64,000 nucleotides of DNA. Origin: Candidatus Omnitrophota bacterium (GTDB lineage Bacteria; Omnitrophota; Gorgyraeia; Zapsychrales; JANLHA01). The stretch lies in NCBI GenBank assembly GCA_963662715.1, contig OY759724.1, positions 1,754,662 to 1,818,661 of the forward strand. The letters run 5' to 3'. Below are positions 1 to 64,000 of the stretch, piece after piece. The translations under genes and the position numbers were made by a program. Under the pieces are notes generated by a model. It did no database searches and was not told the DNA's origin. It was given only the letters and a program-made list of their open reading frames with translations. How positions within the stretch are numbered: the first letter of the stretch is position 1; each line of letters opens with the position of its first letter.

Positions 1-1
1 A

Positions 2-256
2 GTGCAAAATGGTTTTGTTGTTTCAGATAAACCGGATATAGAAATTAGAATAACAGAGTTTAGTTTGGTAAATAAGGAGATTATTTCATTAACATTTGAT
101 ATGAGATCAGATGATACAATTTATAGAACGACACAATACCGTCCAAAGGTTGGACCAGGATATTATCAAGGTGTTTCTTATTTTAGGGCAACCCCAGGAA
201 TAGGGAAAGCTACAGATATAATTTTAGTTAGTATAATGCGTAGAATTAAACGATAA
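2..256 (+). CDS. hypothetical cassette protein, 5'-partial (runs off window start)
   Basis: Open frame from position 2, with no ATG at its start. Followed by an attC at 282-357. Confidence 0.35.
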   Translation: MQNGFVVSDKPDIEIRITEFSLVNKEIISLTFDMRSDDTIYRTTQYRPKVGPGYYQGVSYFRATPGIGKATDIILVSIMRRIKR

Positions 257-281
257 ATATGATAACTTAAAATTAAAATAA

Positions 282-357
282 TCTAACCAGTCAATCCACC
301 GGATCTGATTACGCACCTGACGGCGCTCCATCAGTCCGGTGATTTCCGGCGTTAGGT
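282..357 (+). repeat. integron attC site
   Basis: Begins atcTAACcag and ends ggcGTTAGGTg (GTTRRRY). GC-rich imperfect palindrome: ccggatctgatt...tcagtccggtgat. Confidence 0.65.
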
Positions 358-364
358 GTAATAA

Positions 365-922
365 ATGAAAAAAGAAATCGCACTAATTATATTAGCTTTA
401 ACATTAAGTAGCTGTGCCACAACTGGATTAAGTCTATCTAAAGATCAGGATTTAGCTGCAAAAGGAGACGCAGGAGGTCTAAATAATATGGGTAGCAGAT
501 ATCAGTTTGGAGATGGTGTTCCCCAAAATTATGACAAAGCAGTAATGTATTATCAAAAGGCTGTAGATGAAGGTCTGTCTCTTGCAAAGTCAAATTTAGG
601 ATATATGTATGATCTGGGGTTGGGGGTTGTAGAAAATAATGATAAAGCCATATCTTTGTACACGGAGGCGGCAAATGATGGATGTCCTAATGGCATGGTT
701 AATTTAGCAATAATGTATGCAAATGGTGATAACATTGAGCAGTCTTTTGAAAAGGCCTACTTTTGGTTAGAGATAGCTAGGTTTTATACCCAAAGGGAAT
801 CGAATATGCAAATTAAATGGAGAGCTCGAGGTTTACGAGATCAAGTAATTACAATGCTTAACTCTGAACAAATTAAAAGCATTAACAAAATGGCGCATGA
901 TTGGATAGAGGAAAACAGGTAA
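365..922 (+). CDS. Sel1-like repeat lipoprotein (cassette-encoded)
   Basis: Signal peptide plus lipobox LTLSSC. Repeated ~36-aa units of Sel1/TPR-like type (e.g. NLGYMYDLGLGVVENNDKAISLY and MVNLAIMYANG). Confidence 0.55.
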   Translation: MKKEIALIILALTLSSCATTGLSLSKDQDLAAKGDAGGLNNMGSRYQFGDGVPQNYDKAVMYYQKAVDEGLSLAKSNLGYMYDLGLGVVENNDKAISLYTEAANDGCPNGMVNLAIMYANGDNIEQSFEKAYFWLEIARFYTQRESNMQIKWRARGLRDQVITMLNSEQIKSINKMAHDWIEENR

Positions 923-952
923 ATCATATTAAAATTATAATAATTCAATAAA

Positions 953-1036
953 CACCTAACAACCGCATTCACGCGGACGCCTCGCACGCCGCAAAAAGCA
1001 GCGGCGGCTCGGCATCGGTGATGCGCAGGCGTTGTC
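953..1036 (+). repeat. integron attC site
   Basis: Begins caccTAACaaccg and ends ggcGTTGTCTgg. GC-rich palindromic arms. Confidence 0.55.
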
Positions 1037-1278
1037 TGGCTGGAGAGATTGGTGGCGGGAAATTTTACATGAGAAGCGGAGTGGCGTTTGCGTTTAAGAA
1101 ATTTGTTGTTGGTGACGAAATACAAGATGAGGATTCCAGTCAGAAATTCGAAGTGTCGTTGGAGGCGGGTGGCATCACAAAAGAGAAGAGATAAATAAAA
1201 TTGGGTTCATATTTTGAACATTGTTATTAGGAAGCATGACCCCAATTTTGGGAATGGATTTGGTTCAGCAAACAAAGC

Positions 1279-1356
1279 GTACAACAAATCACTTCAGCGG
1301 TCGCAGCTCCGGCAGCTTCGCCGCCTGCGCACGACCGCTGAGTTCTCACGTTATTT
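1279..1356 (+). repeat. integron attC site
   Basis: Begins gtaCAACAAatcacttcagcgg and ends ccgctgagttctcacGTTATTT. Same family as the attCs at 12358 and 12797 (shared core gccgcctgcgcacg.c.gctgagtt). Confidence 0.65.
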
Positions 1357-1367
1357 TTTGAAAAATT

Positions 1368-1742
1368 ATGAATAAACTTCCAGTCATAAAAGGTGAAAAG
1401 AACTATTTTCCAACAAAAGCTTTATGTCCTATCTGTAAAAAGAATAAGGTTCTAGAGCCTCATTCTATGGCAATAATTAGCGGTGGTGCTTTATTAATGA
1501 ATCGCAAGGATGATTCAGGAGGACCTTCAGGTAATTTAGAAAGCTATTTAAATTTAAGTTGGCACGGGGCACATGATGGAGGAGAAGGCGAAGACCGAGA
1601 AATTGGATTGATTATGGATATTGCACAAGATGTCAAAGGTGGGCAATTTGATTTGTATTTTTGTTCTACATCATGTTTGCGAGAATTTTTAAATTCTTGT
1701 GTTGATGAACTTGAAAAGAGAATAAGAAAAGAAAAAAAATAA
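1368..1742 (+). CDS. hypothetical Cys-rich cassette protein
   Basis: 124-aa ORF with CPIC...CSTSC cysteine pairs. Its TAA stop overlaps the start of the downstream attC (TAACAAGTCA). Confidence 0.45.
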   Translation: MNKLPVIKGEKNYFPTKALCPICKKNKVLEPHSMAIISGGALLMNRKDDSGGPSGNLESYLNLSWHGAHDGGEGEDREIGLIMDIAQDVKGGQFDLYFCSTSCLREFLNSCVDELEKRIRKEKK

Positions 1743-1749
1743 CAAGTCA

Positions 1750-3000
1750 TCCATGAAAACAGTCATCTGGTCAAGCATAAAATAGAAAGGCCAAATCATC
1801 CATTCGCGCTATATTCCCCAAAAGGACTTATGCGCACAATAGCGTATTATGACAGGGCGTGCCAATCACTACAACGGCCTTAAATATGCCAGAGTTGTTA
1901 ACAGCATCACCCATTTATACTGACCGATATTTATACTCACAGTTGTTTTTCAAAACAGCAAAAACAGATTTTAACAGCTTATGAGCAACAGCAACTATAG
2001 CGACACCGTAATCTTTTTTAGTTCGAATCTTCTGAAAATGAGTTTGTAAATATATATCACGGCGCACAGCGGTTTGAGCCGCTTCGACAAAAGCAGTGCG
2101 TAAGTATTTATTGCCATCTTTAGTAATAGGGCCTGAATAATAGCTTTGACCTGATTGATGGACACGAGGAACAATGCCGGCGTAACGGGCAAGTTTATGC
2201 GCATTCTTAAAGCGGGAGATGTCACCGATTTCAGCCAGGATGACATGAGCAAGAATAACCCCTATACCAGGGACAGTGTAGAGTAACCGAGCCTTAGAAT
2301 CGACTTTGATGTTCAGACGGAGACGAGAATCGATTTTGTAAATATGCCGGGAGAGAATATCGATAAAGGAGAGATAATCGGCAATCATGGAAGAATAAGG
2401 TTGCCGTAAGGATAATTGATTTAAGAAGAGTTTGCCGGAAACACCGAAGAGGTCGCTGAAAGAATGCTGAATACCCTGATAATCAAGGATAGCATGAATA
2501 CGATTTTTGAGGCTAGTGCGAATGGCGATCAAACGGTGGCGATACCGCATCAAAGCACGAGCATCACGATGAAAGCGGGAAACACGGTAAGCTTTGGGCA
2601 AGAGATCGGCTCTCAAGAGGTCAGCTAAAACAGAAGCAGAGATTTTATCGGTTTTAATGCGTTGTTCGGCAATAGCCTTAGTTCGCGCGGTATGAGCGAG
2701 AGAAACATCTAAGCCGGCCTCTTCAAGCAAGTCACCGAGCCAAAGGTCAAAGCCAGAGGCTTCCAGTGCGACAGAAGAGTTATGAGGAAGGGCTTTAAAA
2801 TAATTTTTCATAGCATCTTTCTGGAAGTGATATAATTTTGTTTGATCGATGCGGTTGCCATTCTGATCTTTAACGACAACATACGAATACTTTTTGTGTT
2901 GATCGATTCCGATGTAATACATACGTGCCTCCTTTCTGGAAGGTTGTGGTTTTTGGCTTAAAATCATTATACGCCTTCCAGAGGCACGTTTTCATACTAT
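1750..3000 (-). mobile_element. IS110-family insertion sequence (IS1111-attC-like), copy 1, inserted in an attC site
   Basis: A 1251-bp segment identical to 4585-4665 plus 6970-8143. It splits an attC between aacaagtca and (t)cactacagcgg. No obvious terminal inverted repeats; subterminal palindrome ctggaaggttgtgg...ccttccag. Carries a DEDD transposase. Confidence 0.8.
1915..2967 (-). CDS. IS110 family transposase (DEDD)
   Basis: 350 aa. N-terminal YYIGIDQHKK motif and C-terminal AGIVPRVHQSGQS motif are typical of IS110/IS1111 transposases. Identical copy at 7058-8110. Confidence 0.9.
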   Translation of the reverse strand: MILSQKPQPSRKEARMYYIGIDQHKKYSYVVVKDQNGNRIDQTKLYHFQKDAMKNYFKALPHNSSVALEASGFDLWLGDLLEEAGLDVSLAHTARTKAIAEQRIKTDKISASVLADLLRADLLPKAYRVSRFHRDARALMRYRHRLIAIRTSLKNRIHAILDYQGIQHSFSDLFGVSGKLFLNQLSLRQPYSSMIADYLSFIDILSRHIYKIDSRLRLNIKVDSKARLLYTVPGIGVILAHVILAEIGDISRFKNAHKLARYAGIVPRVHQSGQSYYSGPITKDGNKYLRTAFVEAAQTAVRRDIYLQTHFQKIRTKKDYGVAIVAVAHKLLKSVFAVLKNNCEYKYRSV

Positions 3001-3065
3001 CACTACAGCGGAGCCCCTCGCCACCTTCGGCAGACTCGGGACCCCGCTGAGTTCTCACGTTATAA
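3001..3065 (+). repeat. integron attC site, right portion (left 9 bp at 1741-1749; split by IS110 copy 1)
   Basis: cactacagcggagcccctcgccaccttcggcagactcgggaccccgctgagttctcacGTTATAA. Homologous to the intact attCs at 9339 and 10611. Confidence 0.7.
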
Positions 3066-3083
3066 ACAAAAATTAAAGAAAAA

Positions 3084-3761
3084 ATGTTTAAATTCAATTT
3101 CGATTTACTAAAAAAATCAAAAAATGTTCTATCCCAATATAAAAATATTTATTGGATTATCGGGGGAGCATGTTCTGGTAAATCAACCATATGTAAAACA
3201 ATTGCAAAACAAAAAAAGGCACATTTATACGATATGGATGAATATATATTTAGTAAATATATGAGCCGTTATACAAAAAAAAGACATCCTGCAAGTAAAA
3301 CATGGTTTTCGTCAAAGAACTCTCTAGATTGGGTATTATCTTTATCTTGGAAAGATTTTGATCAACTAAATAAAGCAGCCAATGCAGAATACCTGGATTT
3401 ATTTTCTGAAGATATGAAAAAGTATTCCTCTGATGATTTAATATTTGTTGATGGTGGCATCAGTTACCCTTCTGTACTAGCAAAAGCTTTTCCAATTAAG
3501 AATATTGTCTGTTTATATATTCCACCAACTCAAAGTAACATGTTATGGAACAATACTAAAGAAAGAAAACCAATGAAGGATATGATCCTAGATCTACCTC
3601 AAGGTAGAAAGAAATGGGAAAAATTCTTATTCTGTGACAAGAAGATAGCAGAAATCAGCTTGAGAGAATCTAAAAAACACAATATAAAGATATTTCGTAG
3701 AAATAATAATGTATCAATAAAACAATTATCGAAAAAAATTTTAAATTATTTTGACCTTTAA
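3084..3761 (+). CDS. P-loop NTPase / kinase-like ATP-binding protein (cassette)
   Basis: Walker A motif IIGGACSGKST near the N-terminus. 225 aa, AT-rich. Confidence 0.55.
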   Translation: MFKFNFDLLKKSKNVLSQYKNIYWIIGGACSGKSTICKTIAKQKKAHLYDMDEYIFSKYMSRYTKKRHPASKTWFSSKNSLDWVLSLSWKDFDQLNKAANAEYLDLFSEDMKKYSSDDLIFVDGGISYPSVLAKAFPIKNIVCLYIPPTQSNMLWNNTKERKPMKDMILDLPQGRKKWEKFLFCDKKIAEISLRESKKHNIKIFRRNNNVSIKQLSKKILNYFDL

Positions 3762-3770
3762 CTAAGTTTA

Positions 3771-3852
3771 TAACAACTCATTCCACCCGACCGTATTCGC
3801 GGCTTCGCCGCTCATCCGGCGGGTGAACTCGGGCTAGAAATGGGTTGAATTA
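3771..3852 (+). repeat. integron attC site
   Basis: Begins tATAACaactcattcc and ends gaaatgGGTTGAAT (GTTRRRY). GC-rich arms gcggcttcgccgc. Confidence 0.65.
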
Positions 3853-3898
3853 TACGTATAATTATGGTATACTCTATACGTATAAAGGAGGTATTAAA

Positions 3899-4147
3899 AT
3901 GGTAACAAAATTAACATTAGCTTTAGATGAAGCTGTGGTTAGAAAAGCAAAACAATATGCGAAAAAACAAAAGCTTAGCCTGTCAAAATTAGTTGAATTT
4001 TATTTCTCATCATTAGTATCTGATAATTATTCGGAACAATATAACATGCCGCCCATAACAGCAGAACTTGCAGGTATGGTCAAATCTAAATTGTTCAAAA
4101 GTGACAAGGATTTATTAACAGATACCTTGATAGAGAAATATGTATGA
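3899..4147 (+). CDS. type II antitoxin (VapB-like, ribbon-helix-helix-type), cassette-encoded
   Basis: Small 83-aa protein (MVTKLTLALDEAVVRKAKQYAKKQKLSLSKLVEFYF). It overlaps the downstream PIN-domain gene by 4 bp (ATGA). Start chosen at the internal ATG after a GGAGG-like RBS. Confidence 0.5.
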   Translation: MVTKLTLALDEAVVRKAKQYAKKQKLSLSKLVEFYFSSLVSDNYSEQYNMPPITAELAGMVKSKLFKSDKDLLTDTLIEKYV

Positions 4148-4563
4148 AAAATAAAATATTTATTGATACAGACATTTTTTTGGACACAATTCTTGATAGA
4201 AAACCGCATTCGAATTATTCAAATAGAATAATAAGCCTTTGTGAACAAAATGAAATTCAAGGATTTACATCTAGTCTTGTTATTGCAAACATTTATTACA
4301 TCTTAAATAAGTTGTCGAGCCACAACAAAGCCCTTCAAGCAATTAATAAGATTCGAGCTATAATTAATATCCTTCCCTTTACTGATAAAGAAATTGGTGA
4401 ATCAATTAATGCCGATTTCCAAGACTTCGAAGACGGCGTTCAGTATTTCATTGCGATTAACAATAAGGTAGACAGAATAATTACACGAAATGTTAAAGAT
4501 TTTAAAAAGGCCTCAATAGGGATATTGACTCCTAAAGAGTTCCTGCAATCAATAAATACGTAA
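4144..4563 (+). CDS. PIN-domain toxin (VapC-like)
   Basis: 139 aa. N-terminal IFIDTDIFLD acidic motif typical of the PIN fold. Translationally coupled to the upstream small gene. Confidence 0.6.
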   Translation: MKNKIFIDTDIFLDTILDRKPHSNYSNRIISLCEQNEIQGFTSSLVIANIYYILNKLSSHNKALQAINKIRAIINILPFTDKEIGESINADFQDFEDGVQYFIAINNKVDRIITRNVKDFKKASIGILTPKEFLQSINT

Positions 4564-4679
4564 TTATTAATGCATAACAAGTCATCCATGAAAACAGTCA
4601 TCTGGTCAAGCATAAAATAGAAAGGCCAAATCATCCATTCGCGCTATATTCCCCAAAAGGACTTATGTAATGACCCTAG

Positions 4680-5447
4680 TTAAGCAAGGATTTTTTTGTG
4701 TAGATCGAGTTCTTTGTTAATCCATCTTTTGTAAAACTCTTCAGGCGTAGCGAAGAATAATGCCTGATGAGGGAAATCGGTGTTGTAATCGTTGATCCAA
4801 CGCTTGAAGTCATCTTGAAGATCAAATGGGTTGTCCCATTCATTGATCCAAATGAAATCTTCTTTGATTCTGCGGATGACGCGTTCGGTGTCAGCATTGC
4901 CTTTGGGGTTGGACCAGGTTGAGAAGATCTGCTTGATGCCGGCCAGTGAACAATTAAGCCTGAAGCGCCCGCTGGTGGGCTGACAGCCATTGTCCGAGAT
5001 CAGGTGCAGGTCATGATTCAGTGTGTCTTTGATGCCGTTTGGGAATCGGTTGTTGATGGCCATTTCCAGGGCATCCAGCCAGTCATCAGTCTTTGACTGG
5101 ATGTTGAGGCTATAGCCGATAATTTCTTTGGTATACCAGTCTAGGACGATGGTCAGATAGAACCAGCCCCAGGTCGCCAGTTTGATTTTTGTCATATCGA
5201 TACCCCAGAATTGATTGGGGTGAGAAGCTCGTGGTTTCCGGCGGAGGTTGCCACGCTTGGCCTTCAAGCGATCGTTGGGTTGAACCGTTAATTGATTTTC
5301 TTGCATGAGGCGTTGGACACAATTTTTGCCAATTTTGTAATGTTTACGGTTGTTTAAATAGGCCCAGACTGAACGGTATCCCCAGAGGGGATGTTGCTTT
5401 TTAATTTGTCGGATTTTGACTAAATGTTTTTGGTCTTGTTCGATACG
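4680..5447 (-). pseudogene. IS3 orfB of the outer copy, separated from its own orfA by the inner insertion
   Basis: Identical to orfB at 5466-6257 but lacking the first ~6 codons, which continue at 6602 onward. Confidence 0.7.
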
Positions 5448-5465
5448 CTTTTGTAATGACCCTAG

Positions 5466-6257
5466 TTAAGCAAGGATTTTTTTGTGTAGATCGAGTTCTT
5501 TGTTAATCCATCTTTTGTAAAACTCTTCAGGCGTAGCGAAGAATAATGCCTGATGAGGGAAATCGGTGTTGTAATCGTTGATCCAACGCTTGAAGTCATC
5601 TTGAAGATCAAATGGGTTGTCCCATTCATTGATCCAAATGAAATCTTCTTTGATTCTGCGGATGACGCGTTCGGTGTCAGCATTGCCTTTGGGGTTGGAC
5701 CAGGTTGAGAAGATCTGCTTGATGCCGGCCAGTGAACAATTAAGCCTGAAGCGCCCGCTGGTGGGCTGACAGCCATTGTCCGAGATCAGGTGCAGGTCAT
5801 GATTCAGTGTGTCTTTGATGCCGTTTGGGAATCGGTTGTTGATGGCCATTTCCAGGGCATCCAGCCAGTCATCAGTCTTTGACTGGATGTTGAGGCTATA
5901 GCCGATAATTTCTTTGGTATACCAGTCTAGGACGATGGTCAGATAGAACCAGCCCCAGGTCGCCAGTTTGATTTTTGTCATATCGATACCCCAGAATTGA
6001 TTGGGGTGAGAAGCTCGTGGTTTCCGGCGGAGGTTGCCACGCTTGGCCTTCAAGCGATCGTTGGGTTGAACCGTTAATTGATTTTCTTGCATGAGGCGTT
6101 GGACACAATTTTTGCCAATTTTGTAATGTTTACGGTTGTTTAAATAGGCCCAGACTGAACGGTATCCCCAGAGGGGATGTTGCTTTTTAATTTGTCGGAT
6201 TTTGACTAAATGTTTTTGGTCTTGTTCGATACGCTTTAGAGAACGGCGTCTTTTCAT
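5466..6257 (-). CDS. IS3 family transposase OrfB (DDE integrase core)
   Basis: 263 aa. Matches the rve-type DDE region (WGIDMTKIK...LISDNGCQ...). Overlaps orfA by 4 bp. Confidence 0.85.
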   Translation of the reverse strand: MKRRRSLKRIEQDQKHLVKIRQIKKQHPLWGYRSVWAYLNNRKHYKIGKNCVQRLMQENQLTVQPNDRLKAKRGNLRRKPRASHPNQFWGIDMTKIKLATWGWFYLTIVLDWYTKEIIGYSLNIQSKTDDWLDALEMAINNRFPNGIKDTLNHDLHLISDNGCQPTSGRFRLNCSLAGIKQIFSTWSNPKGNADTERVIRRIKEDFIWINEWDNPFDLQDDFKRWINDYNTDFPHQALFFATPEEFYKRWINKELDLHKKILA

Positions 6258-6559
6258 AACTCGTACTCGTTTTTTTTTAGTTCAACGGTCAAGTCGCCGA
6301 TGATGCGTTTGAGTTTGGCGTTTTCTTTTTCAAGACGTTGCTCTTTCTGGGACTGTTGTTTGATGTCAAAGGCCATATGGCATTCTTTGAGGAACTGGTC
6401 GCGCCATTTGTAATATTGGGTTTGGCCAATTTGGTATTTGTTACAAAGTTTACTGATGTCGATTTTCCCGCTGAGGCCTTCAAGCACGATTTGGGTCTTT
6501 TGTTGGCTGGTCCATTGGCGTTTTTTCATGGGAATTGGGCTCCTTTCCTTGGAACTCAA
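6254..6559 (-). CDS. IS3 family transposase OrfA (HTH)
   Basis: 101 aa. HTH followed by a leucine-zipper-like C-terminus, typical of IS3 OrfA. Confidence 0.85.
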   Translation of the reverse strand: MSSKERSPIPMKKRQWTSQQKTQIVLEGLSGKIDISKLCNKYQIGQTQYYKWRDQFLKECHMAFDIKQQSQKEQRLEKENAKLKRIIGDLTVELKKNEYEL

Positions 6560-6621
6560 TTCTACACCATTTGTTTAAATTTGTTAACTAGGGTCACTAT
6601 ACTTTAGAGAACGGCGTCTTT

Positions 6622-6927
6622 TCATAACTCGTACTCGTTTTTTTTTAGTTCAACGGTCAAGTCGCCGATGATGCGTTTGAGTTTGGCGTTTTCTTTTTCA
6701 AGACGTTGCTCTTTCTGGGACTGTTGTTTGATGTCAAAGGCCATATGGCATTCTTTGAGGAACTGGTCGCGCCATTTGTAATATTGGGTTTGGCCAATTT
6801 GGTATTTGTTACAAAGTTTACTGATGTCGATTTTCCCGCTGAGGCCTTCAAGCACGATTTGGGTCTTTTGTTGGCTGGTCCATTGGCGTTTTTTCATGGG
6901 AATTGGGCTCCTTTCCTTGGAACTCAA
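6622..6927 (-). CDS. IS3 family transposase OrfA (outer copy)
   Basis: Identical to the OrfA at 6254-6559. Confidence 0.8.
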   Translation of the reverse strand: MSSKERSPIPMKKRQWTSQQKTQIVLEGLSGKIDISKLCNKYQIGQTQYYKWRDQFLKECHMAFDIKQQSQKEQRLEKENAKLKRIIGDLTVELKKNEYEL

Positions 6928-7057
6928 TTCTACACCATTTGTTTAAATTTGTTAACTAGGGTCACTATACTTATGCGCACAATAGCGTATTATGACAGGG
7001 CGTGCCAATCACTACAACGGCCTTAAATATGCCAGAGTTGTTAACAGCATCACCCAT

Positions 7058-8110
7058 TTATACTGACCGATATTTATACTCACAGTTGTTTTTCAAAACA
7101 GCAAAAACAGATTTTAACAGCTTATGAGCAACAGCAACTATAGCGACACCGTAATCTTTTTTAGTTCGAATCTTCTGAAAATGAGTTTGTAAATATATAT
7201 CACGGCGCACAGCGGTTTGAGCCGCTTCGACAAAAGCAGTGCGTAAGTATTTATTGCCATCTTTAGTAATAGGGCCTGAATAATAGCTTTGACCTGATTG
7301 ATGGACACGAGGAACAATGCCGGCGTAACGGGCAAGTTTATGCGCATTCTTAAAGCGGGAGATGTCACCGATTTCAGCCAGGATGACATGAGCAAGAATA
7401 ACCCCTATACCAGGGACAGTGTAGAGTAACCGAGCCTTAGAATCGACTTTGATGTTCAGACGGAGACGAGAATCGATTTTGTAAATATGCCGGGAGAGAA
7501 TATCGATAAAGGAGAGATAATCGGCAATCATGGAAGAATAAGGTTGCCGTAAGGATAATTGATTTAAGAAGAGTTTGCCGGAAACACCGAAGAGGTCGCT
7601 GAAAGAATGCTGAATACCCTGATAATCAAGGATAGCATGAATACGATTTTTGAGGCTAGTGCGAATGGCGATCAAACGGTGGCGATACCGCATCAAAGCA
7701 CGAGCATCACGATGAAAGCGGGAAACACGGTAAGCTTTGGGCAAGAGATCGGCTCTCAAGAGGTCAGCTAAAACAGAAGCAGAGATTTTATCGGTTTTAA
7801 TGCGTTGTTCGGCAATAGCCTTAGTTCGCGCGGTATGAGCGAGAGAAACATCTAAGCCGGCCTCTTCAAGCAAGTCACCGAGCCAAAGGTCAAAGCCAGA
7901 GGCTTCCAGTGCGACAGAAGAGTTATGAGGAAGGGCTTTAAAATAATTTTTCATAGCATCTTTCTGGAAGTGATATAATTTTGTTTGATCGATGCGGTTG
8001 CCATTCTGATCTTTAACGACAACATACGAATACTTTTTGTGTTGATCGATTCCGATGTAATACATACGTGCCTCCTTTCTGGAAGGTTGTGGTTTTTGGC
8101 TTAAAATCAT
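7058..8110 (-). CDS. IS110 family transposase (DEDD), copy 2
   Basis: Identical to the protein at 1915-2967. Confidence 0.9.
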   Translation of the reverse strand: MILSQKPQPSRKEARMYYIGIDQHKKYSYVVVKDQNGNRIDQTKLYHFQKDAMKNYFKALPHNSSVALEASGFDLWLGDLLEEAGLDVSLAHTARTKAIAEQRIKTDKISASVLADLLRADLLPKAYRVSRFHRDARALMRYRHRLIAIRTSLKNRIHAILDYQGIQHSFSDLFGVSGKLFLNQLSLRQPYSSMIADYLSFIDILSRHIYKIDSRLRLNIKVDSKARLLYTVPGIGVILAHVILAEIGDISRFKNAHKLARYAGIVPRVHQSGQSYYSGPITKDGNKYLRTAFVEAAQTAVRRDIYLQTHFQKIRTKKDYGVAIVAVAHKLLKSVFAVLKNNCEYKYRSV

Positions 8111-8143
8111 TATACGCCTTCCAGAGGCACGTTTTCATACTAT

Positions 8144-8207
8144 CACTACAGCGGAGCCCCTCGCCACCTTCGGCAGACTCGGGACCCCGCTGAGTTCGTT
8201 GTTGGCC
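8144..8207 (+). repeat. integron attC site, right portion (left 9 bp at 4576-4584; split by IS110 copy 2)
   Basis: cactacagcggagcccctcgccaccttcggcagactcgggaccccgctgagttcGTTGTTGGCC. Confidence 0.7.
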
Positions 8208-8210
8208 TAA

Positions 8211-8948
8211 ATGGAGAATATCATGGTTGAAGATGTGGTCGTAGAACCGATGACAGAGGAATCCATCCTGTGGCGTTGTCTTCATGGTGGGCCGATTGTG
8301 CTCGACACTATTGATCAATCCCCTCTTGGAGGCTCGATACCGTGGGTGTGCTATCGGGATCGAAACACCTCACTCTTGGTGAAACTCACCAGAACCTATG
8401 GAGCTTGCGCTATCTTAGCACGCGATGGCGAGCAGATTGTAGGCCACCTTCGTTTCTATCCCAAGTTTGTCTGTGACAAGGAGGGGGCAGGTGGTCTTTG
8501 CCTTCAGCAAGATTCTCCTACAGGTCCAATTGAAGACTTTGCCGACAGCAACTTTCCAGAACCTATACAGATAGAAGACAAGACACTTGTCGTTCATTGC
8601 CTTATGACAGGAAGCTCCCAGCAGAAAGAGAATCCGTACCAGCGGGAGGGCATCGGCACACGCATGGTCAAAGCTTTGATTGAGTGGGCCAGAGTAAACA
8701 GCTGGGAACGAATTGAGGCGAACTCCTTTGAGGACCTTTCCATTATTTACGATACTACAGGAAGTGCTGGCCATACATTCTGGGAGAAATTGGGATTTCA
8801 CCTTGTTGATCGGCATCCACACCCGGAGCTGCAGGATCGTAGCCAGTTCGGCGGGTTTATCAAGACGCTCGAAGAACAGGCAGAGACTATCGGAATTCCC
8901 GTTGAGCGAGCAAGAGATCGACTCGTTATGCGTCTCGATCTGTTATGA
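8211..8948 (+). CDS. GNAT family N-acetyltransferase (cassette)
   Basis: Acetyl-CoA binding-like motif QREGIGTRMVKALIEWAR and C-terminal GFHLVD. 245 aa. Confidence 0.6.
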   Translation: MENIMVEDVVVEPMTEESILWRCLHGGPIVLDTIDQSPLGGSIPWVCYRDRNTSLLVKLTRTYGACAILARDGEQIVGHLRFYPKFVCDKEGAGGLCLQQDSPTGPIEDFADSNFPEPIQIEDKTLVVHCLMTGSSQQKENPYQREGIGTRMVKALIEWARVNSWERIEANSFEDLSIIYDTTGSAGHTFWEKLGFHLVDRHPHPELQDRSQFGGFIKTLEEQAETIGIPVERARDRLVMRLDLL

Positions 8949-8962
8949 TATAAACTGGATAT

Positions 8963-9031
8963 GCCAACAACGGGCTTGACAAGGAAGCGCGAAAAAGGCA
9001 GCCGCGCTCCTGTCAGCCCGAGCGTTGTGCG
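8963..9031 (+). repeat. integron attC site
   Basis: Begins TGCCAACaacgggc and ends cccgagcGTTGTGC. Palindromic arms gcgcgaaaaaggcagccgcgc. Confidence 0.55.
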
Positions 9032-9039
9032 GTAAGATA

Positions 9040-9282
9040 ATGAAAATGAAGAATATCATCAATAAACTTCTTGGCCCCAAATGTGCAAAATGCAAGAAAG
9101 CAGCACTTAAATTATTTGAATCCCCATTCACGGGAGAAACATTATTTCAAGCTCATAAATGTCCACAATGTGGTTCATTATATTGTGATGATTGTTATCC
9201 GTCTCTGCCTTGGACATCATATCCGATGGGATATTCTAAATGTCCAGATTGTGATTTACAGCTAGAAAGATATTTAAAATAG
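9040..9282 (+). CDS. zinc-ribbon hypothetical protein (cassette)
   Basis: CAKC...CPQC...CDDC...CPDC cysteine pairs. 80 aa. Confidence 0.4.
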   Translation: MKMKNIINKLLGPKCAKCKKAALKLFESPFTGETLFQAHKCPQCGSLYCDDCYPSLPWTSYPMGYSKCPDCDLQLERYLK

Positions 9283-9338
9283 AAGAAATAGATAAAAAAT
9301 AAAAGAATATAGATTAAGCAAACTTTGCGCACAACAAG

Positions 9339-9416
9339 TCACTACAGCGAGGGCGCTCGGCCACCTTTGGCAGGCTCGGGACCCCGATGAGTTCCTTGCG
9401 TTAGACGAAAAAATAT
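9339..9416 (+). repeat. integron attC site (intact member of the family targeted by IS110)
   Basis: acAACAAGTCACTACAGCGagggcgctcggccacctttggcaggctcgggaccccgatgagttccttgcGTTAGAC. Confidence 0.75.
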
Positions 9417-9439
9417 TATAATTATGATATAATGACCTT

Positions 9440-9628
9440 ATGAAAATTAATAAACAAATAGTAACATTAAAGAAAATCACTCAACAGGACGACTGTTTTG
9501 TCGACACTTCTCCTCAAGAAAGGGTATTATTTGTTTGGGAGCTAACGGCAGAATTGTGGTCTTTGAAAGGCAAGGAACATGTTGAACGAAGACTACAAAG
9601 AGATATTACAAATCTTATTAAAAAATGA
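9440..9628 (+). CDS. small hypothetical protein, possible partner of the downstream nucleotidyltransferase
   Basis: 62-aa ORF overlapping the next gene's start. Sits in the same cassette. Confidence 0.3.
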   Translation: MKINKQIVTLKKITQQDDCFVDTSPQERVLFVWELTAELWSLKGKEHVERRLQRDITNLIKK

Positions 9629-10022
9629 TGTTCAATTTCTTGTTGTGGGCGCATATGCAATGGCTGCTTATGGATATCCTAGGGCAACAGGTGATTTTGA
9701 TATTTGGGTAGAATCCTCAATAGAAAATTCAGAAAATATTTATAAATCATTGCTTGAATTTGGAACTCCATTGACAGGAATAACTAAAGATACATTTTCA
9801 GAAGATGGGCTTGTTTTTCAGATCGGAGTTGCGCCCAGAAGAATAGATATTATAACAGGTATTGATGGGGTTAATTTTGAGGATGCGTTTAAGGATAAAG
9901 AAGGTATTGAGGTCGAGGGTTTAAAATTGCCTTTTATATCGAAAGAGAACTTAATAAAAAATAAAAAGGCTACAGGCAGAGAAAAAGATAGATTAGATAT
10001 TAAATATTTAGAAGATAAATAA
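9579..10022 (+). CDS. nucleotidyltransferase-fold protein (MNT/DUF6036-like)
   Basis: GAYAMAAYG...GDFDIW motif (G-S/x then DxD) of minimal nucleotidyltransferases. 147 aa. Confidence 0.5.
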   Translation: MLNEDYKEILQILLKNDVQFLVVGAYAMAAYGYPRATGDFDIWVESSIENSENIYKSLLEFGTPLTGITKDTFSEDGLVFQIGVAPRRIDIITGIDGVNFEDAFKDKEGIEVEGLKLPFISKENLIKNKKATGREKDRLDIKYLEDK

Positions 10023-10024
10023 AT

Positions 10025-10102
10025 CGTCTAACAAGGCAATTAAGCGGCACAAGCTCGCACCTTTTGGCGCTCGCTTACGCCGTTTATTTTTTTGCGTTAC
10101 TC
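10025..10102 (+). repeat. integron attC site
   Basis: Begins cgTCTAACaagg and ends tttgcGTTACTC. Arms gcacaagctcgcacc/ggcgctcgcttacgcc. Confidence 0.55.
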
Positions 10103-10127
10103 TGAGCGTATTAATCGGGAAAATACT

Positions 10128-10604
10128 ATGGCTTCAACTGATAATGAATTTGTGATTGGTGCAACAATAGTTAAGTATGGCCTTTTTGAGTCTGCCGTTG
10201 CGGAGAAAAAGAAGAATGAAGGACTTCCATACTCATCATACGAAGAAAAAGCAACAATAATGCATTTACAAACCACAGATATTATTAAGGGAAAGATCGG
10301 GATAGAATTTGGTATATCATATGTTGTTAATTCAGTAAATCAGATTCATCTTATGGCTGAGAATCAATCTATTGAAATAAAAACAGTAGTGATATATCCG
10401 AGTCCGGGTATCAGAGATGTTGAAAATAATAAGATTTATCATGATTCAATAACATATAGAGATGTTCCTATGGATGCTGAAGTGTATGAAGGTTATTTTA
10501 TCGGTGGTGAGACAGATATTGTGGCCGGAGAATGGACATTTCAAATATGGCATAACGATCACAAGTTGGCAGAAAAAATATTTGATATTACAAAAGATAA
10601 ATAA
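10128..10604 (+). CDS. hypothetical cassette protein
   Basis: 158-aa ORF from an internal ATG after the attC. No recognisable motifs. Confidence 0.4.
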   Translation: MASTDNEFVIGATIVKYGLFESAVAEKKKNEGLPYSSYEEKATIMHLQTTDIIKGKIGIEFGISYVVNSVNQIHLMAENQSIEIKTVVIYPSPGIRDVENNKIYHDSITYRDVPMDAEVYEGYFIGGETDIVAGEWTFQIWHNDHKLAEKIFDITKDK

Positions 10605-10610
10605 GACAAC

Positions 10611-10677
10611 ATCTAACAAGTCACTCTGGCGGCACCGTTGGCAGGCTCGGGACCCCGCTGAGTTCGTTGCGTTGGAT
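10611..10677 (+). repeat. integron attC site
   Basis: ATCTAACAAGTCACTctggcggcaccgttggcaggctcgggaccccgctgagttcgttgcGTTGGAT. Confidence 0.75.
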
Positions 10678-10688
10678 TGGAAAAGAGA

Positions 10689-11171
10689 ATGTATTGTCCA
10701 GATGATGGTTTGAAATTAAATCGACTTGAAAGAAATGGCATTGAAATTTATGAATGCACCGAATGCGGGGGGCTTTGGACTCCCGTCAGAGCGATTGATT
10801 ATAAAAATACTTTAATTGACCATAAAGGTAGCAGTGATTTGTTGTGCCTTTCCTGTCAAGAACCAATGAATGAAAAAATATACAGAAGTTATCAAATAAT
10901 TGTATGTGAAGACTGTCAATATGCCTGGATTGGCGGGACAATCATTAAATCCTTATTTGTTAAAACTGATAAAGCAGAAATAAGAGCAAATGATAATTGT
11001 TTAACAGATGCTTTGGGGGCATTTAAAGAAGGACTGCCTCAATGGGTGATGGAGATCTTTGTGAATTTGCCGGATAAAGAAACATTGAATGCTCTGGCAG
11101 AAATTGCAGGAGAAGCGGGAGAAACGGTCGTGGAATTTTTTGCGTTTTTGTTTTCTGATATATCTAATTAA
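10689..11171 (+). CDS. zinc-ribbon hypothetical protein (cassette)
   Basis: CPDDG..CTECGG and CLSC...CEDC cysteine pairs. ATG at 10689. The TAA stop overlaps the attC start TAACAAG. Confidence 0.45.
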   Translation: MYCPDDGLKLNRLERNGIEIYECTECGGLWTPVRAIDYKNTLIDHKGSSDLLCLSCQEPMNEKIYRSYQIIVCEDCQYAWIGGTIIKSLFVKTDKAEIRANDNCLTDALGAFKEGLPQWVMEIFVNLPDKETLNALAEIAGEAGETVVEFFAFLFSDISN

Positions 11172-11257
11172 CAAGACATCCAACCATTCCCTGCGGCGTG
11201 GGCCCGGCCCCCTGCGGCTTCGTCAGGGGCCGATGAGTTCCTGGCGCTATGTTTAAA
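11167..11257 (+). repeat. integron attC site
   Basis: Begins atTAACAAGacatcc and ends cgtcaggggccgatgagttcctggcgctatGTTTAAA. Same family as the attCs at 13821 and 16066. Confidence 0.65.
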
Positions 11258-11265
11258 ATTCAAAA

Positions 11266-11643
11266 ATGACTAGCTTTAATAGAACCAAATGGATTTTGTT
11301 AATATCAATCGCGACCTTATTTGTAGGTGTCGTGCCTGTATATTTGAACAGAAGCATTGCTTCAAAATATCCTGTGTGGGAATCGGGTTGTTTTCAATAT
11401 CAAAATAACCACAAAATTGAGCCCGTATCTGAATACTGCGATTTACCAGCAGGCGAGAGGCGTTTATTATTGTTGGGAGAATTAATAAAAAGAGAGTGTT
11501 CCGAGTTATTATTTTACGCATATATATTTTTTGGTATAGCCGCTGTGGTTTTAAGGAAATTTAAATTTTTCTTTTTCCCGGTAATAATACATTTAATTCT
11601 TTGCTTGGTGATTTTATTAATATTTGGAAACATAGGAATTTGA
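11266..11643 (+). CDS. hypothetical membrane protein (cassette)
   Basis: Three hydrophobic helices. 125 aa. Confidence 0.4.
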   Translation: MTSFNRTKWILLISIATLFVGVVPVYLNRSIASKYPVWESGCFQYQNNHKIEPVSEYCDLPAGERRLLLLGELIKRECSELLFYAYIFFGIAAVVLRKFKFFFFPVIIHLILCLVILLIFGNIGI

Positions 11644-11660
11644 TTTTAGAAAAATTAAAA

Positions 11661-11721
11661 ACATAACAACTCCCTGTGGCGGCCCTTGCTCCGGTGGCTG
11701 CGCCGTTGAGTATGGTTTGTT
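11661..11721 (+). repeat. integron attC site
   Basis: Begins ACATAACaactccctgtggcggccc and ends ggctgcgccgttgagtatgGTTTGTT. Confidence 0.55.
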
Positions 11722-11731
11722 GTGCCAGAAA

Positions 11732-12355
11732 ATGAAAGAAAAAACATTTAAGCTTTTAACATTTTCCTCGCTTGCTATAACAGTCATCTCTTCTGCATTT
11801 TTGATCCATCGCATAAGATATGCTTTCTGGGGGATCAAAATAATTCCCATCCGAAATATCCTGAATGATAAAGAAATCCTTTTTATTAATTGCTGTCTTG
11901 ATTTTATCCTTTCTTTGCCTTTGTCGATGCTTGTCTCTTATTTTCTCTTGCTGAAAATTGATTCCTTAATTCCTGAAACTTGTCAGGATTTTCTTAAGCG
12001 TTTTCAGCGGCATACTCCTTACGGCGTAGTTAAGAGAAACGACCCGGAACTATTTAAAATTGCCGGTTCAAAATCTCCAGCCAGAGGTGTGCTTGAAATA
12101 TCGGCCGGATTAATTGTTTTGGCTGTGTTTATCGCGTGTGAAGCTTTTGCTTACTACGCAAGATATGAGATCCTCGGGATACCTTTTATTTCAGCCGGAG
12201 CCGGTGTGCAGCCAGCAATCAATTCATTAATCAATTTTATAATATCGATACCATTTTTGGGTGTAGTGGCTTTTTTGTTGATAAAACTTATTAAGTTGTT
12301 CGAAAAAATTTTAGGGGAAAGTATTATTGATTTTTATTCAACCATATTACGATAA
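11732..12355 (+). CDS. hypothetical polytopic membrane protein (cassette)
   Basis: Multiple hydrophobic segments. Internal ATG at 11732 used as start. Confidence 0.4.
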   Translation: MKEKTFKLLTFSSLAITVISSAFLIHRIRYAFWGIKIIPIRNILNDKEILFINCCLDFILSLPLSMLVSYFLLLKIDSLIPETCQDFLKRFQRHTPYGVVKRNDPELFKIAGSKSPARGVLEISAGLIVLAVFIACEAFAYYARYEILGIPFISAGAGVQPAINSLINFIISIPFLGVVAFLLIKLIKLFEKILGESIIDFYSTILR

Positions 12356-12357
12356 AA

Positions 12358-12431
12358 GCGCAACATCAGGTTCAGCATGGCGCGGGGAAACTTCGCCGCC
12401 TGCGCATGGCCGCTGAGTTGTCGCGTTACGT
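12358..12431 (+). repeat. integron attC site
   Basis: GCGCAACatcaggttcagcatggcgcggggaaacttcgccgcctgcgcatggccgctgagttgtcgcGTTACGT. Confidence 0.7.
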
Positions 12432-12472
12432 GAAAGATGGAATCTCCCCGTTAAAAAATTGAGGTCACCAGA

Positions 12473-12742
12473 ATGAGAAAAAAAGAAAGCAATCCAAAAG
12501 AGGACAAACTTAAAGGGACTGTAAATGCTGGGTACAAGATCATTGCCGTTAAAGAGGCCCCGATGAAGTACCCCATCCCACTTGTCCCTGCGGAAAGTAT
12601 TGTCTTAGCAAAACGCGTGAACAATTCGGCCCCAACCAATTACGTGGTATGGGAGTATGTTGGCCATGGCGAATTCAGGTCTGGTATTTACGAAGATAAT
12701 AGGGCGGAAGCAGAGAATATTTTTAATTCACAAACAAAATAA
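12473..12742 (+). CDS. hypothetical cassette protein
   Basis: 89-aa ORF with a GGTCACC-like RBS region upstream. Confidence 0.4.
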   Translation: MRKKESNPKEDKLKGTVNAGYKIIAVKEAPMKYPIPLVPAESIVLAKRVNNSAPTNYVVWEYVGHGEFRSGIYEDNRAEAENIFNSQTK

Positions 12743-12796
12743 GACTGTATGTATCTCAAATATTCGTTGAACATGTGGAATAAATATAACAAAAAC

Positions 12797-12863
12797 ACGC
12801 AACAACCTGCTCCTGCAGCCACTGCTCCGGCCTGCGCACGGCTGCTGAGTTCTTACGTTAGGA
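12797..12863 (+). repeat. integron attC site
   Basis: ACGCAACaacctgctcctgcagccactgctccggcctgcgcacggctgctgagttcttacGTTAGGA. Confidence 0.7.
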
Positions 12864-12905
12864 GAAGAGATTGAGTGTATATCGGAATTTAATGATGCAA
12901 GTGGC

Positions 12906-13262
12906 ATGTGCACGTTCACTGTCACCGGTAAGGTCCGTAGTCCCGAGGATGGGTATGAACTTCAATGCCGCGCAAACCAGGTCTCTATCCAGCATGAATG
13001 CCGTTTCTTTCTCATCGACATGAGACAGGCCGAGATAATAACTAAAACGATGCCTGCATTCGAAACGGCAAAAGTGAAGGATGAGTTCCGCCAGGAACTC
13101 CGAAAGCATAAGACGGCAGTGCTTTATTCAAGACTTGCAGAACATGAGCGCTTCTTTGAAACTGTTGCGGTGAACAGTGGTTTCACGCTCAAAGTGTTTG
13201 ACAGGTATGATGAAGCCGTTGAGTGGCTTGCAAAAGATTGTATCTCGGTCAACAGTGTGTGA
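12906..13262 (+). CDS. hypothetical protein, paralog of 13913-14296 (STAS/SpoIIAA-like?)
   Basis: Shares a C-terminal block with 13913-14296: ...AVLYS....E..FFE.VAVN.GF.L.VFD..DE...WL. Confidence 0.45.
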   Translation: MCTFTVTGKVRSPEDGYELQCRANQVSIQHECRFFLIDMRQAEIITKTMPAFETAKVKDEFRQELRKHKTAVLYSRLAEHERFFETVAVNSGFTLKVFDRYDEAVEWLAKDCISVNSV

Positions 13263-13269
13263 AAAAAAC

Positions 13270-13331
13270 GCCTCACAAAATTTGTGCTGGAACGCCGGCA
13301 AGCCGGCTTCGGTGAGCCGCGCCGTTTTGGA
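13270..13331 (+). repeat. probable integron attC site (degenerate)
   Basis: Begins cctCACAAAATTTGTGctgg and ends ccgcgccGTTTTGG. Arms gccggcaagccggc. Confidence 0.45.
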
Positions 13332-13405
13332 ATAAAGACGGAAAAGATGCATAAAAATAAAATTTTGCGGACGAAGTCCAGAATAAGACAAGAAAGGGAC
13401 ATGTT

Positions 13406-13792
13406 ATGACAAAAATACCGGAAGAAGTTAAAGTCGCAATAGATAAAACAAGCCCTATATGTGTGGCCACAGTGAATAATGAATATGTGCCGAATATAAT
13501 ATATGTCACTTTTTTAAAATATATAAATGACACGACAGTGGTTATAGCAGATAATAAACTTGTAAAAACAAAAAATAATATATTATCTAATTCCAACCTT
13601 TCCTTTGTTGTCCTTGATCCTGAAACAAAAAAGTCATATCAATTAAAAGGGGAAACGGAATATATACAAGAAGGGGAGAAATATCAAGATGTTTTTAACT
13701 GGGTGCAAGAAAGAAGACCGGATCTCCGCCCCAAAGGTGCTTTGTATGTAACTATCAACGAAATATTCTCCGGAGACAAGAAAATAGCCTGA
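13406..13792 (+). CDS. pyridoxamine 5'-phosphate oxidase-like (split-barrel, FMN-binding family) protein
   Basis: N-terminal pattern ...SPICVATVNNEYVPNIIYVTF...VVIADN...K... resembles the PNPOx-like/general stress protein 26 family. 128 aa. Confidence 0.45.
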   Translation: MTKIPEEVKVAIDKTSPICVATVNNEYVPNIIYVTFLKYINDTTVVIADNKLVKTKNNILSNSNLSFVVLDPETKKSYQLKGETEYIQEGEKYQDVFNWVQERRPDLRPKGALYVTINEIFSGDKKIA

Positions 13793-13820
13793 GAATTGGC
13801 TTGAAGTTTTGAAATTGGAT

Positions 13821-13904
13821 CAAAACACATGAGAAGTCGCTCTGTCGTCCCTGTCTCGTCACGTTGCGGCTTCGTCAGGGGCCGATGAGCTCCTTGCGTT
13901 AAGA
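13821..13904 (+). repeat. integron attC site
   Basis: Ends ...ggcttcgtcaggggccgatgagctccttgcGTTAAGA. Family of the attC at 11167. Confidence 0.6.
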
Positions 13905-13912
13905 GAATTAGC

Positions 13913-14296
13913 ATGCACTACACATATGAGTTAGACAACGACAGTGGCATTTGTATCGTTCGCGTGACGGACACGTTCAAGCGTCCGGAGGATGCTGCGG
14001 AGATGCAGCAACTTGTGTGCAAGCTCTATGAAGAGACCGGGTGTGGGGCTTTTCTGTTTGACATGCGGAGGGTCGATGTCGTTGCCAGTGTTTTATTCAC
14101 ATATGATACCGTCGTGTTCGAAGCTGCAAAGTTACATGTGCTTCGGAAGCTGAAGGCAGCTGTTTTGTATTCGGAAGTTACCGAAGAGGAATGTTTTTTT
14201 GAAAATGTGGCGGTGAATCGCGGGTTCCCGTTGCGTGTTTTCGACAGTCTTGACGATTCGCTTGACTGGTTAAGCGGGAAGGGTGGGCGCACCTAA
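13913..14296 (+). CDS. hypothetical protein, paralog of 12906-13262
   Basis: Shares ~40% of positions with 12906-13262 over the C-terminal 60 aa (AVLYSEVTEEECFFENVAVNRGFPLRVFDSLDDSLDWL). Confidence 0.45.
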   Translation: MHYTYELDNDSGICIVRVTDTFKRPEDAAEMQQLVCKLYEETGCGAFLFDMRRVDVVASVLFTYDTVVFEAAKLHVLRKLKAAVLYSEVTEEECFFENVAVNRGFPLRVFDSLDDSLDWLSGKGGRT

Positions 14297-14300
14297 AATA

Positions 14301-14382
14301 TCCAACAACTCATTCCAATGTGGCGTTCCACCTGGCGGTGTCGGTAGCCTTAGGCCCCCGCCGGGTGCTTTGCGCGTAGAGG
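14301..14382 (+). repeat. integron attC site (variant core GTAGAGG)
   Basis: Begins aTCCAACAactcattcc. Arms ccacctggcggtgtcggtagccttaggcccccgccgggtg. Ends ctttgcgcGTAGAGG. Confidence 0.5.
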
Positions 14383-14387
14383 GAATT

Positions 14388-14669
14388 ATGAAAAGCATAA
14401 AGATTGTGGGCACATCTATTGTGATATTGACTGTTCTTGGCGGTGTTTGTGTGGCTCAGACAGAATGCGAGAAAGCAAAAGGGGAGATAGTAAAAATAAA
14501 AGAATGTGACGGGTCTGAAAGCGAATGGTGTGTCATTTCAGAGAAAGAACAATGTTATGCGGATCAGGTGAAGAACGGCAGATGCACTGCCGGGAAATAT
14601 TCAGAAAAGTATAAAGGGATTGTAGGAATCAGCCCCCGGGTGCTTTGTGATAACTTTGATGGTCAATAA
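14388..14669 (+). CDS. secreted Cys-rich hypothetical protein
   Basis: Signal-peptide-like N-terminus (MKSIKIVGTSIVILTVLGGVCVA) and 8 cysteines. Internal ATG used as start. Confidence 0.4.
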   Translation: MKSIKIVGTSIVILTVLGGVCVAQTECEKAKGEIVKIKECDGSESEWCVISEKEQCYADQVKNGRCTAGKYSEKYKGIVGISPRVLCDNFDGQ

Positions 14670-14686
14670 AATAAGGGGAGAAGACA

Positions 14687-14929
14687 ATGGATAAAATTTG
14701 TATTGCCTGCGGAATGCCGATGAAAAACAGGGAAGATTATGCCGCCGGAGATATTAACAAAAGTTATTGTAAATTTTGCTGTCGTTCAGACGGTTCAATG
14801 CAAAGTTATGATGAAAAAATGGATTCCATGAGCAATTTTATAAGTAGAACAAAAAAAATAAATTATGAAGCTGCGAGAGACCTGGCCAGGAAGGTGATGG
14901 CTGATCTTCCGGCGTGGAAGGATCATTGA
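14687..14929 (+). CDS. zinc-ribbon hypothetical protein (same cassette as 14388-14669)
   Basis: CIACGMP...CKFCC motif. Only 17 bp from the upstream ORF, with no attC between them. Confidence 0.4.
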   Translation: MDKICIACGMPMKNREDYAAGDINKSYCKFCCRSDGSMQSYDEKMDSMSNFISRTKKINYEAARDLARKVMADLPAWKDH

Positions 14930-14957
14930 GGCCCCGCGGAGTCCCTTGCGTCAGATA
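14930..14957 (+). repeat. truncated or degenerate attC (right half only)
   Basis: gaggccccgcggagtcccttgcGTCAGAT matches the right arm of the attC at 15552-15644 (gaggcccgcggaggtccttgcGTTAGGA). No recognisable left arm. Confidence 0.45.
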
Positions 14958-14962
14958 ACAGA

Positions 14963-15556
14963 ATGAAAAGAATATTAACTGTAATGCTCGCGACATGTTT
15001 GATTTCCTGCCACACAAACAAATTATATGAAAAATATCCGGAAAGAACGCCCAGAGATCCCGCATGGGCAAAAGCAATTGAATTGGAGGGCGTTCCTAAT
15101 TTTTATAAAGTGTCGGATGACCTTTATCGCAGCGCGCAGCCTTCTGCCGAAGGGATGAGAAATTTAGAAAAGTTGGGGATAAAAACTGTCGTTAATCTAA
15201 GAGCATTTCATTCTGACAGCCGCAAGCTTGAGGGAACTCATCTGCAATATAAACGAATATACATGAAGAACTGGCATCCTGAAATGGAAGATATCGCCAG
15301 ATTTTTTAAGGTAATGTTGGATTCCAGGAATACTCCCGTGCTCATTCATTGCGAACAGGGCGCTGACCGGACAGGAATGATTGCCGCCATGTACCGTGTT
15401 CTTGTTCAAGGATGGTCACAGGAGGAAGCTTTGGAAGAAATGAAGTGGGGCGGTTTTGGAGCGCATAAAATATGGATACACTTGCCCCCTTGGATTAAGA
15501 ATTTGGATATCGATGAATTAAAAGAAGAAATTCAAGAAGAAATCAAAGATGATTAA
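14963..15556 (+). CDS. protein-tyrosine / dual-specificity phosphatase-like lipoprotein (CX5R)
   Basis: Lipobox LISC. Active-site signature HCEQGADRTG (HCx5R). 197 aa. Confidence 0.6.
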   Translation: MKRILTVMLATCLISCHTNKLYEKYPERTPRDPAWAKAIELEGVPNFYKVSDDLYRSAQPSAEGMRNLEKLGIKTVVNLRAFHSDSRKLEGTHLQYKRIYMKNWHPEMEDIARFFKVMLDSRNTPVLIHCEQGADRTGMIAAMYRVLVQGWSQEEALEEMKWGGFGAHKIWIHLPPWIKNLDIDELKEEIQEEIKDD

Positions 15557-15644
15557 CAGCTGACAAATCCCTGCCGCGGGTCAGCCTGCACCGCCGACGC
15601 CACCGTTGGCAGCCTCGAGGCCCGCGGAGGTCCTTGCGTTAGGA
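15552..15644 (+). repeat. integron attC site
   Basis: ATTAACAgctgacaaatccctgccgcgggtcagcctgcaccgccgacgccaccgttggcagcctcgaggcccgcggaggtccttgcGTTAGGA. Confidence 0.65.
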
Positions 15645-15647
15645 GAG

Positions 15648-16064
15648 ATGATGAAAAGAATTTTTATATTAATATTATTCATTGCGACTTCATGGATTGT
15701 CCCGGCGCAGGGAAGTGTCTTCCCGGGAATAAAAGAAGAAGATGCTGCGAAATTGGCAGAAGGCCTGTCGGAAATTTCGAATGATGCAACGTACGGATTT
15801 GACTCTTCCAATCCCATTCAAGTGGGAGGAGGCCCTTCTAATGAAAGAAAATATTTGATGATGATATGTGGCCCTGAAGGGCAAGACTTGAGCTTCTCGA
15901 GAATTGGCAGTTTTGGCGGCTTTGAAGTTATTGTCGATGGGTATATGGTTTCCTATGACGGGATCGAGGAGCCGGTTATTCTTTATGTTGATATGTATAA
16001 TTACGTTAATCCCAAAGCGCCAAAAGGTTTCCGTATCAAGGATAAATATAAAAAAGTAAAATAA
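15648..16064 (+). CDS. secreted hypothetical protein (last cassette)
   Basis: Signal peptide MMKRIFILILFIATSWIVPAQG. Internal ATG at 15648. Confidence 0.4.
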   Translation: MMKRIFILILFIATSWIVPAQGSVFPGIKEEDAAKLAEGLSEISNDATYGFDSSNPIQVGGGPSNERKYLMMICGPEGQDLSFSRIGSFGGFEVIVDGYMVSYDGIEEPVILYVDMYNYVNPKAPKGFRIKDKYKKVK

Positions 16065-16065
16065 T

Positions 16066-16145
16066 GACTCCTAAGGAGGCGCTTTGTCGTCCCCGCCTCG
16101 CCACAGTGCGGTTTCGGCAGGGGCCGATGAGGACATCTGTTTTAA
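16066..16145 (+). repeat. integron attC site (last in window)
   Basis: ...cgctttgtcgtccccgcctcgccacagtgcggtttcggcaggggccgatgaggacatctGTTTTAA. Family of the attCs at 11167 and 13821. Confidence 0.55.
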
Positions 16146-16157
16146 CTTCGAGGCTTT

Positions 16158-17417
16158 ATGAAGATTCCCGGAAAAAAGTTTCTTTTTGACATTCTTACCT
16201 TTTGTCTGGTTATAACACTGCTTGAATTGTTTCTTACCATAGTGTGTTTCTTCTCCCCCATGGTCAACGTGCTTTTAACCATGGATTCCATCTCGCCCAG
16301 CGTCCCGGATGAACGCCTCGGGCATCGTCCTAATCCTGCCCTGCCGGGGCACGACGATAAAGGATTCCGCAACGCCTCAGTGCCGGACGAGGCTAAAATA
16401 GTAGCCCTGGGGGATTCGCAGACTTATGGCGACGGTGTCTTTTGGCAGGATGCCTGGCCCAGCAAGCTGGAAGAATTATCCGGAGACACAGTCTACAGCA
16501 TGGCCTTCGGGGGCTATGGGCCCGCCCACAGTCTTATCCTGTGGGAAGAGGCGGCCCTTTTCAACCCGCGGATATATATAGAGGCCTTCTACTCCGGCAA
16601 TGATTTGTTTGATTCCTTTAACTTGGTTTACAATTTAGGACAGCTGCCAGAGTTGAAGACAGCAAATAAAGAAATAGAGTTAGAGATAAGAGAGATGGAA
16701 AAGGCGGAATCCGTCGCGCAACATGTTTCGAACCTGTATAAAATGGGGAAAAATAAAAAAGGAACCCTGGGGTATTATTTATCCCTGGGCGATGATTTTT
16801 TTTCGTCCCATTCGAATATATACGTATTGCTGCGCCGGGCTAAGCGCGAATTGTTCCGGCTTATTGAATCGGGGAAGACTGAATCGGATTGGGGTAAGGC
16901 AAGGACATTTGCCGAAGAGAATTCCGATTACTGTCAGGCTTTTGAGGACGGGCCGTTTAAGACAATCTTTACACCGGACTACCGGCTTACGGCCCTCGAC
17001 TTAGAAGACAGGCGGATTGCCGAAGGGTATCGTATTTCCCTTGAGGCTATAAAGCGTATGAACGAACTTGCTTTGCAGCAGGAAAGACAGTTTTTGGTCG
17101 TTCTCATCCCCACGAAAGAATTGGTTTTTAAAGAGCTTATACGGAATCCTTCTGAAAAACACCTCGCCCTGATCAGGAATGAGGAGCTGTTATGGAAAAA
17201 GGCGAAGGAGTTTTTCCGGGCGCATGACATTGATTTCGTGGACGGGTTGGCGGCCTTCCGGGAGATGCTCAGCCAGGGCATTCAACCCTACCTGGTGTCG
17301 CATGACGGACATCCCAACGAATACGGTCATTACGCTATTGCGGGATTGATTTATACAAAGCTGCTAAAAAACCGCGGAGATGGCGAGGCTGGCATCCGCG
17401 GGTTTCAAGATGAGTGA
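16158..17417 (+). CDS. membrane-anchored SGNH/GDSL-type hydrolase or acyltransferase (AlgX/AlgJ-like)
   Basis: N-terminal TM helix. SGNH blocks: GDSQTYG (I), GGYG (II), SGNDLFD (III), DGHPNEYGH (V). Confidence 0.5.
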   Translation: MKIPGKKFLFDILTFCLVITLLELFLTIVCFFSPMVNVLLTMDSISPSVPDERLGHRPNPALPGHDDKGFRNASVPDEAKIVALGDSQTYGDGVFWQDAWPSKLEELSGDTVYSMAFGGYGPAHSLILWEEAALFNPRIYIEAFYSGNDLFDSFNLVYNLGQLPELKTANKEIELEIREMEKAESVAQHVSNLYKMGKNKKGTLGYYLSLGDDFFSSHSNIYVLLRRAKRELFRLIESGKTESDWGKARTFAEENSDYCQAFEDGPFKTIFTPDYRLTALDLEDRRIAEGYRISLEAIKRMNELALQQERQFLVVLIPTKELVFKELIRNPSEKHLALIRNEELLWKKAKEFFRAHDIDFVDGLAAFREMLSQGIQPYLVSHDGHPNEYGHYAIAGLIYTKLLKNRGDGEAGIRGFQDE

Positions 17418-17568
17418 AGGGGATAAAATGAGTTTGGAGCAAGAGGTGTCTTGGGCAAAGACTGACCGGAGATATCTTTGGGTGGCGGTGATATCCGGAA
17501 ATTTTCCGTCGTTTGCGGCGGAAGATGCAACGCCGGCGGATGTGTCTGTTCTAAAAGCCTAAAAAAGC

Positions 17569-17964
17569 ATGATTTTAACCCGCTGTCTCATATTGCTGCT
17601 TATCCTTTCCGGGGGCATGAAATCCGCCAGCGCAAAAGAAGCCGTCTCCTGTCATAAAGATTATCTCAGGAAAATCACTTTTGATATTAACAAAATCAAC
17701 GATGACGGTTTGACCGGGCCGCCGGAGGGGTTGGTCTCCGTAGACTATGAGTTTTGCATACCTGCCGGCAAAGATTATGCTGAAGAAGTCAAGAGGATTG
17801 ACCCCAGTGCCGTCATCCATGAAAGTTCTTCGGGCAGGATAGGCTGCTCCCCGGAAGAATATCTCTGTATCGGAAACACGCACCAAAAAGACTTTAGAGC
17901 GGTTTTATGCCGGTTGGCCGGCTTGACGTATGTCCGGCGCATTGATATGTGCTTCTGGGAATAA
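17569..17964 (+). CDS. secreted Cys-containing hypothetical protein
   Basis: Signal peptide. 131 aa. Confidence 0.4.
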   Translation: MILTRCLILLLILSGGMKSASAKEAVSCHKDYLRKITFDINKINDDGLTGPPEGLVSVDYEFCIPAGKDYAEEVKRIDPSAVIHESSSGRIGCSPEEYLCIGNTHQKDFRAVLCRLAGLTYVRRIDMCFWE

Positions 17965-18202
17965 GCTTGCCAATCCGTGAGGACGGGCTTTTCGTCGTTC
18001 TTATCCTCCCTCTGTGCCCCTTCGGAGCGCTATTTCGTTTTTAAAAACAAGAATACATTAAGAAATGTCAGTTTTTGGGCGAGTCTGGCCATTGACAGTT
18101 CTTTAAGAGAAGACAATAATAGCCGTAATGTGCTTTCCCCGAAACTGAAACCGCCTTTTAATGAATTCTAATGATTTGAAACGTTTCAAGGGAGGAGTAT
18201 TT

Positions 18203-19243
18203 ATGAATTCATTTGGAAAGATATTTGAAACTTATGAAGTCCCGGAAAATGTGGGAGGATATCTGGAATGGGTTTCAGGTATTCTTTATATCAATGCATC
18301 AAAACAGCAGTGGAAAGAATACCTGAACGTCCAGGCGGGTGAGACACGTTCAGCCTCTCAACGTGAGTTGTGTCAAACCGTCACCCATGAAACCTATCAT
18401 TTCCTGCAGATCGCCATGACCGGCTATCTTTACAGGTTTGCGTGCAGGCTTTTTACAGGTTTCCGGTCACTTTTGTCCCCGCTATTGAGCAGTTCAAAAA
18501 TAGAGCAGCTGCTCTGCGATCCGCCGCCGCTTCCGCAGAATCTTATCGAACTGGTGAGAGCTTTGGACAGCCCTGGCCCGGAGGGGCTGACTGTCCGCGA
18601 TATCGTGGAATCCTCGGCCTACCTGTACGAACACTTAATGCATTATCCGGATATGAACAAATCCTTTTATGACGAAATTTTAGCTTCGTCTCATATCGGC
18701 CCGGAGTATAAAAAGGCATATTCTATGGCGGAGGATATCCTTGGCCCGCATGTCATGGACACATTTCTGACGGCATCTTTTATTTCTCTTTGTTTTGAGC
18801 AACCTGCCGGATGTTTTTTAGATGTCCTGAAGGCGATATCTGAAGCGGGGCCCGAAGAATTGGCATCAGGCTGTGATTTCAGCCGGATATTTTCGATCAC
18901 ACAGGAAGTCTCCCAAAGGCATAAGCCTTTAGGGCCGTCCGAAGAAGTCGCGGCAGGGGGGATGTCTCATCCTGTCTATACGCTGTCTTTGGAACTTATG
19001 AACGAGTCTTTGGGTCGGGAGCAGGCCATCCTGATGTTGCTTGCCCCCCGGAGCATGAACTTGTACGGTGCCGTTCTGGCCGTGCGGCCGGCCTTGTTTA
19101 AAGACCCCGCCCTTTGGGTCCCTGAAAATTTCAGGCAGAAAATGCCGGAACAGGATGATGCTAAACTTTTTATTGTCGCTCTTCTGGGGGCTTTTGCCCT
19201 CACCCTGCTTAACAAAGGGCAGGACCTTTCAAGATATAGATAA
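18203..19243 (+). CDS. HExxH-motif protein, putative zinc metallopeptidase
   Basis: THETYHFLQ (HExxH). GGGAGGAG RBS 8 bp before the ATG at 18203. Confidence 0.45.
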   Translation: MNSFGKIFETYEVPENVGGYLEWVSGILYINASKQQWKEYLNVQAGETRSASQRELCQTVTHETYHFLQIAMTGYLYRFACRLFTGFRSLLSPLLSSSKIEQLLCDPPPLPQNLIELVRALDSPGPEGLTVRDIVESSAYLYEHLMHYPDMNKSFYDEILASSHIGPEYKKAYSMAEDILGPHVMDTFLTASFISLCFEQPAGCFLDVLKAISEAGPEELASGCDFSRIFSITQEVSQRHKPLGPSEEVAAGGMSHPVYTLSLELMNESLGREQAILMLLAPRSMNLYGAVLAVRPALFKDPALWVPENFRQKMPEQDDAKLFIVALLGAFALTLLNKGQDLSRYR

Positions 19244-19332
19244 ACCGGGCACGAAGAAGTCTGCCCCGCCAGACCGGGGGCTGGCATGAAAAATTTTAAC
19301 GTTGATGACAAATAAAAACAAAGGAGGGGGAT

Positions 19333-20172
19333 ATGTCATTTTTAGGTCTTTGTGATGGGGATCCTTTAGTCACGGTTCTGAAGGATTTGTTCGGCTCAAA
19401 TATCGTCAAGGTCCCGGAAGAACGCATCAAACCTTTGTGCGTGGTTGCCAGTTCCGGCCGCCGGACAGCTTTCCGCGGAAAGTTATCCCCTTTGTTGGTC
19501 GGTAATCCGGAGTTGAATATTCAGATAAGTTCATCCAGAATGGCGGATTTGTCCGGTAAAAGTTCAAGGAAAGTCAACCTTGCTTTAGGGCTGGAAATAC
19601 TTGAGGGTTTTTTAAAAGGCTTTGGAATCCCGTCTGCCGGAATAAATTTAAAACTTCAAGGGGCTGAAAAAGTTTCGTTCCATTTTAAGAATGTTGTAAG
19701 AGATTTCCTTGATGTCAATGTCCTGGGAAAAATGTTGAGCGAGCAAATAGTTGATGAAGACAGTCCTGCGGCAAGTATATTTTTCGGAGAAACGGCTTAT
19801 GCCTTTTTGGTCATTGATTCTGTGATAACCAGCAGTGATTTTGCGATAAACCTTGAAAAGGGGCATGATCATAGTTTTAAATTAGATGTCCCGGCCATTC
19901 AGACTCTGGTTGCGCAAGCCAATGCCGGGATGGAGGTCAACACGACTACGGGCTATGACTTGATATTTAAAGGTCCGGAACAGCTGGCTTTTGCTTTTTC
20001 TTGCGTTAAATTGTATTTAGATCAGGCTGGGAGAATTACCTCCATGCCGCCGGCCGGTGAGATCCCGACCTTAAGGGTTTATTTCGGGAGAACCAAAGAA
20101 CATAAAATTGATTATTCTCCGGATAGGGTTCTGTTGAACCCTGAGCCAGCCATGCTTGCCTGGGATGAATAA
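19333..20172 (+). CDS. gasdermin-like (pore-forming N-domain-like) protein, candidate bacterial gasdermin
   Basis: 279 aa. By eye, ordered motifs resemble the gasdermin N-domain. IKPLCVVASSGRR matches QPYCLVVRKPSS. KVSFHFKNV matches RSFHFYD. KLDVPAIQTLV matches LSVDPNTWQTLL. N-proximal Cys7 present. Short C-terminal tail after residue ~245. Confidence 0.45.
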   Translation: MSFLGLCDGDPLVTVLKDLFGSNIVKVPEERIKPLCVVASSGRRTAFRGKLSPLLVGNPELNIQISSSRMADLSGKSSRKVNLALGLEILEGFLKGFGIPSAGINLKLQGAEKVSFHFKNVVRDFLDVNVLGKMLSEQIVDEDSPAASIFFGETAYAFLVIDSVITSSDFAINLEKGHDHSFKLDVPAIQTLVAQANAGMEVNTTTGYDLIFKGPEQLAFAFSCVKLYLDQAGRITSMPPAGEIPTLRVYFGRTKEHKIDYSPDRVLLNPEPAMLAWDE

Positions 20173-20517
20173 ACCCTGTCGGGCATTTTAGCCTTTGTCC
20201 GGGATATAAGGTCTCCCCGGGATATCCCGGAAACCAGGCAGACAGCCGTTGGGATCTTCAGGTTCTGCGCGGGTTTTCCGTTATTTTTATGGCCTGAAAC
20301 ATTTTGTCGGCAGCGGAAGGCCCTTATCCGCAGCAAGCCCTCCGACATTGAATCTTAAATTTACCTCTTACCAGAAGACCTTGTGCAGGGGGAGTTCCCT
20401 GAGTTTTTAACGCCCCGGAATATCCTCCGGGGAATAGTGTTTGTTATTGGTCGGCTTTCTGGTATATTAATTCTGTCTGTTATAAAAAAGGAAAATAAGA
20501 AACAAAAGGAGGAAATT

Positions 20518-20925
20518 GTGCCTCTATTAATATGGCAGGAAGATTTTAGTGTTGATGTTAAGGAGATTGATGAACAGCATAAAAAATGGGTGGGATTTAT
20601 CAATAGATTATACGATGCCATGATGGAAAAGAAGGCGAATAATATTCTGGGAGATCTTTTGAATGATTTTCTTGATTATTCAGGCACGCATTTTAAAACC
20701 GAAGAGAATTATTTCGATCAGTTTGGATACGCAGAGGCCGCCGAACACAAAGAGGCCCACGCCGCCTTTACCCGGAAGGTCCTTGGTTATAAACAGGAAG
20801 TCAAGGATAAGAATGTGTTTATTTCCATTGAAGTTTTGAATTTTATCAAAGAATGGCTCGTAAAGCATATTTGTCACACGGATCGGAAATATGCCGAATG
20901 TTTTCACGAGCATGGTTTGAGATAG
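20518..20925 (+). CDS. bacteriohemerythrin (GTG start)
   Basis: IWQEDFSVDVKEIDEQHK...HF..EE..F....Y..A..H...H......WL..HI..TD..Y. His/Glu/Asp iron ligands in hemerythrin spacing. AAAGGAGG RBS then GTG at 20518. Confidence 0.7.
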   Translation: MPLLIWQEDFSVDVKEIDEQHKKWVGFINRLYDAMMEKKANNILGDLLNDFLDYSGTHFKTEENYFDQFGYAEAAEHKEAHAAFTRKVLGYKQEVKDKNVFISIEVLNFIKEWLVKHICHTDRKYAECFHEHGLR

Positions 20926-21027
20926 GTCTTTTAGCACTTTGCCCTGCGAATCCGGAATCGCGTACGGACTTGACAGCTTTAGCCGTTTTGTGTTTTACCG
21001 CCGCCGGGATGGCTTCGGGGAGGAAAG

Positions 21028-21270
21028 ATGAAAAGGATATCCATAGATACTTTTGATAAGCTCAGTTTGTTGTTGATCGGATTTGTGTTTGGGTTCAGTT
21101 TCGGAGTGGCATTATCTGAATGGCATTGGTTCCCTGTTGAGGATGAATGGACCCGCATGGCCAATATCCCCCAGACGAAATTGAATTATGTGGCCCTGCT
21201 TTCTCCCGGGGTTGCGCTGTTGATGCTTTTATGGCTGCGCAGAAGATTTTTTGGGGGGAGGCCCATCTGA
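21028..21270 (+). CDS. small membrane protein
   Basis: Two hydrophobic helices. 80 aa. Confidence 0.3.
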   Translation: MKRISIDTFDKLSLLLIGFVFGFSFGVALSEWHWFPVEDEWTRMANIPQTKLNYVALLSPGVALLMLLWLRRRFFGGRPI

Positions 21271-21394
21271 TTTCCTGATGCTCCGTCAGGGAAAGCGGAA
21301 CATGCCCCGCGCGCGAAAGGGCTGGTAAACAGCAAGGGGGAGGCCAGGATGTCCGGTTATGGATAATTTAAATGATTAAGAAGGGAGTTTTTTT

Positions 21395-21970
21395 ATGCGA
21401 CATGGTGTCAAAATTCAAGTTGTTTTATTTTCCTTGATCCTCGGGGCCATGGCTGTTTTTCCGCTGTCTGCCGTGTCTCAGGATAATGAGAAATCTTTGA
21501 AGATCAGCGGATTTACTAATAAGAACATTGTTGAAAATGGTCAACCGAACGGCCCGTTAACCATGGTTTTTGAAAGCCATTCCGGTTCTGCGTTCATTGC
21601 CCAAAAAGACATTGCCGCGAGTGCGGAAGGGCAGCCGATGTCAGGGACGGTCGCCATCGCTGAACCCGATAAAGAGTCGCAGGAAATTGTTGTCCTTGAT
21701 CTGGATGCCGGGAAACTGTCCGGGACGAAATACGCTGATGTCAAACTGGTCATTCAATCGGACGGCCGAAACGGCAGACCGCTCGTTGGAGAAGGAGCCA
21801 CCTATATTATAAAAATAAACAAAGAGAAAGTCCGTCTGGGCGACTACTTTCTGAGTTCGTCAGGGGCAGAACAATGGGTGCGGGTCAAAATGCGCGGCCC
21901 GTCCGCACCCCCGGAGGTTGATTCTGATCAGGTCACCGTAACAAAGCGGGAAGAAACAGAGAATCTCTAA
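21395..21970 (+). CDS. secreted hypothetical protein
   Basis: Signal peptide. RBS AAGGGAG. Confidence 0.4.
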   Translation: MRHGVKIQVVLFSLILGAMAVFPLSAVSQDNEKSLKISGFTNKNIVENGQPNGPLTMVFESHSGSAFIAQKDIAASAEGQPMSGTVAIAEPDKESQEIVVLDLDAGKLSGTKYADVKLVIQSDGRNGRPLVGEGATYIIKINKEKVRLGDYFLSSSGAEQWVRVKMRGPSAPPEVDSDQVTVTKREETENL

Positions 21971-22057
21971 ATAATGCAGGAAAAACAGAAACGATAAATA
22001 ATGGAGAAGCGGCAGTTGATCCGGGGTCCCGGATGCCGCTTTTACAAGGAGACTGTT

Positions 22058-22420
22058 ATGGCCAAATTCATTGAGACTCCTTCGGAAATAAAAGCCTGCG
22101 GAAACAAAGAAAAAGTCATTAAAGAGTTTATCGGGAACGTTAACAGCGGGACAGCAACAATAAGTATCGCTAAAATGGACAGCCCCCAGGGGTGGGAAGA
22201 GCCGGGGCAGACACCCCAATTCGATGAATATGCAGTTGTATTAAAGGGGGTTTTAAAGGCGGAAACGCAAAAGGAATCATTTGACATTAAAGCCGGACAG
22301 GCGTTTATTGCAGAAAAAAATGAATGGGTCAGGTACAGCACTCCTTATGAAGGAGGGGCGGAATATCTTGCCGTTTGTCTTCCTGCCTTTAGTCCCGGAC
22401 TGGTTAGTCGAGATAGATGA
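22058..22420 (+). CDS. cupin-domain protein
   Basis: Cupin-like G(x)5HxH-less small barrel pattern (FDEYAVVLKG...AGQAFIAEKNEWVRY). Internal ATG after GGAG. Confidence 0.45.
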   Translation: MAKFIETPSEIKACGNKEKVIKEFIGNVNSGTATISIAKMDSPQGWEEPGQTPQFDEYAVVLKGVLKAETQKESFDIKAGQAFIAEKNEWVRYSTPYEGGAEYLAVCLPAFSPGLVSRDR

Positions 22421-22536
22421 TAGAAATATCCTGAGGGCCGGGAAATTTTGATATATAAATAAATTCTGCGCTAATTTGCGCTTTTAACAGCGCAGGGCTG
22501 ATGCGTTTTTGTGTCAGAATAACGAAGGAGAATTTT

Positions 22537-23229
22537 ATGAAAAAACAAACGACGCTGATATTGAGTTTGCTGGCGGTCATCTGTTTATTAAACCCGGCCT
22601 TTGCGCAAGACCCGGAACAGCCTTTACGGGAAGACGGGGTTTGCTTGGCCCGGATATTGAAGAGTCCCGGAGCAGTGCTTGTCCGGGAATCCCATGAATT
22701 GGACAGGATCGTTCCTGTTAATGGGGAAACTATTAAATCGGAAATTTTGATCGTCAGGCGTCTCTTGGATCCGTCAACCGAAAACGAGGATTGTTGTGCC
22801 GGTCTTGTCTTTGAAATAGAGGAAAAACACCAGATACGCAGAATTTCTTTGGAAGGGGATGAAATAAATGCCTTTTTGGCGGCATTGGCTCTGTTGGAAA
22901 AGGAGGGTGAGAAAATTATGACGTCTCCCAAGCTCACTCTCCCGGAAGAATTGTCCCATGATATGGAAGTCCATTTTTTAACCAGAGAGGGGCTGATGCT
23001 GGGGGTATTTGCGAGCGGAGACTCATGGAAATATGCCGTAAAGACGTCCGCGGTTTCTGATTGGTCTTTTTTAAATAAAACGGCCATGAAAACTCTTGTT
23101 GAAAATTTGAAAGTGGCCAAACAGGTCATAGAGGCCTTGGGCCCCAAAGATGCCGGTGAGGCTGCCGTCGGGCAACAGGAGCCGGCGCCGGCAGACAGTG
23201 GCGGTCTGCCCGAGACAGGGGAAGAATAG
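22537..23229 (+). CDS. secreted hypothetical protein
   Basis: Signal peptide MKKQTTLILSLLAVICLLNPAFA. RBS AAGGAG. Confidence 0.4.
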   Translation: MKKQTTLILSLLAVICLLNPAFAQDPEQPLREDGVCLARILKSPGAVLVRESHELDRIVPVNGETIKSEILIVRRLLDPSTENEDCCAGLVFEIEEKHQIRRISLEGDEINAFLAALALLEKEGEKIMTSPKLTLPEELSHDMEVHFLTREGLMLGVFASGDSWKYAVKTSAVSDWSFLNKTAMKTLVENLKVAKQVIEALGPKDAGEAAVGQQEPAPADSGGLPETGEE

Positions 23230-23362
23230 CGGTTCGCTGGCTGTGCTTTAAAACTCCGCGCCTCATAATCATCGGAGAAAGTCCGTCCGGGCGGACTGTT
23301 CGTATAAGATATCTGTCCGTGGGTGAGGCGTATATGAAAGGATTTGCGTCGTTAAAAGAACC

Positions 23363-23833
23363 TTGGTGATATTATTTATTTTGTTTTCCTGCGTAGGCTG
23401 CGATCAGCTGACAAAAGCCATTGCCAGACAAAATGTCCCCAAAACAGGATGTATAAGCCTGGCCAATGATCTGTTCAGGTTTCAGTACGCAGAAAATCCG
23501 GGAGCGTTCTTAAGTGTCGGGGCGGATATCCCCGAAACGTTACGTTTCTCGGTTTTTATCCTTTTGCTGGGAACAGCTCTTCTGGGCATGTTGGTCTATA
23601 TTTTGAGAACCCGTCATTTTTCTGAAGCACAAGTTATAGCCCTGGCTTTTATCCTCAGCGGCGGTTTCGGTAACTTGCTCGACCGGATTTATAACGAAGG
23701 GCGGGTCATTGATTTTATGAATTGCGGGATCGGCCAGCTGCGAACGGGCGTTTTTAACGTGGCTGACATGGCCATTACATTTGGTGCTGTTGGTTTCTTT
23801 GTCGTTTCCCTCAAGACGCCAAAAGAAGAGTGA
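23363..23833 (+). CDS. lspA: lipoprotein signal peptidase II paralog
   Basis: Conserved LspA blocks NPGAFLSVG, FGNLLDRI, VIDFM and FNVADMAITFG. Confidence 0.6.
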   Translation: MVILFILFSCVGCDQLTKAIARQNVPKTGCISLANDLFRFQYAENPGAFLSVGADIPETLRFSVFILLLGTALLGMLVYILRTRHFSEAQVIALAFILSGGFGNLLDRIYNEGRVIDFMNCGIGQLRTGVFNVADMAITFGAVGFFVVSLKTPKEE

Positions 23834-23882
23834 TGTTCCCTGTCCCGGATCACTACGGCATTTGTCCTTGGAGGAATAATGT

Positions 23883-24437
23883 ATGGAAAAACATATCTGT
23901 CCCGTATGGATCGGTTATCTTCTCTTGAGTCCCTTGAGAAAGCTGTCCCAGAATCCCGAGAAAATTCTGCGGCCGTATATCCGCGAAAACATGACGGTCC
24001 TTGATGCCGGGTGCGCCATGGGTTTTTTTAGCCTGCCGGCAGCCAGAATGGTGGGGGCCGCCGGGAAGGTTGTCTGTGTTGATCTGCAGGAAGGGATGAT
24101 TAAAGGCCTCAGAAAACGGGCGGCAAAATCCGGCTTGTTACCGCGTGTTGAAACCCGTCTGTGCCGGGAAAGTTCCCTGGGGCTTGATGACCTGCAAGAA
24201 AAGGTTGACTTCGCTTTTGCTGTCGCCGTAGTGCATGAAGTTCCAGATGCCGCGGCTTTCTTTTCGGAAATATATTCCGCCTTGAAGCCGGGAGGCCGTT
24301 TGTTGATGATCGAACCCAAACGTCACGTCCCGGAAGAAGAATTCGAAAGAAGCATACAGACCGCTCAGGAGCAGGGTTTTGTTGTCATGGAAAATTCAAG
24401 GGCGCGGGAGGGCAGCGTGGCGGTCTTTAAGAAATAG
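23883..24437 (+). CDS. class I SAM-dependent methyltransferase
   Basis: Motif I VLDAGCAMGFF. Post-I acidic residue VDLQ. Motif LKPGGRLLMIE. Confidence 0.65.
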   Translation: MEKHICPVWIGYLLLSPLRKLSQNPEKILRPYIRENMTVLDAGCAMGFFSLPAARMVGAAGKVVCVDLQEGMIKGLRKRAAKSGLLPRVETRLCRESSLGLDDLQEKVDFAFAVAVVHEVPDAAAFFSEIYSALKPGGRLLMIEPKRHVPEEEFERSIQTAQEQGFVVMENSRAREGSVAVFKK

Positions 24438-24666
24438 ATTTTTTTGTTCCTGTGGCGGACTAAGGATGAATTGTCTGAAAAGTTTCAGCGATGGCCTTGG
24501 AAAAAATCACTAATCATTATTGACGAATATGCCGGGGGAATAGTATTTTAAATAAAGGTGTTTTGGGAATGCCGGAAATTTTTCCGGAAGGTTTCCTGCC
24601 TTTTGGCCCCATATGTCAGGAGGGTTGACGAGGAGTGTTAACCCTAAATTTTGAGGAGGAGAGCGT

Positions 24667-25068
24667 ATGATTTTGTCAGAGAATGATTATGTCCTTATCT
24701 CGATTGATGAAAGCGTTCCCTGCTTGGAATGGATAGGCAAGAAAGGGTTTGTCCCTTCGGAAGAATTCCGTTTGTCTGAAGAGGAGAGCCTGAAATTTTA
24801 TCGTCAATATAAAAAACAATACCCTGCAATACAATGGTTTGTTGATGCCCGTTTTATCGAGACGGTCTCCCCGCATGACACTCAATGGTTGATTGATGAG
24901 ATCCTGCCGCTATTCGCCGCCGCTGGTCTGACCAAAGAAGCTTTTGTGGCTCCTGCCAGTGCTTTAGGAAAAATGACGGTTAACCACTATAAAACAACGG
25001 CTGGCCAGGTCATAGAAATCCAGACATTTGATTCCGTGGATGCCGCAAAAGCCTGGCTGAAAGCTTAA
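24667..25068 (+). CDS. hypothetical protein (STAS-like C-terminus, distant relative of cassette paralogs?)
   Basis: C-terminus ...QTFDSVDAAKAWL resembles ...VFD..DEAVEWL of 12906 and 13913. Confidence 0.35.
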   Translation: MILSENDYVLISIDESVPCLEWIGKKGFVPSEEFRLSEEESLKFYRQYKKQYPAIQWFVDARFIETVSPHDTQWLIDEILPLFAAAGLTKEAFVAPASALGKMTVNHYKTTAGQVIEIQTFDSVDAAKAWLKA

Positions 25069-25507
25069 CAGGATTGCGCGCTTGCCGCCTAGCTGTCGCT
25101 GGTCGCGGAAGGCGTCCTTTGTTACAGGGGCCCCCGCAGGGCCGAAAGAGCCGAGCGATGCCTGTATGGAGCGGAGGATAGCTTTGTTTTATGCTCCGCG
25201 GGCCGGCTAATTTTGTGAAAAGAAGAAAGGGTCGAAAAAAATGGCAGGACAACGTATAATAAAAAGGTAAAAGGAGCAGGATTTGCCTCCCGCTTAGGCG
25301 GGGCCTTTGAGGTTTTCCCCCTGGCTTTATCTCGGGGTTTAAGGATGGGAATGCTATTTAAAAATATCCGAACTTTATGCCTGAGACCGGCTCCAAGAAG
25401 AATAAATGAGGCGGCCTGTCCCGTGTCGGTTTCGGAAAGTTCAGTATATATATCTAAAAATAGCCTGTTCCCCCTGCGCTTGTCCGGTGCAGGGGGGGAA
25501 ATAAGAG

Positions 25508-25858
25508 GTGATGAAAATGCTCTTTTCCCCTTGTTCTTGTCCCCGGGCCGTCTCCGGCTGTTTCATGATTGGGTTTGTCCTGACGCTTTTTTTGAATTTG
25601 TTCTCATCCCATGCCTTTGCGCAGTCAACCACGGAGTATCTTATGTTACAAAGTCAAGTGGCGGGGGGCCTCCAGCAGGAGGCTTCTCAAAGGGGGAGAG
25701 TTTACGCCGGGCCGCAAGATATTCGAGAGTCGGGCCGGATGGATTCGAGAAACCAAGTTCATCATTCCTTTAAAAATATTTTAGAACAATTGACTCCCGT
25801 GCAGATTTGTGTGGCATTGGTTTTGCTGGCGTTTTTGTGGCTGTTTTTGCACAAATAA
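25508..25858 (+). CDS. small membrane/secreted protein
   Basis: Hydrophobic N- and C-terminal segments. Confidence 0.3.
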   Translation: MMKMLFSPCSCPRAVSGCFMIGFVLTLFLNLFSSHAFAQSTTEYLMLQSQVAGGLQQEASQRGRVYAGPQDIRESGRMDSRNQVHHSFKNILEQLTPVQICVALVLLAFLWLFLHK

Positions 25859-26250
25859 TGTTGACAGCGTCAGCGCAATATTATGCGTACGAATGATAAA
25901 AATTAAAGCCAAGCGCCCGGCCGTATGTTATGATGAGTTTTATCGTTAACGACTCGGGAAGCACTTTTGGGAGACAGCTCCCGCCTTTTACGGAGCTGGC
26001 ACGCCGGACTTCGTGAAACAAGAAGAGTCATGCAGAATTGCGGGATAAACGAAGTTATCAAGGTTGTTATATTGTTTGCCGTTGCTTATCTTCCGGGATT
26101 GTGGGTTGTGAAGAAATGATTCTTCTGCTTTGCATTGCCTTTATGACAGAGCCCTGCAGAAGAAGATCAAAAATTTTAGCCACCGCCTTTGCCGCTGTTG
26201 ATAGACCGGAAGACAGACTTTTTTTAACTTAAACATTTCAATTATGGAAA

Positions 26251-27561
26251 ATGACCAACATGATGAACTCAAGCCGTCCGGCTTCCGGCCGTAATTTGCT
26301 GTGTTGTTTTGTCCTCGTCCTGAGCTTGGCCTTGTTCCCGGGGAATGATGCCGGAGCCATCACAGACGAGGGCGCCGATATTTTTGAACAGTCAAAAAAG
26401 AGCGTCTTTCAAATTCGTGTTATTGATTTGGCCAGTGATGAAAAATCAACAACGGGGTCAGGGTTTTATATCAGTCCCCAGGGGCATATGATTACAAACT
26501 ACCATGTCGTTTCAGAATATGTCATGAAACCTGACCGCTACAGCATCAAATTTATTAATGAGGACGGGACTTCCGGAGATCTGAGCCTTCTGGGGATTGA
26601 TGTTATTCATGATTTGGCCATTTTGACCACCGGCCAAGAGACGGATTTTTTTCTCCGCCTGGGCAATTCCCAAATATTCAAAGGGGAACGTATTTTCAGC
26701 ATGGGCAACCCGCATGATCTCGGCATGTCTATTATTGAGGGCACATTCAACGGTTTGATGGAGAAATCCATGTACCGCAAGATTCTTTTTTCCGCGTCTT
26801 TGAACCCCGGGATGAGCGGCGGCCCGGCATTAAACCGCAACGGGGAGGTTGTCGGGATTAATGTTTCAACGATGGGCAACGATGTCAGTTTTTTAGTGCC
26901 GGTGGAATTCTTGACAGCTCTTTATCATGATGTCAAGGCGCAGGTGGCAAGTCCTGTCGCAGAATGGGAAAGCATTATAGAAAAACAGCTTTTGTCCCAG
27001 CAGGACCAGTTTATTGCGGATCTGTTGGCGTCTGAATGGGAGCATTTGACTCTGGGGGATATGTTCATCCCGGGAGAAATTGCTGTCCCGATCAAGTGCT
27101 GGGGGAATTCGATGGACAAGGAAAAAGAATTGATGGTCAAAGTCCGAACGTCCTGCAGCAGTGAGGACAGCGTATATCTGAATCATGAGGTGTACACGGC
27201 TTATTATTCTTTTTGGTTCCTGCATCATACCAGCAAGGGGATGAACACGTTCCGTTTTTATAATCATCTTGTTGATGATTATGTGGGCGCTTTTTCCTAT
27301 TATGATGAAGATGATGAGTTTTTCACCAAATTCCAATGCCGTAATGATTTTGTGAAAATAGCCGGCAGGAATTGGAAGGCGGCTTTATGCGTCAGGAAGT
27401 ATAAAAAATTCCAGCAGCTTTTTGACCTTAACCTGGTCATGAGTACCGTTGATGAATTTGATAATGGTTTGATGGGGGCCTTCGTGGTGAGGGGCGTCGG
27501 GAAGAAAGCCGGGCAAGCTTTGATCCGGAGGTTTATGGAGGAAATACAGTGCCAAAAATAA
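26251..27561 (+). CDS. trypsin-like (S1/S1C) serine protease with ~220-aa C-terminal extension
   Basis: Signal/TM. His (ITNYHVV), Asp (HDLAIL) and Ser (NPGMSGGPAL) catalytic-triad contexts. Confidence 0.65.
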   Translation: MTNMMNSSRPASGRNLLCCFVLVLSLALFPGNDAGAITDEGADIFEQSKKSVFQIRVIDLASDEKSTTGSGFYISPQGHMITNYHVVSEYVMKPDRYSIKFINEDGTSGDLSLLGIDVIHDLAILTTGQETDFFLRLGNSQIFKGERIFSMGNPHDLGMSIIEGTFNGLMEKSMYRKILFSASLNPGMSGGPALNRNGEVVGINVSTMGNDVSFLVPVEFLTALYHDVKAQVASPVAEWESIIEKQLLSQQDQFIADLLASEWEHLTLGDMFIPGEIAVPIKCWGNSMDKEKELMVKVRTSCSSEDSVYLNHEVYTAYYSFWFLHHTSKGMNTFRFYNHLVDDYVGAFSYYDEDDEFFTKFQCRNDFVKIAGRNWKAALCVRKYKKFQQLFDLNLVMSTVDEFDNGLMGAFVVRGVGKKAGQALIRRFMEEIQCQK

Positions 27562-28511
27562 TTGTCGAAATCACCCCGGATTCCAAGTCTGTGAGAGAAT
27601 ATAAGGTTTTTGACTCCGAAGAAGTGTGTGTCGGCAGGGGCTTTGATTGTGACGTTATCCTTCAGGATGTTTATGTCGCGGCACGACATCTGCTCATCAC
27701 CCGTACCGGGGACAGCATCAAAGTCAAAGACCTTGGTTCCGAGAACGGGACGTTTCTGCCCCCAGCAGAGCGGGTTAATCCCGAGGCCACGCTTTTATCA
27801 GGGGATGAGGTGACTTTGGGGAAAACCAGGCTGCGGATTTATCTTGACTCCCATCCTGTCCCGGCTGCCCGTATCTTATATGAACGTCATAAATTTTTAA
27901 AGCTCGCAGGAAAACCTCTGGTGGCTTGGGGCTGGGTGGGGGTCATGATGGGCTTTACCTTGCTGGAAGTGTATTGCCACACAACGAAAAATGAGGATTT
28001 TATTAAACTGCTTTCCACCCCGATTGTGGTCTTCTGCACGATTTTGCTGTGGGGAGGGTTTTGGGCTTTTATCGGGCGATTGCTTCGGCATAAAGTTTAT
28101 TTTTATGAACACCTTTCGGTGTGTTGCGCCTGGCTTTTTTCCAGCGCGGTGCTGGAAAATATCATTGACTATATGAGTTTCTATGCCAACAGCAAGTTGC
28201 TGAACACGATTTGCGCTTATATCCTCAACAGCGGGCTTTTTATCATCACATTGTTTGCGAGTTTGACGTTCTCGACGAATATGAGCAGAGCGAAGAAGAT
28301 CACGTTTGCCAGTATTTTTACTTTTGTCCTGGTTGCCTCTTTTGCCGGCCTGAAGTTGTCGGCTTCAAAGTATTATACATGGGCGCCCCCCTACGATACG
28401 ATCCTTAAACCGCCTGTTTTAGGGTCCCGGAACGGACGCCCCATTGAAGAGTTCATTGAGAATACAGATCCTTTGTTTATATTTAAGGAAGAAGAAAAAA
28501 CCGTTAAATAA
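27549..28511 (+). CDS. FHA-domain membrane protein
   Basis: N-terminal FHA (CVGRGFDCDVIL...SENGTF) followed by 5-6 TM helices. Start overlaps the protease stop by 13 bp. Confidence 0.6.
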   Translation: MPKIIVEITPDSKSVREYKVFDSEEVCVGRGFDCDVILQDVYVAARHLLITRTGDSIKVKDLGSENGTFLPPAERVNPEATLLSGDEVTLGKTRLRIYLDSHPVPAARILYERHKFLKLAGKPLVAWGWVGVMMGFTLLEVYCHTTKNEDFIKLLSTPIVVFCTILLWGGFWAFIGRLLRHKVYFYEHLSVCCAWLFSSAVLENIIDYMSFYANSKLLNTICAYILNSGLFIITLFASLTFSTNMSRAKKITFASIFTFVLVASFAGLKLSASKYYTWAPPYDTILKPPVLGSRNGRPIEEFIENTDPLFIFKEEEKTVK

Positions 28512-28610
28512 CCTCCCCAGGGAACATAACGTATGCGTTGCCTGCCACCGCGGAACGTCCTGTGCCGGTTTGAGCCTTCACCCTGGGGGCAAAAAAACAG
28601 GAGGTGTTGC

Positions 28611-28857
28611 CATGTCTATTCCGGTCATTCGTGATGTGTTGTTTGTGTGCTTTATGATTAATTTTGGACTATTGCTGTGGTGGTTCTGTATGTTTATTTT
28701 TGCGCATGATTTGATATATAAGATGCACAGCCGGTGGTTCAAAATTTCTGCGGAGAAATTTGATGCGATTCATTATGCCGGGATTGCTTGCTATAAAATA
28801 GGCATCTTTTTTTTCAACGTCGTCCCTTTTTTCGCCCTGCAAGTGGTCGGCGATTAG
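28611..28857 (+). CDS. small membrane protein
   Basis: Internal ATG after GGAGG. Two TM helices. Confidence 0.3.
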
Positions 28858-28875
28858 AAATAATGAATAACGGAC

Positions 28876-29523
28876 GTGGGTTATCCCCGCATGAAATTTT
28901 TTGATCATCCCCGGATTCGGGATTTGGGGCAGGCATCAGCTCCTTATTGGGCTGTTTTCATAGGATTGTATTGTTTCCGGAACGCCTGGTTCAGTTTGCT
29001 TTTATATCATTTCCAAATTGTTCTATACGCATGTTTTTTAAAGCCGGACATTAAGAAGATATTGTGCTCCGGGTTTTCCGGAAAAGAATTTTTACGCTTT
29101 GTCCTGCCGGTTGCGCTGCTCGGGCCATTTCTTTTTTATTTTCTGCCCGTGATGATGTGTGAACACGTTTCTCTGGCCGGGTGGTTGCAGTCGTACGGCC
29201 TGACCGAGAAAACGTTTTTTTGGCTCTTCCCGTATTTCGGAGGCATTCATCCCGTCCTGGAGGAAATTCACTGGTCGCGGTTCCGGGGAAGGGGACGTTT
29301 TTCCTGGATGATGTATGTCCTGTTTGCCGGATACCATGTCCTGGTCCTCGGCGATGTATTAAAGCCCCTGGGGCTGGCGGCCTGTTTTTTTGTCCTTGTT
29401 GCAGCCGCTTGTGTTTGGGATTTTCTTTATGTCAAATTGAAAGGGGGCTGTATCCCTTTTTTGTCGCACCTTGCCGGAGATCTCGGGATTATCGGAGCGG
29501 CGGTTGTCCTCCTTCGCGGGTAA
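28876..29523 (+). CDS. CPBP family intramembrane glutamic endopeptidase (CAAX protease/Abi-like)
   Basis: Motif 1 EEIHWSRFRG (EExxxR). Motif 2 FAGYH (FxxxH). Motif 3 SHLAGD (HxxxD). Polytopic. Confidence 0.55.
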   Translation: MGYPRMKFFDHPRIRDLGQASAPYWAVFIGLYCFRNAWFSLLLYHFQIVLYACFLKPDIKKILCSGFSGKEFLRFVLPVALLGPFLFYFLPVMMCEHVSLAGWLQSYGLTEKTFFWLFPYFGGIHPVLEEIHWSRFRGRGRFSWMMYVLFAGYHVLVLGDVLKPLGLAACFFVLVAAACVWDFLYVKLKGGCIPFLSHLAGDLGIIGAAVVLLRG

Positions 29524-29622
29524 TACAACAGGGCCGGCGAGAGAAATGAGGCCCTGTTTCGTCATTTTGGGAAAATGTCGGCGGGAACGCCAATAAAATA
29601 AAAGAAGACGGCATCGGCGGGG

Positions 29623-30264
29623 ATGCCGGATATAATATCACTCCCTGTTTATGTGCTTATGAACCAAATGCAAGATATTCTCCGGTCGTTTTACCATCCG
29701 ACAGTGAATTCTTTTTTTTCTGCGGAAATTTTTCATATCAATATTAATATTGTATTGCTCTGCCTGTTTTTGCTTGTAACCATCAGTTTCTATGTGGGGC
29801 AGTCTGTATTATCCCGCAAATGGCCCCGGATGTTCCTGTCTCCCTGGATGTTTAAGGGGCTGTTTGGCATTTTTATTTTGTATTCCTGCTGTCAGCTGCC
29901 CGGAATGCATTATTATTTTAAGAAAGGCCTGGCCTTTTCCGAAAAGCCGGAAAGAGAAAGGACCGCCGCTCTTTTTGGGGACAGGTACCTGTTCCCGGAG
30001 AAAGCCCGGGAGATGCTCCCTGACGGATGCCGCGCGGATTTGGAGACGGATTTAAATGTCTCTGCCGACCCGGGCATGCTGCATCACCGCGTTTTAAGCT
30101 ATTTTCTTTATCCGATTGATATCCGGGGTGTTCAGGACGGGCCGAAAAACTGTATGATATTTTTTCAGAAAGAAGGGGCTGCTGCCCGGGTGCCCGAAGA
30201 TTATGACGTCCTGTTTATGTATAACTCTGAGAATCTGCTGGCTGTTAAGAAGGAAAACCGTTAA
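29623..30264 (+). CDS. membrane hypothetical protein
   Basis: N-terminal TM helices. 213 aa. Confidence 0.35.
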   Translation: MPDIISLPVYVLMNQMQDILRSFYHPTVNSFFSAEIFHININIVLLCLFLLVTISFYVGQSVLSRKWPRMFLSPWMFKGLFGIFILYSCCQLPGMHYYFKKGLAFSEKPERERTAALFGDRYLFPEKAREMLPDGCRADLETDLNVSADPGMLHHRVLSYFLYPIDIRGVQDGPKNCMIFFQKEGAAARVPEDYDVLFMYNSENLLAVKKENR

Positions 30265-30267
30265 ATT

Positions 30268-31644
30268 ATGTTTTTTGCCGCATTCAAAGCCTTTATAATC
30301 GTCTATGCTTTTGGTTTATCCTTGACCCGTTTTCTGCTCGGCCGCCTCCGGGTCGGACGCTTGCTGGAATGGAGCCTGGCTTACGGCCTCGGTCTGGGAT
30401 TATTTTCTTACTGGATGTTTGCGGTCGGAGTCCTTCGGATTCCGTATTCTTTCTCGGTCCTTGCGTTCCCTGTTCTGACGCTTACAGTCTTTATCTTTTT
30501 TTTCTCGTGGAGAAAACCGGCCGGGGCTGTCCCTGCCGTTCCCCCGGAAAAAGACAAAAACGGCTGTCGTGATATCTTGTGCCTGCTGGGAGTCCTTTAT
30601 ATATGCTGGAATTTGGCTTATGTTTTCAACCTGGCTTTGAACACCCCTGTTAAAAGCTGGGATGAATTGGCGACAGTGGCTTTTAAGGCCAAGGTTGTTT
30701 TTTTTGATCATTCGCTGAGATACCTGAAAAATTTGCCGCACACCGCTTATCCGCTTCATGTCCCGCTGTCGGAAGCATGGGTGGCCCTTTGTGCGGGGCA
30801 GTGGAATGATTATGTTATCAAGCTTTTTTTCCCGTTAGCGTATGTCTCTTTTCTGGGCATTCATTTTAGTTTTTTAAAAGAATTGACGAACACCCGCTGG
30901 GCCGTGCTTGGCGTTGTTCTGCTGATTTCTTCCAATTTATTCACTTTGCATGCCACAATATCTTACCGTGATTTTTTTGTCGCTTATTACAATTGCACGG
31001 CTGTTTATGTTTTGCTTCTATGGAGAAGGCGTAATGACGTTCCTTTATTGATCCTGTCCTCTGTCTTTGCGGCGCTCGCGGCCTGGACAAAAATTGAAGG
31101 GACGATATATTTATTTATTGTTCTGTTTGTTCTTCTAGCCATCGTGGCAGAGAAGAAAGCGGGCTTTCGGCCTGTAAGGCTGCGGCCCCTGATGCGTTTT
31201 GTCCCTGTCCCGTTGTTTTTGGTGGGAGGGCATCATTTATACCGCATTTTACTGGCTATTGAAATTGAAAAGAAATCCCGGCTGGTTTTTCAAGGCCCGG
31301 TGCTGGAGAGATTCCTGGATTTCTGGGAGAAGTTTGCCTTGGACATTTTCGGTTCGGCTAACTGGAATATCGTTTGGATTTTATTGTTGGTCAGTCTGCC
31401 GAATATCCGGGCATGGAGGAGCTGTAAAGAGATCAGATTCCTTTTTCTTGCACTTTGTTTGTTCATCGGAAATTTGGCTTTTCTTTCCACGTTCACAGAA
31501 AGTTATGTTTATATCGGAGGCCATCAGTGGATCACAGGCCTGCCGCGCCTGATCCTGCATTTTTATCCCCTGGCCCCGGCCTTGATCGTCTTGCTGAATG
31601 CCCCGTTGAAACCGTTGGCCTCCGCTCAAGGAAGCAGGTCATGA
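30268..31644 (+). CDS. polytopic membrane protein, possible GT-C-type glycosyltransferase
   Basis: 12 or more hydrophobic helices. 458 aa. No catalytic motif confirmed. Confidence 0.35.
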   Translation: MFFAAFKAFIIVYAFGLSLTRFLLGRLRVGRLLEWSLAYGLGLGLFSYWMFAVGVLRIPYSFSVLAFPVLTLTVFIFFFSWRKPAGAVPAVPPEKDKNGCRDILCLLGVLYICWNLAYVFNLALNTPVKSWDELATVAFKAKVVFFDHSLRYLKNLPHTAYPLHVPLSEAWVALCAGQWNDYVIKLFFPLAYVSFLGIHFSFLKELTNTRWAVLGVVLLISSNLFTLHATISYRDFFVAYYNCTAVYVLLLWRRRNDVPLLILSSVFAALAAWTKIEGTIYLFIVLFVLLAIVAEKKAGFRPVRLRPLMRFVPVPLFLVGGHHLYRILLAIEIEKKSRLVFQGPVLERFLDFWEKFALDIFGSANWNIVWILLLVSLPNIRAWRSCKEIRFLFLALCLFIGNLAFLSTFTESYVYIGGHQWITGLPRLILHFYPLAPALIVLLNAPLKPLASAQGSRS

Positions 31645-31859
31645 TTGACAGGGAGACGGCTGCGGCAAGAAATGTCCGGGGGCCTGAAGTGTTGTGGAGA
31701 TGGTGGACCCGGGCGGTGAAGCCGGGACGAAACCGGGTTATAAAAACATATGGGTGCGGATTCTGAATTACCGGTGTTATCCTTAAACAGGTTTTAGCTG
31801 TAAAGACAGCGGAGCTTTGGTCCGGTTCCGCCGGAGGAAATAATAGGAGATGATTTCTT

Positions 31860-32558
31860 GTGACTTTTCAGTATAATAATATTGTGCCTTGGGGGCGGAA
31901 TTTTGATGAATATGTCCGTATGTTTGATTTGCAGGAACATGAATGCCGCCTGAAAATTTTAGGATGCGGGGACGGACCGGCCAGTTTCAATCACGAATGT
32001 CGTCAGCGGGGCGGCCGTGTTGTGTCGGTCGACCCGATTTACGCTTGTTCGCGGGCGGAAATCGAGCAGCGTATCCGGGACGTTTTTCCGGATGTCTTAA
32101 AACAGGCGGAAAGCCGGAAAGAAAAATTTGTCTGGACCACAATCAGATCCGTTGAAGAATTAGGCGCCGTCCGCATGGCGGCCATGACAGTGTTCTTGAA
32201 TTCTTATGAGGAGGGAAAGAAAGATAAAAGGTACATCCCGGCGTCTTTGCCGGAGCTGCCTTTTGCCGACAATTCCTTTGATCTTGCGTTAAGCTCCCAT
32301 TTCCTTTTTTTGTATTCAGAGAACCTGTCTTATGAATTTCACGAACAGGCGGTGCGGGAGATGCTCCGGGTAGCCCGGGAAGCGAGGATTTTTCCTCTGC
32401 TGGATATGGAGGGGCGAAAGTCTCCTTACGTGGACAGACTTTTGACAGATTTCAAGGATTACGATATTGAGATAAGAAAAGTGAATTATGAATTTCAGGC
32501 CGGCGGGAATGAAGTGTTTGTTGTGAGGAAAGCCCGGCAGGCTATCAGAGATAAATAA
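31860..32558 (+). CDS. SAM-dependent methyltransferase-like protein
   Basis: ILGCGDGPASF glycine-rich motif-I-like. 232 aa. Confidence 0.4.
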   Translation: MTFQYNNIVPWGRNFDEYVRMFDLQEHECRLKILGCGDGPASFNHECRQRGGRVVSVDPIYACSRAEIEQRIRDVFPDVLKQAESRKEKFVWTTIRSVEELGAVRMAAMTVFLNSYEEGKKDKRYIPASLPELPFADNSFDLALSSHFLFLYSENLSYEFHEQAVREMLRVAREARIFPLLDMEGRKSPYVDRLLTDFKDYDIEIRKVNYEFQAGGNEVFVVRKARQAIRDK

Positions 32559-32595
32559 TAGAGGTCCGTTCAGCCTTGATGAGGAGGGATGAGGA

Positions 32596-33351
32596 ATGAA
32601 AAAGAAATATTTCTTTGGCATTAAAAATCAGCAGGTGGGCCCGTTGGACGCGGATTTGATCAAGAAGCATATTGTCGAAGGCGCCATTACCGAAGATACG
32701 CTGGCCTGGTGCAAGGGCATGAAGACCTGGCAGCCGGTCCGCAACATCCCGGAACTCGTCGAAACATTCGGGGCATTATTGGACGAACATATTAAGCCTC
32801 CGCCTTTGCCGAAGACGCCTCTTCCGGAAAAGCCTCCGGTTCCTCCGCCTTTACCCAAGAGTCCCGAGGTTAGGACGGCCGGCGTCGTGCCGGAAAAGCC
32901 GGCTGCGGCGACAGAAAATCAGGATGACGGGGAACCGGAAGGATTGAGTCCTCTTCACCAAAACGCGTACCGTTTTGTCACCTGGTGTTTCCGCAGGGGG
33001 AAAGGCCGCTCGGTGATCCTGGACTATGTTGATAAAGACCCGCGCCGGGCCCTTTCGGTCGCCGTGCTGACGGTGTTTTGTTTGACGACTCTTTTGCTGT
33101 TTTCTGTAACGGTTGTCATGGAATCCGTGGAAGAAGGCCAGGATTATGAGCGCATGCCGGTCCTGCAGCAGGGGGGGGCGCCGCAGGGCTCGGGAGACTG
33201 GCAGCGCAGATACCAGATCTGGCAGGAACAGCAGCGGGACTCGCAGCGTGTTATGGATGATGTGTATCAGTATAAACGTGATTCACAGGACAGGATGGAT
33301 GAGACTTACCGTCGGGCCAATTATGACTGGTATCAGGACAAAAATGATTGA
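32596..33351 (+). CDS. DUF4339 (GYF-like) domain membrane protein with Pro-rich and Gln-rich regions
   Basis: YFFGIKNQQVGPLDADLIKKHIVEGAITEDTLAWCKGMKTWQPVRNIPEL. PPLPKTPLPEKPPVPPPLPK linker. TM helix. Confidence 0.5.
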   Translation: MKKKYFFGIKNQQVGPLDADLIKKHIVEGAITEDTLAWCKGMKTWQPVRNIPELVETFGALLDEHIKPPPLPKTPLPEKPPVPPPLPKSPEVRTAGVVPEKPAAATENQDDGEPEGLSPLHQNAYRFVTWCFRRGKGRSVILDYVDKDPRRALSVAVLTVFCLTTLLLFSVTVVMESVEEGQDYERMPVLQQGGAPQGSGDWQRRYQIWQEQQRDSQRVMDDVYQYKRDSQDRMDETYRRANYDWYQDKND

Positions 33352-33402
33352 GCCGGGCGCCGGATATGTCCCTCGTCCCGAAATGATTCAAGGACAGCCG
33401 TC

Positions 33403-34101
33403 ATGACAAATCTTATGGAATATGATATCGCTGTGGGGCCCACGTTTGCTCCCTTGCCGTTTTATGATCAGATATTTTTTAAAGGGTTGATTTCCAATCA
33501 TGTCCAGCTGTTTGAAGCCTTGAAAGAGGGGGAGGTTGATTCCGTTTTTGCCGTCAATATTATACGCCAGGATGAAAAATTTGTCTGGGAATCGTGCCTG
33601 GACCTGCTGAACGTCAGCATAGAATCCGGGTCACAGCTTGTCCGGGGTGTTTATCATTTTAATTTGCTGAATTTTGATGTCCATAAGGAATTGCAAACCT
33701 TTAATACTCAGGAACTGACTCATTTGCTGGTCAGCCGGTCCAGGCGTTTGGCTCCGGGGCAACAAAAGCTCATCAAGTACAGTTCCCTTTACGGATTGCT
33801 GCAAAAGCTGGTTGAAGAGGAGTGGGGAAAGATTATTTTTAAAGCTGCGGTCGAAGTTTTTCCTCATCCTGCGGAGAAACTGGACCTGTATATCAAGAAA
33901 ATTTATAAACTTATGGAAGCGGTCGACACAAGAAAAATTGCGGTCATTAACGATTTGAGTCAAACGCCGCTTTATGATCAGACGAATACCGTTCAGCAGG
34001 ACAGATTAGCTAAAGAAATCCGTCAAGGAGATCTCTTCCATTCCGTACCGGATATTATTATTCATGACAAAAACGGGCATAGGGTTTTAAACCACGCATA
34101 A
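33403..34101 (+). CDS. hypothetical protein
   Basis: 232-aa ORF. No motifs recognised. Confidence 0.35.
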   Translation: MTNLMEYDIAVGPTFAPLPFYDQIFFKGLISNHVQLFEALKEGEVDSVFAVNIIRQDEKFVWESCLDLLNVSIESGSQLVRGVYHFNLLNFDVHKELQTFNTQELTHLLVSRSRRLAPGQQKLIKYSSLYGLLQKLVEEEWGKIIFKAAVEVFPHPAEKLDLYIKKIYKLMEAVDTRKIAVINDLSQTPLYDQTNTVQQDRLAKEIRQGDLFHSVPDIIIHDKNGHRVLNHA

Positions 34102-34122
34102 GCCGTCGCCCCTTGTTAAAAA

Positions 34123-35067
34123 ATGAAACTGTCCGATTCATCGAAGTCACAATATTTCCCCTGGATTTTTTTCTGGTTGGCTTTACTCGGGCCCGGCCTT
34201 GGCTGGTTCGGGCGCTGGCACTGGTTTCTTGATTTGTTCAGCCATTTCCGCCTCCAGCAGCTCGGTATGCTGATTTTCAGTATCCCTTTTTTGATCCTTT
34301 GGAAAAAACGCCTGCTACTGGTTATGGCCCTGGCCGTTATTTTTTCTGCGGGATGGCCTCTGCAGGCGTACTGGCCTAAGCCCGATAGCAAAAGGGCCGC
34401 CCCGGCCCGACAGCTTAAGATCGTATATGCTAATGTCAATGTCGCGAATCTCCGGTATGAAAGCATAGGGGATTTTTTCGAACGGGAAACGGCTGATATC
34501 CTGGTCATTTCGGAGATCAGCCAGAAGCTTTTTGAGGCTTTGACTCCGATATTGAAAGATTACCCTTTCCGGGAGGTCATTCCCCGGGAAGATTGTTTCG
34601 GTTTGGCCGTATTCTCCCGCCTCCCGGTGAAGAGCATGCAGGCCAGGTATTTGGGAGAGGCGCAACTTCCTTCCATTAAATGTGTTATTGCCCGGGAGCC
34701 TCAGGATATCGTCCTCTGGGCAACGCATCCGGTTCCGCCTATGGGGCAAAGAGGCTGGGAAATGAGGAATGAACAGCTGCTCATTCTGGCTGAAGAGATC
34801 AAGGGGGACAGCCGTCCGCATATCGTGGTCGGTGATCTGAACACCGCGCCTTGGTGCTATTGGTTTGATGTCCTGCTCAACAAGACCATGAAGGATTCTT
34901 CTTTAGCCCGGGGCATCATTCCTACCTGGCCGGCCTATTTCCCGTTCTTTTTAAGAATTCCTCTGGACCATATTTTAATCGGCCGGGACATCGGGGTTTT
35001 GGAGCGTAACGTTTTGCCGGTGTCCGGCTCTGACCATCATTCGGTTTCTCTTGTAATAGGACTATAA
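34123..35067 (+). CDS. endonuclease/exonuclease/phosphatase (EEP) family membrane protein
   Basis: N-terminal TM helices. VVGDLNTAPW and SDHHSV motifs of the EEP fold. Confidence 0.6.
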   Translation: MKLSDSSKSQYFPWIFFWLALLGPGLGWFGRWHWFLDLFSHFRLQQLGMLIFSIPFLILWKKRLLLVMALAVIFSAGWPLQAYWPKPDSKRAAPARQLKIVYANVNVANLRYESIGDFFERETADILVISEISQKLFEALTPILKDYPFREVIPREDCFGLAVFSRLPVKSMQARYLGEAQLPSIKCVIAREPQDIVLWATHPVPPMGQRGWEMRNEQLLILAEEIKGDSRPHIVVGDLNTAPWCYWFDVLLNKTMKDSSLARGIIPTWPAYFPFFLRIPLDHILIGRDIGVLERNVLPVSGSDHHSVSLVIGL

Positions 35068-35144
35068 CTATAATTAATATCAAATATTATAGCATTTGCC
35101 GATACGCTTTATTCATTGACGCTTTTCTTCATTTATGATAGTTT

Positions 35145-35840
35145 ATGGCAATGATTCAGGAAAATCTTTCAGCTCTGCGAGCTGATATTATGAAAATTTG
35201 CCAGGCCTGCGGACGGAATCCGGAAGATATCACTCTGGTGGGTGTCACTAAGTTTGCGACAGGCGAAGATATCCGTGAAGCCATCCAGGCCGGATTAACC
35301 GATATCGGTGAAAATAAGGCCCAGGTGGCGCGGGATAAGTTTTTGACGTTAAAAGATTTAACCGCCAGGGTGAAGAAACATATGATCGGGCACCTGCAGA
35401 CGAACAAGGTGAAACTGGTGCTGGATCTTTTTGATATGATTCAGTCTGTTGACAGCCTGCATCTGGCGCAGGAAATTCAGAAACAAGCGGAGAAAAGGCA
35501 GCACCGCACGGACATTCTGATTCAAGTGGATTGTGCCGGCGAAGAGCAAAAATTCGGTGTTCCGGAACAGGAAGCTATGGGGCTGATAGAGCAGGTCTCC
35601 CGGATGAACCGCATCAGGATTTGCGGTTTAATGACGATCGCGCCCTTTACGGAAGATACAGAAGTGATCCGGAACTGTTTCAGGAAAGCAAAGGCCCTTT
35701 ACGATAAAGCCGGGACGGAATTCCGTCCGGTTCCTCATGTTGAGCTGAGATATTTATCGATGGGCATGACCCATGATTATACGATTGCCATTCAGGAAGG
35801 GAGCAATATGCTACGGATCGGGACAGCCATATTCCGTTGA
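35145..35840 (+). CDS. yggS: YggS family pyridoxal phosphate homeostasis protein
   Basis: LVGVTKF, GENKAQ, HLQTNK and MGMTHD blocks. Confidence 0.8.
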   Translation: MAMIQENLSALRADIMKICQACGRNPEDITLVGVTKFATGEDIREAIQAGLTDIGENKAQVARDKFLTLKDLTARVKKHMIGHLQTNKVKLVLDLFDMIQSVDSLHLAQEIQKQAEKRQHRTDILIQVDCAGEEQKFGVPEQEAMGLIEQVSRMNRIRICGLMTIAPFTEDTEVIRNCFRKAKALYDKAGTEFRPVPHVELRYLSMGMTHDYTIAIQEGSNMLRIGTAIFR

Positions 35841-35899
35841 CAGCCGCATACCCGGAAATCATTTTATTTAATTTACCGCGATAAGGGGATGGAGGAAGC

Positions 35900-36685
35900 A
35901 TGAAAAAGATCGGTTTTATAGGCGGGGGGAATATGGGTTCCGCCATTATGAGCCGCATTTATCAGCACTATTCGGTCTGCGTCTGCGAAAAAGACAAAAA
36001 AAAAGTTCAGCAGCTGCGGAGGAAATACCGCATTAAAAACATGGAGCTTCCTGACCTGGTTCGCCACGCTCAGGTGATCGTCCTGGCTGTGAAGCCGCAG
36101 GACAGCGGGGCCGTTCTGAAAGATGTCCGCAGGGATTTTGGCCGGGACAAGCTTCTCATTTCCATTGCCGCCGGCTTAACAACAGGATTCCTGGAAAAGA
36201 GGCTGCCGCCCCAAGCCAGGGTTGTCCGCACCATGCCCAACATGCCGGCGCTTATTGCCGAAGGCGTAACAGCTATTTGTCCGGGTAAGCAGGCTAAAGC
36301 CGCGGATATCCTTACGGCCCGGCGTATTTTTAAATATATCGGCGCCACGGAAATCGTTCAGGAGAAATGGATGAATGCGGTGACGGCTGTTTCCGGCAGC
36401 GGGCCGGCTTATGTTTTTTTGTTTGCTGAATGTTTCATGAAAGCGGCGCAGTCTTTAGGGCTGAGCCGGGACCTGAGCCGGCTTTTGGTCTCGGAAACAC
36501 TGAAAGGGAGCGTTGATCTTCTTCTGCAGTCGCAGGACGACGCGGCGCAGTTGAGGGCCAAAGTCACGTCAAAGGGCGGGACGACCCAGGCTGCGACGGA
36601 AGTTTTTATGAAACATCGGTTGGACAAGATATATGACCAGGCTTTAAAAGCTGCCGAAAAAAGAGCCCGGCAGCTGAGCCAATAG
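35900..36685 (+). CDS. proC: pyrroline-5-carboxylate reductase
   Basis: N-terminal Rossmann IGFIGGGNMGSAI. C-terminal ProC dimerisation region (KGGTTQA). Confidence 0.8.
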   Translation: MKKIGFIGGGNMGSAIMSRIYQHYSVCVCEKDKKKVQQLRRKYRIKNMELPDLVRHAQVIVLAVKPQDSGAVLKDVRRDFGRDKLLISIAAGLTTGFLEKRLPPQARVVRTMPNMPALIAEGVTAICPGKQAKAADILTARRIFKYIGATEIVQEKWMNAVTAVSGSGPAYVFLFAECFMKAAQSLGLSRDLSRLLVSETLKGSVDLLLQSQDDAAQLRAKVTSKGGTTQAATEVFMKHRLDKIYDQALKAAEKRARQLSQ

Positions 36686-36738
36686 AACTGTTTGATTTAA
36701 TTGTATCCTTTACTATTTTATTCCATGAGGAGGCCCCT

Positions 36739-37596
36739 ATGGCTAAAGTCGGCATTATCGGTGGCAGCGGTCTGTACCAGTTAGACGGGATGGAAACGGT
36801 TGATGAACGCTCAATGTTGACCCCTTTCGGTGAGCCGTCCTGCAATTTCGTTTTAGGGCGCTTTAACGATGTGGAGGTTGTTTTCCTGCCCCGGCACGGA
36901 AAAGGCCACCGGATATCCCCCAGCGAGATTAATTACCGGGCGAACATCTGGGCGATGAAGAAACTGGGCGTGGATGCTGTTGTCGCTGTTTCTGCCGTCG
37001 GCAGTCTTAAGGAAGAGTTGCAGCCGCAACACTTTGTTGTCCCTGACCAGCTTTTTGACCGGACCAAGGGGAAACGGGCCGACACATTCTTTTCGGACGG
37101 CATTGTCGCGCATATCCCTTTTGCGGAGCCTTTCTCCCCGGAGATACGGGATGTCCTGATTCGCAGCGGACAAGAGGCCGGAGTCACGATTCATGACGGA
37201 GGCACTTATATTAATATTGAAGGCCCGCAGTTTTCCACGAAAGCGGAATCGAATGTTTATCGAGGCTGGGGCATGGATATTATCGGCATGACCAACCTTA
37301 CGGAAGCCAAACTGGCCAGGGAGGCGGAAATATCCTATGCCACGCTGGCGGCGGTCACCGATTACGATTGCTGGCATCCGTCCCATGAATCGGTCACTGT
37401 TGAAATGATCCTTGAGAACCTGAACAGCAATGTGAGCAACGCCAGAAAAATACTGGAAAAGGCGATCCCGCTTATCGGCGCACTGACGGAATTCAGCGCC
37501 GTCGGAACACTGAAATATTCTGTCGTGACGGACCGGGAGATGATCCCGGAGGAGAAAAAGAAGCAACTGGAGATTTTTACCCAGGAAAAAGTCTGA
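36739..37596 (+). CDS. mtnP: S-methyl-5'-thioadenosine phosphorylase / purine nucleoside phosphorylase
   Basis: VGIIGGSGLY, VVFLPRHGKGH, EINYRANIWA and MTNLTEAKLAREAE blocks. Confidence 0.75.
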   Translation: MAKVGIIGGSGLYQLDGMETVDERSMLTPFGEPSCNFVLGRFNDVEVVFLPRHGKGHRISPSEINYRANIWAMKKLGVDAVVAVSAVGSLKEELQPQHFVVPDQLFDRTKGKRADTFFSDGIVAHIPFAEPFSPEIRDVLIRSGQEAGVTIHDGGTYINIEGPQFSTKAESNVYRGWGMDIIGMTNLTEAKLAREAEISYATLAAVTDYDCWHPSHESVTVEMILENLNSNVSNARKILEKAIPLIGALTEFSAVGTLKYSVVTDREMIPEEKKKQLEIFTQEKV

Positions 37597-37687
37597 AAAG
37601 AGGGCGGGATGCTTTTTAAAACAGTATTTTATTAAATGTGAAATTAAAAAATTTTTATAAAATATAAAATAAGGAACATATTTTCAA

Positions 37688-40510
37688 ATGGATTATCAAA
37701 AAACACTCAACTTGCCCAAGACTGAATTTTCAATGCGGGCCGGCCTGGCCCAAAAAGAACCGCGGTGGCTTGAACGCTGGGAAGAGCAGGGGCTGCACGA
37801 AGCCATCCGCCGGAAGAGCGCCCGGCAAAAACCCTATGTTTTGCACGACGGGCCTCCTTATGCCAACGGGAATATTCATATCGGACATGCCCTGAATAAA
37901 ATTTTAAAAGATATCATTGTCAAAATGAAGACCATGCAGGGATACGATGCGCTTTATGTCCCGGGGTGGGACTGCCACGGCCTGCCGATCGAGCATCAAT
38001 TGTTTAAGGAGCTGAAGAAAAGGAAAGCGGACGTCGATACGGTTGATTTTCGGAAGAAAGCCCATGATTATGCCATGAAATATGTGGGGATTCAGAGAGA
38101 CCAGTTTAAGAGACTGGGGATTTTCGGCCAGTGGGACGAGCCTTATTTGACTCTGTCCTCACAGTATGAGTACTGGATTTTATGGTCTTTTGCCCGTTTG
38201 GTCCGGGAGGGATATGTTTATCGGGGGCTGAAACCGGTCAACTGGTGCGCTAATTGTGAGACAGCTTTGGCCGAGGCGGAAGTCGAGTATGAAGATCATG
38301 TTTCCCCATCCATTTATGTTAAATTCAAAGTCAATAATCCTCAGGCCATCCCGGGGCTTCCGCAGGAGAAGCCGCTGTATTTAATGATATGGACGACCAC
38401 GCCCTGGACCCTGCTGGCGAATGTCGCGGTGGCTGTGCATCACGCCTTTCGGTATGTTTTTGTCGATACCGGCTCCGAGATTGTGGTCCTGGAAAAGACG
38501 CTTCATCAGAATGTCCTGGAAAAAGTCGGACTGAAAAATGGCGGTGTTCTTAAAGAAGTTGCCGGAGATGCCCTGCAGACCCTGGTGTATACTCATCCTT
38601 TTGATCTTAAGCAGGATTGCCGGGTTGTGGCGGTGGATTATGTTTCCCAGGAAGACGGGACGGGGTTGGTTCATACCGCGCCGGGACATGGGCAGGAGGA
38701 CTATGAAGCCGGTTTGCAGCACAACCTGGATATTATTATGCCGGTTGACGACCGGGGGCTGTTTACCGGCGAAGCCGGTGCGTTCGCCGGTCAGCATGTC
38801 TTTAAAGCTAATGACAATATTGTTGCTGATTTAAAATCCCGGAACATATTGGCCGGGGTGGAATCCATTAGCCATTCCTATCCGCACTGCTGGCGCTGTA
38901 AGAAGCCTATCATTTTTCGTGCGACCTGTCAGTGGTTCATGCGGATTGATCATAAAGAATTGCGCGCAAAGTTGAAACAGAACGTTCAGCAGCAGGTTCA
39001 GTGGATTCCGCCTTCGGGGCAGGAGCGGATTTCCGGCATGATTGCGTCCCGTCCCGACTGGTGTCTGTCCAGGCAGCGTCATTGGGGTGTTCCTATCCCG
39101 GCCTTAGAGTGTGCGGGCTGCGGGGGAGAACATAAACTTTTTTATGACGTAGTGGCTCATTTCGCGGAAATTGTCAAGACAGAAGGGACGGATGTCTGGT
39201 TTCAGAAAGAACTGGCCGCTTTGCTGCCGGAAGGTTTCCAATGTCCGGACTGCGGACAGAAAGATTTTAAAAAGACGCATGATATCCTGGATGTCTGGTT
39301 TGATTCCGGGGTCAGCCACCAGGCTGTTGTGGGCCCGATGCTTCACCAGGACATCCCCGTGGATCTTTACCTGGAAGGGTCCGACCAGCACCGGGGCTGG
39401 TTTCAGTCTTCTTTAATCCCGGCCGTCGCGCTTGAAGGGAAACCGCCGTTTAAGGCTGTTTTGACGCATGGTTTTGTCGTTGACGGACAGGGAAGAAAGA
39501 TGTCCAAATCCCTGGGAAATGTGATCTCCCCTCAGGACGTCATAAAAACAAACGGGGCCGACATCCTGCGTTTGTGGGTGGCCTCAAGCAATTATCACGA
39601 TGATATCCGTCTTTCTAAAGAGATTATGGAAAGAATTATTGACGCGTACCGTAAAATCCGCAATACGATCCGTTTCCTCCTGTCCAATCTGAACGGTTTT
39701 GCCCCGGAGAAGGAGATTCTGCCTTATGAGCAATTGATCGAGATCGATCAATGGGCGTTACACCGGCTTTCGCAGATGAGTTCCGAACTGAAAGACGCCT
39801 ATAACCTTTTCGAGTTTGCAAAAGTCTATAAAATTATTTACGCCTATTGTAATGAAAACTTGTCGGGATTTTATCTTGACATTCTTAAAGATAGACTGTA
39901 TACTTCACACACTTTTTCGCGGGAGAGAAAATCAGCGCAGACCGTTCTTTACCATATTCTTAATCATTTGGTCCGTTTTATTGCTCCTATCCTGTCATTT
40001 ACAGCAGAAGAGGTCTTTCACCTGATGCCCGGGAAGGAGCAGGGAGACGATGTCCAGAGCGTGCATTTGCTGTCGTGGGGTGATATCCCTGATGATTGGG
40101 ACAATAAAAACCTGGAGAAAAAGTTTCAATTTCTGGAAACATTAAGGCCGAATGTTCTTAAGGCTCTAGAAGATAAGCGGCGTGATAACGAAATCGGCAG
40201 TTCTTTGGAAGCCAAGGTCATCTTCAGAACAGCCAGTTCAGGAGACGCCGAACATTTAAAAACCTTAGAACCTATTTTGCCCCAAGTGTTTATTGTGTCT
40301 CAGGTTGAGATCCAAACAGTGTCAGAGGTTGGCCAGGGAGTTAACGAGGCGTTCCCTCAAACGGAGATCATTATCCGGAAAGCAGACGGAGATAAATGTG
40401 TCCGTTGCTGGAATTACAGCCCGAACGTCGGACAGAACCAGGAGCACCCGCAGTTGTGCGAACGGTGTCTGCCGGTTGTGGAATCCCTGCAGAGAGAGGG
40501 GTTGGTTTGA
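37688..40510 (+). CDS. ileS: isoleucine--tRNA ligase
   Basis: HIGH (HIGHALNK) and KMSKS (KMSKSLGNV) motifs. 940 aa. C-terminal Zn-binding cysteines. Confidence 0.95.
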   Translation: MDYQKTLNLPKTEFSMRAGLAQKEPRWLERWEEQGLHEAIRRKSARQKPYVLHDGPPYANGNIHIGHALNKILKDIIVKMKTMQGYDALYVPGWDCHGLPIEHQLFKELKKRKADVDTVDFRKKAHDYAMKYVGIQRDQFKRLGIFGQWDEPYLTLSSQYEYWILWSFARLVREGYVYRGLKPVNWCANCETALAEAEVEYEDHVSPSIYVKFKVNNPQAIPGLPQEKPLYLMIWTTTPWTLLANVAVAVHHAFRYVFVDTGSEIVVLEKTLHQNVLEKVGLKNGGVLKEVAGDALQTLVYTHPFDLKQDCRVVAVDYVSQEDGTGLVHTAPGHGQEDYEAGLQHNLDIIMPVDDRGLFTGEAGAFAGQHVFKANDNIVADLKSRNILAGVESISHSYPHCWRCKKPIIFRATCQWFMRIDHKELRAKLKQNVQQQVQWIPPSGQERISGMIASRPDWCLSRQRHWGVPIPALECAGCGGEHKLFYDVVAHFAEIVKTEGTDVWFQKELAALLPEGFQCPDCGQKDFKKTHDILDVWFDSGVSHQAVVGPMLHQDIPVDLYLEGSDQHRGWFQSSLIPAVALEGKPPFKAVLTHGFVVDGQGRKMSKSLGNVISPQDVIKTNGADILRLWVASSNYHDDIRLSKEIMERIIDAYRKIRNTIRFLLSNLNGFAPEKEILPYEQLIEIDQWALHRLSQMSSELKDAYNLFEFAKVYKIIYAYCNENLSGFYLDILKDRLYTSHTFSRERKSAQTVLYHILNHLVRFIAPILSFTAEEVFHLMPGKEQGDDVQSVHLLSWGDIPDDWDNKNLEKKFQFLETLRPNVLKALEDKRRDNEIGSSLEAKVIFRTASSGDAEHLKTLEPILPQVFIVSQVEIQTVSEVGQGVNEAFPQTEIIIRKADGDKCVRCWNYSPNVGQNQEHPQLCERCLPVVESLQREGLV

Positions 40511-40631
40511 CATCCAAGCTGGAGCGGGCTTCAAAATTTAAATTTTGATCTTGCTCTTGAATCATGTATACTTGGCTATGGGTTTATTTTTGAGTATGAG
40601 ATTTAGGCAAATTCTTCTCCCTAAGAAATAA

Positions 40632-41051
40632 TTGTGGGAAGCTAGAAAAGGAGAGAGGGGAATGACGGAAAAGAAGTTAGGAAAACGGCAAAAAGATCAG
40701 TTTAAAAAGGTTCTGATAGAGATTAAAGAGAATATCCTTCATGATATTAAGAACATGACAGGAAGCAACGGAGAGTCCTCGGAACCATCTGAAGAATTGT
40801 CAGGCGGGCATGGTTTGCATATGGCGGATTTTGCCACTGATATGTATGACCGGGAATTCAACTTGGGGCTTGCTTCTAATGACAGAGAGCTGTTGCAGAA
40901 GGTGGATAATGCCCTAAAACGCATGGAAGATGATAATTATGGAATTTGTGTGGAGTGCCAGGAAGTTATTCCTGCGGCTCGTTTGGAAGCCATCCCTTAT
41001 GTAGAGACTTGCCTTAAGTGTCAGGAGAAGCTGGAACAGCAACGCCGATGA
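40632..41051 (+). CDS. DksA/TraR family C4-type zinc-finger regulator
   Basis: C-terminal CVECQEVIP...CLKCQ four-Cys finger after a coiled-coil region. Confidence 0.7.
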   Translation: MWEARKGERGMTEKKLGKRQKDQFKKVLIEIKENILHDIKNMTGSNGESSEPSEELSGGHGLHMADFATDMYDREFNLGLASNDRELLQKVDNALKRMEDDNYGICVECQEVIPAARLEAIPYVETCLKCQEKLEQQRR

Positions 41052-41156
41052 TTTTGCTCCCAGTTGCATGATCTCAATATTTTAGATATCCGTAATTTTG
41101 ATCATCGCGGGTTATCTTCTGGCAAATCATAGTATTTTTTTAAAAAACGATACAAC

Positions 41157-41645
41157 ATGAAAAATGCTGTACGCTCCCAGATAGATATTTTTCTTTCCCT
41201 CATTACTGTTTTCTCTATTGTTTTTGTTGATCGCATCACGAAAATTTTCTTTTCCAATATTTTGTCTGAAGGGGAATCCTGGCCTGTTATCCGCAATGTC
41301 CTGCATATGACCCTTGTTCACAACAGCGGGATCGCTTTCGGTTTGTTTAAGGACCAGGGGATTGTTTTTATTATCGTTCCGTTGATTGCGATTGTTCTGC
41401 TTATCTATAATATTTATTACTATAAATATAATGACGAAAAATTGAGCCGTCTTTATATTATTGCTTTTTCTATGATTTTGGCCGGTGCGATTGGGAATCT
41501 TATTGACCGTATTTATTTTGGTTACGTCATTGATTTTATTGATTTCCAGGTCTGGCCGGTTTTCAATATCGCCGACAGCGCTATTACCATAGGGGCCCTG
41601 ATTATCGCTTTTAAATGTATTCCCCGGGCAGATATCCATAAATAG
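41157..41645 (+). CDS. lspA: lipoprotein signal peptidase II
   Basis: NSGIAFGLF, GNLIDRIYFGYVIDFIDF and FNIADSAITIG blocks. Canonical position after ileS. Confidence 0.8.
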   Translation: MKNAVRSQIDIFLSLITVFSIVFVDRITKIFFSNILSEGESWPVIRNVLHMTLVHNSGIAFGLFKDQGIVFIIVPLIAIVLLIYNIYYYKYNDEKLSRLYIIAFSMILAGAIGNLIDRIYFGYVIDFIDFQVWPVFNIADSAITIGALIIAFKCIPRADIHK

Positions 41646-41760
41646 GAATTTTCTCGGAGATTTTTGGCACGGCGGGCTGCTGTGGCAGGCAGAATAGCGC
41701 GTCAGGAATAACCTTCATGATTAAGGAGCTCGGGAGCCCGATGAGGGACACCGTCCTGCG

Positions 41761-42516
41761 GTGTCGACCGGGTTTTACCGTGATTGTGTTATGCACCCTG
41801 TTATTTGTTCCATTGGCCCTTTGCAGATCTATTCCTACGGTTTGATGCTGGCCGTTGCGATTGTTGTTTGCTCGCTGCTCCTCAGCCGCGACGCCCGGGT
41901 TTATCATATCCCGGCAGATACGGTTTATGACCTGGTGTTTTGGACGGTTCTGGGGGGCATTGCCGGAGCCCGGGTTTTTTTCGTTGTATTGCATCTGGAA
42001 TTATTCCAGGATAACCCGATTGAAATGGTGATGCTTCATCAGGGCGGCTTATCCTGGCAGGGGGGGCTGTTTCTCGGAGCGCTCGCCGCTGGAATTTTTA
42101 TCCGCCGCAAAAACCTTTCGTTCCGTACGACCGTAGACCTTATTGCTCCTTATCTGGCGCTGGGACAGTCTATCGGACGAATAGGCTGTTTTCTTAACGG
42201 ATGCTGTTTTGGCCGGGAAGTTTCCTGGGGGATTTATTTCCCTGTTCACCATGCCCGTCTTCATCCCACACAACTTTATGCCAGCGGGGCCCTGTTTTTG
42301 ATTTTTTGGGCTTTAAAGGTATATCAGAAAAGACCTCATCGGTCCGGCCAGATTTTAGCCATGTATTTTATGCTGGCCGGGACGCAAAGATTTATTATCG
42401 AATTCTTTCGGGGGGATCACGTGATGACCCCGTGGGGTGTCAGTGTTTTTCAGCTTGTGAGTCTGGCTATTTTTGTGACAGGCTTCGGATTAATGGTTTA
42501 TTTTAAGAAAACATGA
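41761..42516 (+). CDS. lgt: prolipoprotein diacylglyceryl transferase
   Basis: Lgt signature region (HPTQLYAS, GR.GCFLNGCCFG). Polytopic. Confidence 0.8.
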   Translation: MSTGFYRDCVMHPVICSIGPLQIYSYGLMLAVAIVVCSLLLSRDARVYHIPADTVYDLVFWTVLGGIAGARVFFVVLHLELFQDNPIEMVMLHQGGLSWQGGLFLGALAAGIFIRRKNLSFRTTVDLIAPYLALGQSIGRIGCFLNGCCFGREVSWGIYFPVHHARLHPTQLYASGALFLIFWALKVYQKRPHRSGQILAMYFMLAGTQRFIIEFFRGDHVMTPWGVSVFQLVSLAIFVTGFGLMVYFKKT

Positions 42517-42603
42517 GGCCGATGTAAGCAAAACGTCCCTGCACGTTAAGGCCGTGGCCCAGACAGTCCGCGCAGTTCTTTAACCTGCGGTTTTTTTATT
42601 TTT

Positions 42604-43530
42604 ATGACAAAAAAGAGTTTTATCATTGATGAAGAACACCATTTTTTGAGGATTGACCTGTTCCTTTCCCGGGAACTTGCCGGAGAACTGTCCCGCACCG
42701 CTATACAAAAGTTGATAGAGGCGGGGCAGGTAACCCTCAATCAAAAGACAGTCAAGGCCAACCATAAAGTCCAGGCCGGTGATGAAGTTATGGTTGATTT
42801 GGATGCCTTGGCGGGGCCGGACTCGTCACATATTCATCCCGAAAATATTAGATTAGATGTCTTTTATGAAGATAAGGCTATTTTGGTCCTGCGGAAGCCG
42901 GCCGGCATGGTCGTGCATCCGGCGCAGGGGTGTTATTCCGGAACATTAGTCAATGCCCTGCTTTATTATTGCCGGCAGACCGGACAGACGCTTTCCGACG
43001 TTAATACCGCGGAGCGTCCGGGCATTGTTCACCGTTTGGACAAAGAGACATCGGGCCTTTTGGTCGTGGCCAAAAGCAACACGTATCATATCCGGCTGGC
43101 CAGGCAGTTTGAAAAGCATAAAGTCCGGAAAAAGTATATAGCCTGGGTGCAGGGATCCGTGGCGTTCGATGAAGGGCAGATCGATGCTCCGGTGGGGCGG
43201 CATCCGATTCACCGGGAGAAAAAAGCCGTTACGTATGAGAAGGGCAGCCGGGAAGCTAAAACATATTATAAAGTCTTGAAGCGTGTTGGGAAGGAAGCAT
43301 CCTTAATGGCTTTGTTCCCGCAAAGCGGCCGGACGCATCAATTAAGAGTTCATATGGCCCATTTGGGGCACCCGATACTGGGAGACAGCAAATACGGGGA
43401 TCAGAGACGTTTTCCCCGGCTTGCCCTGCATGCACAGGGGCTGGGCTTTTTTCACCCGGAGACAAAGGCCTGGGTGGAGTTCTCCTCTCCTCCTCCGGAC
43501 ATCTTTTTTCAGGAAGACCTTTTGAGGTAA
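42604..43530 (+). CDS. rluD: RluA/RluD family pseudouridine synthase
   Basis: S4-like N-terminus. Catalytic HRLDKETSGLLVVAK. Confidence 0.8.
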   Translation: MTKKSFIIDEEHHFLRIDLFLSRELAGELSRTAIQKLIEAGQVTLNQKTVKANHKVQAGDEVMVDLDALAGPDSSHIHPENIRLDVFYEDKAILVLRKPAGMVVHPAQGCYSGTLVNALLYYCRQTGQTLSDVNTAERPGIVHRLDKETSGLLVVAKSNTYHIRLARQFEKHKVRKKYIAWVQGSVAFDEGQIDAPVGRHPIHREKKAVTYEKGSREAKTYYKVLKRVGKEASLMALFPQSGRTHQLRVHMAHLGHPILGDSKYGDQRRFPRLALHAQGLGFFHPETKAWVEFSSPPPDIFFQEDLLR

Positions 43531-43761
43531 AGCCGGACGTGAAGATTTCCGGAGAAAGTCTTTACTTCCTTAAGATTTGCCATATAATAAGTTATAGTTT
43601 ATCGGGCCATAGATAACAAAAGGCTTCTGCTGTCTGTGAAATTATAGAACGGCGGCAGGCTTTTTTCTCATGCCCTTTTCTTATATACTATATAGAGAAT
43701 TAAGGAAAGGGGCGTAATTTATTTCAGGAAGAGAGTTTATTTTTAAAAGGAGAAAAGGACA

Positions 43762-44610
43762 ATGAATAATACTGGTAAAACATTAACTATTTTCTTGGTC
43801 GTTATTGCCGTTCTTCTGTTGTGTTTAACCGGGATATCCGTTTTTTTCTTTGTGAAGGAAATAGATCTGCGGAAATCGGCGGAAGTGAACCTGGAGCAGC
43901 TTCGCATTGTGGAGGCGAGCCTCCGGGCTGATTTGCAGGAAGCGGAAAAGCAGATTCAGCTGCTTGGAGAAAAAAATAAAGAGGCAAATGGCAGAGTGGA
44001 AGACCTGATTGAAGAGAAGGCTTTGGAACAGGAATTAAAGGAAGAGCTGAAGCGGGAAGTGCGGCAACTGAAGGACAAGTTGAGTACGGAGGAAAAAGCC
44101 AAAGAAGAGATACGTCAGGAATTGATGGCTGAATTGGATTCTGCCCAGGAAAAAGTTTCTCAGATAGAAGCGGAATTGAACACCACCAAAACGAGAAATA
44201 CGGAATTAGAAACGATCCGTCAGAATTTAGAAACACAAGTGACCGATCTGCAGAATCAAATTGATACTTTAACTCAAAAATTAACAATCTCGGGCGATGC
44301 GGATGTTCCCTCCGACGATTCTTCGGCCGTCAAAGATAGTGTGAATCTTGACCCTATTGTTATTAATCCGGGGGACAGTCATAAGGGAGTCGTTATCAGC
44401 GTGGACCGGGAAGCTGATTTTATTATTGTGAGTTTGGGGGAAAAACACGGAATTAAAAAAGGAATGTTGCTTTCGGTTTATCGTGGTGATAAGCACCTCG
44501 GGGATGTAGAGGTGTCCCGGGTTCTCCCCGAAATGTCCGCGGCTGACTTTATCCCCCCTTTAAAAAGTAAGAAAGTCCAGAAAGACGACCAAGTGGTTCT
44601 TCAAGAATGA
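43762..44610 (+). CDS. membrane-anchored coiled-coil protein
   Basis: N-terminal TM helix. Long heptad-rich region. Stop overlaps the aroA start. Confidence 0.4.
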   Translation: MNNTGKTLTIFLVVIAVLLLCLTGISVFFFVKEIDLRKSAEVNLEQLRIVEASLRADLQEAEKQIQLLGEKNKEANGRVEDLIEEKALEQELKEELKREVRQLKDKLSTEEKAKEEIRQELMAELDSAQEKVSQIEAELNTTKTRNTELETIRQNLETQVTDLQNQIDTLTQKLTISGDADVPSDDSSAVKDSVNLDPIVINPGDSHKGVVISVDREADFIIVSLGEKHGIKKGMLLSVYRGDKHLGDVEVSRVLPEMSAADFIPPLKSKKVQKDDQVVLQE

Positions 44611-45896
44611 AATTAGTCCTCCATCCTGTCGCTGCTCTCCGTGGCCCAATCCTTCTTCCTGCCTCCAAGTCTTATTCGATCCGTGCTTTTATCATAGCGG
44701 CTTGCGGCGGGGCTTCTGTTATTGTCCGCCCTTCGGATTGCGATGATGCTAAAGTGGCCATGAAAGCGGCCCGTTTCCTCGGCGCCCGCGTTAAACGGGT
44801 CGCGGATAATACCTGGGCCGTGCAGGCCGGACCGATGAAAAAAGGGATCAGAGATATTGATGTCCAGGAATCCGGAACGGTGTTGAGATTTTTGTTGCCG
44901 TTGTTGTCGGTAAAAAGTGAAGCCATAAAAGTGAACGGACAGGGGACATTGATCGGCCGGCCCAATGCGCATTTGACCGCGGTTTTGCGAAAGCAGGGCG
45001 TTTCCATCCGGGGACAGGGCCGGAATGAATCCGTTCCTATTCATTTGCGGGGCGGAAAATTTCGGGGCGGCAAAATTGTTATTGACGGGACAATGAGTTC
45101 TCAATTTATCTCCGCTTTGTGTATCGCCTGCCCGCAGCTGCTGGAAGATACGTGGTTGCTTGTTAAGGGCAAACGCATGGTTTCAGTCGATTATATTGAA
45201 ATGACACGGTTGGTCCTGGCCCAGAGCGGGGTTCATATTAAAAAGGTCAGCAGCCGTTCTTTCTCCATCGCGGCCTCTCAGAAATTTCAAGGCTTAAAAA
45301 GGTTTGTGGTCCCTTCAGACTACGGCCTGGCGGCTTTCTTAATAGCCGCGGGACTTTTGACGGAATCTTCTTTGGTTTTAAAGGGTGAATTCAGCCGCAC
45401 ATTTATTCAGGCGGACGGAAAAATTCTTGAATTTTTGAAAAAGATGGGCGTCCGGATAATCTTGACGAAAAATACGTTAAAATGGCAGAGGAAAGGCCCC
45501 TTGCGGGGAGGGGATTTTTCTCTGAAGGATTGTCCGGATCTGGTCCCGATTATGGCCGTGCTGGCGCTTTTCGCCAAAGGGACGACGCGCCTGAAGAACA
45601 TTAAACATGCCCGCGTGAAAGAGTCCAACCGGATTTCAGATTTGCGAAGGGAATTGCTCAAGGCCGGGGCGCGATTAACGGAGACATCCGATACTCTGAC
45701 AATTCACCCGCAAGCCCAGTATAAGACCTCCGCGTGCCTTAATCCGCATCATGATCACCGTTTAGCCATGGCCTTTTGTGTTTTAGGTTTGAAACTCGGG
45801 GCGGTCATTGAAGATATTGAATGTGTTTCAAAATCTTACCCGGGATTTGTGCGGGATATTAAAAAGCTTGGGGCCAAGGTCAGATTCTGTTCCTAG
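44607..45896 (+). CDS. aroA: 3-phosphoshikimate 1-carboxyvinyltransferase (EPSP synthase)
   Basis: LPASKSYSIRAFIIAA (LPGSKS.SNR-like). EPT fold length 429 aa. ...RPIDLH-like regions. Confidence 0.65.
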   Translation: MKLVLHPVAALRGPILLPASKSYSIRAFIIAACGGASVIVRPSDCDDAKVAMKAARFLGARVKRVADNTWAVQAGPMKKGIRDIDVQESGTVLRFLLPLLSVKSEAIKVNGQGTLIGRPNAHLTAVLRKQGVSIRGQGRNESVPIHLRGGKFRGGKIVIDGTMSSQFISALCIACPQLLEDTWLLVKGKRMVSVDYIEMTRLVLAQSGVHIKKVSSRSFSIAASQKFQGLKRFVVPSDYGLAAFLIAAGLLTESSLVLKGEFSRTFIQADGKILEFLKKMGVRIILTKNTLKWQRKGPLRGGDFSLKDCPDLVPIMAVLALFAKGTTRLKNIKHARVKESNRISDLRRELLKAGARLTETSDTLTIHPQAQYKTSACLNPHHDHRLAMAFCVLGLKLGAVIEDIECVSKSYPGFVRDIKKLGAKVRFCS

Positions 45897-46191
45897 CCGT
45901 TTTTCCCTTTTGCACGGTATGCCTGAGATTATCTATTTTTTTCTGGAATAGGGGTCTTAAATGGAGTATAAAATAGAATAATAGATAATAATAGACTAAA
46001 TAAAATGATTATTCGTTGACAGTAAATTTCTTTTCATATATGATGTTTCCTGTTGCATAGCAACTAGTTACTAGTTATTTCTCCTCGAGAAATATTCCAT
46101 TAATATAAAAAAAGGAAGGACTCAGTTGCTAAAATTTATCCGATATATCCAAAGAACCATCAATTATGTCTTAGGTTTGTTTTCCAATGAC

Positions 46192-47196
46192 ATGGGCATT
46201 GATTTGGGGACCGCCACGACGCTTGTTTATGTGAAGGGCGAAGGCGTCGTCCTGTGCGAGCCTTCGGTTGTTGCCATTGAAAAAGAAACGAACCGGGTCG
46301 TGGCCGTGGGGGATGAAGCCAAGAAAATGTTGGGCCGTACTCCGGGAAATATTGTCGCGATCCGGCCGATGAAAGACGGGGTTATTTCAGATTTTGAAAT
46401 CACCGAAGCGATGTTGAAATATTTTATCAAGAAGGTCCATAAACGTCAGGTTCTGGTTCGGCCGGCGATGGTCATTGCTATTCCTTCGGGCATTACCGAA
46501 GTGGAAAAGCGCGCCGTAAAAGATTCTGCGGAAAGAGCCAGCGCCCGGTCCGTGGAGCTGATTGAAGAGCCCAAAGCCGCTGCGGTCGGAGTCGGGCTTC
46601 CGGTCGAAGAAGCCGCAGGGAATATGATTATTGACATCGGTGGTGGAACGACGGAATTTGCTGTTATTTCATTGGGAGGACTCGTTTATTCCAAGTCGAT
46701 CCGGATTGCCGGTGATGAAATGGACCAGGCGATTATGGAGTATTTAAAGAAAACTTATAATCTGATGATCGGAGAACGAACAGCGGAGGAGATTAAGATC
46801 CGGATCGGATCCGCTTATCCGCTGGAGGAAGAACTGACAATGGACGTGCGGGGCCGGGATCTTATTGCCGGGCTGCCAAAGACAATTACAATTTCATCTG
46901 AAGAAATTCGGGAGGCACTGCAGGAACCGATTCAGGCCATTGTTGATGCTTCAAAAATCACTTTGGAAAATACTCCCCCGGAACTTGCTGCGGATTTGAT
47001 TGATCGAGGGATTGTTATGGCTGGCGGCGGCTCCCTCTTGCGGGGATTAGACAAGAGAATTGCCGAAGAGACAGGCCTTCCTGTTCACATTGCCGATGAT
47101 CCTTTAACGGCTGTCGTCTTGGGAACGGGGCAGGTTCTTAACATGCCCGTGAAGCTTAGAAGACGTGTTGTTGTCCCGACCAAATTGGATTTTTAA
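46192..47196 (+). CDS. mreB: rod shape-determining protein MreB
   Basis: GIDLGTATT actin-fold phosphate-1. DIGGGTTE phosphate-2. Confidence 0.9.
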
Positions 47197-47329
47197 GTTC
47201 GTGCTTTCTCATTCTTGCGAGAGGTTCGTTTTTTTCCTCTTGTGGCCGGAACAACGAGGCGCCAATCCCTCCCGATGTCTACGGGGAGGGATTTACTTTT
47301 TTTAAAATGATTATTTAATATTTACGTGA

Positions 47330-48115
47330 GTGTCTAGATACCATAAAAAAACATTAATTTACGGCTTCATTATCCTCAGTGTCGTTTTGTTGTTTTTCCT
47401 CCCCTCCCGTTTTGTTGCGCCCTTGAAATTCAAAATCATTGAAGGCACGTCTTTGCCGGTACGCATTATTTCGATCCCGTTGCTGGAACTGAAAAAGATG
47501 GTTTTTTATCACAAAACACATGCCGACTATGTCAAGCTGAGGAAAGATTATAACACGTTAAAGGCCCGTCTGGTCGGCATGGAAGAGGTTGTCCTTGAAA
47601 ACAATCGGTTGGAGAAACTGCTGAAATTCAAGCGCAGTCTGGTTTATTCATCTATCGGGGCCAGTGTCGTTGGCCGGGATCCCTCCAATTGGAATGAGAC
47701 CGTTATTATTGATAAGGGAACGAGCGCCGGGGTTGATGTCGGGATGCCGGTTGTGAATGCCCAGGGGGTCGTCGGAAAAGTTGCAGAAGTGAGCGAAAAG
47801 AAAAGCAAGGTGATCCTTTTGACAGACCCGGGATTCGGCTCGGCCGCGCTGGTGAAGCGTTCCCGGGAAACGGGACTTATTTCCGGAACCCTCCAAGGCC
47901 TCTGCCGTATGCGTTATCTGTCAGCCGACGCTGATGTGAAAATAGGAGATCAGGTCATTACGTCTAAGCTCAGCTCTTCTTTCCCGGAAGGATTGCTGGT
48001 GGGAGAAGTCATCGCCGTTTATCGTAAAAAGAACAAGCTTTCCCTGGATTGTATTATCCAGCCGGCCGTCCCTTTGTCCCAGATAGAAGAGGTTCTGGTT
48101 ATCCAGACACGCTAA
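47330..48115 (+). CDS. mreC: rod shape-determining protein MreC
   Basis: N-terminal TM, then coiled coil, then a beta domain (GLPVVNAQGVVGKV). Sits in mreB-mreC-mreD order. Confidence 0.75.
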   Translation: MSRYHKKTLIYGFIILSVVLLFFLPSRFVAPLKFKIIEGTSLPVRIISIPLLELKKMVFYHKTHADYVKLRKDYNTLKARLVGMEEVVLENNRLEKLLKFKRSLVYSSIGASVVGRDPSNWNETVIIDKGTSAGVDVGMPVVNAQGVVGKVAEVSEKKSKVILLTDPGFGSAALVKRSRETGLISGTLQGLCRMRYLSADADVKIGDQVITSKLSSSFPEGLLVGEVIAVYRKKNKLSLDCIIQPAVPLSQIEEVLVIQTR

Positions 48116-48117
48116 TT

Positions 48118-48603
48118 ATGTATCTTATTGCCATTATATTAGGACTGGTTTTTGCCACTTTTGTCATAGAATGTGCGCTAGCTCAATTGATGAGTTACGC
48201 TTATATTCCTAATTTGCTTATTATCCTTATTGTTTTTTTCAACCTGTACCGGGGGACTCGTTACAGTCTGACAGCCGCGATCTTTGCCGGAGTGTTTAAA
48301 GACAGTTTTAGCGCCGGGCCTTTTGGCTTGTATACATTCTCATTTATCATTGCGGCATTTCTCTCGACGTTATTTAAGATGTACATTTATCAGACAGGCT
48401 CAATGCCCTCCCGCGTTTTTCTGGTCTGCGTCGTTACGACCGGTTACGTCACCACGTTTTGGGTCGTGCAGCTTATGTTTACGTCTTTAACTTTTCCATC
48501 GGTCTTTTTCCATATTTTCGTTCCGGAAGTCGGTTTAACAACTCTCATAGCTCCTTTGGCTTTTAAGAAATATCGGCAATGCGCGTTAAGATTATTCGCA
48601 TAA
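48118..48603 (+). CDS. mreD: rod shape-determining protein MreD
   Basis: Small polytopic protein immediately after mreC. Confidence 0.55.
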   Translation: MYLIAIILGLVFATFVIECALAQLMSYAYIPNLLIILIVFFNLYRGTRYSLTAAIFAGVFKDSFSAGPFGLYTFSFIIAAFLSTLFKMYIYQTGSMPSRVFLVCVVTTGYVTTFWVVQLMFTSLTFPSVFFHIFVPEVGLTTLIAPLAFKKYRQCALRLFA

Positions 48604-50294
48604 TTCTTTTTTTGGGTTTGCTCTGCGTGAGCTTAGACCTGATCTATATTCAGGGTATCCGGGGGAGTTTTTATTTTCACCAAAGTGTCAATAACCGCAT
48701 CAGGGTTATCCCGATGGAGGGCATCCGCGGCCGTATCCTTGACTGTAACGGAATTGTTCTGGCGGATAACCGTTTGTCTTTTAACGTGGCGGTTATCCCG
48801 CAGGATATTAAAGAAAATGAGAAAGTCTTCCATTATTTAAGCCAGGTTTTAAATGTAAAAAAGAAAAAATTGCTGCAGCAGTATTATCAGAAAAAACTGG
48901 CTCCTTTTGCTCCCGTCGTTGTGGCGGAGGATGTTGACAAGCGCGTCGCGATGATCCTGGAAGAGAACCGTTTCCGCTTCCCGGGCCTTTACGTTCAGGA
49001 GCATTACCGGAGGTCTTATAACCTCAAAGAGATCGGCGCGCATATCCTGGGGCATGTGGGAAAAATTAACCGGATCAGGATGGAGAAATTGAAAGATTAC
49101 GGTTACACGCCTTTGAGTGTCGTCGGTTATTCCGGCGTGGAAGAATACTATGATAATTATCTGAAAGGGCAGGAGGGCGGCCAGCAAATTGAAGTGAACA
49201 ACCGGGGGCAACAGGTCAGGCTGCTCAGTATCCGGGAGCCGGAAAGCGGACAGGATGTCCAGTTGACTATTGATGCCCGTATCCAGCAACTTGCCCAGGA
49301 AAGCCTTACGGGACGGAACGGGGCCATTGTCATCATGGATTTTGACAGCGGAGCTATTTTGGGTATGGTGAGTTCGCCCTCTTATGATCCCAATATTTTT
49401 GTCGATAATCGTCTGAAGAAAAAGATAAGCTGGGCCATGACAGATTCTTCGTCCCCTCTTCTTAACCGGGTGATACAAGGTCAGTATCCTCCCGGGTCGA
49501 TTTTTAAAACGATTGTCACCATTACCGGCTTGGCCCATAAAAAAATCAGCCGTCACACGAGCTTTAACTGCCCGGGTTATTATGCTTTGGGCCGGAGGAA
49601 GTTCCGCTGCGCGCACGTCCACGGTTCGCAGAATCTGATCCAAGGCATTGCCCACTCATGTAACGTTTATTTTTTCAACGTCGGTTTGCTTGTCGGCCCG
49701 GATTTGCTGCATAAATATGCCAGACTGCTGGGGCTGGGGCAGCTTACCAATGTCGATTTGCCGGCGGAAGAAAAGGGTTTTGTCCCGAGCCGCAGGCAAA
49801 GGAAGATTAAGAATCCGCAGGGCTGGTTTAAGGGCGACACCTTGAATTATTCCATCGGACAGGGAGAAGTCCTGGTCACGCCTCTGCAAATAACGCGTCT
49901 TATGACGACGATCGGCAGGGGGGGCAAGGAAGTCCAGCCTTTTTTAATAAAGAAGATCGGAGACCAGGATATTGTTCAATTTTCAACGATCAGGATTATC
50001 AATGTCGACCCGAAGATTTTTGACACGCTCCAAGAGGGGTTAAAGGAGGTTGTCAAGGACCCCTACGGCACGGGACGGCTTTTGGATATGCCTGATTTTG
50101 AAATTTCAGGAAAGACCGGAACCGCGCAGTCCATTCCCGGCCATGAGGACCACGGATGGTTCGCTGGCTATAATCTAAAAGGAAAAAGACGCATATCTTT
50201 TTGTGTTTTTCTGGAATTCGGCGGTTCCAGCTATAATGCCGTTGTTATTGCCCGGGAATTATTACAGCGACTAAGGCAGGAAAATATTCTGTAG
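48579..50294 (+). CDS. mrdA: penicillin-binding protein 2 (elongasome transpeptidase)
   Basis: SxxK (SIFK), SxN (SCN) and KTG (KTGTA) transpeptidase motifs. N-terminal TM and dimerisation domain. Confidence 0.85.
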   Translation: MRVKIIRIILFLGLLCVSLDLIYIQGIRGSFYFHQSVNNRIRVIPMEGIRGRILDCNGIVLADNRLSFNVAVIPQDIKENEKVFHYLSQVLNVKKKKLLQQYYQKKLAPFAPVVVAEDVDKRVAMILEENRFRFPGLYVQEHYRRSYNLKEIGAHILGHVGKINRIRMEKLKDYGYTPLSVVGYSGVEEYYDNYLKGQEGGQQIEVNNRGQQVRLLSIREPESGQDVQLTIDARIQQLAQESLTGRNGAIVIMDFDSGAILGMVSSPSYDPNIFVDNRLKKKISWAMTDSSSPLLNRVIQGQYPPGSIFKTIVTITGLAHKKISRHTSFNCPGYYALGRRKFRCAHVHGSQNLIQGIAHSCNVYFFNVGLLVGPDLLHKYARLLGLGQLTNVDLPAEEKGFVPSRRQRKIKNPQGWFKGDTLNYSIGQGEVLVTPLQITRLMTTIGRGGKEVQPFLIKKIGDQDIVQFSTIRIINVDPKIFDTLQEGLKEVVKDPYGTGRLLDMPDFEISGKTGTAQSIPGHEDHGWFAGYNLKGKRRISFCVFLEFGGSSYNAVVIARELLQRLRQENIL

Positions 50295-50353
50295 AAGGGA
50301 TGATCGACCGTCATAGGTCCCTTGGCCATTTTTTATAAGGAGCGAGGAAGTTT

Positions 50354-51460
50354 ATGCGCAGGGATTTGGGTTTTATTATTCTGTTATTCACCATTATCAT
50401 TATCGCTATTGGTTTGGTCTGTCTTTACAGCGCGTCCTACCAGAATGTCCGGGTGTCCCATAAGGTTTTTTATGATCAGCTGGTCCTTTCCATTGCCGGG
50501 GTTTTCTTGCTGATTTATTTGAGCCAGCTTGATTACCGGAGATTTTATGACCTGGCTTATTTTTTTTACGGCGGAAGTGTTCTTCTGCTTATTTTGGTTT
50601 TAATCGGCGGACGTCACGCCTTGGGCGCCCAGAGATGGTTTACTGTCGCGGGCATCAGTTTTCAGCCGTCGGAATTGGCCAAGCTGACGTTAATCCTGGG
50701 TCTGGGACGATATTTCAGTGACCGTCGTTCTGCTCTTTCCGTCAGGCCACGGGATCATTTCGGGGTTTTATGGCACGATCTTTTTATCCCTTTATGCCTG
50801 ACACTCGTTCCGATGGTTCTTATTTTCAAGCAGCCGGATTTGGGGACAGCACTTTTGTTTTTTGGTATTTTTATATTTATGCTGTTTGCCAGCGGGCTGC
50901 GGTACCGGTATGTCCTCGGCTTCCTTTTCCTCTGTTTATCGGTTCTGCCGTTTGGCTGGAACATTATTAAGCCGTATCAAAAGGACCGGCTGCTTGTATT
51001 CCTGAACCCCAATATCGATCCTTTAGGAGCCGGATACACAATCATTCAGTCCAAGATCGCGGTCGGTTCGGGGCGGCTCTGGGGCAAAGGCTGGTTAGCC
51101 GGGACGCAGAATCAGCTCAATTTCCTTCCCGAAAGGCATACGGACTTTATTTTTTCCGTCATTGGAGAAGAGTGGGGGCTTTTCGGAACGTTGATTTTGT
51201 TGCTGTGTTATGCGGTTATTATTCATGCCGGATTAAAAGTCGCGGAACAAGTCAAGGACCGGTTTGGGATGCAAATTGCGGTGGGGATCATTGGCATCTT
51301 TTCATTACAGGTCTTAATTAATATCGGGATGGTTCTGGGGATGTGTCCTGTGGTCGGGTTGACCTTGCCTCTTATCAGTTACGGCCGGTCCTCTTTTCTG
51401 GTGTCCTTGATTATGATCGGTATACTATTGAACTTAAGTAAGCGGCGGACTATCTTTTAG
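50354..51460 (+). CDS. rodA: SEDS family peptidoglycan polymerase RodA
   Basis: 10-TM FtsW/RodA family. Adjacent to mrdA. Confidence 0.85.
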   Translation: MRRDLGFIILLFTIIIIAIGLVCLYSASYQNVRVSHKVFYDQLVLSIAGVFLLIYLSQLDYRRFYDLAYFFYGGSVLLLILVLIGGRHALGAQRWFTVAGISFQPSELAKLTLILGLGRYFSDRRSALSVRPRDHFGVLWHDLFIPLCLTLVPMVLIFKQPDLGTALLFFGIFIFMLFASGLRYRYVLGFLFLCLSVLPFGWNIIKPYQKDRLLVFLNPNIDPLGAGYTIIQSKIAVGSGRLWGKGWLAGTQNQLNFLPERHTDFIFSVIGEEWGLFGTLILLLCYAVIIHAGLKVAEQVKDRFGMQIAVGIIGIFSLQVLINIGMVLGMCPVVGLTLPLISYGRSSFLVSLIMIGILLNLSKRRTIF

Positions 51461-51634
51461 GTTAAACGGAGACAGTCGGCAGAAACCGGAAGCGGAGAAA
51501 TCTTGTCTTGCGGGGCAATTCATTATAAATTATATATATAAATAAGATAATCTGTTGTATAATAGGCCAAAATTCTTATAGCTAAAAGACAGAATAAAAA
51601 AAGATATAAAATTTTGTGATGAATTCCAGATGAA

Positions 51635-52093
51635 TTGAAGAATATGAAAGACTACAAACGGACATCCAATAAACATTTAGGTGAATTACTCGTTGAGAAG
51701 GGTGTTATCGACCGGGAACAGGTCGCCATGGCCATGGCTTATCAAAATGAGAATGGCGGTCTTATCGGCGAGATCTTAGTTGAATTGAAATTCGCCACCG
51801 AAGAAGACATCGCTCAAGCCCTTACCTGCCAATATGGATTCCCCTACCTGCCCTTATCGAACTATGAAATCGATCAAGAAGTCATTAACGCCGTCCCGGA
51901 GAACGTCTGCCAGAAGAATTGTCTTATCCCCATTGATAAGATCGGAAAAAGTTTGACCGTGGCCATGTCCAATCCTTTAAATCAAACAGCTGTCGAGGAT
52001 ATTGAAATGCTGACCGGTTGCAGTGTGCAAACCTTTGTGTCAACGACAAGCGATATCAAAGAAGCTATCAAAAAATACTACAGTATAGTTTAA
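51635..52093 (+). CDS. standalone GspE/PilB N-terminal domain (T2SSE_N) protein
   Basis: Two T2SSE_N-like repeats (LGELLVEKGVIDREQVAMA...IPID...LTVAMSNPLN). Confidence 0.55.
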   Translation: MKNMKDYKRTSNKHLGELLVEKGVIDREQVAMAMAYQNENGGLIGEILVELKFATEEDIAQALTCQYGFPYLPLSNYEIDQEVINAVPENVCQKNCLIPIDKIGKSLTVAMSNPLNQTAVEDIEMLTGCSVQTFVSTTSDIKEAIKKYYSIV

Positions 52094-52100
52094 GGACCCT

Positions 52101-53837
52101 ATGTTTTCCTTAAAAGAGCGATTACAAGAAATCCTTCTGCGAGATAACATTATTAAGCAGGAAGATTTAGACAGGGCTTTACAAGAACAAAAGAAATCCG
52201 GCGGTGATCTGAGTAAAGTCCTGGTGGAGTTAAATCTTATTGGCGAGGATGACTTAACGCATATTCTCAGTGAAGGCTTGGGCCTCCCCCCGATTGACAT
52301 ATCCCGGCTGACAATCGACCCCAATGTCGTTAAGCTTATTCCCCAGGAAGTCGCTGTCAAGTACCAGATTATGCCTATTTCCAAAATGGGCGGGAATCTG
52401 ACGTTGGCGATGGCGGATCCGTTGAACATTTTTATTATTGATGATGTCAAAACCTTAACGGGGCTGAACATTACACCTATTATTGCCAGGTCCACACAGC
52501 TTCAGCAGGCGATTGAGCATTGTTATACGAATGAGGGTGAGTCTGCCGAAACACTGGAAAGCATTATTAAGGATATGCGTGATGCCGAGGAACTGGAGTT
52601 GGTGAAGGATCTGGAAGGGGACGGGGAGAAAGTATCCGTTGAAGATATTACCCAGGATGCCCCGATGATCAAGCTCACGGATACGATCATCCAGCAGGCT
52701 GTTATGGCCAAGGCCAGTGACGTTTTTATTGAGCCCTTGGAAAAAACGCTTCGTATCCGTTACCGTGTGGACGGGATTATCCGGGAAATTGATCAGATGT
52801 CGAAGGCGTTGCATCTTCCGATCATTTCCCGTATTAAAGTCATTTCCAACCTGGATATTTCCGAAAGGCGGGTTCCTCAGGACGGGAGATTCCGGACGAT
52901 CCTTTCCGGAAACAGGGAAGTGGATTTCCGCGTGAACGTTTTGCCGACTGTTTTCGGGGAAAAGATCGTTTTGCGTGTTCTGGATAAATCGGCCGGGATG
53001 GTCGATATCGCCCAGCTGGGTTTTCAGCCGGCGGACCTGAAGAGGCTCCAGGAATGCTCCCAGAAACCGCACGGGATGATTTTGTCCTGCGGTCCGACGG
53101 GCAGCGGGAAAACGACAACACTATATTCTATTTTGAAATTTGTGGACTCCCCGGGCAAAAACATCGTGACCGTTGAAGATCCTGTGGAATATCAGATGGT
53201 CGGGATGAATCAGGTGAACGTTAAGCCTTCGGTGGGCCTGAGTTTCGCTTCGACGTTACGTTCTATTTTGCGCCAGGACCCGGATGTGATCATGATCGGA
53301 GAAATCCGGGAGAGGGAAACCCTGGATATCGCTGTTAAGGCCGCGTTGACCGGGCATCTTGTCGTCAGTTCTTTGCATACCACGACCGCCCCAGGCTCTG
53401 TGATCCGTATGGTGAATATGGGCGTTGAACCTTTCCTTATCTGTTCTTCTGTTATTGCCATTGTCGGCCAGAGATTATTAAGAAGGATCTGTCCGAAATG
53501 CAAACAGGAGAACGTGGTGTCAAAGGAAATGGCCGATAAATTAGGCCTCCAGACAAAAGGGCAGAAGGGAGAGTTGACCCTTTTTCGCGGCAAAGGTTGT
53601 AAAAACTGTTTGAACACAGGGTACAAGGGCCGGGTGGGGATCGCGGAAGTCCTGGTCCTGACCCCCAAGGTCCGGAAGGAAATTTTACAGCATTCCGGGG
53701 AACTGCAGATCAAAATGACCGGGAGAAAAGAAGGTATGACGACCATGCGGGAAGATGCCGTGGCCAAAGCTTTGGCGGGTTTGACAACGATGGAAGAAGT
53801 GTTGCGGGTGACGGCCCCCGATGAGCCGCTGCCGTAA
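52101..53837 (+). CDS. pilB: type IV pilus assembly ATPase PilB / GspE family
   Basis: Walker A GPTGSGKTTT. Asp and His boxes. Tetracysteine CPKC...CKNC. N-terminal T2SSE_N repeats. Confidence 0.85.
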   Translation: MFSLKERLQEILLRDNIIKQEDLDRALQEQKKSGGDLSKVLVELNLIGEDDLTHILSEGLGLPPIDISRLTIDPNVVKLIPQEVAVKYQIMPISKMGGNLTLAMADPLNIFIIDDVKTLTGLNITPIIARSTQLQQAIEHCYTNEGESAETLESIIKDMRDAEELELVKDLEGDGEKVSVEDITQDAPMIKLTDTIIQQAVMAKASDVFIEPLEKTLRIRYRVDGIIREIDQMSKALHLPIISRIKVISNLDISERRVPQDGRFRTILSGNREVDFRVNVLPTVFGEKIVLRVLDKSAGMVDIAQLGFQPADLKRLQECSQKPHGMILSCGPTGSGKTTTLYSILKFVDSPGKNIVTVEDPVEYQMVGMNQVNVKPSVGLSFASTLRSILRQDPDVIMIGEIRERETLDIAVKAALTGHLVVSSLHTTTAPGSVIRMVNMGVEPFLICSSVIAIVGQRLLRRICPKCKQENVVSKEMADKLGLQTKGQKGELTLFRGKGCKNCLNTGYKGRVGIAEVLVLTPKVRKEILQHSGELQIKMTGRKEGMTTMREDAVAKALAGLTTMEEVLRVTAPDEPLP

Positions 53838-53917
53838 CCCGATACGGAAAGCAAATACATACACCATGCCGGGCACACGACGTCCCCCCTTCGGGGACGC
53901 GGATCCGCCCATAAAAA

Positions 53918-55636
53918 TTGTCAGATATGTCACAACCACTTAAGACAAAGATTATTCAAACGCTGATAGAGTCGCTCAATATTAAAAAAGAGGACCTGAA
54001 CGAGGCGATGGAGCTGCAGAAAAGCAAGAACATCAGCCTGGACAGGGCTTTGATTGAGAAAGGCCTTATCAAAGAAGAAGACCTGATGGTCCTGCTTGTC
54101 CGGGAACTTCATATCCCTTTTATTAATTTAAAAAAATACAAGATCGACCTTTCTTTAAAAGAGGTTATCCCCGAACGGGTCGCCCGGCAATACCGTATAA
54201 TTCCTCTTTCCCAAATGGAAAAGACTATTACGATTGCGATGTCTGATCCCTTAAATATCTTTGCCATTGATGATCTCAAGAATCTGACGGGCAAGGATGT
54301 GGACGTTGTCATGAGCACGGAATCAGATATTATGAATACGATCGAAAGTTATTATGGCGGGAAGATTTCCAGTTCGGTCCAGGACGTCAGTAAGGATATC
54401 GACGTGGGGGGGCTGGAAATTATTTCTGACAGTGAGCTGATTGAGGGTGCGGAGATCGCCGCTGATGAAGGGGAGCAGGCGCCCATTATCCGGCTTGTGA
54501 ACCTTGTCATCCGGGAAGCCATAAAACAGCGGGCTTCGGATATTCATATCGAGCCGATGCTCGACAGCATGCGCGTCCGTTACCGTATCGACGGGACTCT
54601 TGTGAACGCCATGAAAATCCCCAAAGACAATCAAAATGCCATTATCGTCCGTGTCAAGATCATGTCCCGCCTGGATATTACGGCCACCCAGGTGCCGCAG
54701 GACGGCCGTTTTAAAATGCGGGTCGCCAACCAGGAAGTGGATTTCCGCGTGTCTCTTTTGCCGACGACTTTCGGGCAGAAAATTGTCATGCGCGTCCTTG
54801 ATAAAAAGAATCTGCGTGTCGGGCTGGACGGTCTTGGTTTCTCAGAGGCGTCGATCGAGAAGCTTAAAGATGCCATTGCGCAACCTTTTGGCATGATCCT
54901 CGTGACAGGTCCTACGGGGAGCGGGAAATCGACAACCCTGTATTCGATTATCAATGAGTTGAATCAGGTTGATAAGAATATTATTACTGTCGAAGACCCG
55001 GTTGAATATGTCGTTGATGGTTTGACGCAGATTCAGGTTAAAGCGGATATCGGATTGACTTTCGCGGAAGGCTTAAAGGCGATCCTCCGGCAGAGTCCGG
55101 ATATTGTTATGGTCGGGGAAATCCGTGATTTTGAGACGGCGGACATCGCTATTAAGGCGTCGTTAACGGGGCAAATGGTTTACTCGACGCTGCATACCAA
55201 TGATGCTCCGGGGGCGTTAACGCGTTTGGTTGATATGGGCGTAGAGCCTTTTTTGGTGTCCTCGAGTCTGGTGCTGGTCTGCGCACAAAGACTTTGCCGT
55301 AAAATATGCCGGCACTGTAAAGAACCTGTCACGATCCCGGATAAAGTTTTGCAGGAGTTGGGCATCCCGGTGAAAAAAGGACAGATTTTTTATCAGGGAA
55401 AAGGTTGCGATGGCTGCCGGCAAACAGGTTTTTTCGGAAGAATAGGCGTTACAGAAATGATGCCGTTGGACGATCATATCCGGGAGCTGCTGATTATGGG
55501 GAAGTCTTCCGATGAAATTAAGAACTATGCCAGGGAAAAAATGGGAATGCTGACATTGTGGGAAGACGGCGTGCAGAAATTTCTGCAGGGGGAGACAACA
55601 TTGGATGAGGTCCTGAGGATCAGCTCCAGCGATTAA
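53918..55636 (+). CDS. second PilB/GspE-family secretion ATPase (paralog)
   Basis: Walker A GPTGSGKSTT. CRHC...CDGC. Same architecture as the upstream gene. Confidence 0.85.
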   Translation: MSDMSQPLKTKIIQTLIESLNIKKEDLNEAMELQKSKNISLDRALIEKGLIKEEDLMVLLVRELHIPFINLKKYKIDLSLKEVIPERVARQYRIIPLSQMEKTITIAMSDPLNIFAIDDLKNLTGKDVDVVMSTESDIMNTIESYYGGKISSSVQDVSKDIDVGGLEIISDSELIEGAEIAADEGEQAPIIRLVNLVIREAIKQRASDIHIEPMLDSMRVRYRIDGTLVNAMKIPKDNQNAIIVRVKIMSRLDITATQVPQDGRFKMRVANQEVDFRVSLLPTTFGQKIVMRVLDKKNLRVGLDGLGFSEASIEKLKDAIAQPFGMILVTGPTGSGKSTTLYSIINELNQVDKNIITVEDPVEYVVDGLTQIQVKADIGLTFAEGLKAILRQSPDIVMVGEIRDFETADIAIKASLTGQMVYSTLHTNDAPGALTRLVDMGVEPFLVSSSLVLVCAQRLCRKICRHCKEPVTIPDKVLQELGIPVKKGQIFYQGKGCDGCRQTGFFGRIGVTEMMPLDDHIRELLIMGKSSDEIKNYAREKMGMLTLWEDGVQKFLQGETTLDEVLRISSSD

Positions 55637-55822
55637 TAATTATATTATCATTTATTGAAAATTTTTGGCAGCGGGCAGAAAAAATTTCTTATGCCGCAAT
55701 GAAAATATGCCCGACGTCGTATCGAATTTTAAAAAAACAAAAAAATTCCATGAAAGACTTTTTATCTCCCCCAAAATGATGTTATATTATGGGTGGATGA
55801 TTTTTACATAAGGACAGAAAAC

Positions 55823-57025
55823 ATGCCTACCTATAAATACGTAGCAAAAGACCAGTCGGCGCGTAATGTCGTTGGCAAAATTAACGCCGAAAGTCAGTCG
55901 TCTGTCATCGAGGAGCTGAGAAAACGGCAGCTCACCATTATCGATGTCAAAGAAGTAAAGTCGGGTACTTCCAAAGCCTATTTTGTCAGGAAATCCGTTA
56001 AGCCCGAAGATCTCGTCGTGTTCTCCCGGCAGTTATCGACCATGGTGGACGCCGGCATCCCCATATTGCAGGCCCTGGATGCTTTGCAGGAACAGATCAC
56101 ACAAGCCTATTTCCAATCTGTGGTGATCGCGGTCCGTGATGATATCCAGCTTGGCAGCAGTTTATCCGCCGCCTTTGCAAAACATCCCAAAGCGTTTGAT
56201 ACGCTCTTTGTTAATATGGTTAAAGTCGGTGAGACCGGCGGTGTTTTAAGCTCGATCCTGGACCGGATATCTTCTTACCTGGAAAAGACCTTAAAGTTGA
56301 AACGGAAAGTCAAATCCGCGTTAATATATCCCAGCGTTGTTATTTTTATGGCGGTTGTTATCACGGTTATTCTGCTTGTCAAAGTCGTCCCCACGTTTGC
56401 TTCCATTTATGATTCCTTCGACTCAGAGCTGCCGGCCATGACCCAGATGCTGATCAATGTCAGTGACCTGCTTAAACATAATTTATTGTATTTGCTGGGA
56501 GGGCTGGTGCTGTTTGGGATCCTGGTGACACGGGGGTATCACACCGATCGCGGTCGGGAAATTATTGATAGAGTGTCTTTACGCGTTCCTATCTTCGGCC
56601 CGCTCATCCGTAAAGTCGCCATCAGCCGTTTTAGCCGGACGTTGGCGACGTTATTGCAGACGGGCGTCCCGATCCTGGAATCCCTGGATATCGTTGGCCG
56701 GACCAGCGGGAACCGGGTCGTAGAAAATGTTATCGTGAATGTCAAAAATAACGTCCGGGAGGGGGAGAGTATCGCGACTCCTTTGGTGAAGAGCGGTGTG
56801 TTTCCTCCCATGGTGACGCGTATGATTTCTATCGGGGAAAAATCGGGCCAGTTGGAAAAAATGTTGGGTAAAATTGCTGATTTCTACGATGATCAAGTCG
56901 ATGCTGCCGTTGCCGGTTTAACGAGTATTATTGAACCCCTCATCATTGGTTTTCTTGGTATTGTCGTTGGTTTTATTGTTATCGCGTTATTTTTGCCGAT
57001 TATTAATATTACTCAGATTATTTAA
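55823..57025 (+). CDS. pilC: type IV pilus inner-membrane platform protein PilC (GspF family)
   Basis: Two T2SSF repeats. 3 TM segments. Confidence 0.85.
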   Translation: MPTYKYVAKDQSARNVVGKINAESQSSVIEELRKRQLTIIDVKEVKSGTSKAYFVRKSVKPEDLVVFSRQLSTMVDAGIPILQALDALQEQITQAYFQSVVIAVRDDIQLGSSLSAAFAKHPKAFDTLFVNMVKVGETGGVLSSILDRISSYLEKTLKLKRKVKSALIYPSVVIFMAVVITVILLVKVVPTFASIYDSFDSELPAMTQMLINVSDLLKHNLLYLLGGLVLFGILVTRGYHTDRGREIIDRVSLRVPIFGPLIRKVAISRFSRTLATLLQTGVPILESLDIVGRTSGNRVVENVIVNVKNNVREGESIATPLVKSGVFPPMVTRMISIGEKSGQLEKMLGKIADFYDDQVDAAVAGLTSIIEPLIIGFLGIVVGFIVIALFLPIINITQII

Positions 57026-57059
57026 ACCCAGTGTTCCGTCTCTGGAATTTTCTTAAATT

Positions 57060-58634
57060 ATGGTTTTTACAAAAGAAAAGATTTTTGTTTGTTTTTTAAG
57101 CATTTCTCTGTTGTGTTTCCGTCTCCCCGGACTTTTCGCAGAAGAGGAGGCTCCCGCAGAGAAAATGCCTGCCGAACTGATGTTGGAGAACGCTATTGTT
57201 GATTTAAAGCAGACCATGAAAGACGCTATCCGGAAGAATGAAGAGATTGAACAAAGAAATGGTGTGTTGCGTCAGGAGATTCTGAAGTATAAGGAGGACT
57301 TGCTCGAGCTGGAGAAGGAGAAAGACCAGTTCCTGGATGAACAGAGAATCCTGCAGGAAGCTTTGAGATTGCAGGAAGAGAAAAAGGACCTGTTGCTGAA
57401 AAAAACGGCGTCTCTGGCGGAAGAACAGAAATACCGGGCTGAAAAACAGGGGGATATGCAAAAGGAAATAGAGATTTTTATTAAAAAGCAGGATGCCTAT
57501 CAGAAAGAAGCGGTTTTATTGGAGAACGAGGTGGATTTTTTTCGGAAGCAAGCCCGGAAAAAGGACCTGCAGGCTTTTTTGCGGGATAAGGATAGCAAAA
57601 GAAAAGAATTGGAAGAGCAAATAGCAGAAAAGGAAGAAAGTTTCAGGAAAAGAAAAGAGGATTTTCAGCGGGCGAAACAAAACATTGCTGAAGCATGCGA
57701 TAAGAGAGACCGCCTTGAATCGGAAAAGGCAGAGAGGCAGCAGGCCATGGCTGAATTACATAATCAACGGGATAGTCTCGTGCGGGAGAAGGATGTTCTA
57801 GAAAAGCAGCGGGCGTCTTTTCAGACTAAAGAAGAAGCCCAGTTGCAGGCCTTTCAGGAAGACCTGGCCCGTCTGCGGTCCTATAAAGAACAATTGGAAA
57901 ATGGTATTAACGATATGAAGGAAGCCCGGGAGCAGATAAAATATTCCTTTTCCCTGCAGGAAAAACAGTTCTCTGCTTTCAAAAAGTCGTTCGTTCAAGA
58001 GGCCGCTTTGCTGCAGAGGCAAAAAAGAGAATTGGAGAGTCTTGTCGCGTTGCAGAAAGCCATCTGCGATTTCTTACCCGAGGACAAGGCTTCGGACAGA
58101 GATATTTCCCTTGTCCGGGAATCTCTTCAGGATGAGATTCATAATACAAAGCTGGCCATTAAGAAGGCGCATATTTTTATTAGGGATTATCAAAAGCAGG
58201 AAAAAAAGCTTGTCCATGAAATCGCCCGCTTAGAAGCCAAGAAGAAACAGGTGGAGCGCCAGGCGTCAGAATCATCCGAGTCGGCCGAAGACATCAAAGA
58301 AGAGCTGACCCGTTTATTATCCGACGTTGAATTTGAAGATGATGTTCCGGCCGAGGCTCCGGCAGCGGCCCGTGACGATAAAAGTCCTAAACCGCGTTCT
58401 GAGACAGACCGGACCGTAGAACGGGAAATTGAAGCTATGCAGTTAAGAGAGGCTGTTTTGTCGAATTCTTTGTCAATAATTCAGACACGTTATGAACAGG
58501 AAAAAGCGGTTGTCGATGATTTTCACAAGGAAGAAAAAGAACTTAAGGAATATTGGCAGGTTCTGCAGCAGGAGAATCGGGCCCTCCAGGAAAAAGTTTC
58601 CGGGCTTATTCAAGCCGTCGAAGCCGGCGAGTAG
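57060..58634 (+). CDS. long coiled-coil protein with N-terminal signal/TM
   Basis: 524 aa with E/K/Q-rich heptads. No enzymatic motif. Confidence 0.4.
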   Translation: MVFTKEKIFVCFLSISLLCFRLPGLFAEEEAPAEKMPAELMLENAIVDLKQTMKDAIRKNEEIEQRNGVLRQEILKYKEDLLELEKEKDQFLDEQRILQEALRLQEEKKDLLLKKTASLAEEQKYRAEKQGDMQKEIEIFIKKQDAYQKEAVLLENEVDFFRKQARKKDLQAFLRDKDSKRKELEEQIAEKEESFRKRKEDFQRAKQNIAEACDKRDRLESEKAERQQAMAELHNQRDSLVREKDVLEKQRASFQTKEEAQLQAFQEDLARLRSYKEQLENGINDMKEAREQIKYSFSLQEKQFSAFKKSFVQEAALLQRQKRELESLVALQKAICDFLPEDKASDRDISLVRESLQDEIHNTKLAIKKAHIFIRDYQKQEKKLVHEIARLEAKKKQVERQASESSESAEDIKEELTRLLSDVEFEDDVPAEAPAAARDDKSPKPRSETDRTVEREIEAMQLREAVLSNSLSIIQTRYEQEKAVVDDFHKEEKELKEYWQVLQQENRALQEKVSGLIQAVEAGE

Positions 58635-59092
58635 TATAACTTATTTAATATTAAGTAGTAGCCGGGGGCAATGGCAGGAAATTTTCCCGGCCTTGACAAG
58701 GCCGTTTTGAGGATAGTATACTTTCAGTAGGTTTAGACAATTTGGAGATGTCAAAGGTAAACCATTCGTAAGGATGGGACACAAAGCTAGAGGGCCCTAC
58801 CAGAGGGAGAGATATCCCCGGAGGGCAGCCAGTTGCCATCAGAAGGTTGTATTTACAAGGCAAAAACGATAATCTGTCCATCTTACGAAGGACAGATTTT
58901 TTTTTGGAATTGAATTGACAGTTAGAGGAACTATGTTAGCATGGAACTAAAGAAAAAGCCGACCTGTAAGCTAAGACAATGCCTCAGAGCAAGTTATGTG
59001 AACCGTCATTATTCGTATTTTTTGCTTTTGTTCTGTCAGGGTTGTTGATGGCTTGCGTGGTTAATCCGGGCTTGTGAAAGGAGGGAAAGAAA

Positions 59093-59485
59093 ATGAATAA
59101 GAAAGGTTTTACGCTCGTTGAAATCATGATCGTCGTCGCCATCATCGCCTTACTGGCAGCCATCGCTATTCCTAACTTGCTAAGAGCCAAGATCTCTGCT
59201 AATGATGCGTTGGCAAAGAGTACATTGCGTTCGCTGTCAACAGCTTCCGAGACCTTCGCCACGGCAAATACGGGTAATTATCCTGTTGACATTACGTCTT
59301 TGACCGGCGCTACGCCGCCGTATATCAACACGGAATATTGTGCAACCACAGTGTCCGGTTTTAATTACTCCTGTACTTTTGACGCCAGTGGTGGACACTA
59401 TACGTATACTGCAACTCCGGTAACTGTTGGAACATCAGGGACAACGACTTACACGATTACAACGGGAGGTATTTTAACTCCGTAG
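59093..59485 (+). CDS. pilA: type IV pilin (N-terminal methylation motif)
   Basis: Prepilin leader plus KGFTLVEIMIVVAIIALLAAIAIPN. Thr/Gly-rich C-terminus. Confidence 0.8.
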   Translation: MNKKGFTLVEIMIVVAIIALLAAIAIPNLLRAKISANDALAKSTLRSLSTASETFATANTGNYPVDITSLTGATPPYINTEYCATTVSGFNYSCTFDASGGHYTYTATPVTVGTSGTTTYTITTGGILTP

Positions 59486-59513
59486 TTTTAGACAGCATGT
59501 GCGAAACAGCTTC

Positions 59514-59546
59514 TAGGGGGGGCCAGCATGGCCCCCCCTATTTTTT
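59514..59546 (+). terminator. rho-independent terminator after the pilin gene
   Basis: ggggggGCCagcatGGCccccc stem followed by tatttttt. Confidence 0.7.
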
Positions 59547-60043
59547 GGAATCAATTGATGAGTAAGGGTTTAGGGGATATAAAGATTTGCTGTATGTTAA
59601 AAAAATTTTTTAACCAAAACACTGGGCTTTCAATTAAAAGGTGCTATAATGCACCGATTAAGGAGGAAATATGAGGCCTCCCCCATTAAATACAGTTATT
59701 ATTATTATACTTATACTCGGATTTATTGCCTTTGCCCGGTATCTTGTGATTGTTAACCAGGATATCCAGCAGCAAATCACTCTGGTCGGTCATACAGCGA
59801 GGTAAGACAGCAAGCGGGGGGCGTTGTCCTTAGTTCTTTTGCTTCCTAATGTTGAGATGCTGGTGGCGCATGTTTGATAGCTCAGGGCGGCAAGGTGAAT
59901 TCCTAAAGAGATGATTGAAAAAAAAGCATATTGGGCTTTTAAATGGGGTATAGTTTTTGTTACAATAGGGAATGTCTTAATTACTAGAAATAAATACTTT
60001 ATAAGATTCTTCACTTTAACCGGATGTAAAAAGGTATTTCAAT

Positions 60044-61096
60044 ATGGCAGGTTTTCTTAAGCGTGTTATCCCGGAGCGGGCGGCAGTTCCGATGCTTGGT
60101 TTAGATATCGGGACCTATGCCTGCAAGGGCGTTAAAATGAAAAAAACGGGTTCCGGGTATACCTTATTAGACTGGGCCGTCGTTCCTGTAGAGGCGGGGG
60201 ATCAGAAGAAAGCTATAAAACAGATAGTGCAAAAAATGTCAGCTGACCATATGGCTCCTTTAACGGCTGTCAACGGGAAAGGGACTCTTATCCGTTATAT
60301 TGAACTGCCCCGTATGCCGCTGGCTGACTTGAAAAAATGTTTCGCCATAGAAGCTGATAAGTATTTTCCGTTTCCTTTAGACCGTATTTACACCGATTGC
60401 CATATTCTGGACACCACCCTGAAAGACAATAAAATGCTGGTCTTGGTCGCGGCATCCAAGAAAGAAATTGTTGATGACCGGGTGTCCCTGTTAACGGAAT
60501 TAGGGTATCATCCTGATTTTATTTCACTTAATGCCGTAGCCATTTCTAACATTATTAATGTCCTGAACCCTAAGATGGATGAAAGTCCGGAAAAAACCGC
60601 AGACTCTGCCAATCACGCGGCTGTCGCTATTCTGGATATCGGCGAGGTGGTCAGCAACTTAACGATTATGGCGCAGGGCATGCCTCTTTTCACCCGTGAT
60701 GTCTTTATCGGAGGGCGGGATTTTACGAAAGCTTTAACAAATTCTTTAAGCCTGCGTTACGAAGAAGCAGAAAAACTTAAAGGGAATCCGGAGAAACAAC
60801 TTGGGAAAGTCTTGGATGCCTGTGAATCTGTTATCATTAACCTGGTGTCGGAATTGAGATTGTCGTTTGATTATTTCATGACGGAAAAGAATATCGGTAT
60901 TACCTATTTGCTGCTTACCGGAGGGACATCCAAACTCGAAGGGATGGATAATATCATTGCCAAGAATTTGGATATTAAAGTCTCCCGGTGGAACCCCTTT
61001 CCCTGGGTGACCCTGGGAGAGAAGATCCAGGCGGAAGAGATTGAAGGCCAGGCGCCGTTTTTGGCTGTCGCCCTGGGATTGGCCTTGTATTCTTGA
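60044..61096 (+). CDS. pilM: type IV pilus assembly protein PilM (actin-like ATPase fold)
   Basis: LGLDIGTYACKGV start. Order pilMNOPQ. Confidence 0.75.
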   Translation: MAGFLKRVIPERAAVPMLGLDIGTYACKGVKMKKTGSGYTLLDWAVVPVEAGDQKKAIKQIVQKMSADHMAPLTAVNGKGTLIRYIELPRMPLADLKKCFAIEADKYFPFPLDRIYTDCHILDTTLKDNKMLVLVAASKKEIVDDRVSLLTELGYHPDFISLNAVAISNIINVLNPKMDESPEKTADSANHAAVAILDIGEVVSNLTIMAQGMPLFTRDVFIGGRDFTKALTNSLSLRYEEAEKLKGNPEKQLGKVLDACESVIINLVSELRLSFDYFMTEKNIGITYLLLTGGTSKLEGMDNIIAKNLDIKVSRWNPFPWVTLGEKIQAEEIEGQAPFLAVALGLALYS

Positions 61097-61138
61097 CGCG
61101 GCCCGAGGCGGTAGGCATAACAAAAAGAATATTATAAA

Positions 61139-61723
61139 ATGATTGAAATAAATTTAGTACCACCGCAGTTTAAAAAGAAAAAGAAAAGCCGCCAAGTCAG
61201 CGAGTCGGCATCGAGCCCTTCTAAGAATAATATCATTGGGTTTGCCAGCCTTTTTATCGTTTTTCTGGCTATTGTCGCCGGAGCCTTGCAATTTATCATT
61301 TCGCAGAAATTAGCCCAGCGGAAAAAGTTGATGTCAGAACTGGCAGAATTGGTCCCGCAGAAGATAAATACCGACAGATATGTCGGACAGATCAAGGATA
61401 TTAATAAAAGATTAGAGCCGCTGGAAGAGATCCTGGGACAGAAGGATATTATGTGGTCGAAAAAATTGCATGCTGTCAGTGAAAGCTTGCCTCGGGGTGT
61501 ATGGCTGACCAAAATGCATCTGGACGAGGATGTTTTGCTTATTAACGGCAGTGCGGTATCGAAAGTCCAGACCGAAATGATCAGCGTGCATAGTTTTAAT
61601 ACAAGCTTAAAAAATAATGAGGATTTTATGGCGGATTTCAAGGAAATCGAACTCGAATATATCAAAAGCAGAACGATTAACGGAACCCCTGTCGCGGACT
61701 TCACGATCAGGGTTGATTTGTAG
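61139..61723 (+). CDS. pilN: type IV pilus assembly protein PilN
   Basis: IEINLVPP start. Single TM. Positional. Confidence 0.6.
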   Translation: MIEINLVPPQFKKKKKSRQVSESASSPSKNNIIGFASLFIVFLAIVAGALQFIISQKLAQRKKLMSELAELVPQKINTDRYVGQIKDINKRLEPLEEILGQKDIMWSKKLHAVSESLPRGVWLTKMHLDEDVLLINGSAVSKVQTEMISVHSFNTSLKNNEDFMADFKEIELEYIKSRTINGTPVADFTIRVDL

Positions 61724-61748
61724 CCTCCGGGCAGAAAGAGGTTGATCC

Positions 61749-62354
61749 ATGGGTGGCATGACAGGACAGATGGGATCAGTTGTTAATAAGATGAACGAAA
61801 AGAATCCCTTTATGGTGATTGCGGGGGTCTTTACCGTGATCCTTGTTGTTTTTTATCTGTTCCCCCTGCAGTTTCAGATCAAGACGCTGCAGACCGTCAA
61901 CCCTAAAATCGAGGAACTCACAAATGACGTCACGGAGACGAAGAATAATATTCTTCGTGTCAATCAGTATAAGAAGGAAGTCGCTAATCTGGAAAGCAAA
62001 TACGAAAATTTGCAGCGAAGAATTAAGCAAAAGGAAGACATCCCGTTTTTATTGGAAAATATCTCCAGAATTGCGGATAAACACGGCGTGAGGATTGAAC
62101 AAATTATGCCGCAAACAGCGATTGATGAACCTCTCCTGGAAAATGATGAGGGAAAATATTTCTCCATACCGATCATCATTGAGGCGCAAAGCGGTTTCCA
62201 TAATTTTGGTATGTTTCTTAATCAGCTGGAACGGGAGGGGGTTTTTTTGCGGCTGACGGATTATTCGATTCAGACGGGTATCGATGACCCTCATCTGTGT
62301 TTGATTAACTTGTCCATTGAACTCGTTGTCTTTGAAGATGGGGGCAAGGGATGA
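61749..62354 (+). CDS. pilO: type IV pilus assembly protein PilO
   Basis: TM plus coiled coil plus ferredoxin-like C-terminus. Positional. Confidence 0.55.
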   Translation: MGGMTGQMGSVVNKMNEKNPFMVIAGVFTVILVVFYLFPLQFQIKTLQTVNPKIEELTNDVTETKNNILRVNQYKKEVANLESKYENLQRRIKQKEDIPFLLENISRIADKHGVRIEQIMPQTAIDEPLLENDEGKYFSIPIIIEAQSGFHNFGMFLNQLEREGVFLRLTDYSIQTGIDDPHLCLINLSIELVVFEDGGKG

Positions 62355-62734
62355 AAACTATGACGATCATGCGGGTTTTTATCTGTACTTTGATTCTCTG
62401 GGGCTACCGGGGGCCTGGGCTTCAAGCCGAAGAGGCTATGGAAGAGGAGCCGGAGTTTATTTATGCCCCTAATGACAAAAGGGACCCTTTTTGGCCTTTG
62501 GTCAATTCCAAGGGGATGATTATCAGCTTTGAAAAAGATTTGCTGGTAACGGATTTGATGCTGGAAGGAATATTTGTCGGTGAGGCAGGGAAGAACGTGG
62601 CTATCATTAACGGAAAAATTCTGCAGAAAAACGAATCAATCGGTGTATTCACCGTTAAAGATATAAAGGAAAATCGGGTAACATTACAAAAAGGTCAAGA
62701 ACGAGTCATACTAAAACTCAAAAAGGAGGATTGA
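62351..62734 (+). CDS. PilP-like pilus assembly lipoprotein/secreted protein
   Basis: Small beta-rich protein between pilO and the secretin. Confidence 0.4.
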   Translation: MKTMTIMRVFICTLILWGYRGPGLQAEEAMEEEPEFIYAPNDKRDPFWPLVNSKGMIISFEKDLLVTDLMLEGIFVGEAGKNVAIINGKILQKNESIGVFTVKDIKENRVTLQKGQERVILKLKKED

Positions 62735-62735
62735 C

Positions 62736-64000
62736 ATGTTTAGGAAATGGGTAACACTGGTTATTTTTTTGGCCTTGATGATGACTCCTGCCTATGCACA
62801 AGAAAGCACCACGGCTGGTCAGCCTGGCTCGCAAGATAGTTTGTCTTTCTCCGACGAAGGGCATGTGAGCCTGGATTTTAGGGATGCAGATATCCAGAAC
62901 GTGTTGCGTATCCTTTCTTATAAGAGTGGAGTCAACATCGTGGCAGGTCCGGAAGTGACAGGATTAATCACGATCAAACTGCAGGATGTCCCTTGGCAGA
63001 AAGCCTTGCAGGTTGTTTTGGAAACCTACGGCTATGCCTATGAACAGCGGGGCAATATTATCACGGTCACAACGATTGAGAATCTTAAGAAAAGGCGGGA
63101 GGACGCGAAAGCATTGGCTGAGCAGGAACCGTTAATCACGAAAACGTTTGTTCTGAATTATGCGAAAGCCACGGAAGTCATCGGCTCTGTTGCCAAGATG
63201 AAGACGGACCGGGGCAGCGTTAATCATGATGAGCGGACCAACGCCATTATTGTGCGGGATATCCCGGAGAACCTTGAGTTGATCGCAGAAGTGATTTCAA
63301 AACTGGATGAGACAACACCCCAGGTGCTGATCGAGGCCAAAATTGTTGAGACAACATTGAGCAACAGCGATAAATTAGGTATTGACTGGGTCGCCCAGGC
63401 TTCCATTACCGGGTCGGCCCGGCCGCATATCTGGCCTTTTTCAAACTCGACGGAAAATAAATATATGAAGGATGATAATTTCCCGTCAGCTTCCGAATCC
63501 GACTTCACCTTCGGGACTTTGAGTTTCGCCGAGGCGCAGGCGGTTTTTGAAGTGTTGTCATCTCGTTCTGATACGAATATTCTGTCAAACCCGCGTATCG
63601 TAACGCTGGATAACAAAACAGCAAAAATCACCGTGGGGAGCCAGTATCCGATCCCGGAGTACAACTACAATGAGGAACAGGCCACATTGCAGGTCAGCGG
63701 CTGGGAGTATAAAGACATCGGTATTATTTTTGAAGTTACGCCGCATGTGAATAACACCGGCCATGTGACCCTGGATATTAATCCGAAGATTACGGCCATC
63801 CTGGATTATGTCACGGTAGAAAACACGTCGCTTCCTCAATTGAGTGCCGAAGAGGCTCAGACGAGTGTTATGATAAAAGACGGTGAGACTCTTGTTATCG
63901 CGGGCTTGATCAAAGACCAGGTCTCCGACGTCGTAAGGAAAATCCCGTTATTAGGAGATATCCCGCTTCTGGGACAACTGTTTCGTAAAAACGAAAAGAC
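62736..64000 (+). CDS. pilQ: type IV pilus secretin PilQ, 3'-partial (runs off window end)
   Basis: Signal peptide. N0/STN-like region. Secretin domain (NPRIVTLDNKTAKITVG...IPLLGDIPLLGQLFR). Confidence 0.8.
   Translation, partial: MFRKWVTLVIFLALMMTPAYAQESTTAGQPGSQDSLSFSDEGHVSLDFRDADIQNVLRILSYKSGVNIVAGPEVTGLITIKLQDVPWQKALQVVLETYGYAYEQRGNIITVTTIENLKKRREDAKALAEQEPLITKTFVLNYAKATEVIGSVAKMKTDRGSVNHDERTNAIIVRDIPENLELIAEVISKLDETTPQVLIEAKIVETTLSNSDKLGIDWVAQASITGSARPHIWPFSNSTENKYMKDDNFPSASESDFTFGTLSFAEAQAVFEVLSSRSDTNILSNPRIVTLDNKTAKITVGSQYPIPEYNYNEEQATLQVSGWEYKDIGIIFEVTPHVNNTGHVTLDINPKITAILDYVTVENTSLPQLSAEEAQTSVMIKDGETLVIAGLIKDQVSDVVRKIPLLGDIPLLGQLFRKNEK

Follow-up and report, generated by a model that had tools for sequence, protein, structure and literature searches.

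What kind of element fills the first 16 kb of this window, a stretch of 64,000 nucleotides? Small plus-strand ORFs run from its left edge to position 16145, and behind each ORF or ORF pair lies an imperfect, GC-rich palindrome. The evidence below leaves us highly confident that 1-16145 belongs to a chromosomal integron, of whose cassette array it forms the distal part. Elements of this kind are well known; what stands out here is that insertion sequences, judged from their sequence most likely to be RNA-guided, sit precisely inside two of the attC sites.

Extent and composition of the array

The first-pass annotation had counted about 20 co-directional cassettes in 16 kb, each with a GC-rich imperfect palindrome behind its ORF or ORF pair. 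Mapping bears this out: there are 19 full attC sites of 65-87 nt (GC 0.48-0.69) and one truncated remnant, all on the plus strand (Table 1). A unit consists of one ORF or ORF pair that has no promoter and is closed by an attC site. The array was also correctly placed as ending at 16145, where the last attC site stops 12 nt short of an SGNH hydrolase gene, while its other side is cut by the left window edge. The GC content is 0.32-0.49 in the array versus about 0.43-0.53 downstream. Insertion sequences, which were absent from the earlier account, take up about 4.8 kb of the region.

Table 1. Features of the array and its right flank. E values given for attC sites are from the covariance models.
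Feature	Position	Strand	Remarks
Integron cassette array (very probable)	1-16145	+	co-directional ORFs and attC sites, single orientation
Partial cassette ORF	2-256	+	precedes a01
attC a01	281-357	+	ATCTAAC...GTTAGGT; E 4e-16, 7e-17, 8.5e-17
Sel1-repeat protein, 185 aa	365-922	+	PF08238, E 1e-25
attC a02	954-1037	+	ACCTAAC...GTTGTCT; weak, E 7-9 at predicted interval and strand
attC a03	1279-1356	+	GTACAAC...GTTATTT; best match, E 9e-21
ORF, 124 aa	1368-1742	+	weak zinc-finger match; TAA stop overlaps R'' of a04
attC a04, IS-split	1737-3065	+	R'' and spacer 1737-1749; L''...R' half 3003-3065, E 3e-11 to 3e-14
IS1111-type IS, copy 1, 1253 bp	1750-3002	-	PF01548+PF02371; tnp 2967-1915; non-coding region downstream of tnp 1914-1750; splits a04
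P-loop kinase-like, 225 aa	3084-3761	+	weak Pfam AAA_28/SKI matches
attC a05	3768-3839	+	TTATAAC...GCTAGAA; R1 E 0.0017, R3 E 1.7e-10
Toxin-antitoxin cassette	3845-4563	+	DUF6364 antitoxin-like 3845-4147 (Pfam E 2e-20); PIN_3 toxin 4144-4563 (5e-23)
attC a06, IS-split	4572-8207	+	left half 4572-4584; right half 8146-8207, R' GTTGGCC, E 1.5e-9 to 9e-14
IS1111-type IS, copy 2	4585-8145	-	tnp 8110-7058; splits a06; interrupted at 4666-6969
IS3-family element, outer, 1150 bp	4666-6969	-	Pfam rve/HTH_21/HTH_Tnp_1; repeats D2, D3; duplication CTTA at 4662-4665 and 6970-6973
IS3-family copy, inner, intact, 1150 bp	5452-6601	-	orfA 6559-6254, orfB 6257-5466; duplication CTTT at 5448-5451 and 6602-6605
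GNAT acetyltransferase-like, 245 aa	8211-8948	+	PF00583/PF13508
attC a07	8965-9030	+	CAACAAC...GTTGTGC; weak, E 1.2-5 at predicted interval
Zinc-ribbon protein, 85 aa	9025-9282	+	Pfam
attC a08, intact	9329-9406	+	GCACAAC...GTTAGAC; E 8e-18
Two-ORF cassette	9440-10022	+	62-aa ORF; DUF2204 nucleotidyltransferase-like 9579-10022 (weak Pfam match, E 0.0016)
attC a09	10026-10102	+	GTCTAAC...GTTACTC; E 3e-15
DUF3859, 170 aa	10092-10604	+	
attC a10	10611-10677	+	ATCTAAC...GTTGGAT; E 1e-14; also in independent motif-plus-fold scan
Zinc-ribbon protein, 164 aa	10677-11171	+	PF13453, E 3e-9
attC a11	11178-11252	+	ATCCAAC...GCTATGT; R1 E 0.007, R3 E 1e-10
Predicted membrane protein, 125 aa	11266-11643	+	no family
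attC a12	11661-11725	+	ACATAAC...GTTGTGC; weak, E 0.9-1.3 at predicted interval
Membrane protein, 212 aa	11717-12355	+	no family
attC a13	12358-12431	+	GCGCAAC...GTTACGT; E 1e-13
ORF, 89 aa	12473-12742	+	no family
attC a14	12797-12863	+	ACGCAAC...GTTAGGA; E 1e-14
STAS/SpoIIAA-like, 118 aa	12906-13262	+	
attC a15, possible, degenerate	13263-13330	+	AAAAAAC...GTTTTGG; by eye only, matched by none of three models
Pyridoxamine-phosphate-oxidase-like, 128 aa	13406-13792	+	PF01243, E 1e-12
attC a16	13827-13904	+	degenerate R'', ACATGAG...GTTAAGA; R1 E 0.0098, R3 E 2e-12
STAS-like, 127 aa	13913-14296	+	paralogue of 12906-13262
Two ORFs	14283-14929	+	secreted small protein, 128 aa; Zn_ribbon_2 14687-14929 (PF12674, E 1e-15)
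attC a17	14300-14382	+	ATCCAAC...GTAGAGG; weak, R2 only, E 7.2, on predicted interval
attC remnant, truncated	14930-14956	+	L'-R' half only, GGCCCCGCGGAGTCCCTTGCGTCAGAT
Dual-specificity/tyrosine phosphatase, 197 aa	14963-15556	+	PF03162, E 8e-18
attC a19	15558-15644	+	degenerate R'', AGCTGAC...GTTAGGA; R1 E 7e-6, R3 E 7e-13
Last cassette ORF, secreted protein	15606-16064	+	152 aa as called; no family
attC a20, terminal	16069-16145	+	degenerate R'', TCCTAAG...GTTTTAA; weak, E 0.048 (R2), 0.17 (R3)
SGNH/GDSL hydrolase gene	16158-17417		12 nt past array end

The palindromes have the structure and distribution of attC sites

Three home-made covariance models, R1, R2 and R3, were trained on the repeats of the window itself. 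Across the 64 kb, 13 sites reach E<=1e-8; they share one orientation and lie within 279-15646. No match on either strand of 16151-64000 is significant, the best E there being about 0.9-2. R1 also detects four sites outside its training set (a05, a11, a16 and a19). Taken one by one, a02, a07, a12, a15, a17 and a20, six of the 19 full sites, are non-significant with any model. Five of them (a20 at E 0.05-0.17, a12, a07, a02 and a17) obtained only noise-level matches, but these coincide exactly with the intervals and strand for which the sites had been predicted.

When folded, the bottom strand (the minus strand of the window) is that of a canonical attC site, with an R box, an unpaired spacer, an L box and a variable hairpin. 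The first-pass annotation had proposed folding the bottom strands to look for extrahelical bases, and RNAalifold applied to eight of them finds these as an asymmetric 1x2 bulge in the L box, which is separated from the R box by a 6x4 internal loop. The extra L-box bases sit on the 3' (R''/L'') arm of the folded strand. Read by hand, a02 likewise has an R box and, in the L box, a bulged base; the bottom strand of a07 folds into an R box and an L stem that carries three bulges, each of them on the 3' arm. In an alignment of 24 sites, pairing is seen in 83.9% of cells, versus 70.4% in shuffles (0/500) and only 31-47% when the partners are slid. The alignment contains 51 double-sided changes, and 7 of 10 L-box pairs covary.

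Furthermore, R2 recognises textbook sites of class 1 integrons: over 20 kb of plasmids with class 1 integrons, its only significant matches were the aadA2 attC (E 9.6e-9) and the aadA1 attC (E 5.4e-7), both on the correct strand. Related metagenomic contigs (L094, L096, L097 and L007) served as reciprocal controls, and in all four, attC sites that R2 detects lie immediately beside integron-integrase genes (E 7e-14 and 3e-13 in L094); a01 is much like the L094 sites that adjoin intI. The L007 integrase possesses the IntI-specific insertion (ALSKKYVNAAKEWRWQYVFP), and its relatives carry the name "integron integrase" at NCBI and JGI. The identification of the repeats as attC sites is thus supported by structure, covariation, distribution and the match to known attC.

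The same results weigh against the reading of the palindromes as genome-wide REP or MITE elements, unrelated to integrons and merely clustered here. REP and MITE elements are also short, GC-rich, imperfect and intergenic palindromes, and REP sequences are likewise targeted by IS1111-family elements, such as ISPa11 (PMC11187229). However, there are zero copies on either strand in the other 48 kb of chromosome, the sites all point strictly the same way, one to each ORF or ORF pair, the covariation backs a geometry of R and L boxes specific to attC, and known attC sites, both those of aadA1/aadA2 and those beside intI genes, are retrieved by the repeat-trained model. This reading is effectively refuted, and we consider it highly improbable. 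Even less credence is due to the proposal of ordinary intrinsic terminators, in which the hairpins would end transcription in a series of small genes gained horizontally. GC-rich stem-loops directly after stop codons would suit terminators. However, the stems here measure 25-35 nt in each arm and have conserved AAC/GTT ends and conserved asymmetric bulges, which is unlike a terminator; most of the hairpins have no T-tract behind them, and in both sequence and structure they are homologous to bona fide attC sites.

Variation among the attC sites

Cores of the RYYYAAC/GTTRRRY type, as described in the first-pass annotation, are seen at the site ends, but the core triplets are degenerate in several sites. 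At R', a05 and a11 have GCT and a17 has GTA; at R'', a16 has GAG, a19 GAC and a20 AAG. The strong sites a05 and a11, whose cleavage triplet is thus GCT in place of GTT, may be dead. The proposed division into three or four near-identical attC families was overstated, as the median pairwise identity is 56% and a04, a06 and a08 are the only trio to reach 77-86%; identity is higher in large sedentary integrons of the Vibrio type. Terminal a20 is 71-80% identical to a16, and the truncated remnant (repeat family D12) is 74% identical to the 3' end of a19.

Insertion sequences within two attC sites

Two IS1111-type elements, 100% identical outside a nested insertion in copy 2, split a04 and a06 at the same base, six bases 3' of the R'' AAC and antisense to the cassettes. 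Copy 1 carries 8-bp subterminal inverted repeats (ATGAAAAC/GTTTTCAT). The nested insertion is an IS3-family element that is itself interrupted by an identical copy, each flanked by a target-site duplication. The placement of the two IS1111-type copies is the same as that of published IS1111-attC elements, which insert near the attC 5' end, antisense to the cassettes (PMC3001079, PMC11187229). Since guide-like segments in the non-coding region covary with the attC target, the IS1111-type element most likely finds attC via a putative seekRNA-like guide RNA encoded downstream of tnp. The intact a08 has the same L'' (ACTACAGCG) as both occupied sites, and it is therefore a potential further target.

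Cassette genes and chromosomal context

The cassette content is typical of chromosomal integrons, comprising a toxin-antitoxin pair, a GNAT-like protein (GC 0.49, above the other cassettes), zinc ribbons, many proteins of no family and a paralogous pair of STAS-like cassettes (39% identity, E 7e-27). The last cassette ORF probably starts at an ATG near 15651.

The array is chromosomal: core genes follow it (among them a MurA/EPSP-type transferase, MreB, RodA and RluD) and neither resistance genes nor Tn402- or Tn7-type modules accompany it. In relatives that possess the adjoining SGNH hydrolase gene, no array lies next to it, so that the comparison lends no support to a conserved chromosomal position. 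The GC skew is positive across the whole window; the plus strand is therefore the leading strand and the attC bottom strands lie on the leading-strand template, a placement shared by 25 of 30 sedentary integrons (PMC5371416). With 19-20 sites in an array cut by the window edge, the locus is borderline against the criterion of >19 attC sites for sedentary integrons (Cury et al. 2016, PMC4889954). The sedentary label given by the first-pass annotation rests on chromosomal context and site count, not on near-identical attC families, an argument that the identities do not bear out.

A complete integron or an orphan array

As had been noted from the sequence, there is no tyrosine recombinase in the 64 kb, nor an intI pseudogene (tblastn best E 0.41; Pfam), and in the window, whose edge cuts the 5' side of the array, no intI, attI or Pc is seen. 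From the cassette orientation it follows that intI and attI, if present, lie upstream of position 1. Because the array runs off the 5' edge, a complete integron and a CALIN, an attC cluster without an integron integrase, are not separable within the window. The CALIN reading is a sub-type of the cassette-array explanation rather than another kind of element; it holds that no integrase exists at the 5' end of the array, and possibly none in the genome, the array being what is left of a former integron, or a fragment that rearrangement or IS activity has detached. Consistent with it are the lack of intI in the 64 kb, marks of decay (two sites have been destroyed by IS, another is truncated, and some R'/R'' triplets are degenerate) and the fact that CALINs are common, some having up to 114 sites (PMC4889954); a weak point in its favour is that no sequence from the window's own contig is among the best 120 of at least 8000 relatives of the L007 IntI. 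Conversely, only 6.6% of CALINs have >10 sites (PMC4889954), whereas here there are at least 19 with the 5' end open, any intI is expected beyond position 1, exactly where the window stops, and related lineages have intI beside arrays of the same attC type. On balance, we treat an orphan array as a serious possibility, but one that we hold only tentatively.

Proposed mechanism

As part of a chromosomal integron, the array would have intI and attI upstream of position 1, and the integrase-dependent steps can be drawn from established integron biology. IntI, a tyrosine recombinase, would bind the folded single strands and cleave the R' box of the bottom strand within its AAC; recombination between attC sites would excise cassettes as circles, which IntI would re-insert at attI next to intI. 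There, the Pc promoter would express the first cassettes, while distal cassettes such as these would be a mostly silent reservoir. The toxin-antitoxin cassette (PIN_3 with DUF6364) would contribute to keeping the array stable. With its mutated core triplets, one truncated site and two IS-split sites, the array appears to be aged and may be partly immobilised.

Array architecture and chromosomal context

The array comprises about 25 small ORFs on the + strand between positions 1 and 16145, with a GC-rich imperfect palindrome following each ORF or ORF pair. Nineteen full sites were mapped (a01-a17, a19 and a20), measuring 65-87 nt with a GC content of 0.48-0.69, in addition to one cut-down remnant. 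An attC site is recognized by inverted R'' (RYYYAAC) and R' (GTTRRRY) ends on an imperfect palindrome of 57-141 nt, and the top-strand ends of the mapped sites have the consensus ...YTAACAAnTCA... and ...CCGnTGAGTTCCTTGCGTTAG, representing an R'' of the RYYYAAC type and an R' of the GTTRRRY type. The AAC of R'' is present in 16 of the 19 full sites and the GTT of R' likewise in 16, with both triplets occurring together in 13. Furthermore, the sites all occupy one strand at spacings below 4 kb, and each short co-directional ORF or ORF pair has one; the single exception to this spacing is the 4.3 kb that IS insertions have opened between a05 and the right half of a06. GC content ranges from 0.32 to 0.49 along the array, as compared with approximately 0.43-0.53 in the chromosome downstream.

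The abrupt end of the array beside an SGNH hydrolase gene, reported in the first-pass annotation, is borne out, in that the last site stops at 16145 and an SGNH/GDSL hydrolase gene begins at 16158; no array lies beside this gene in its relatives (58-64% identity). Beyond it extends core chromosome, encoding on the + strand a MurA/EPSP-type enzyme, MreB, RodA, RluD, a purine/uridine phosphorylase, FHA and trypsin-like proteins, and PilM. Every large ORF between 16 and 64 kb is on the + strand, and the GC skew is positive. Eight core proteins (36739-61096), including MreB, RodA and the MurA-type enzyme, are all singletons at 90% identity among approximately 15 billion proteins, which indicates a host lineage without close sequenced relatives; similarities of the IS, the IntI clade and the attC sites alone point to Omnitrophota-like relatives. 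An Rfam search, whose families do not include the attC_4 model of IntegronFinder, returned as its sole match a c-di-GMP-I riboswitch (57.7 bits). About 250 nt separate it from a downstream type IV pilin-like gene (N-terminal MNKKGFTLVEIMIVVAIIALLAAIAIP), after which comes pilM. This layout suggests that pilus expression is under c-di-GMP control.

Coordinates of insertion sequences, cassette features and selected chromosomal features
Feature	Position	Strand	Description
IS copy 1	1750-3002	-	IS110/IS1111-family; splits a04
Non-coding stretch of IS copy 1	1750-1914		follows tnp stop
Altered R' triplet	3833-3839		GCT
Two-gene cassette	3845-4563	+	DUF6364 and PIN_3 toxin
IS copy 2	4585-8145	-	IS110/IS1111-family; carries nested IS3-family pair; splits a06
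Outer IS3-family element, 1150 bp	4666-6969 (interrupted)		within IS copy 2; target-site duplication CTTA
Inner identical IS3-family copy, 1150 bp	5452-6601		target-site duplication CTTT
a08	9329-9406		intact attC
Two-gene cassette	9440-10022	+	62-aa ORF overlapping DUF2204 nucleotidyltransferase-like ORF
Altered R' triplet	11246-11252		GCT
STAS/SpoIIAA-like cassette	12906-13262	+	paralogue 1
STAS/SpoIIAA-like cassette	13913-14296	+	paralogue 2
Altered R' triplet	14376-14382		GTA
Cassette with dead site	14383-14956	+	two ORFs
attC remnant	14930-14956		L'-R' half only; R' GTCAGAT
c-di-GMP-I riboswitch	58746-58840
Type IV pilin-like gene	59093-59485
pilM	60044-61096	+

Folding and covariance of the sites

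The bottom strands of the sites fold into the expected hairpins, and in the minimum free energy folds of a04, a06 and a07 it is mainly or entirely the 3' arm that carries the unpaired bases. In the consensus fold of eight aligned bottom strands, the R box has 6 bp, the internal loop is 6x4, the L box carries an asymmetric 1x2 bulge, and an inner stem is present, so that the search for extrahelical bases proposed in the first-pass annotation yields the R box, unpaired spacer and bulged L box of an attC site. A MAFFT alignment of all 19 sites gave no structure with RNAalifold because the variable hairpins misalign, and it was the eight-site subset that worked.

A covariance model (R1) was built from these eight bottom strands and iterated to give R2 and R3. 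R1 identified 13 window sites at E<0.01, all within 279-15646 and all on the - strand, the cassettes being on the + strand; four of the 13 (a19, a05, a11 and a16) were outside its training set, and two are the right-hand halves of IS-split sites. The same 13 sites were retained by R2 and R3 at E<=1e-8. In an alignment of 24 sites, drawn from the window, from related loci and from two classical attC, 83.9% of cells are paired versus 70.4% in shuffles (0 of 500) and 31-47% when partners are slid, although this alignment was fitted to the model and so favors the structure somewhat. It contains 51 double-sided changes, and compensatory changes occur in 7 of the 10 L-box pairs.

REP or MITE elements would be expected to be dispersed throughout the genome, in both orientations and independently of gene-cassette structure. 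The first-pass annotation had named such repeats, together with the lack of an integrase or attI in the extended array, among the findings that would overturn its reading. Across the 48 kb of flanking chromosome (16151-64000) no significant repeat was found on either strand, the best R1 match outside the array in the 64 kb having E = 2.2. A 23-nt attC-family pattern matched one genome contig, from Streptomyces sp. NPDC127177 (1233-1255), where the attC model found no match; this is most likely a chance occurrence in a high-GC genome. The same pattern found no match among metagenome contigs.

Six sites did not reach significance individually: a20 (E 0.05-0.17), a12 (about 1), a07 (1-5), a02 (7-9), a17 (7) and a15, which was never matched. 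R3, a broader model aimed at rescuing them, gave no improvement. Nevertheless, 4 of the 11 weak R3 matches fall exactly on the intervals and strand predicted beforehand from the ORF map, these intervals representing approximately 0.4% of the search space, and the weakly supported sites were accepted on this basis as probable degenerate attC. When R''/R' complementarity of at least 6/7 was demanded, a motif-plus-fold scan recovered only two sites and two background loci; this threshold is too strict here, as R-box complementarity is often just AAC/GTT.

Reciprocal controls were drawn from class 1 integrons: an IntI1 query protein matched these at 100% identity, and R100 and pFBAOT6 were taken. 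In 20 kb of these sequences R2, which was trained solely on window repeats, gave exactly two significant matches, the aadA2 attC (E 9.6e-9) and the aadA1 attC (E 5.4e-7), both on the strand where bottom strands should lie. When the arms are aligned, the window sites and the two aadA sites have their R box, spacer and L box in the same register and share the same 1x2 bulge. Training on environmental attC sites leaves the model able to recognize clinical ones, which implies that the folded-strand architecture is strongly conserved. In every attC test that was run, the palindromes behave as attC sites, and the array works like an integron cassette array.

Cassette content

Most of the roughly 25 cassette genes are of unknown function, and the usual resistance genes are absent. 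A paralogous pair of STAS/SpoIIAA-like proteins (39% identity, E 7e-27) is encoded by two cassettes, with a PNPOx-like cassette between them. Both two-gene cassettes listed in the table are probably of the toxin-antitoxin type. The attC remnant abuts the stop codon of a Zn_ribbon_2 ORF, from which it follows that the last cassette listed combines two ORFs with a dead site. In three attC sites the R' cleavage triplet is mutated from GTT, and the cassettes concerned are probably fixed and non-excisable; a05 and a11 score strongly despite the altered triplet.

Integrase, related loci and integron type

As the first-pass annotation had stated, the window contains no integrase, whether as gene or as pseudogene; the best tblastn match of five IntI queries in the 64 kb had E = 0.41. 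From the orientation of the cassettes, intI and attI are expected upstream of position 1. A cluster that has two or more attC sites but lacks an integron integrase close by is classed as a CALIN by IntegronFinder (Cury et al. 2016, PMC4889954), and this describes the array within the window and on its 3' side, the 5' side running off the window. Arrays as long as this one are rare among CALINs, since 6.6% of these exceed 10 sites (PMC4889954). Sedentary integrons are recognized by more than 19 attC sites or by presence in 100% of a species' genomes (Cury et al. 2016, PMC4889954); here the tally of 13 robust sites, 5 weak sites, 1 identified by eye and 1 remnant is borderline, with the array cut at position 1.

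High attC similarity within an array is a tendency of sedentary integrons rather than a strict criterion (PMC4889954). The first-pass annotation had described near-identical attC families, yet pairwise identity has a median of 56% and a maximum of 86%, with only a04, a06 and a08 reaching 77-86%, so that the sites are far more heterogeneous than the VCRs of Vibrio. The positive GC skew throughout the window indicates, from these 64 kb of skew alone, that the + strand is leading and that the leading-strand template carries the attC bottom strands. Of 30 sedentary integrons, 25 have this arrangement, which goes together with lower excision and larger arrays (PMC5371416).

Metagenomic contigs reached through homologues of the window IS transposase provide related loci that do carry an integrase. 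One of these, L007, is a small integron encoding a tyrosine recombinase of 457 aa that has the IntI-specific patch (ALSKKYVNAAKEWRWQYVFP...TDPRTGKIRRHH), a divergent pilin-like cassette, and then an attC split by an IS homologue. Relatives of this IntI are labelled 'integron integrase [Candidatus Omnitrophota bacterium]' among the best 120 of at least 8000 matches, and the source genome of the window is absent from those 120. R2 matches attC sites beside integrases in L094 (E 7e-14 and 3e-13), L096, L097 and L005-L010, and a01 and the L094 sites visibly form one sequence family. The attC type of the window is thus one used by a defined IntI clade. In the relatives' genomes intI adjoins core genes, as expected of chromosomal integrons.

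These Omnitrophota-type contigs (L007 and L094-L097, with the IntI proteins P0241, P0242 and P0245) share with the window both the attC family, their sites scoring 55-57 bits under the window-trained model, and an IS lineage in the same attC position. They differ from it in that their intI is divergent from the first cassette and lies beside core genes, whereas the window holds a distal array only, and in the dominant L'' box, which is AATCCAGCGG in their sites and ACTACAGCGG in the IS-occupied sites of the window. Their first cassettes encode pilin-like proteins; prepilin-type (N_methyl/PilW_C) proteins recur in the cassettes nearest intI in L005-L008 and L094 (L007 1662-2198, L094 775-1392), an unusual function for a cassette.

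With the Vibrio cholerae superintegron, the Xanthomonas integrons and CALINs, the array has in common its co-directional promoter-less cassettes, the R''/L''/L'/R' geometry of attC, and the extrahelical bases of the bottom strand. Its chromosomal site, toxin-antitoxin cassette, cassettes of mostly unknown function, and bottom strands on the inferred leading-strand template are further shared features. Unlike in those systems, several sites are degenerate or IS-disrupted, and neither an integrase nor an attI was seen in the window. By the content of the window the array is formally a CALIN, and very probably it is part of a sedentary chromosomal integron. That the integron is complete is the reading we moderately favor, while a true CALIN is a substantial, if lesser, possibility.

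Insertion sequences within attC sites

The first-pass description of the array had passed over approximately 4.8 kb of insertion sequence. Both a04 and a06 are split, at one and the same base between AACAAGTCA and CTACAGCG, by identical copies of an IS110/IS1111-family element whose transposase gene (tnp) runs antisense to the cassettes. The IS1111 family is defined by a downstream non-coding region and subterminal inverted repeats (PMC11187229), and the window element combines both with a DEDD transposase (PF01548 + PF02371): the long non-coding stretch after the tnp stop compares with 35 nt upstream of the gene, and 8-bp inverted repeats lie 3 and 7 nt from the ends. The IS3-family pair within the second copy is flanked by clean 4-bp target duplications, which argue for real nested transposition rather than misassembly.

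The two window copies and at least eight homologous insertions (L005, L007, L009, L011 and L014-L017) all lie at ...TAACAANNCA^, with tnp antisense. Elements whose transposases are at least 62% identical occupy this same attC position and orientation (eight further loci), while those at 43-53% identity have unrelated flanks. IS1111-attC elements are similarly described in PMC3001079 as inserting site- and orientation-specifically near the attC 5' end, antisense to the cassettes.

The window IS resembles the IS1111-attC group (ISPa21, ISPst6 and ISKpn4) in its DEDD transposase, downstream non-coding region, subterminal inverted repeats and antisense insertion at the attC 5' end. This group is reportedly the subject of studies by Tetu and Holmes in 2008 and by Post and Hall in 2009. 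Among plasmid-borne IS110-family transposases, the nearest share only 38% identity with it and belong to Rhizobium and Haloarcula instead of Pseudomonas or Klebsiella. These plasmid matches argue against a close relationship with ISPa21, ISPst6 and ISKpn4, and the window IS probably represents a separate clade.

Site a08 is identical to the IS-occupied sites in R'', spacer and L'' (AACAAGTCA followed by CTACAGCG), and is predicted to be an empty IS target. The insertions would have inactivated a04 and a06, and homologous recombination between the direct IS copies could remove the cassettes at 3003-4584. Sharing the same target, a08 could be the next insertion site.

Guide-like segments in the IS non-coding region

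Three segments just past the tnp stop, in the non-coding region of the IS, match the target or the element's own end. The first, GUUAACAAnnC, corresponds in reverse complement to the 3' target flank, which comprises the R'' core and spacer. The second, about 30 nt further on, copies the 5' target flank and IS end, and reads GUUG-UAGU-GAUU in the window versus GUUG-GAUU-GAUU in the relatives. It covaries with the L'' box of the target, which is CTGTAGT in the window and CTGGATT in the relatives; in L016, GGAGU stands against GGAAT. The third, AUGGAUGA or AUAGAUGA, covaries with the right end of the IS, CATGGA^TGA or CATAGA^TGA. Covariation with the L'' box and the IS right end spans 10 independent insertions. 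Furthermore, RNAalifold places the two target-matching segments between the conserved stems GGGUG/CACCC and GCC/GGC, which include three compensatory pairs.

Experiments on ISKpn4 and ISPst6 have demonstrated a guide logic of this kind, the seekRNA (Siddiquee et al. 2024, PMC11187229), and as in that IS1111-attC group, two guide-like segments of the window element match the two target strands. Together, these observations suggest that the window IS chooses its target by what is apparently a seekRNA-like guide, the core of which differs between the relatives (GAUU) and the window element (UAGU) in step with their attC targets.

Implications

Integron arrays are a classic gene-capture system of bacteria, and this one provides an example from a lineage without close sequenced relatives, adding to a known kind of element rather than constituting a new one. 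Most interesting in detail is the IS lineage, which targets attC, is apparently RNA-guided, and likewise has a known precedent; neither the array nor the IS overturns current understanding. Ten independent insertions at one attC position form a natural data set on the retargeting of seekRNA or bridge RNA and on the immobilization of cassettes by IS. We give about an even chance to the combined reading, namely that the array forms the distal portion of a large sedentary integron carried by a phylogenetically isolated Omnitrophota-like bacterium, and is being colonized by an undescribed clade of RNA-guided IS1111-type elements whose seekRNA target loop has been naturally reprogrammed (UAGU versus GAUU) to track the local L'' box. 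Should this be correct, the loci would offer a naturally occurring set of guide/target pairs for a programmable attC-recognizing recombinase, and the guide RNAs of the IS and the recombination sites of the integron would co-diversify.

Follow-up and report, generated by a model that had tools for sequence, protein, structure and literature searches.

The window, meaning the whole 64,000-nt stretch analysed here, opens with a chromosomal integron cassette array in which two attC sites (attC-A and attC-B) are each interrupted by a copy of the same IS110-family element. No integrase gene is present in the window; it is presumed to lie to the left of position 1. The features of the locus are as follows:

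1-16145, plus strand: integron cassette array of about 20 short promoterless ORFs, with an attC (RYYYAAC ... GTTRRRY) after each
1739-1749, plus strand: left arm of attC-A, consisting of the R'' box ATAAC and spacer, with core CA (1748-1749) last
1750-3000, minus strand: IS copy 1, 1251 bp, intact, with its left end (LE) at 3000 and its right end (RE) at 1750
1753-1760 and 2988-2995: subterminal inverted repeat (sTIR) ATGAAAAC of IS copy 1
1789-1912, minus strand: predicted bridge/seekRNA-like structured RNA, with target-binding domain P1-P3 and donor-binding domain P4-P5
1795-1804, minus strand: putative donor guide (AAUGGAUGAU), matching the circle junction RE...ATGGA-TG-AT...LE
1865-1874, minus strand: putative target guide 2 (UUGUAGUGAU), same sense as left flank TGTAG, core TG and the first two LE nt (AT)
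1892-1901, minus strand: putative target guide 1 (UUAACAACUC), complementing target right flank G-ACTTGTTA (attC R'' side) with 1 mismatch
1915-2922, minus strand: transposase CDS of copy 1, 335 aa (MYYIGIDQHK...), domains DEDD_Tnp_IS110 and Transposase_20
2923-3000, minus strand: LE / 5' UTR with promoter-like motif and hairpin
3001-3065, plus strand: right arm of attC-A, with core CA (3001-3002), L'', loop, L' and R' GTTATAA (3059-3065)
4574-4584, plus strand: left arm of attC-B (ATAACAAGTCA)
4585-4665, minus strand: RE fragment of IS copy 2, 81 bp, cut within the P5 hairpin of its RNA
4666-6969, minus strand: nested IS3-family pair, 1150 bp each, identical
4666-5451 and 6606-6969, minus strand: outer IS3-family copy, TSD CTTA
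5452-6601, minus strand: inner IS3-family copy, inside the outer copy, TSD CTTT
6970-8143, minus strand: remainder of IS copy 2, its first 4 nt being the duplicated CTTA
7058-8065, minus strand: transposase CDS of copy 2, intact
8144-8207, plus strand: right arm of attC-B, 54 bp identical to attC-A and then its own R' GTTGGCC (8201-8207)
9327-9406, plus strand: empty attC, in the subfamily of attC-A and attC-B (AACAAGTCACTACAGCG), differing from the guide-derived 15-mer at 2 positions
10609-10677, plus strand: empty attC, in the subfamily of attC-A and attC-B (AACAAGTCACTCTGGCG), differing from the guide-derived 15-mer at 4 positions

Exact-match extension and repeat finding in the window yielded two 1251-bp copies that are 100% identical and share both orientation and insertion nucleotide. 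The identical blocks are 1739-1832 with 4574-4667 and 1826-3054 with 6969-8197 (100% each), and removing a 2304-bp insert (4666-6969) together with one CTTA (6970-6973) turns copy 2 into copy 1. This bears out the first-pass annotation, which had proposed two identical copies at the same position and orientation in two attC sites, with the transposase on the minus strand, where both ORFs were found. Its extent for copy 2 (4585-4665 plus 6970-8143) stands except that the second segment includes the 4-bp TSD duplicate, without which the copy comprises 4585-4665 and 6974-8143. Within the window, both end motifs of the element are found at these two copies and nowhere else (chance expectation 0); the 3.36-Mb source genome holds at least one additional copy, whose product is a 1-aa variant (P0001). 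The 8-bp sTIR is subterminal, and the non-coding ends measure 165 nt at the 3' end versus 78 nt at the 5' end. The latter carries a promoter-like ATGAAA-18-TATAAT (2995-2966; promoter match 10/12) and a hairpin that is predicted by folding to sequester the SD AGGAGG (2928-2933) and the start codon (dG -24.9, z -4.0).

The transposase belongs to the IS110 family, as demonstrated by Pfam domains PF01548 and PF02371 and an NCBIfam NF033542 match of 229 bits against a cut-off of 140; with the subterminal repeats and the long 3' non-coding end, these matches confirm the earlier IS110-family, IS1111-type reading. Residues D7, E54, D92 and S257 are conserved, and a profile of the element's clade matches the IS621 structure 8WT6 (E 8e-20). 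In this clade Ser replaces the fourth acidic DEDD residue, which may make the chemistry different in detail. Identity to TnpKpn4 is 23% over 345 aa, and from TnpPa25 a 113-residue C-terminal stretch alone aligns, at 31%. A search of 72,556 plasmids gave no match as high as 39% identity, and unnamed IS110-family transposases of Rhizobium plasmids reach 38.6%; no named IS was found for the clade in the comparison with named IS, of which ISAtu7 is nearest (31%). Both were compared by protein alone and align over the full length, at low identity. All close relatives of the transposase are in Omnitrophota/Elusimicrobia-type MAGs.

Both copies are flanked by ...ATAACAAGTCA on the left and CACTACAGCGG... 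on the right. Relative to the uninterrupted attC at 9327-9406, the insertion adds 1253 bp, that is, 1251 bp plus a repeated CA, and the 2-nt core (TG/CA) is present at both junctions of each insertion. The absence of an obvious target duplication, as first described, is thus nearly right, apart from this dinucleotide. When restored, attC-A and attC-B fold as canonical attC hairpins (dG -16.4 and -17.1, z -4.0 and -3.2) with an extrahelical T, which agrees with the claim that both targets are attC sites of one family; the insertion point, mapped against the attC boxes as had been suggested, places the core 2 nt from R'', at the L'' stem/spacer border. Intact target-type attCs had also been reported and are mapped here to 9327-9406 and 10609-10677. 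Beyond the element ends, identity within the attC extends 11 bp to the left and 54 bp to the right. Because it goes no further than the attC, and the two sites have unrelated upstream ORFs and different R' ends (TCACGTTATAA vs GTTGTTGGCC), they are not parts of a larger segmental duplication, an objection that the first-pass annotation had itself raised. In the restored 64-kb window, the top two matches to the guide-derived 15-mer are exactly the two occupied attCs, yet the near-perfect target at 9327-9406 is empty.

The 3' end apparently encodes an RNA that guides the element to attC. In an alignment of relatives, the 22 pairs of the RNA scaffold are 91% paired, and 10 of them have compensatory changes; none of 500 shuffles was as good, and slid controls reached 28-44%. 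Folded as a single sequence, the RNA gains no stability over shuffled controls (z 0.0). Guide 2 has the same sense as the left flank and so would pair with the opposite strand, on the L'' side of attC. We infer that the predicted RNA is transcribed and bound by the transposase.

Co-variation was assessed in 10 non-redundant relatives (59-68% aa identity) from Omnitrophota-type metagenomes, with permutation tests that take the elements as unrelated. With kinship thus ignored, guide and left flank agree at 43/45 positions (P=0.002), guide and right flank at 15/18 (P=0.0008) and donor guide and RE at 9/9 (P=0.008), for a combined P=0.0002; the donor guide/RE G/A co-variation, 9/9 in the permutation test, is 10/10 when read directly from the table. 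A sister clade (48-54% identity) keeps the scaffold, and its guides match its own, different flanks, which by inspection, without folding, have no attC features. The element occupies the same place in attC in all nine relatives with enough flank, and every target that could be reconstructed is an attC hairpin. One relative, P0014, sits at this place in at least three different attCs, one of which adjoins an integron integrase (TIGR02249, 412 bits). Every part of the first-pass interpretation that could be tested was supported.

We conclude, with a probability of roughly 85%, that the element is an IS1111-type, IS110-family RNA-guided DEDD recombinase element whose guide RNA directs it to the R''/L'' end of attC. 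The identity of the copies, the protein family, the attC targets, the fixed position and orientation, and the co-variation of guides with flanks and within RNA stems support this directly; that a circle forms, how the chemistry proceeds and that attC is inactivated are our extrapolation. Excision of the element would yield a circle with RE and LE linked through the TG core, and a structured RNA of ~125 nt from the 3' non-coding end would be bound by the transposase. One internal loop would pair with both attC strands, UUAACAA.. with the conserved R'' side and UGUAG-UG with the L'' side as it reads in the attC subfamily of this array, and a second loop with the RE-TG-LE junction. The TG core, at the L'' stem edge and 2 nt from R'', would be where recombination takes place; it would remain at both junctions, and the element would enter in a single direction, its transposase gene running against the cassettes. 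Since insertion would part R'' from L''-L'-R' by 1.25 kb, the attC should no longer fold or serve the integron integrase, and the cassette would be immobilised. The two copies would represent two recent insertions in the array's two best-matching attCs.

An unlikely alternative is that site-specific insertion produced just one copy, and that the other came about when IS and attC were copied together, either by gene conversion or homologous recombination from one cassette to another or by a duplication after which a cassette was replaced. The two occupied attCs agree in all 11 + 54 bp around the element (100%), while the array's other members of the subfamily show many differences. In P0014 one and the same left half of attC occurs with distinct right halves (L049 vs L051), so IS-mediated recombination does reshuffle such arrays. 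However, the identity ends inside the attC on both sides, with different R' ends and upstream ORFs beyond it; nothing else in the window matches the guides as well as the two occupied sites, as two independent guided insertions would predict; and in relatives, insertion at this nucleotide has happened independently many times. It is much less probable that the protein recognises folded attC, as integron integrase or group IIC-attC introns do, with the RNA segments coincidental. The target is structured, with the core at the stem/spacer border, and the single-sequence RNA fold is unexceptional, but guides co-vary with flanks in relatives, including the sister clade with flanks that by inspection are not attC-like, and the RNA stems carry compensatory changes. 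In addition, the seekRNA is essential and reprogrammable in ISKpn4/ISPst6 and other IS1111 elements (PMC11187229).

Target, register and orientation as in ISKpn4 could also be read as horizontal acquisition of a described IS1111-attC member (ISPst6/ISKpn4/ISPa21, or ISPa25) from Proteobacteria. This is highly implausible given the low identity to TnpKpn4 and the short match to TnpPa25, when the described group is at least 74% identical internally and ISPa25 ~46% identical to it (PMC11187229 supplement, identity matrix). The plasmid search and the MAG origin of all close relatives likewise stand against it, and the element's GC of 42.5% fits the window range of 37-51%. We prefer the RNA-guided reading, which supplies a mechanism where the first-pass annotation named none and in which the element behaves as the IS1111-attC group does and, judged from its protein sequence, is a distant new member outside the described clade; the subgroup assignment of the first-pass annotation thus holds for behaviour and fails for phylogenetic membership.

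The IS1111-attC group (ISPst6, ISKpn4, ISPa21 and relatives) was reportedly described by Tetu and Holmes in 2008 and by Post and Hall in 2009. Attack on attC by IS is known from Pseudomonas and hospital plasmids, and is found here in an uncultured environmental phylum, Omnitrophota. Group and window element share the IS1111-type anatomy and a single orientation in attC, in which the transposase is encoded on the strand opposite the cassettes. In a class 1 integron, ISKpn4 lies as ...GGCTTGAA/IS/TGAATTGTTAG, and the uninterrupted qacL attC reads GGCTTGAA-TG-AACTGTTAG, which puts the core 2 nt 5' of YTGTTA (R'', bottom strand); the window element is in the same register, at CTGTAG-TG-ACTTGTTAT. 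The layout of the RNA target loop is also alike (GAUAACAAU... then UUGAA-CG-CU in ISKpn4; GUUAACAAC... then UGUAG-UG-AU here). In contrast, the fourth DEDD residue is Asp in the ISKpn4 transposase and Ser here, the end sequences differ (sTIR ATGAAAAC vs ATGGACTCTCCCC), the group's hosts are Pseudomonas/Enterobacteria, and the L''-side guide of the window element appears tuned to a different attC family. ISPa25 is described as a second attC-targeting IS1111 lineage, with the same attC site and a diverged transposase (PMC11187229).

Published mechanisms for IS1111/IS110 elements are the seekRNA (PMC11187229), shown in the IS1111-attC group by Siddiquee et al. (2024), and the bridge RNA (PMC11208160, PMC11208158). 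The window element shares with IS621 and the bridge RNA recombinases (Durrant et al., 2024; Hiraizumi et al., 2024) the two-domain transposase (RuvC-like and Tnp with catalytic Ser) and, by prediction, a two-loop guide RNA that reads both target and donor strands around a 2-nt core; two guide nt past the core match the element end instead of the target, as in handshake guides. It differs from IS621 in the RNA at the 3' end, the IS1111 arrangement (5' end in IS621), in long sTIRs, in a TG core (CT in IS621) and in Ser at the D105-equivalent residue; in IS621 the fourth acidic DEDD residue is essential. Group IIC-attC introns are reported to home to attC in one orientation as well (PMC3001079); unlike the window element, they are retroelements with reverse transcriptase and ribozyme, neither of which was found at the element in the window search.

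Copy 2 was later disrupted by an IS3-family element, itself then struck by a second copy of itself. The IS3-family elements (NF033516, 173 bits) encode ORFA of 101 aa (HTH_Tnp_1) and ORFB of 263 aa (rve), and their insertion splits the predicted donor-binding RNA domain of copy 2.

The first-pass annotation described two identical IS1111-type elements, each with its transposase on the - strand, and sequence comparison bears this out: copies 1 and 2 are 100% identical over 1251 bp once the 2304-bp insert in copy 2 is set aside, and each carries a 335-aa transposase ORF on that strand. The motifs at the element ends occur in the window only at these two copies (chance expectation zero). At least one further copy, encoding a 1-aa transposase variant (P0001, D304G), lies on the same contig. 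The IleRS encoded in the window has its best named relatives in Candidatus Omnitrophica/Omnitrophota. The principal features are:

1750-3000, transposase on the - strand: copy 1
4585-4665 plus 6974-8143, transposase on the - strand: copy 2, split by 2304 bp and a 4-bp duplicate, CTTA
4666-6969: nested IS3-family element (1150 bp, 4-bp target site duplication, TSD), inserted in copy 2
1789-1912, - strand: predicted bridge/seekRNA-like RNA with a target-binding domain (P1-P3) and a donor-binding domain (P4-P5)
2638-2640, - strand ORF: Ser95 codon of the copy 1 transposase; the same residue is present in copy 2
2915-3000, - strand: hairpin in the transposase 5' UTR
9327-9406: uninterrupted attC of the same subfamily as the occupied sites

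Both copies have the flanks ATAACAAGTCA (left) and CACTACAGCGG (right), and the uninterrupted attC reads AACAAGTCACTACAGCG. Comparison of occupied and uninterrupted sites indicates that insertion adds 1251 bp and a second CA (TG in transposase orientation). The annotation had seen no obvious target duplication, which is correct for a classical TSD, but a 2-nt TG/CA core is repeated at both junctions. This TG core (CA on the + strand) flanks both window copies and most relatives. Read in the transposase sense, the site strand is CCGCTG[T]AG-TG-AC-TTGTTAT, in which the core T is the final base of the L'' stem, the core G starts the unpaired spacer and R'' begins 2 nt beyond.

An attC site combines an R'' box (RYYYAAC), an R' box (GTTRRRY), an imperfect L''/L' inverted repeat and bottom-strand extrahelical bases, and follows a promoterless ORF. 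The cassette array at about 1-16,145 consists of about 20 short + strand ORFs; behind each lies an imperfect palindrome with RYYYAAC at its start and GTTRRRY at its end, giving about 20 such sites in 16 kb. With the element and one core copy removed and the bottom strand folded with DNA parameters, both occupied sites form canonical attC hairpins (-16.4 and -17.1 kcal/mol, z -4.0 and -3.2) in which R' pairs with R'', L' pairs with L'' and the extrahelical T is present. Their boxes are ATAAC...GTTATAA and ATAAC...GTTGGCC, and with their placement after ORFs the restored targets show every attribute of an attC, confirming the proposed insertion into attC. RNAalifold found no consensus on a MAFFT alignment of 14 attC sites, so the attC evidence rests on the per-site folds. 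Because insertion parts R'' from L''-L'-R', an occupied attC should no longer fold and would thereby be inactivated. Family scans of the ORFs at 14,963-20,172, nearest the array's right end, gave no match to an integron integrase; the array runs on past the left edge of the window, and the integrase gene presumably lies upstream of position 1.

The transposase contains both IS110-family domains (DEDD_Tnp_IS110, PF01548, E 1e-15; Transposase_20, PF02371, E 3e-27) and scores 229 bits against NCBIfam NF033542, "IS110 family RNA-guided transposase" (cut-off 140). Site-specific insertion, a short core at both junctions, no long terminal inverted repeats and no classical TSD likewise agree with the IS110 family. 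The IS1111 subgroup is defined by subterminal inverted repeats (sTIRs) of 7-17 bp (PMC11208160), and its long right end carries the guide RNA (PMC11187229). In transposase orientation the left end (LE) of the window element is ATAGTATGAAAACG... and the right end (RE) is ...CTGTTTTCATGGA, with an 8-bp sTIR, ATGAAAAC, located 5 nt from LE and 3 nt from RE; direct reading of the end sequences gives sTIRs of 11-14 bp in relatives L002 and L021. Non-coding sequence amounts to 165 nt at the 3' end and 78 nt at the 5' end, and the structured RNA with its guides maps to the 3' end, so that, as in IS1111 elements, the longer, guide-bearing non-coding region lies downstream of the transposase gene.

The catalytic tetrad of IS621 and its Tnp serine are D11, E60, D102, D105 and S241, and mutation of D105 abolishes IS621 recombination (PMC11208158). 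By alignment, D7, E54, D92 and S257 are conserved in the window transposase. IS621 D105 (KTDTVDA) aligns with Ser95 (KTDKISA) in the window protein and in 42 of 42 aligned clade members, and Asp is retained at this position in more distant relatives, in ISAtu7 and in ISKpn4. All copies of both the IS110-type and the nested IS3 elements are identical, which points to recent activity. Identical multi-copy elements and signs of recent mobility argue that the clade is active despite Ser at the fourth position, and a DEDS active site seems to work in it.

Within the predicted guide RNA, target guide 1, UUAACAACUC (1892-1901), is complementary with one mismatch to the right flank G-ACTTGTTA, and target guide 2, UUGUAGUGAU (1865-1874), has the same sense as the left flank TGTAG, the core TG and the first two LE nucleotides. 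The donor guide AAUGGAUGAU (1795-1804) matches the circle junction ...ATGGA-TG-AT...; RNA expression and circle formation we infer from sequence. In IS1111 elements the guide that pairs with the top strand lies 5' of the guide that pairs with the bottom strand, the reverse of the order in IS110 proper (PMC11187229), and here too UUAACAACUC (right flank, top strand) precedes UUGUAGUGAU (left flank, bottom strand). A 15-mer derived from the two target guides, TGTAG-TG-AGTTGTTA, was scored over the whole restored window: its best two matches are exactly the two occupied attCs, with 1 mismatch each, followed by two other attCs with 2 mismatches.

Relatives were collected from GTDB genomes and JGI metagenomes, and ends and flanks were read for each. 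Across 10 non-redundant elements sharing 59-68% amino acid identity, variable positions in the guides change with the flanks of the element concerned, as in the flank/guide pairs TGTAG/TGTAG (window), TGAAG/TGAAG (relative L001) and TGGAT/TGGAT (six elements). In permutation tests, which ignore relatedness, the left flank matches its guide at 43 of 45 positions (36.3 on shuffling; P=0.002), the two nucleotides right of the core match at 15 of 18 (7.9 on shuffling; P=0.0008) and RE CAT[G/A]GA agrees with donor guide AU[G/A]GA in 9/9 (P=0.008), for a combined P of 0.0002. The structure of the 3' RNA is likewise supported by co-variation and not by single-sequence folding, which was no better than shuffles; no Rfam family matches it. 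Across 16 aligned sequences, pairing is kept at 91% for the 22 base pairs proposed in four helices, and 10 of these pairs show compensatory changes; none of 500 shuffles was as good, and slid partners were 28-44% paired. Relatives L001 and L005 have additional sequence or deletions in the 3' RNA region.

A sister clade (L021-L026, 48-54% identity) keeps the ends, the core and the RNA scaffold. Its flanks differ and look unlike attC, and its guides match its own flanks. Examples are:

L021: TATTT-TG / GCTTTCAA
L022: TAATC-TG / GTGTAATC
L025: GCGCTAATCT

In two sister-clade loci on metagenome contigs (L023, 3079-3107, and L024, 2719-2782), the right end of the element is followed by the 3' part of another copy, which starts exactly within donor-guide-coding DNA (AATAGA-TG-CATGGC). 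The DNA that codes for the donor guide resembles the element's own junction of RE and core and was apparently used as an insertion site in L023 and L024, giving tandem, partly nested copies.

Among relatives with enough flank (8-9; targets were folded for L001, L002, L004, L005, L015, L016, L017 and L019), every reconstituted target folds as an attC hairpin of the same geometry, with the pattern AATCAGCGG...CCGCTG[N]ATT-G-NN-TTGTTA. Position and orientation in the attC are fixed in both window copies, in all reconstructable relatives and in at least three attCs for the element encoding P0014 (a transposase with 64% identity), whose loci show three distinct left attC halves and two distinct right ones. 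At L050 the IS lies one cassette from a TIGR02249 "integron integrase" protein (412 bits, cut-off 265). The collected relatives include no copy of the attC-programmed clade outside an attC. The core itself varies: L001 and L005, from the same MAG (JAQUKH01), have TG on the left and CG on the right, and in the class 1 integron L011 the two ISKpn4 junctions carry GG (left) and TG (right). Apparently the first core position either tolerates variation or is resolved from a heteroduplex. Comparison of P0014 locus L049 with L051, L050, L052 and L053 reveals the same left attC half joined to different right halves, TG-CTTTGTTATGTG and TG-ACTTGTTAGATG, as well as the reverse arrangement. Recombination between copies of the IS apparently rearranges cassette arrays in this way.

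Other origins for the matching sites have to be set against guided insertion. Sequence shared by the two copies extends 11 bp beyond the element on the left and 54 bp on the right and stops within the attC, and the ORFs upstream are unrelated (a 124-aa protein without a Pfam match versus a DUF6364/PIN pair); the larger duplicated segment that the annotation had named as a competing explanation is therefore rejected. Gene conversion or recombination might have contributed to the identical attC around the copies, given that all 65 bp agree, above the subfamily average, and that IS-mediated reshuffling is visible in the P0014 loci. We regard this as unlikely, since the identity does not extend beyond the attC, the two copies have different neighbouring ORFs and no site in the window matches the guides better than these two. 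Recognition of attC structure by the protein without a guide is inconsistent with the guide co-variation and with the retargeted sister clade. A group II intron was also considered and rejected, as there is no RT or ribozyme.

For comparison with described attC-targeting elements, the transposases of ISKpn4 and ISPa25 were taken from the PMC11187229 supplement. The window transposase is 23% identical to TnpKpn4 over 345 aa, and its alignment to TnpPa25 is limited to a 113-aa stretch, at 31%, whereas members of the IS1111-attC group (ISPst6/ISKpn4/ISPa21) are at least 74% identical to each other and ISPa25 about 46% (PMC11187229). The best match among 72,556 plasmids reaches 38.6%, and the closest named IS found is ISAtu7 (31%). 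Identity is thus too low for membership of the ISKpn4 or ISPa25 clades, and a horizontally acquired classical IS1111-attC element is excluded on the same ground. Despite this distance, the mode of insertion agrees. ISKpn4 in L011 (intI1-aadB-qacL-ISKpn4) has its transposase antisense to the cassettes, as in the window. Its insertion point, derived from the plasmid record and the uninterrupted qacL attC, shows the flanks ...GGCTTGAA|IS|TGAATTGTTAG where the uninterrupted site reads GGCTTGAA-TG-AACTGTTAG. The core immediately follows the L'' stem and precedes YTGTTA by 2 nt in each lineage, and at the ISKpn4 3' end the loop is laid out in the same way (GAUAACAAU..., a hairpin, then UUGAA-CG-CU). 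The annotation's assignment to the IS1111-attC group therefore stands for attC homing, register and orientation and fails for clade membership.

We conclude that the observation is real, that the reading of an attC-homing IS1111-type element inserted at one attC position and orientation is essentially right, and that the element is a very distant new member of the RNA-guided attC-homing ISs. To a broader reading we assign a probability of about 0.5: that this is a third, deeply separate attC-homing IS1111-type lineage (23% identity), DEDS throughout the clade, which arose in Omnitrophota by guide-loop reprogramming and converged on the same phosphodiester and orientation as the Pseudomonas and clinical elements. 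If so, the R''/L'' junction would be the one "addressable" attC spot for bridge-RNA recombinases, and IS parasitism of integrons would be ancient and span phyla. The known range of attC-homing ISs, so far Proteobacteria and clinical class 1 integrons, now takes in sedentary chromosomal integrons in an uncultured phylum. Use of one attC insertion point and orientation by two transposase lineages at 23% identity is relevant to how the parasites of integron arrays freeze or reshuffle them. The attC-programmed and retargeted sister elements, on one scaffold, form a natural guide/target co-variation series for the IS1111-type bridge RNA, and the clade is relevant to mining compact, diverse bridge recombinases, including those with an altered catalytic tetrad. 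Understanding of how such systems work is unchanged by the finding.

The element nested in copy 2 is assigned to the IS3 family by an ORFA with HTH_Tnp_1, an ORFB with rve in a -1 frame overlap (HTH_21 is also matched), terminal inverted repeats, a short TSD and a score of 173 bits against NF033516 (cut-off 160). Its ends are TGTAATGACCCTAGTTAA / TATAGTGACCCTAGTTAA, also given as TGTAATGACCC.../...GGGTCACTATA. A second identical copy (TSD CTTT) lies inside the first (TSD CTTA), giving three-level nesting; no other copy occurs in the window. The entry point corresponds to copy 1 position 1830, within hairpin P5 and between the two donor guides, and copy 2 is for this reason probably unable to make a complete guide RNA of its own. 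The transposase ORF of copy 2 is undamaged, and the RNA could be provided in trans by copy 1, by analogy with trans assays reported in PMC11187229.

A promoter-like ATGAAA-18-TATAAT is present in the LE. The 5' UTR hairpin (dG -24.9 kcal/mol, z -4.0) buries the Shine-Dalgarno sequence and the start codon, with which the first element bases pair, and leaves the -10 TATAAT in the loop, so that only transcripts begun inside the element would be translatable. The hairpin arms GTGCCT / AGGCAC were also seen by eye in L001. Junction promoters have been described for IS1111/IS110 elements. In relatives L002, L003 and L004, RE-TG-LE joining gives TTGACA-17-TAGTAT with a TG extension, which would be a junction promoter across the circle junction. 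The corresponding spacing in the window copy (1750-1774 with 2990-3000) is 22 nt, hence no such claim is made for it; L005 has the same spacing.

Cassette cargo includes a DUF6364/PIN toxin-antitoxin pair, a GNAT acetyltransferase, a Sel1-repeat lipoprotein, a PNPOx-like protein and a dual-specificity phosphatase (coordinates, as listed together: 3899-4563, 8211-8948, 365-922, 13406-13792 and 14963-15556). The DUF6364/PIN pair is the cassette whose attC holds copy 2. Cassettes 12906-13262 and 13913-14296 appear paralogue-like, with shared sequence motifs judged by eye. A c-di-GMP-I riboswitch (RF01051; 57.7 bits, gathering score 35) is located at 58746-58840 (+), about 1.2 kb upstream of a pilM-like type IV pilus gene (60044-61096).

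Follow-up and report, generated by a model that had tools for sequence, protein, structure and literature searches.

At least ten attC sites, all on the plus strand and in one orientation, lie between 1.3 and 15.6 kb of the window (i.e., the whole 64-kb stretch of DNA that was analysed). They end in GTTAGAC, GTTGGAT and similar sequences, and the attC motif (R″ RYYYAAC-L″…L′-R′ GTTRRRY) has seven matches compared with 1.3 expected. One of these sites is interrupted by an IS1111-type element of the IS110 family, which contains an IS3-family element, which in turn contains a second copy of itself. The parts of this nest, together with an uninterrupted copy of the IS1111-type element, are as follows:

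1750–3002, minus strand: IS1111-type element, copy 1, uninterrupted, within the attC that belongs to the preceding cassette; shows the IS3 target in its empty state
4574–4584, plus strand: 5′ part of the attC of a DUF6364/PIN toxin-antitoxin cassette (ATAACAAG and the core TCA), to the left of IS1111-type copy 2
4585–8145, minus strand: IS1111-type element, copy 2, 3561 bp including the nest, 1253 bp once the nest is removed, otherwise identical to copy 1
4585–4665, minus strand: positions 85–165 of the 3′ non-coding region (NCR) of copy 2, with the 3′ half of hairpin 2, the right end with its subterminal repeat, and the left-hand CTTA (4662–4665)
4662–4665 and 6970–6973, no strand: CTTA target-site duplication of the outer insertion, present as a single CTTA at 1828–1831 in IS1111-type copy 1
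4666–5451, minus strand: outer IS3-family copy, 3′ part (IS positions 365–1150), with orfB from codon 8 to its stop at 4680–5447 and the IRR end TGTAATGACC at 4666
5448–5451 and 6602–6605, no strand: CTTT target-site duplication of the inner insertion, present as a single CTTT at 6234–6237 in the intact inner copy
5452–6601, minus strand: inner complete IS3-family copy, 1150 bp, with orfA (6254–6529, from ATG), orfB (5466–6257) and an A9 slippery run (6270–6278)
6602–6969, minus strand: outer IS3-family copy, 5′ part (IS positions 1–368), with the IRL end, an intact orfA (6622–6897, from ATG) and its slippery run (6638–6646)
6970–7057, minus strand: positions 1–88 of the 3′ NCR of copy 2, with hairpin 1 and the 5′ half of hairpin 2, ending in the right-hand CTTA (6970–6973)
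7058–8065, minus strand: DEDD transposase gene (IS110 family) of copy 2, encoding 335 aa when started at MYYIGID (an extended open reading frame reaches 8110)
8146–8207, plus strand: 3′ part of the interrupted attC (CTACAGCGG...GAGTTCGTT GTTGGCC), to the right of IS1111-type copy 2

The first-pass annotation had placed the host element within an attC, and an attC-like site of the cassette array does lie on both sides of it. When the two parts are rejoined, the reconstructed site folds as an R″/L″-L′/R′ two-stem hairpin with bulges, the energies of which are no better than those of shuffled sequences; intact attC sites of the array are found at 9.3 kb and 10.6 kb (AACAAGTCACTACAGCG / AACAAGTCACTCTGGCG). 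Both IS1111-type copies of the window interrupt the sequence AACAAG-TCA|CTACAGCG, with the transposase gene on the minus strand and the cassette open reading frames on the plus strand, and copy 1 occupies the same position of another attC, 2.8 kb from copy 2. Relatives with transposases that are 62–67% identical occupy the homologous attC position, and one of them (L075) adjoins an integrase. No homologue of that integrase was found in the window, which holds an attC cluster without an integrase; as the array continues past the left-hand boundary of the window, the intI gene may lie beyond it. The criteria for the IS1111-attC group were taken from PMC3001079 and PMC11187229: members of this group insert near the 5′ end of attC in an orientation-specific manner, antisense to the cassettes (PMC3001079).

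The transposase of the host element matches PF01548 and PF02371, and scores 229 bits on the NCBIfam model NF033542 (transpos_IS110), for which the cut-off is 140, in keeping with the earlier assignment of the host to the IS110 family. The host is, more specifically, an IS1111-type element, which the first-pass annotation had missed. IS1111 elements have subterminal inverted repeats with short asymmetric extensions and lack a conventional target-site duplication, and these features, together with the criteria for a guide RNA, have been set out in PMC11187229 and PMC11208160. In the window, the ends read TGATAGT-ATGAAAAC...GTTTTCAT-GGA, i.e., an 8-bp subterminal inverted repeat with extensions of 7 nt and 3 nt, and the core TGA (3 nt) is the sole sequence common to both junctions of the element. 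Once the nest is removed, copy 2 is 100% identical to copy 1 (1750–3002). Compared with transposases on sequenced plasmids, the best plasmid-borne matches are less than 40% identical to the IS110 transposase of the window. A 350-aa open reading frame at 60044–61096 was considered as a third IS110 copy and rejected, there being no copy at the DNA level.

The element within the host is 1150 bp long and belongs to the IS3 family. Its OrfB scores 173.3 bits on the NCBIfam model NF033516 (transpos_IS3; cut-off 160) and contains the domains PF00665 (rve), PF13276 (HTH_21) and PF13683 (rve_3), and OrfA contains the HTH_Tnp_1 domain. The IS3 family (IS911, IS2, IS3, IS150) comprises copy-out-paste-in DDE elements that produce OrfA and, by a programmed −1 frameshift, OrfAB. 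In the element of the window, orfB lies in the −1 frame, the stop codon of orfA and the start codon of orfB overlap as ATGA, a run of nine A residues that can be read as A AAA AAA lies 13 nt before the orfA stop, and the reading frame of orfB opens a little 5′ of this run. This is the −1 frameshift architecture of the family; frameshifting itself is predicted from it, and would give an OrfAB fusion of 354 aa. The two terminal inverted repeats agree in 16 of their 18 positions (TGTAATGACCCTAGTTAA / TATAGTGACCCTAGTTAA). IS3-family ends are usually 5′-TG…CA-3′: the right end of this element finishes …TTACA-3′, and the left end starts 5′-TATAGT, i.e., with TA rather than TG, which is conserved among relatives. 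Among IS3-family transposases on sequenced plasmids, none shares more than about 34% identity with that of the element, close relatives have so far been found solely in metagenome-assembled genomes (MAGs) of uncultured Omnitrophota and other organisms and, as far as the searches show, the element matches no named IS. The predicted circle junction would read GGTCATTACA-N3-4-TATAGTGACC. A possible IRR–IRL circle-junction promoter, TTAACT-16 nt-TATAGT, is also suggested by the end sequences.

The first-pass annotation had described two identical 1150-bp IS3-family copies, one inside the other, and this is borne out base for base. The inner copy spans 5452–6601 (1150 bp), the outer copy can be rebuilt from 4666–5451 and 6606–6969 (also 1150 bp), and the two are 100% identical at all 1150 positions. 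The nest contains exact repeats of 786 bp and 368 bp with precise ends, which far exceeds chance. In the 64-kb window the ends of the element occur in four places only, all of them in the nest, and no further copy was found there by BLAST. The duplications and inverted-repeat boundaries that had been proposed, CTTA for the outer insertion and CTTT for the inner one, were confirmed by comparing the junctions with the empty sites. The outer junctions read ...GGACTTA|TGTAATGACC... and ...GGTCACTATA|CTTATGCGC, and the corresponding empty target, GGACTTATGCGC, is uninterrupted in IS1111-type copy 1 (1828–1831). The inner junctions read ...GATACGCTTT|TGTAATGACC... and ...GGTCACTATA|CTTTAGAGAACGG, and the empty target, GATACGCTTTAGAG, is uninterrupted within the inner copy itself (6234–6237). 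Taken alone, the junctions of the window are also compatible with a 3-bp duplication, because both targets start with CTT. However, the ends are fixed by relatives in other metagenomes (TATAsTGACC...GGTCATTACA), which are flanked by 4-bp duplications of variable sequence (CCTT, CTGA, CCGG, CGAT, CTTT, ATAC and TTTA in independent relatives). Thus, the length of the element is settled at 1150 bp with a 4-bp duplication, and the alternative of a 1151-bp element with a 3-bp duplication was rejected. Family models, junctions and the attC-like site together support all four levels of nesting that had been claimed, i.e., IS3 within IS3 within IS110 within attC.

Identical repeats are a classic cause of misassembly and the source is an assembly from an uncultured organism (the relatives, too, are all MAGs), such that a single IS3 copy at this site might have been turned into a nest by mis-joined repeat reads or by the joining of molecules from different strains. 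Such an artefact would have to produce two new junctions, each linking an exact IS terminus to one and the same interior position, as well as a perfect 4-bp duplication, which is the usual length for this element, whereas collapse or expansion of repeats yields tandem or truncated copies, which this nest does not resemble. A protein identical to the IS110 transposase of the window (P0241 in the public collection) is located on a contig of 3,360,633 bp, and as the assembly reached 3.36 Mb and spanned two identical 1253-bp IS1111-type copies, the reads would have been long enough for 1.2-kb repeats. The exact target duplications and the evidence from this contig render an artefact very unlikely. 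Possibly, the nest is carried by only some members of the population; a misassembly is conceivable. A search for an independent assembly by exact protein match (orfB, the PIN and GNAT cassette proteins, and the IS110 transposase from both starts) found none, and the exact nested junction (inner-junction sequences GATACGCTTTTGTAATGACC and GGTCACTATACTTTAGAGAACGG) was not found among the 19 loci of a metagenome scan with the right-end 23-mer. The flank of one of these loci (L064), which starts AAAGCGT, was considered as IS interior and rejected.

The self-insertion lies in codon 8 of orfB, 20 nt into the gene. The first-pass annotation had located it exactly at the orfA/orfB overlap; it is indeed near the overlap, but the break lies 17 nt 3′ of it, and 33 nt 3′ of the A9 slippery run. 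Thus, the outer copy keeps both an intact orfA and the frameshift site, since the insertion falls 3′ of both. Its 5′ part holds codons 1–8 of orfB, seven of which precede the break while the eighth lies within the duplicated CTTT. As had been proposed, the inner copy parts the remainder of the outer orfB (4680–5447) from its orfA (in 6602–6969), and is itself complete (1150 bp, orfA and orfB, predicted fusion of 354 aa). It would therefore be able to supply transposase, whereas the OrfAB of the outer copy would terminate after 104 aa instead of 354. The proposal that the outer copy had been inactivated holds as far as OrfAB is concerned, which it could presumably no longer make; but both of its ends, orfA and the frameshift site remain, and OrfA could still be made.

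In a rival reading, the element prefers a structured or sequence-defined target near its own frameshift signal, or CTTW or hairpin loops in general, by which it would limit itself. Both targets begin with CTT, and one of them lies in a hairpin loop of the IS1111-type NCR, the other just 3′ of a predicted stem that follows the slippery run. In L048, a different element breaks a related copy at a point 8 nt away from the position of the self-insertion, in what is a probable IS-in-IS junction, and another relative (L006) lies within an IRL-like sequence. However, the CTTW consensus is absent from the duplications and right flanks of about 25 independent relatives, and empty sites reconstructed for the relatives and for the two targets of the window have no preference for hairpins (z-scores from −1.4 to +1.0). 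Truncated relatives break off at scattered positions (51, 103, 376, 520, 659, 689, 693, 804, 1012 and 1028), and the stem that follows the slippery run is a weak one, at −6 kcal/mol; a strong frameshift-stimulating structure was sought at the insertion point, and just a weak stem of −6 to −8 kcal/mol was found there, ending just 5′ of the site. A preference for CTTW or hairpin targets was rejected on the flanks and folds of the relatives, and targeted self-insertion is very improbable.

The outer insertion lies in the 3′ NCR of the host, which is 168 nt long compared with 35–80 nt for the 5′ end. The NCR has a consensus fold of two hairpins that is conserved in five lineages, and the IS3 target is in the variable apical loop of hairpin 2. 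Hairpin 1 contains two segments that match the target, TAACAA (7038–7043) and TGTAGTGA (7009–7016). The second of these corresponds to the left target flank plus the core, being TGTAGTGA in the window and TGGATTGA in four of the relatives (L074, L075, L078 and L080). The donor-matching segment of hairpin 2, ATGGATGAT at 4630–4638, shows covariation with the sequence of the right end in L080 and L081; segment 3 of the NCR corresponds to the right end plus the core and changes together with the right end (ATGGA, ATAGA, ATAGG). A search of 1–16 kb of the window against Rfam (E≤1) found nothing, i.e., no curated RNA family covers the IS1111 NCR here. The NCR has the features of a bridge RNA or seekRNA, the RNA itself being predicted.

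The predicted donor-binding hairpin of copy 2 is split by 2308 bp, while the transposase gene, both ends and the target-binding hairpin are kept. On this fold, copy 2 is probably left without a guide RNA of its own and, because of the split hairpin, probably relies on the RNA of copy 1 in trans. Short seekRNAs of 70–100 nt have been reported for IS1111 elements (PMC11187229), and the functional RNA of this element might sit largely 5′ of the insertion point, which would speak against loss of the guide RNA. It is conceivable, though unlikely, that copy 2 is still mobile with a guide RNA supplied in trans by copy 1, and could carry the IS3 nest into further attC sites. If so, a promiscuous DDE-type IS3 element would be coupled to a programmable, site-specific vehicle, and the four closely spaced IS3 ends could yield new variants, including sub-elements of 1518 bp and 1936 bp.

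The locus has very probably arisen by three successive transpositions into the dispensable DNA of a chromosomal integron cassette array. First, the RNA-guided IS1111-type element would have entered an attC at its specific site, the 5′ end, in the orientation opposite to that of the cassettes. Second, the 1150-bp IS3 element would have entered the 3′ NCR of copy 2, at the apical loop of hairpin 2, with duplication of CTTA. Third, a new IS3 copy would have entered its parent, 20 nt into orfB, with duplication of CTTT. By analogy with its family, this last copy would have been made by copy-out-paste-in via a circular intermediate, with the donor staying in place; we infer both the order of events and the circle. 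The absence of substitutions between copies implies that all three events are very recent. Presumably, proximity (with a transposase that acts in cis and a circle produced nearby) and the neutrality of the target promoted the self-insertion, and no specific target sequence was involved. The frequency of insertion of one IS within another approximates that expected from target size, and ISs typically have no target immunity (PMC12065110).

Alternatively, a 2304-bp composite of the two IS3 copies could have arisen elsewhere and moved into IS1111-type copy 2 by means of its outer ends, which would make the CTTT event the older of the two. Both outer ends remain intact, the inner copy encodes complete OrfA and OrfAB for the transposition of such a unit, and in experiments nested ISs have given rise to transposing sub-sequences and variants (PMC12065110). 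Against this, the 100% identity over 1150 bp gives no age difference between the copies, neither the element nor the nest recurs elsewhere in the 64-kb window, an unseen additional locus would be needed, and the inner pair of ends would serve equally well as a substrate. Movement of the nest as a unit is improbable.

Under the preferred reading of three successive insertions, the nest is an ordinary outcome of known transposition mechanisms. It provides a clean natural example of an IS3-family element without self-immunity, in which the donor copy itself was hit, in keeping with local production of the circular copy and with a transposase that acts in cis. The nest also offers a natural case in which an insertion divides the donor-binding hairpin predicted for the guide RNA of an IS1111-type element, and the covariation of guide, target and donor end in uncultured Omnitrophota-like genomes supports the published bridge RNA/seekRNA model in a distant lineage. 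Cassette arrays with their resident ISs can be seen as neutral landing pads on which mobile elements pile up. On the practical side, such nests cause pseudogene calls and mark spots for assembly checks.

The IS3 element resembles its family in the orfA/orfB layout, the slippery A-run, terminal inverted repeats of which the right one ends …CA-3′, and a target-site duplication within the range of 3–5 bp; it differs in having TATA(G/C)T instead of TG at the left end across its clade, and at 1150 bp is small for this family. The host resembles the IS1111-attC group (ISPa21, ISPst6, ISKpn4; Tetu and Holmes 2008; Post and Hall 2009) in that its insertion is specific for site and orientation, lying near the 5′ end of attC and running opposite to the cassettes. 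The nest as a whole resembles the nesting of transposable elements in neutral “safe havens”, as known for nested LTR retrotransposons of plants and clusters of bacterial ISs, in that inactive or dispensable mobile DNA is entered repeatedly and this is tolerated by selection, although here there were three events only. Compared with the IS1111-type elements that have seekRNAs or bridge RNAs (Siddiquee et al. 2024; Durrant et al. 2024), the host has the same DEDD transposase, short left end, long right non-coding end, extensions of 7 nt and 3 nt, and natural re-targeting among relatives. Its subterminal inverted repeat is 8 bp, compared with the usual 11–13 bp according to Siddiquee et al. (PMC11187229) and a range of 7–17 bp according to Durrant et al. 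(PMC11208160). Finally, like the nested IS1 variants that Kanai et al. (NAR 2025, PMC12065110) obtained in evolution experiments with activated IS1, the locus has an IS inserted into the same IS with a normal duplication, an inactivated outer copy, and homologous sequences and four ends brought close together; unlike them, it involves an IS3-family rather than an IS1 element, occurs in the natural genome of an uncultured organism, and has two further levels, the IS1111-type element and the attC.

The second of the two IS110 copies in the window carries an IS3-family element, which itself carries another. These elements are:

1750-3002: IS110 copy 1, an uninterrupted IS1111-type element
4585-8145: IS110 copy 2, an IS1111-type element carrying the nest
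4666-5451 and 6606-6969, minus strand: outer IS3-family copy, in two parts
5452-6601, minus strand: inner IS3-family copy, complete

Compared by script, the inner copy is 1150 bp long and the outer copy, once its two parts are joined, is 1150 bp long with zero differences from it, as the first-pass annotation had proposed. A repeat finder and BLAST gave the same repeat blocks in the 64-kb window and revealed no additional copy of the IS3 element there. The outer copy is bordered on both sides by CTTA (4662-4665 and 6970-6973) and the inner copy on both sides by CTTT (5448-5451 and 6602-6605). The window also holds both empty sites: GATACGCTTTAGAG, with a single CTTT at 6234-6237, in the intact inner copy, and GGACTTATGCGC, with a single CTTA at 1828-1831, in IS110 copy 1. 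Because both targets begin with CTT, the junctions in the window alone would also fit a 3-bp duplication and an element of 1151 bp. This is ruled out by relatives in independent assemblies, in which the element ends are TATA(C/G)TGACC...GGTCATTACA and the duplications are 4-bp, of unrelated sequences (CCTT, CTGA, CCGG, CGAT, CTTT, ATAC, TTTA). Thus, the 4-bp duplications and the 1150-bp boundaries, which were also checked by script on the junctions, hold as first annotated. The sequence fits either order of events, formation of the nest at this site or its arrival here as a 2304-bp unit.

It is most improbable that the nest was created by the assembly. At the inner junctions, exact element ends meet a single interior point with a perfect duplication of 4 bp, an arrangement that collapse or expansion of a repeat does not generate; two identical 1253-bp IS110 copies are spanned by the window without a break; and a protein identical to the IS110 transposase of the window sits on a single contig of 3,360,633 bp, which implies long-read quality.

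The IS3 element has two open reading frames on the minus strand. orfA starts at the ATG at 6529, with GGAG 8-11 nt upstream, and encodes an HTH_Tnp_1 domain; orfB (263 aa) encodes HTH_21, rve and rve_3 domains and scores 173 bits on the NCBIfam IS3 model (cut-off 160). orfB is in the -1 frame, and its ATG and the orfA stop overlap in the sequence ATGA. IS positions 324-332 form a run of nine consecutive A, which the orfA frame divides as A AAA AAA. Since the open orfB frame already begins just 5′ of this run, a -1 shift would give an OrfAB of 354 aa. The left-end start, TATA(G/C)T, is conserved across the element's clade (window left ends at 6596-6601 and 6964-6969, minus strand). If the two ends were joined in a circle with 4 bp between them, TTAACT of the right end would fall 16 nt upstream of TATAGT, and the two, resembling a -35/-10 pair, are a candidate junction promoter. 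In a search of 5.8 billion proteins, small elements of this kind made up a large family (closest 97% identical), many of them on metagenome contigs of about 1.2 kb. The nearest relatives in genome bins are in Candidatus Omnitrophota MAGs (84-89% identical), and identity to transposases from sequenced plasmids is only about 34%. The element is an undescribed member of its family, from an uncultured lineage.

The self-insertion had been placed exactly at the orfA/orfB overlap; it is near, but not at, this point. The duplicated AAAG (minus-strand reading) is IS positions 365-368, i.e., orfB codon 8, 17 nt beyond the orfA stop and 33 nt beyond the slippery run. The outer copy retains the slippery site and an intact orfA, and its frameshift product would end at 104 residues, within the end of the inner copy; the remainder of its orfB is 1154 bp distant. 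Immediately downstream of the slippery run, the RNA forms only a weak stem (-6 to -8 kcal/mol), which ends 5′ of the insertion point. Past its TAA stop, the frame of the inner orfB continues into what is left of the outer orfB (…A*LGSLQKRIEQ…; window 5448-5470), a match of phase expected by chance one time in three and probably no more than that; read-through of the TAA, if it occurred, would yield a tandem OrfB-OrfB protein.

A special target site for the self-insertion found no support: no CTTW consensus is present in the flanks of about 25 independent relatives, no unusual structure marks the rebuilt empty sites, those of the window among them (z-scores -1.4 to +1.0), and the break points of truncated relatives are scattered over the element. 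At locus L048 (1-194 and 1235-1609), from a MAG labelled Planctomycetales, a related IS3 element has its 3′ terminus directly against interior sequence of another copy, at about position 1012. This is probably another insertion of one IS into another, truncated where the contig stops. An additional 5′ fragment at this locus, adjoining a Y1/RAYT-like transposase gene, ends at IS position 376, 8 nt from the position struck in the window. At locus L006 (~2650-2660, 3812-3830), a relative (transposase 62% identical) with a CTGA duplication lies within TATACTGACCCCA, which is identical to the left-terminal 13 nt of the L049-type element, a hint that the target was an IRL-like sequence. Some IS3-family members are described as inserting into such IR-like sequences. 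The L048 and L006 cases leave room for a weak form of the special-site idea.

With uniform targeting in a genome of about 3.4 Mb, a self-hit is unlikely unless there are many copies, and proximity is therefore inferred to have helped. IS911 has a cis-acting enzyme and produces its copy at the donor site; by analogy, a new IS3 copy made at the donor site would favour a self-hit, and a neutral target would likewise favour self-insertion. Target immunity is generally absent in ISs, the reported frequency of IS-within-IS insertions is close to that predicted from target size, and nested ISs give rise to variants (PMC12065110).

The host ORF (350 aa; 335 aa from MYYIGID) has both IS110-family domains and scores 229 bits on the NCBIfam IS110 model (cut-off 140), and IS110 copy 1 is identical to copy 2 minus the nest. 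In transposase orientation, the ends are TGATAGT-ATGAAAAC ... GTTTTCAT-GGA, with TGA at both junctions, an 8-bp subterminal repeat and extensions of 7 nt and 3 nt; the 5′ end is short and the 3′ non-coding region (NCR) is 168 nt long. Such extended subterminal repeats, a short 5′ end and a long 3′ NCR define the IS1111 group (PMC11187229, PMC11208160), so that by its ends and NCR the host is classed as IS1111-type. Plasmid relatives of its transposase are less than 40% identical.

Both copies interrupt the same attC-like position, between AACAAG-TCA and CTACAGCG, and both reconstructed sites fold as two-stem hairpins with GTTRRRY-like end cores. Domains, model scores, identical copies and the interrupted attC bear out all four annotated levels. 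At least 10 attC-like sites, all on the plus strand, lie behind short ORFs at 1.3-15.6 kb. No integrase homologue was found within the 64-kb window and the array runs past its left edge; within the window, this is an attC cluster without intI. The array (1-15650) has low GC (37-43%), and from about 16 kb there are core genes with a GC of 46-51%. The IS-bearing attCs (3003-3054, 8146-8197) are identical for 55 nt 3′ of the IS and diverge before the R′ core, and the other attCs are only about 80% similar to them; this reflects either close attC paralogy or co-transfer of the flank by recombination. Relatives with different flanks clearly fix the TGA core as the IS boundary. Directly upstream of IS110 copy 2, a cassette (3899-4563) encodes a DUF6364 protein and then a PIN_3-domain protein with a 4-nt overlap, a two-gene toxin-antitoxin pair. 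Such pairs are typical stabilising cassettes in chromosomal arrays.

The NCR, numbered from the transposase side, contains guide-like segments:

6970-7057 and 4585-4665 (copy 2), 1750-1914 (copy 1): NCR, two hairpins; internal-loop segments TGTAGTGA and ATGGATGA (right end + core)
7038-7043: segment 1, TAACAA, complementary to the right target flank
7009-7016: segment 2, TGTAGTGA, equal to left target flank + core
4630-4638: segment 3, ATGGATGAT, equal to right end + core

In the seekRNA of IS1111 elements, the top-strand complement is 5′ of the bottom-strand match (PMC11187229). IS1111-type relatives (loci L074-L082; transposases 62-67% identical) are at the homologous attC position, and one adjoins an IntI-like integrase. 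At L075 (2401-3774), some 0.9 kb separates the relative from a tyrosine recombinase of 457 aa (Phage_int_SAM_4 + Phage_integrase), with a PilW-like cassette between them, an arrangement consistent with an integron integrase beside an IS-invaded first cassette. Relatives with left flank TGGAT-TGA have TGGATTGA as the NCR segment, and in those with right end ATAGA or ATAGG the third segment is altered correspondingly; L081 and L082 match somewhat less exactly in the target segment. Judged from sequence, this tracking of flank and right end represents re-targeting that has taken place naturally in an uncultured lineage. When five lineages are aligned, the consensus is a conserved pair of hairpins with guide-like segments in internal loops and variable apical loops; no Rfam family matches this RNA.

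The outer IS3 duplication is at NCR positions 85-88, in the apical loop of hairpin 2, and the donor-matching segment and right end are now 2308 bp from hairpin 1 and the transposase gene. We infer that copy 2 would be unable to produce a full guide RNA of its own and would rely on copy 1. Short seekRNAs of 70-100 nt are reported (PMC11187229), and a functional seekRNA might lie mostly upstream of the IS3 break.

The nest is a neat stack, with the split guide-RNA region as a useful extra. Every layer is of a known kind (IS3, IS1111-type, cassette-array attC, IS-within-IS), with no departure from established mechanisms. The orfA/orfB, -1 frame and predicted OrfAB layout of the IS3 element are standard for its family, whereas its left end is TATAGT rather than the usual TG. 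Judged by insertion site and orientation, the host resembles the IS1111-attC group in behaviour. Its transposase is antisense to the cassettes and it interrupts attC close to the 5′ end, a position and orientation like those reported for ISPa21 and ISPst6 (PMC3001079), and its NCR, from which the RNA is predicted, shares its architecture with published bridge/seekRNAs and its segment order with those of IS1111 elements.
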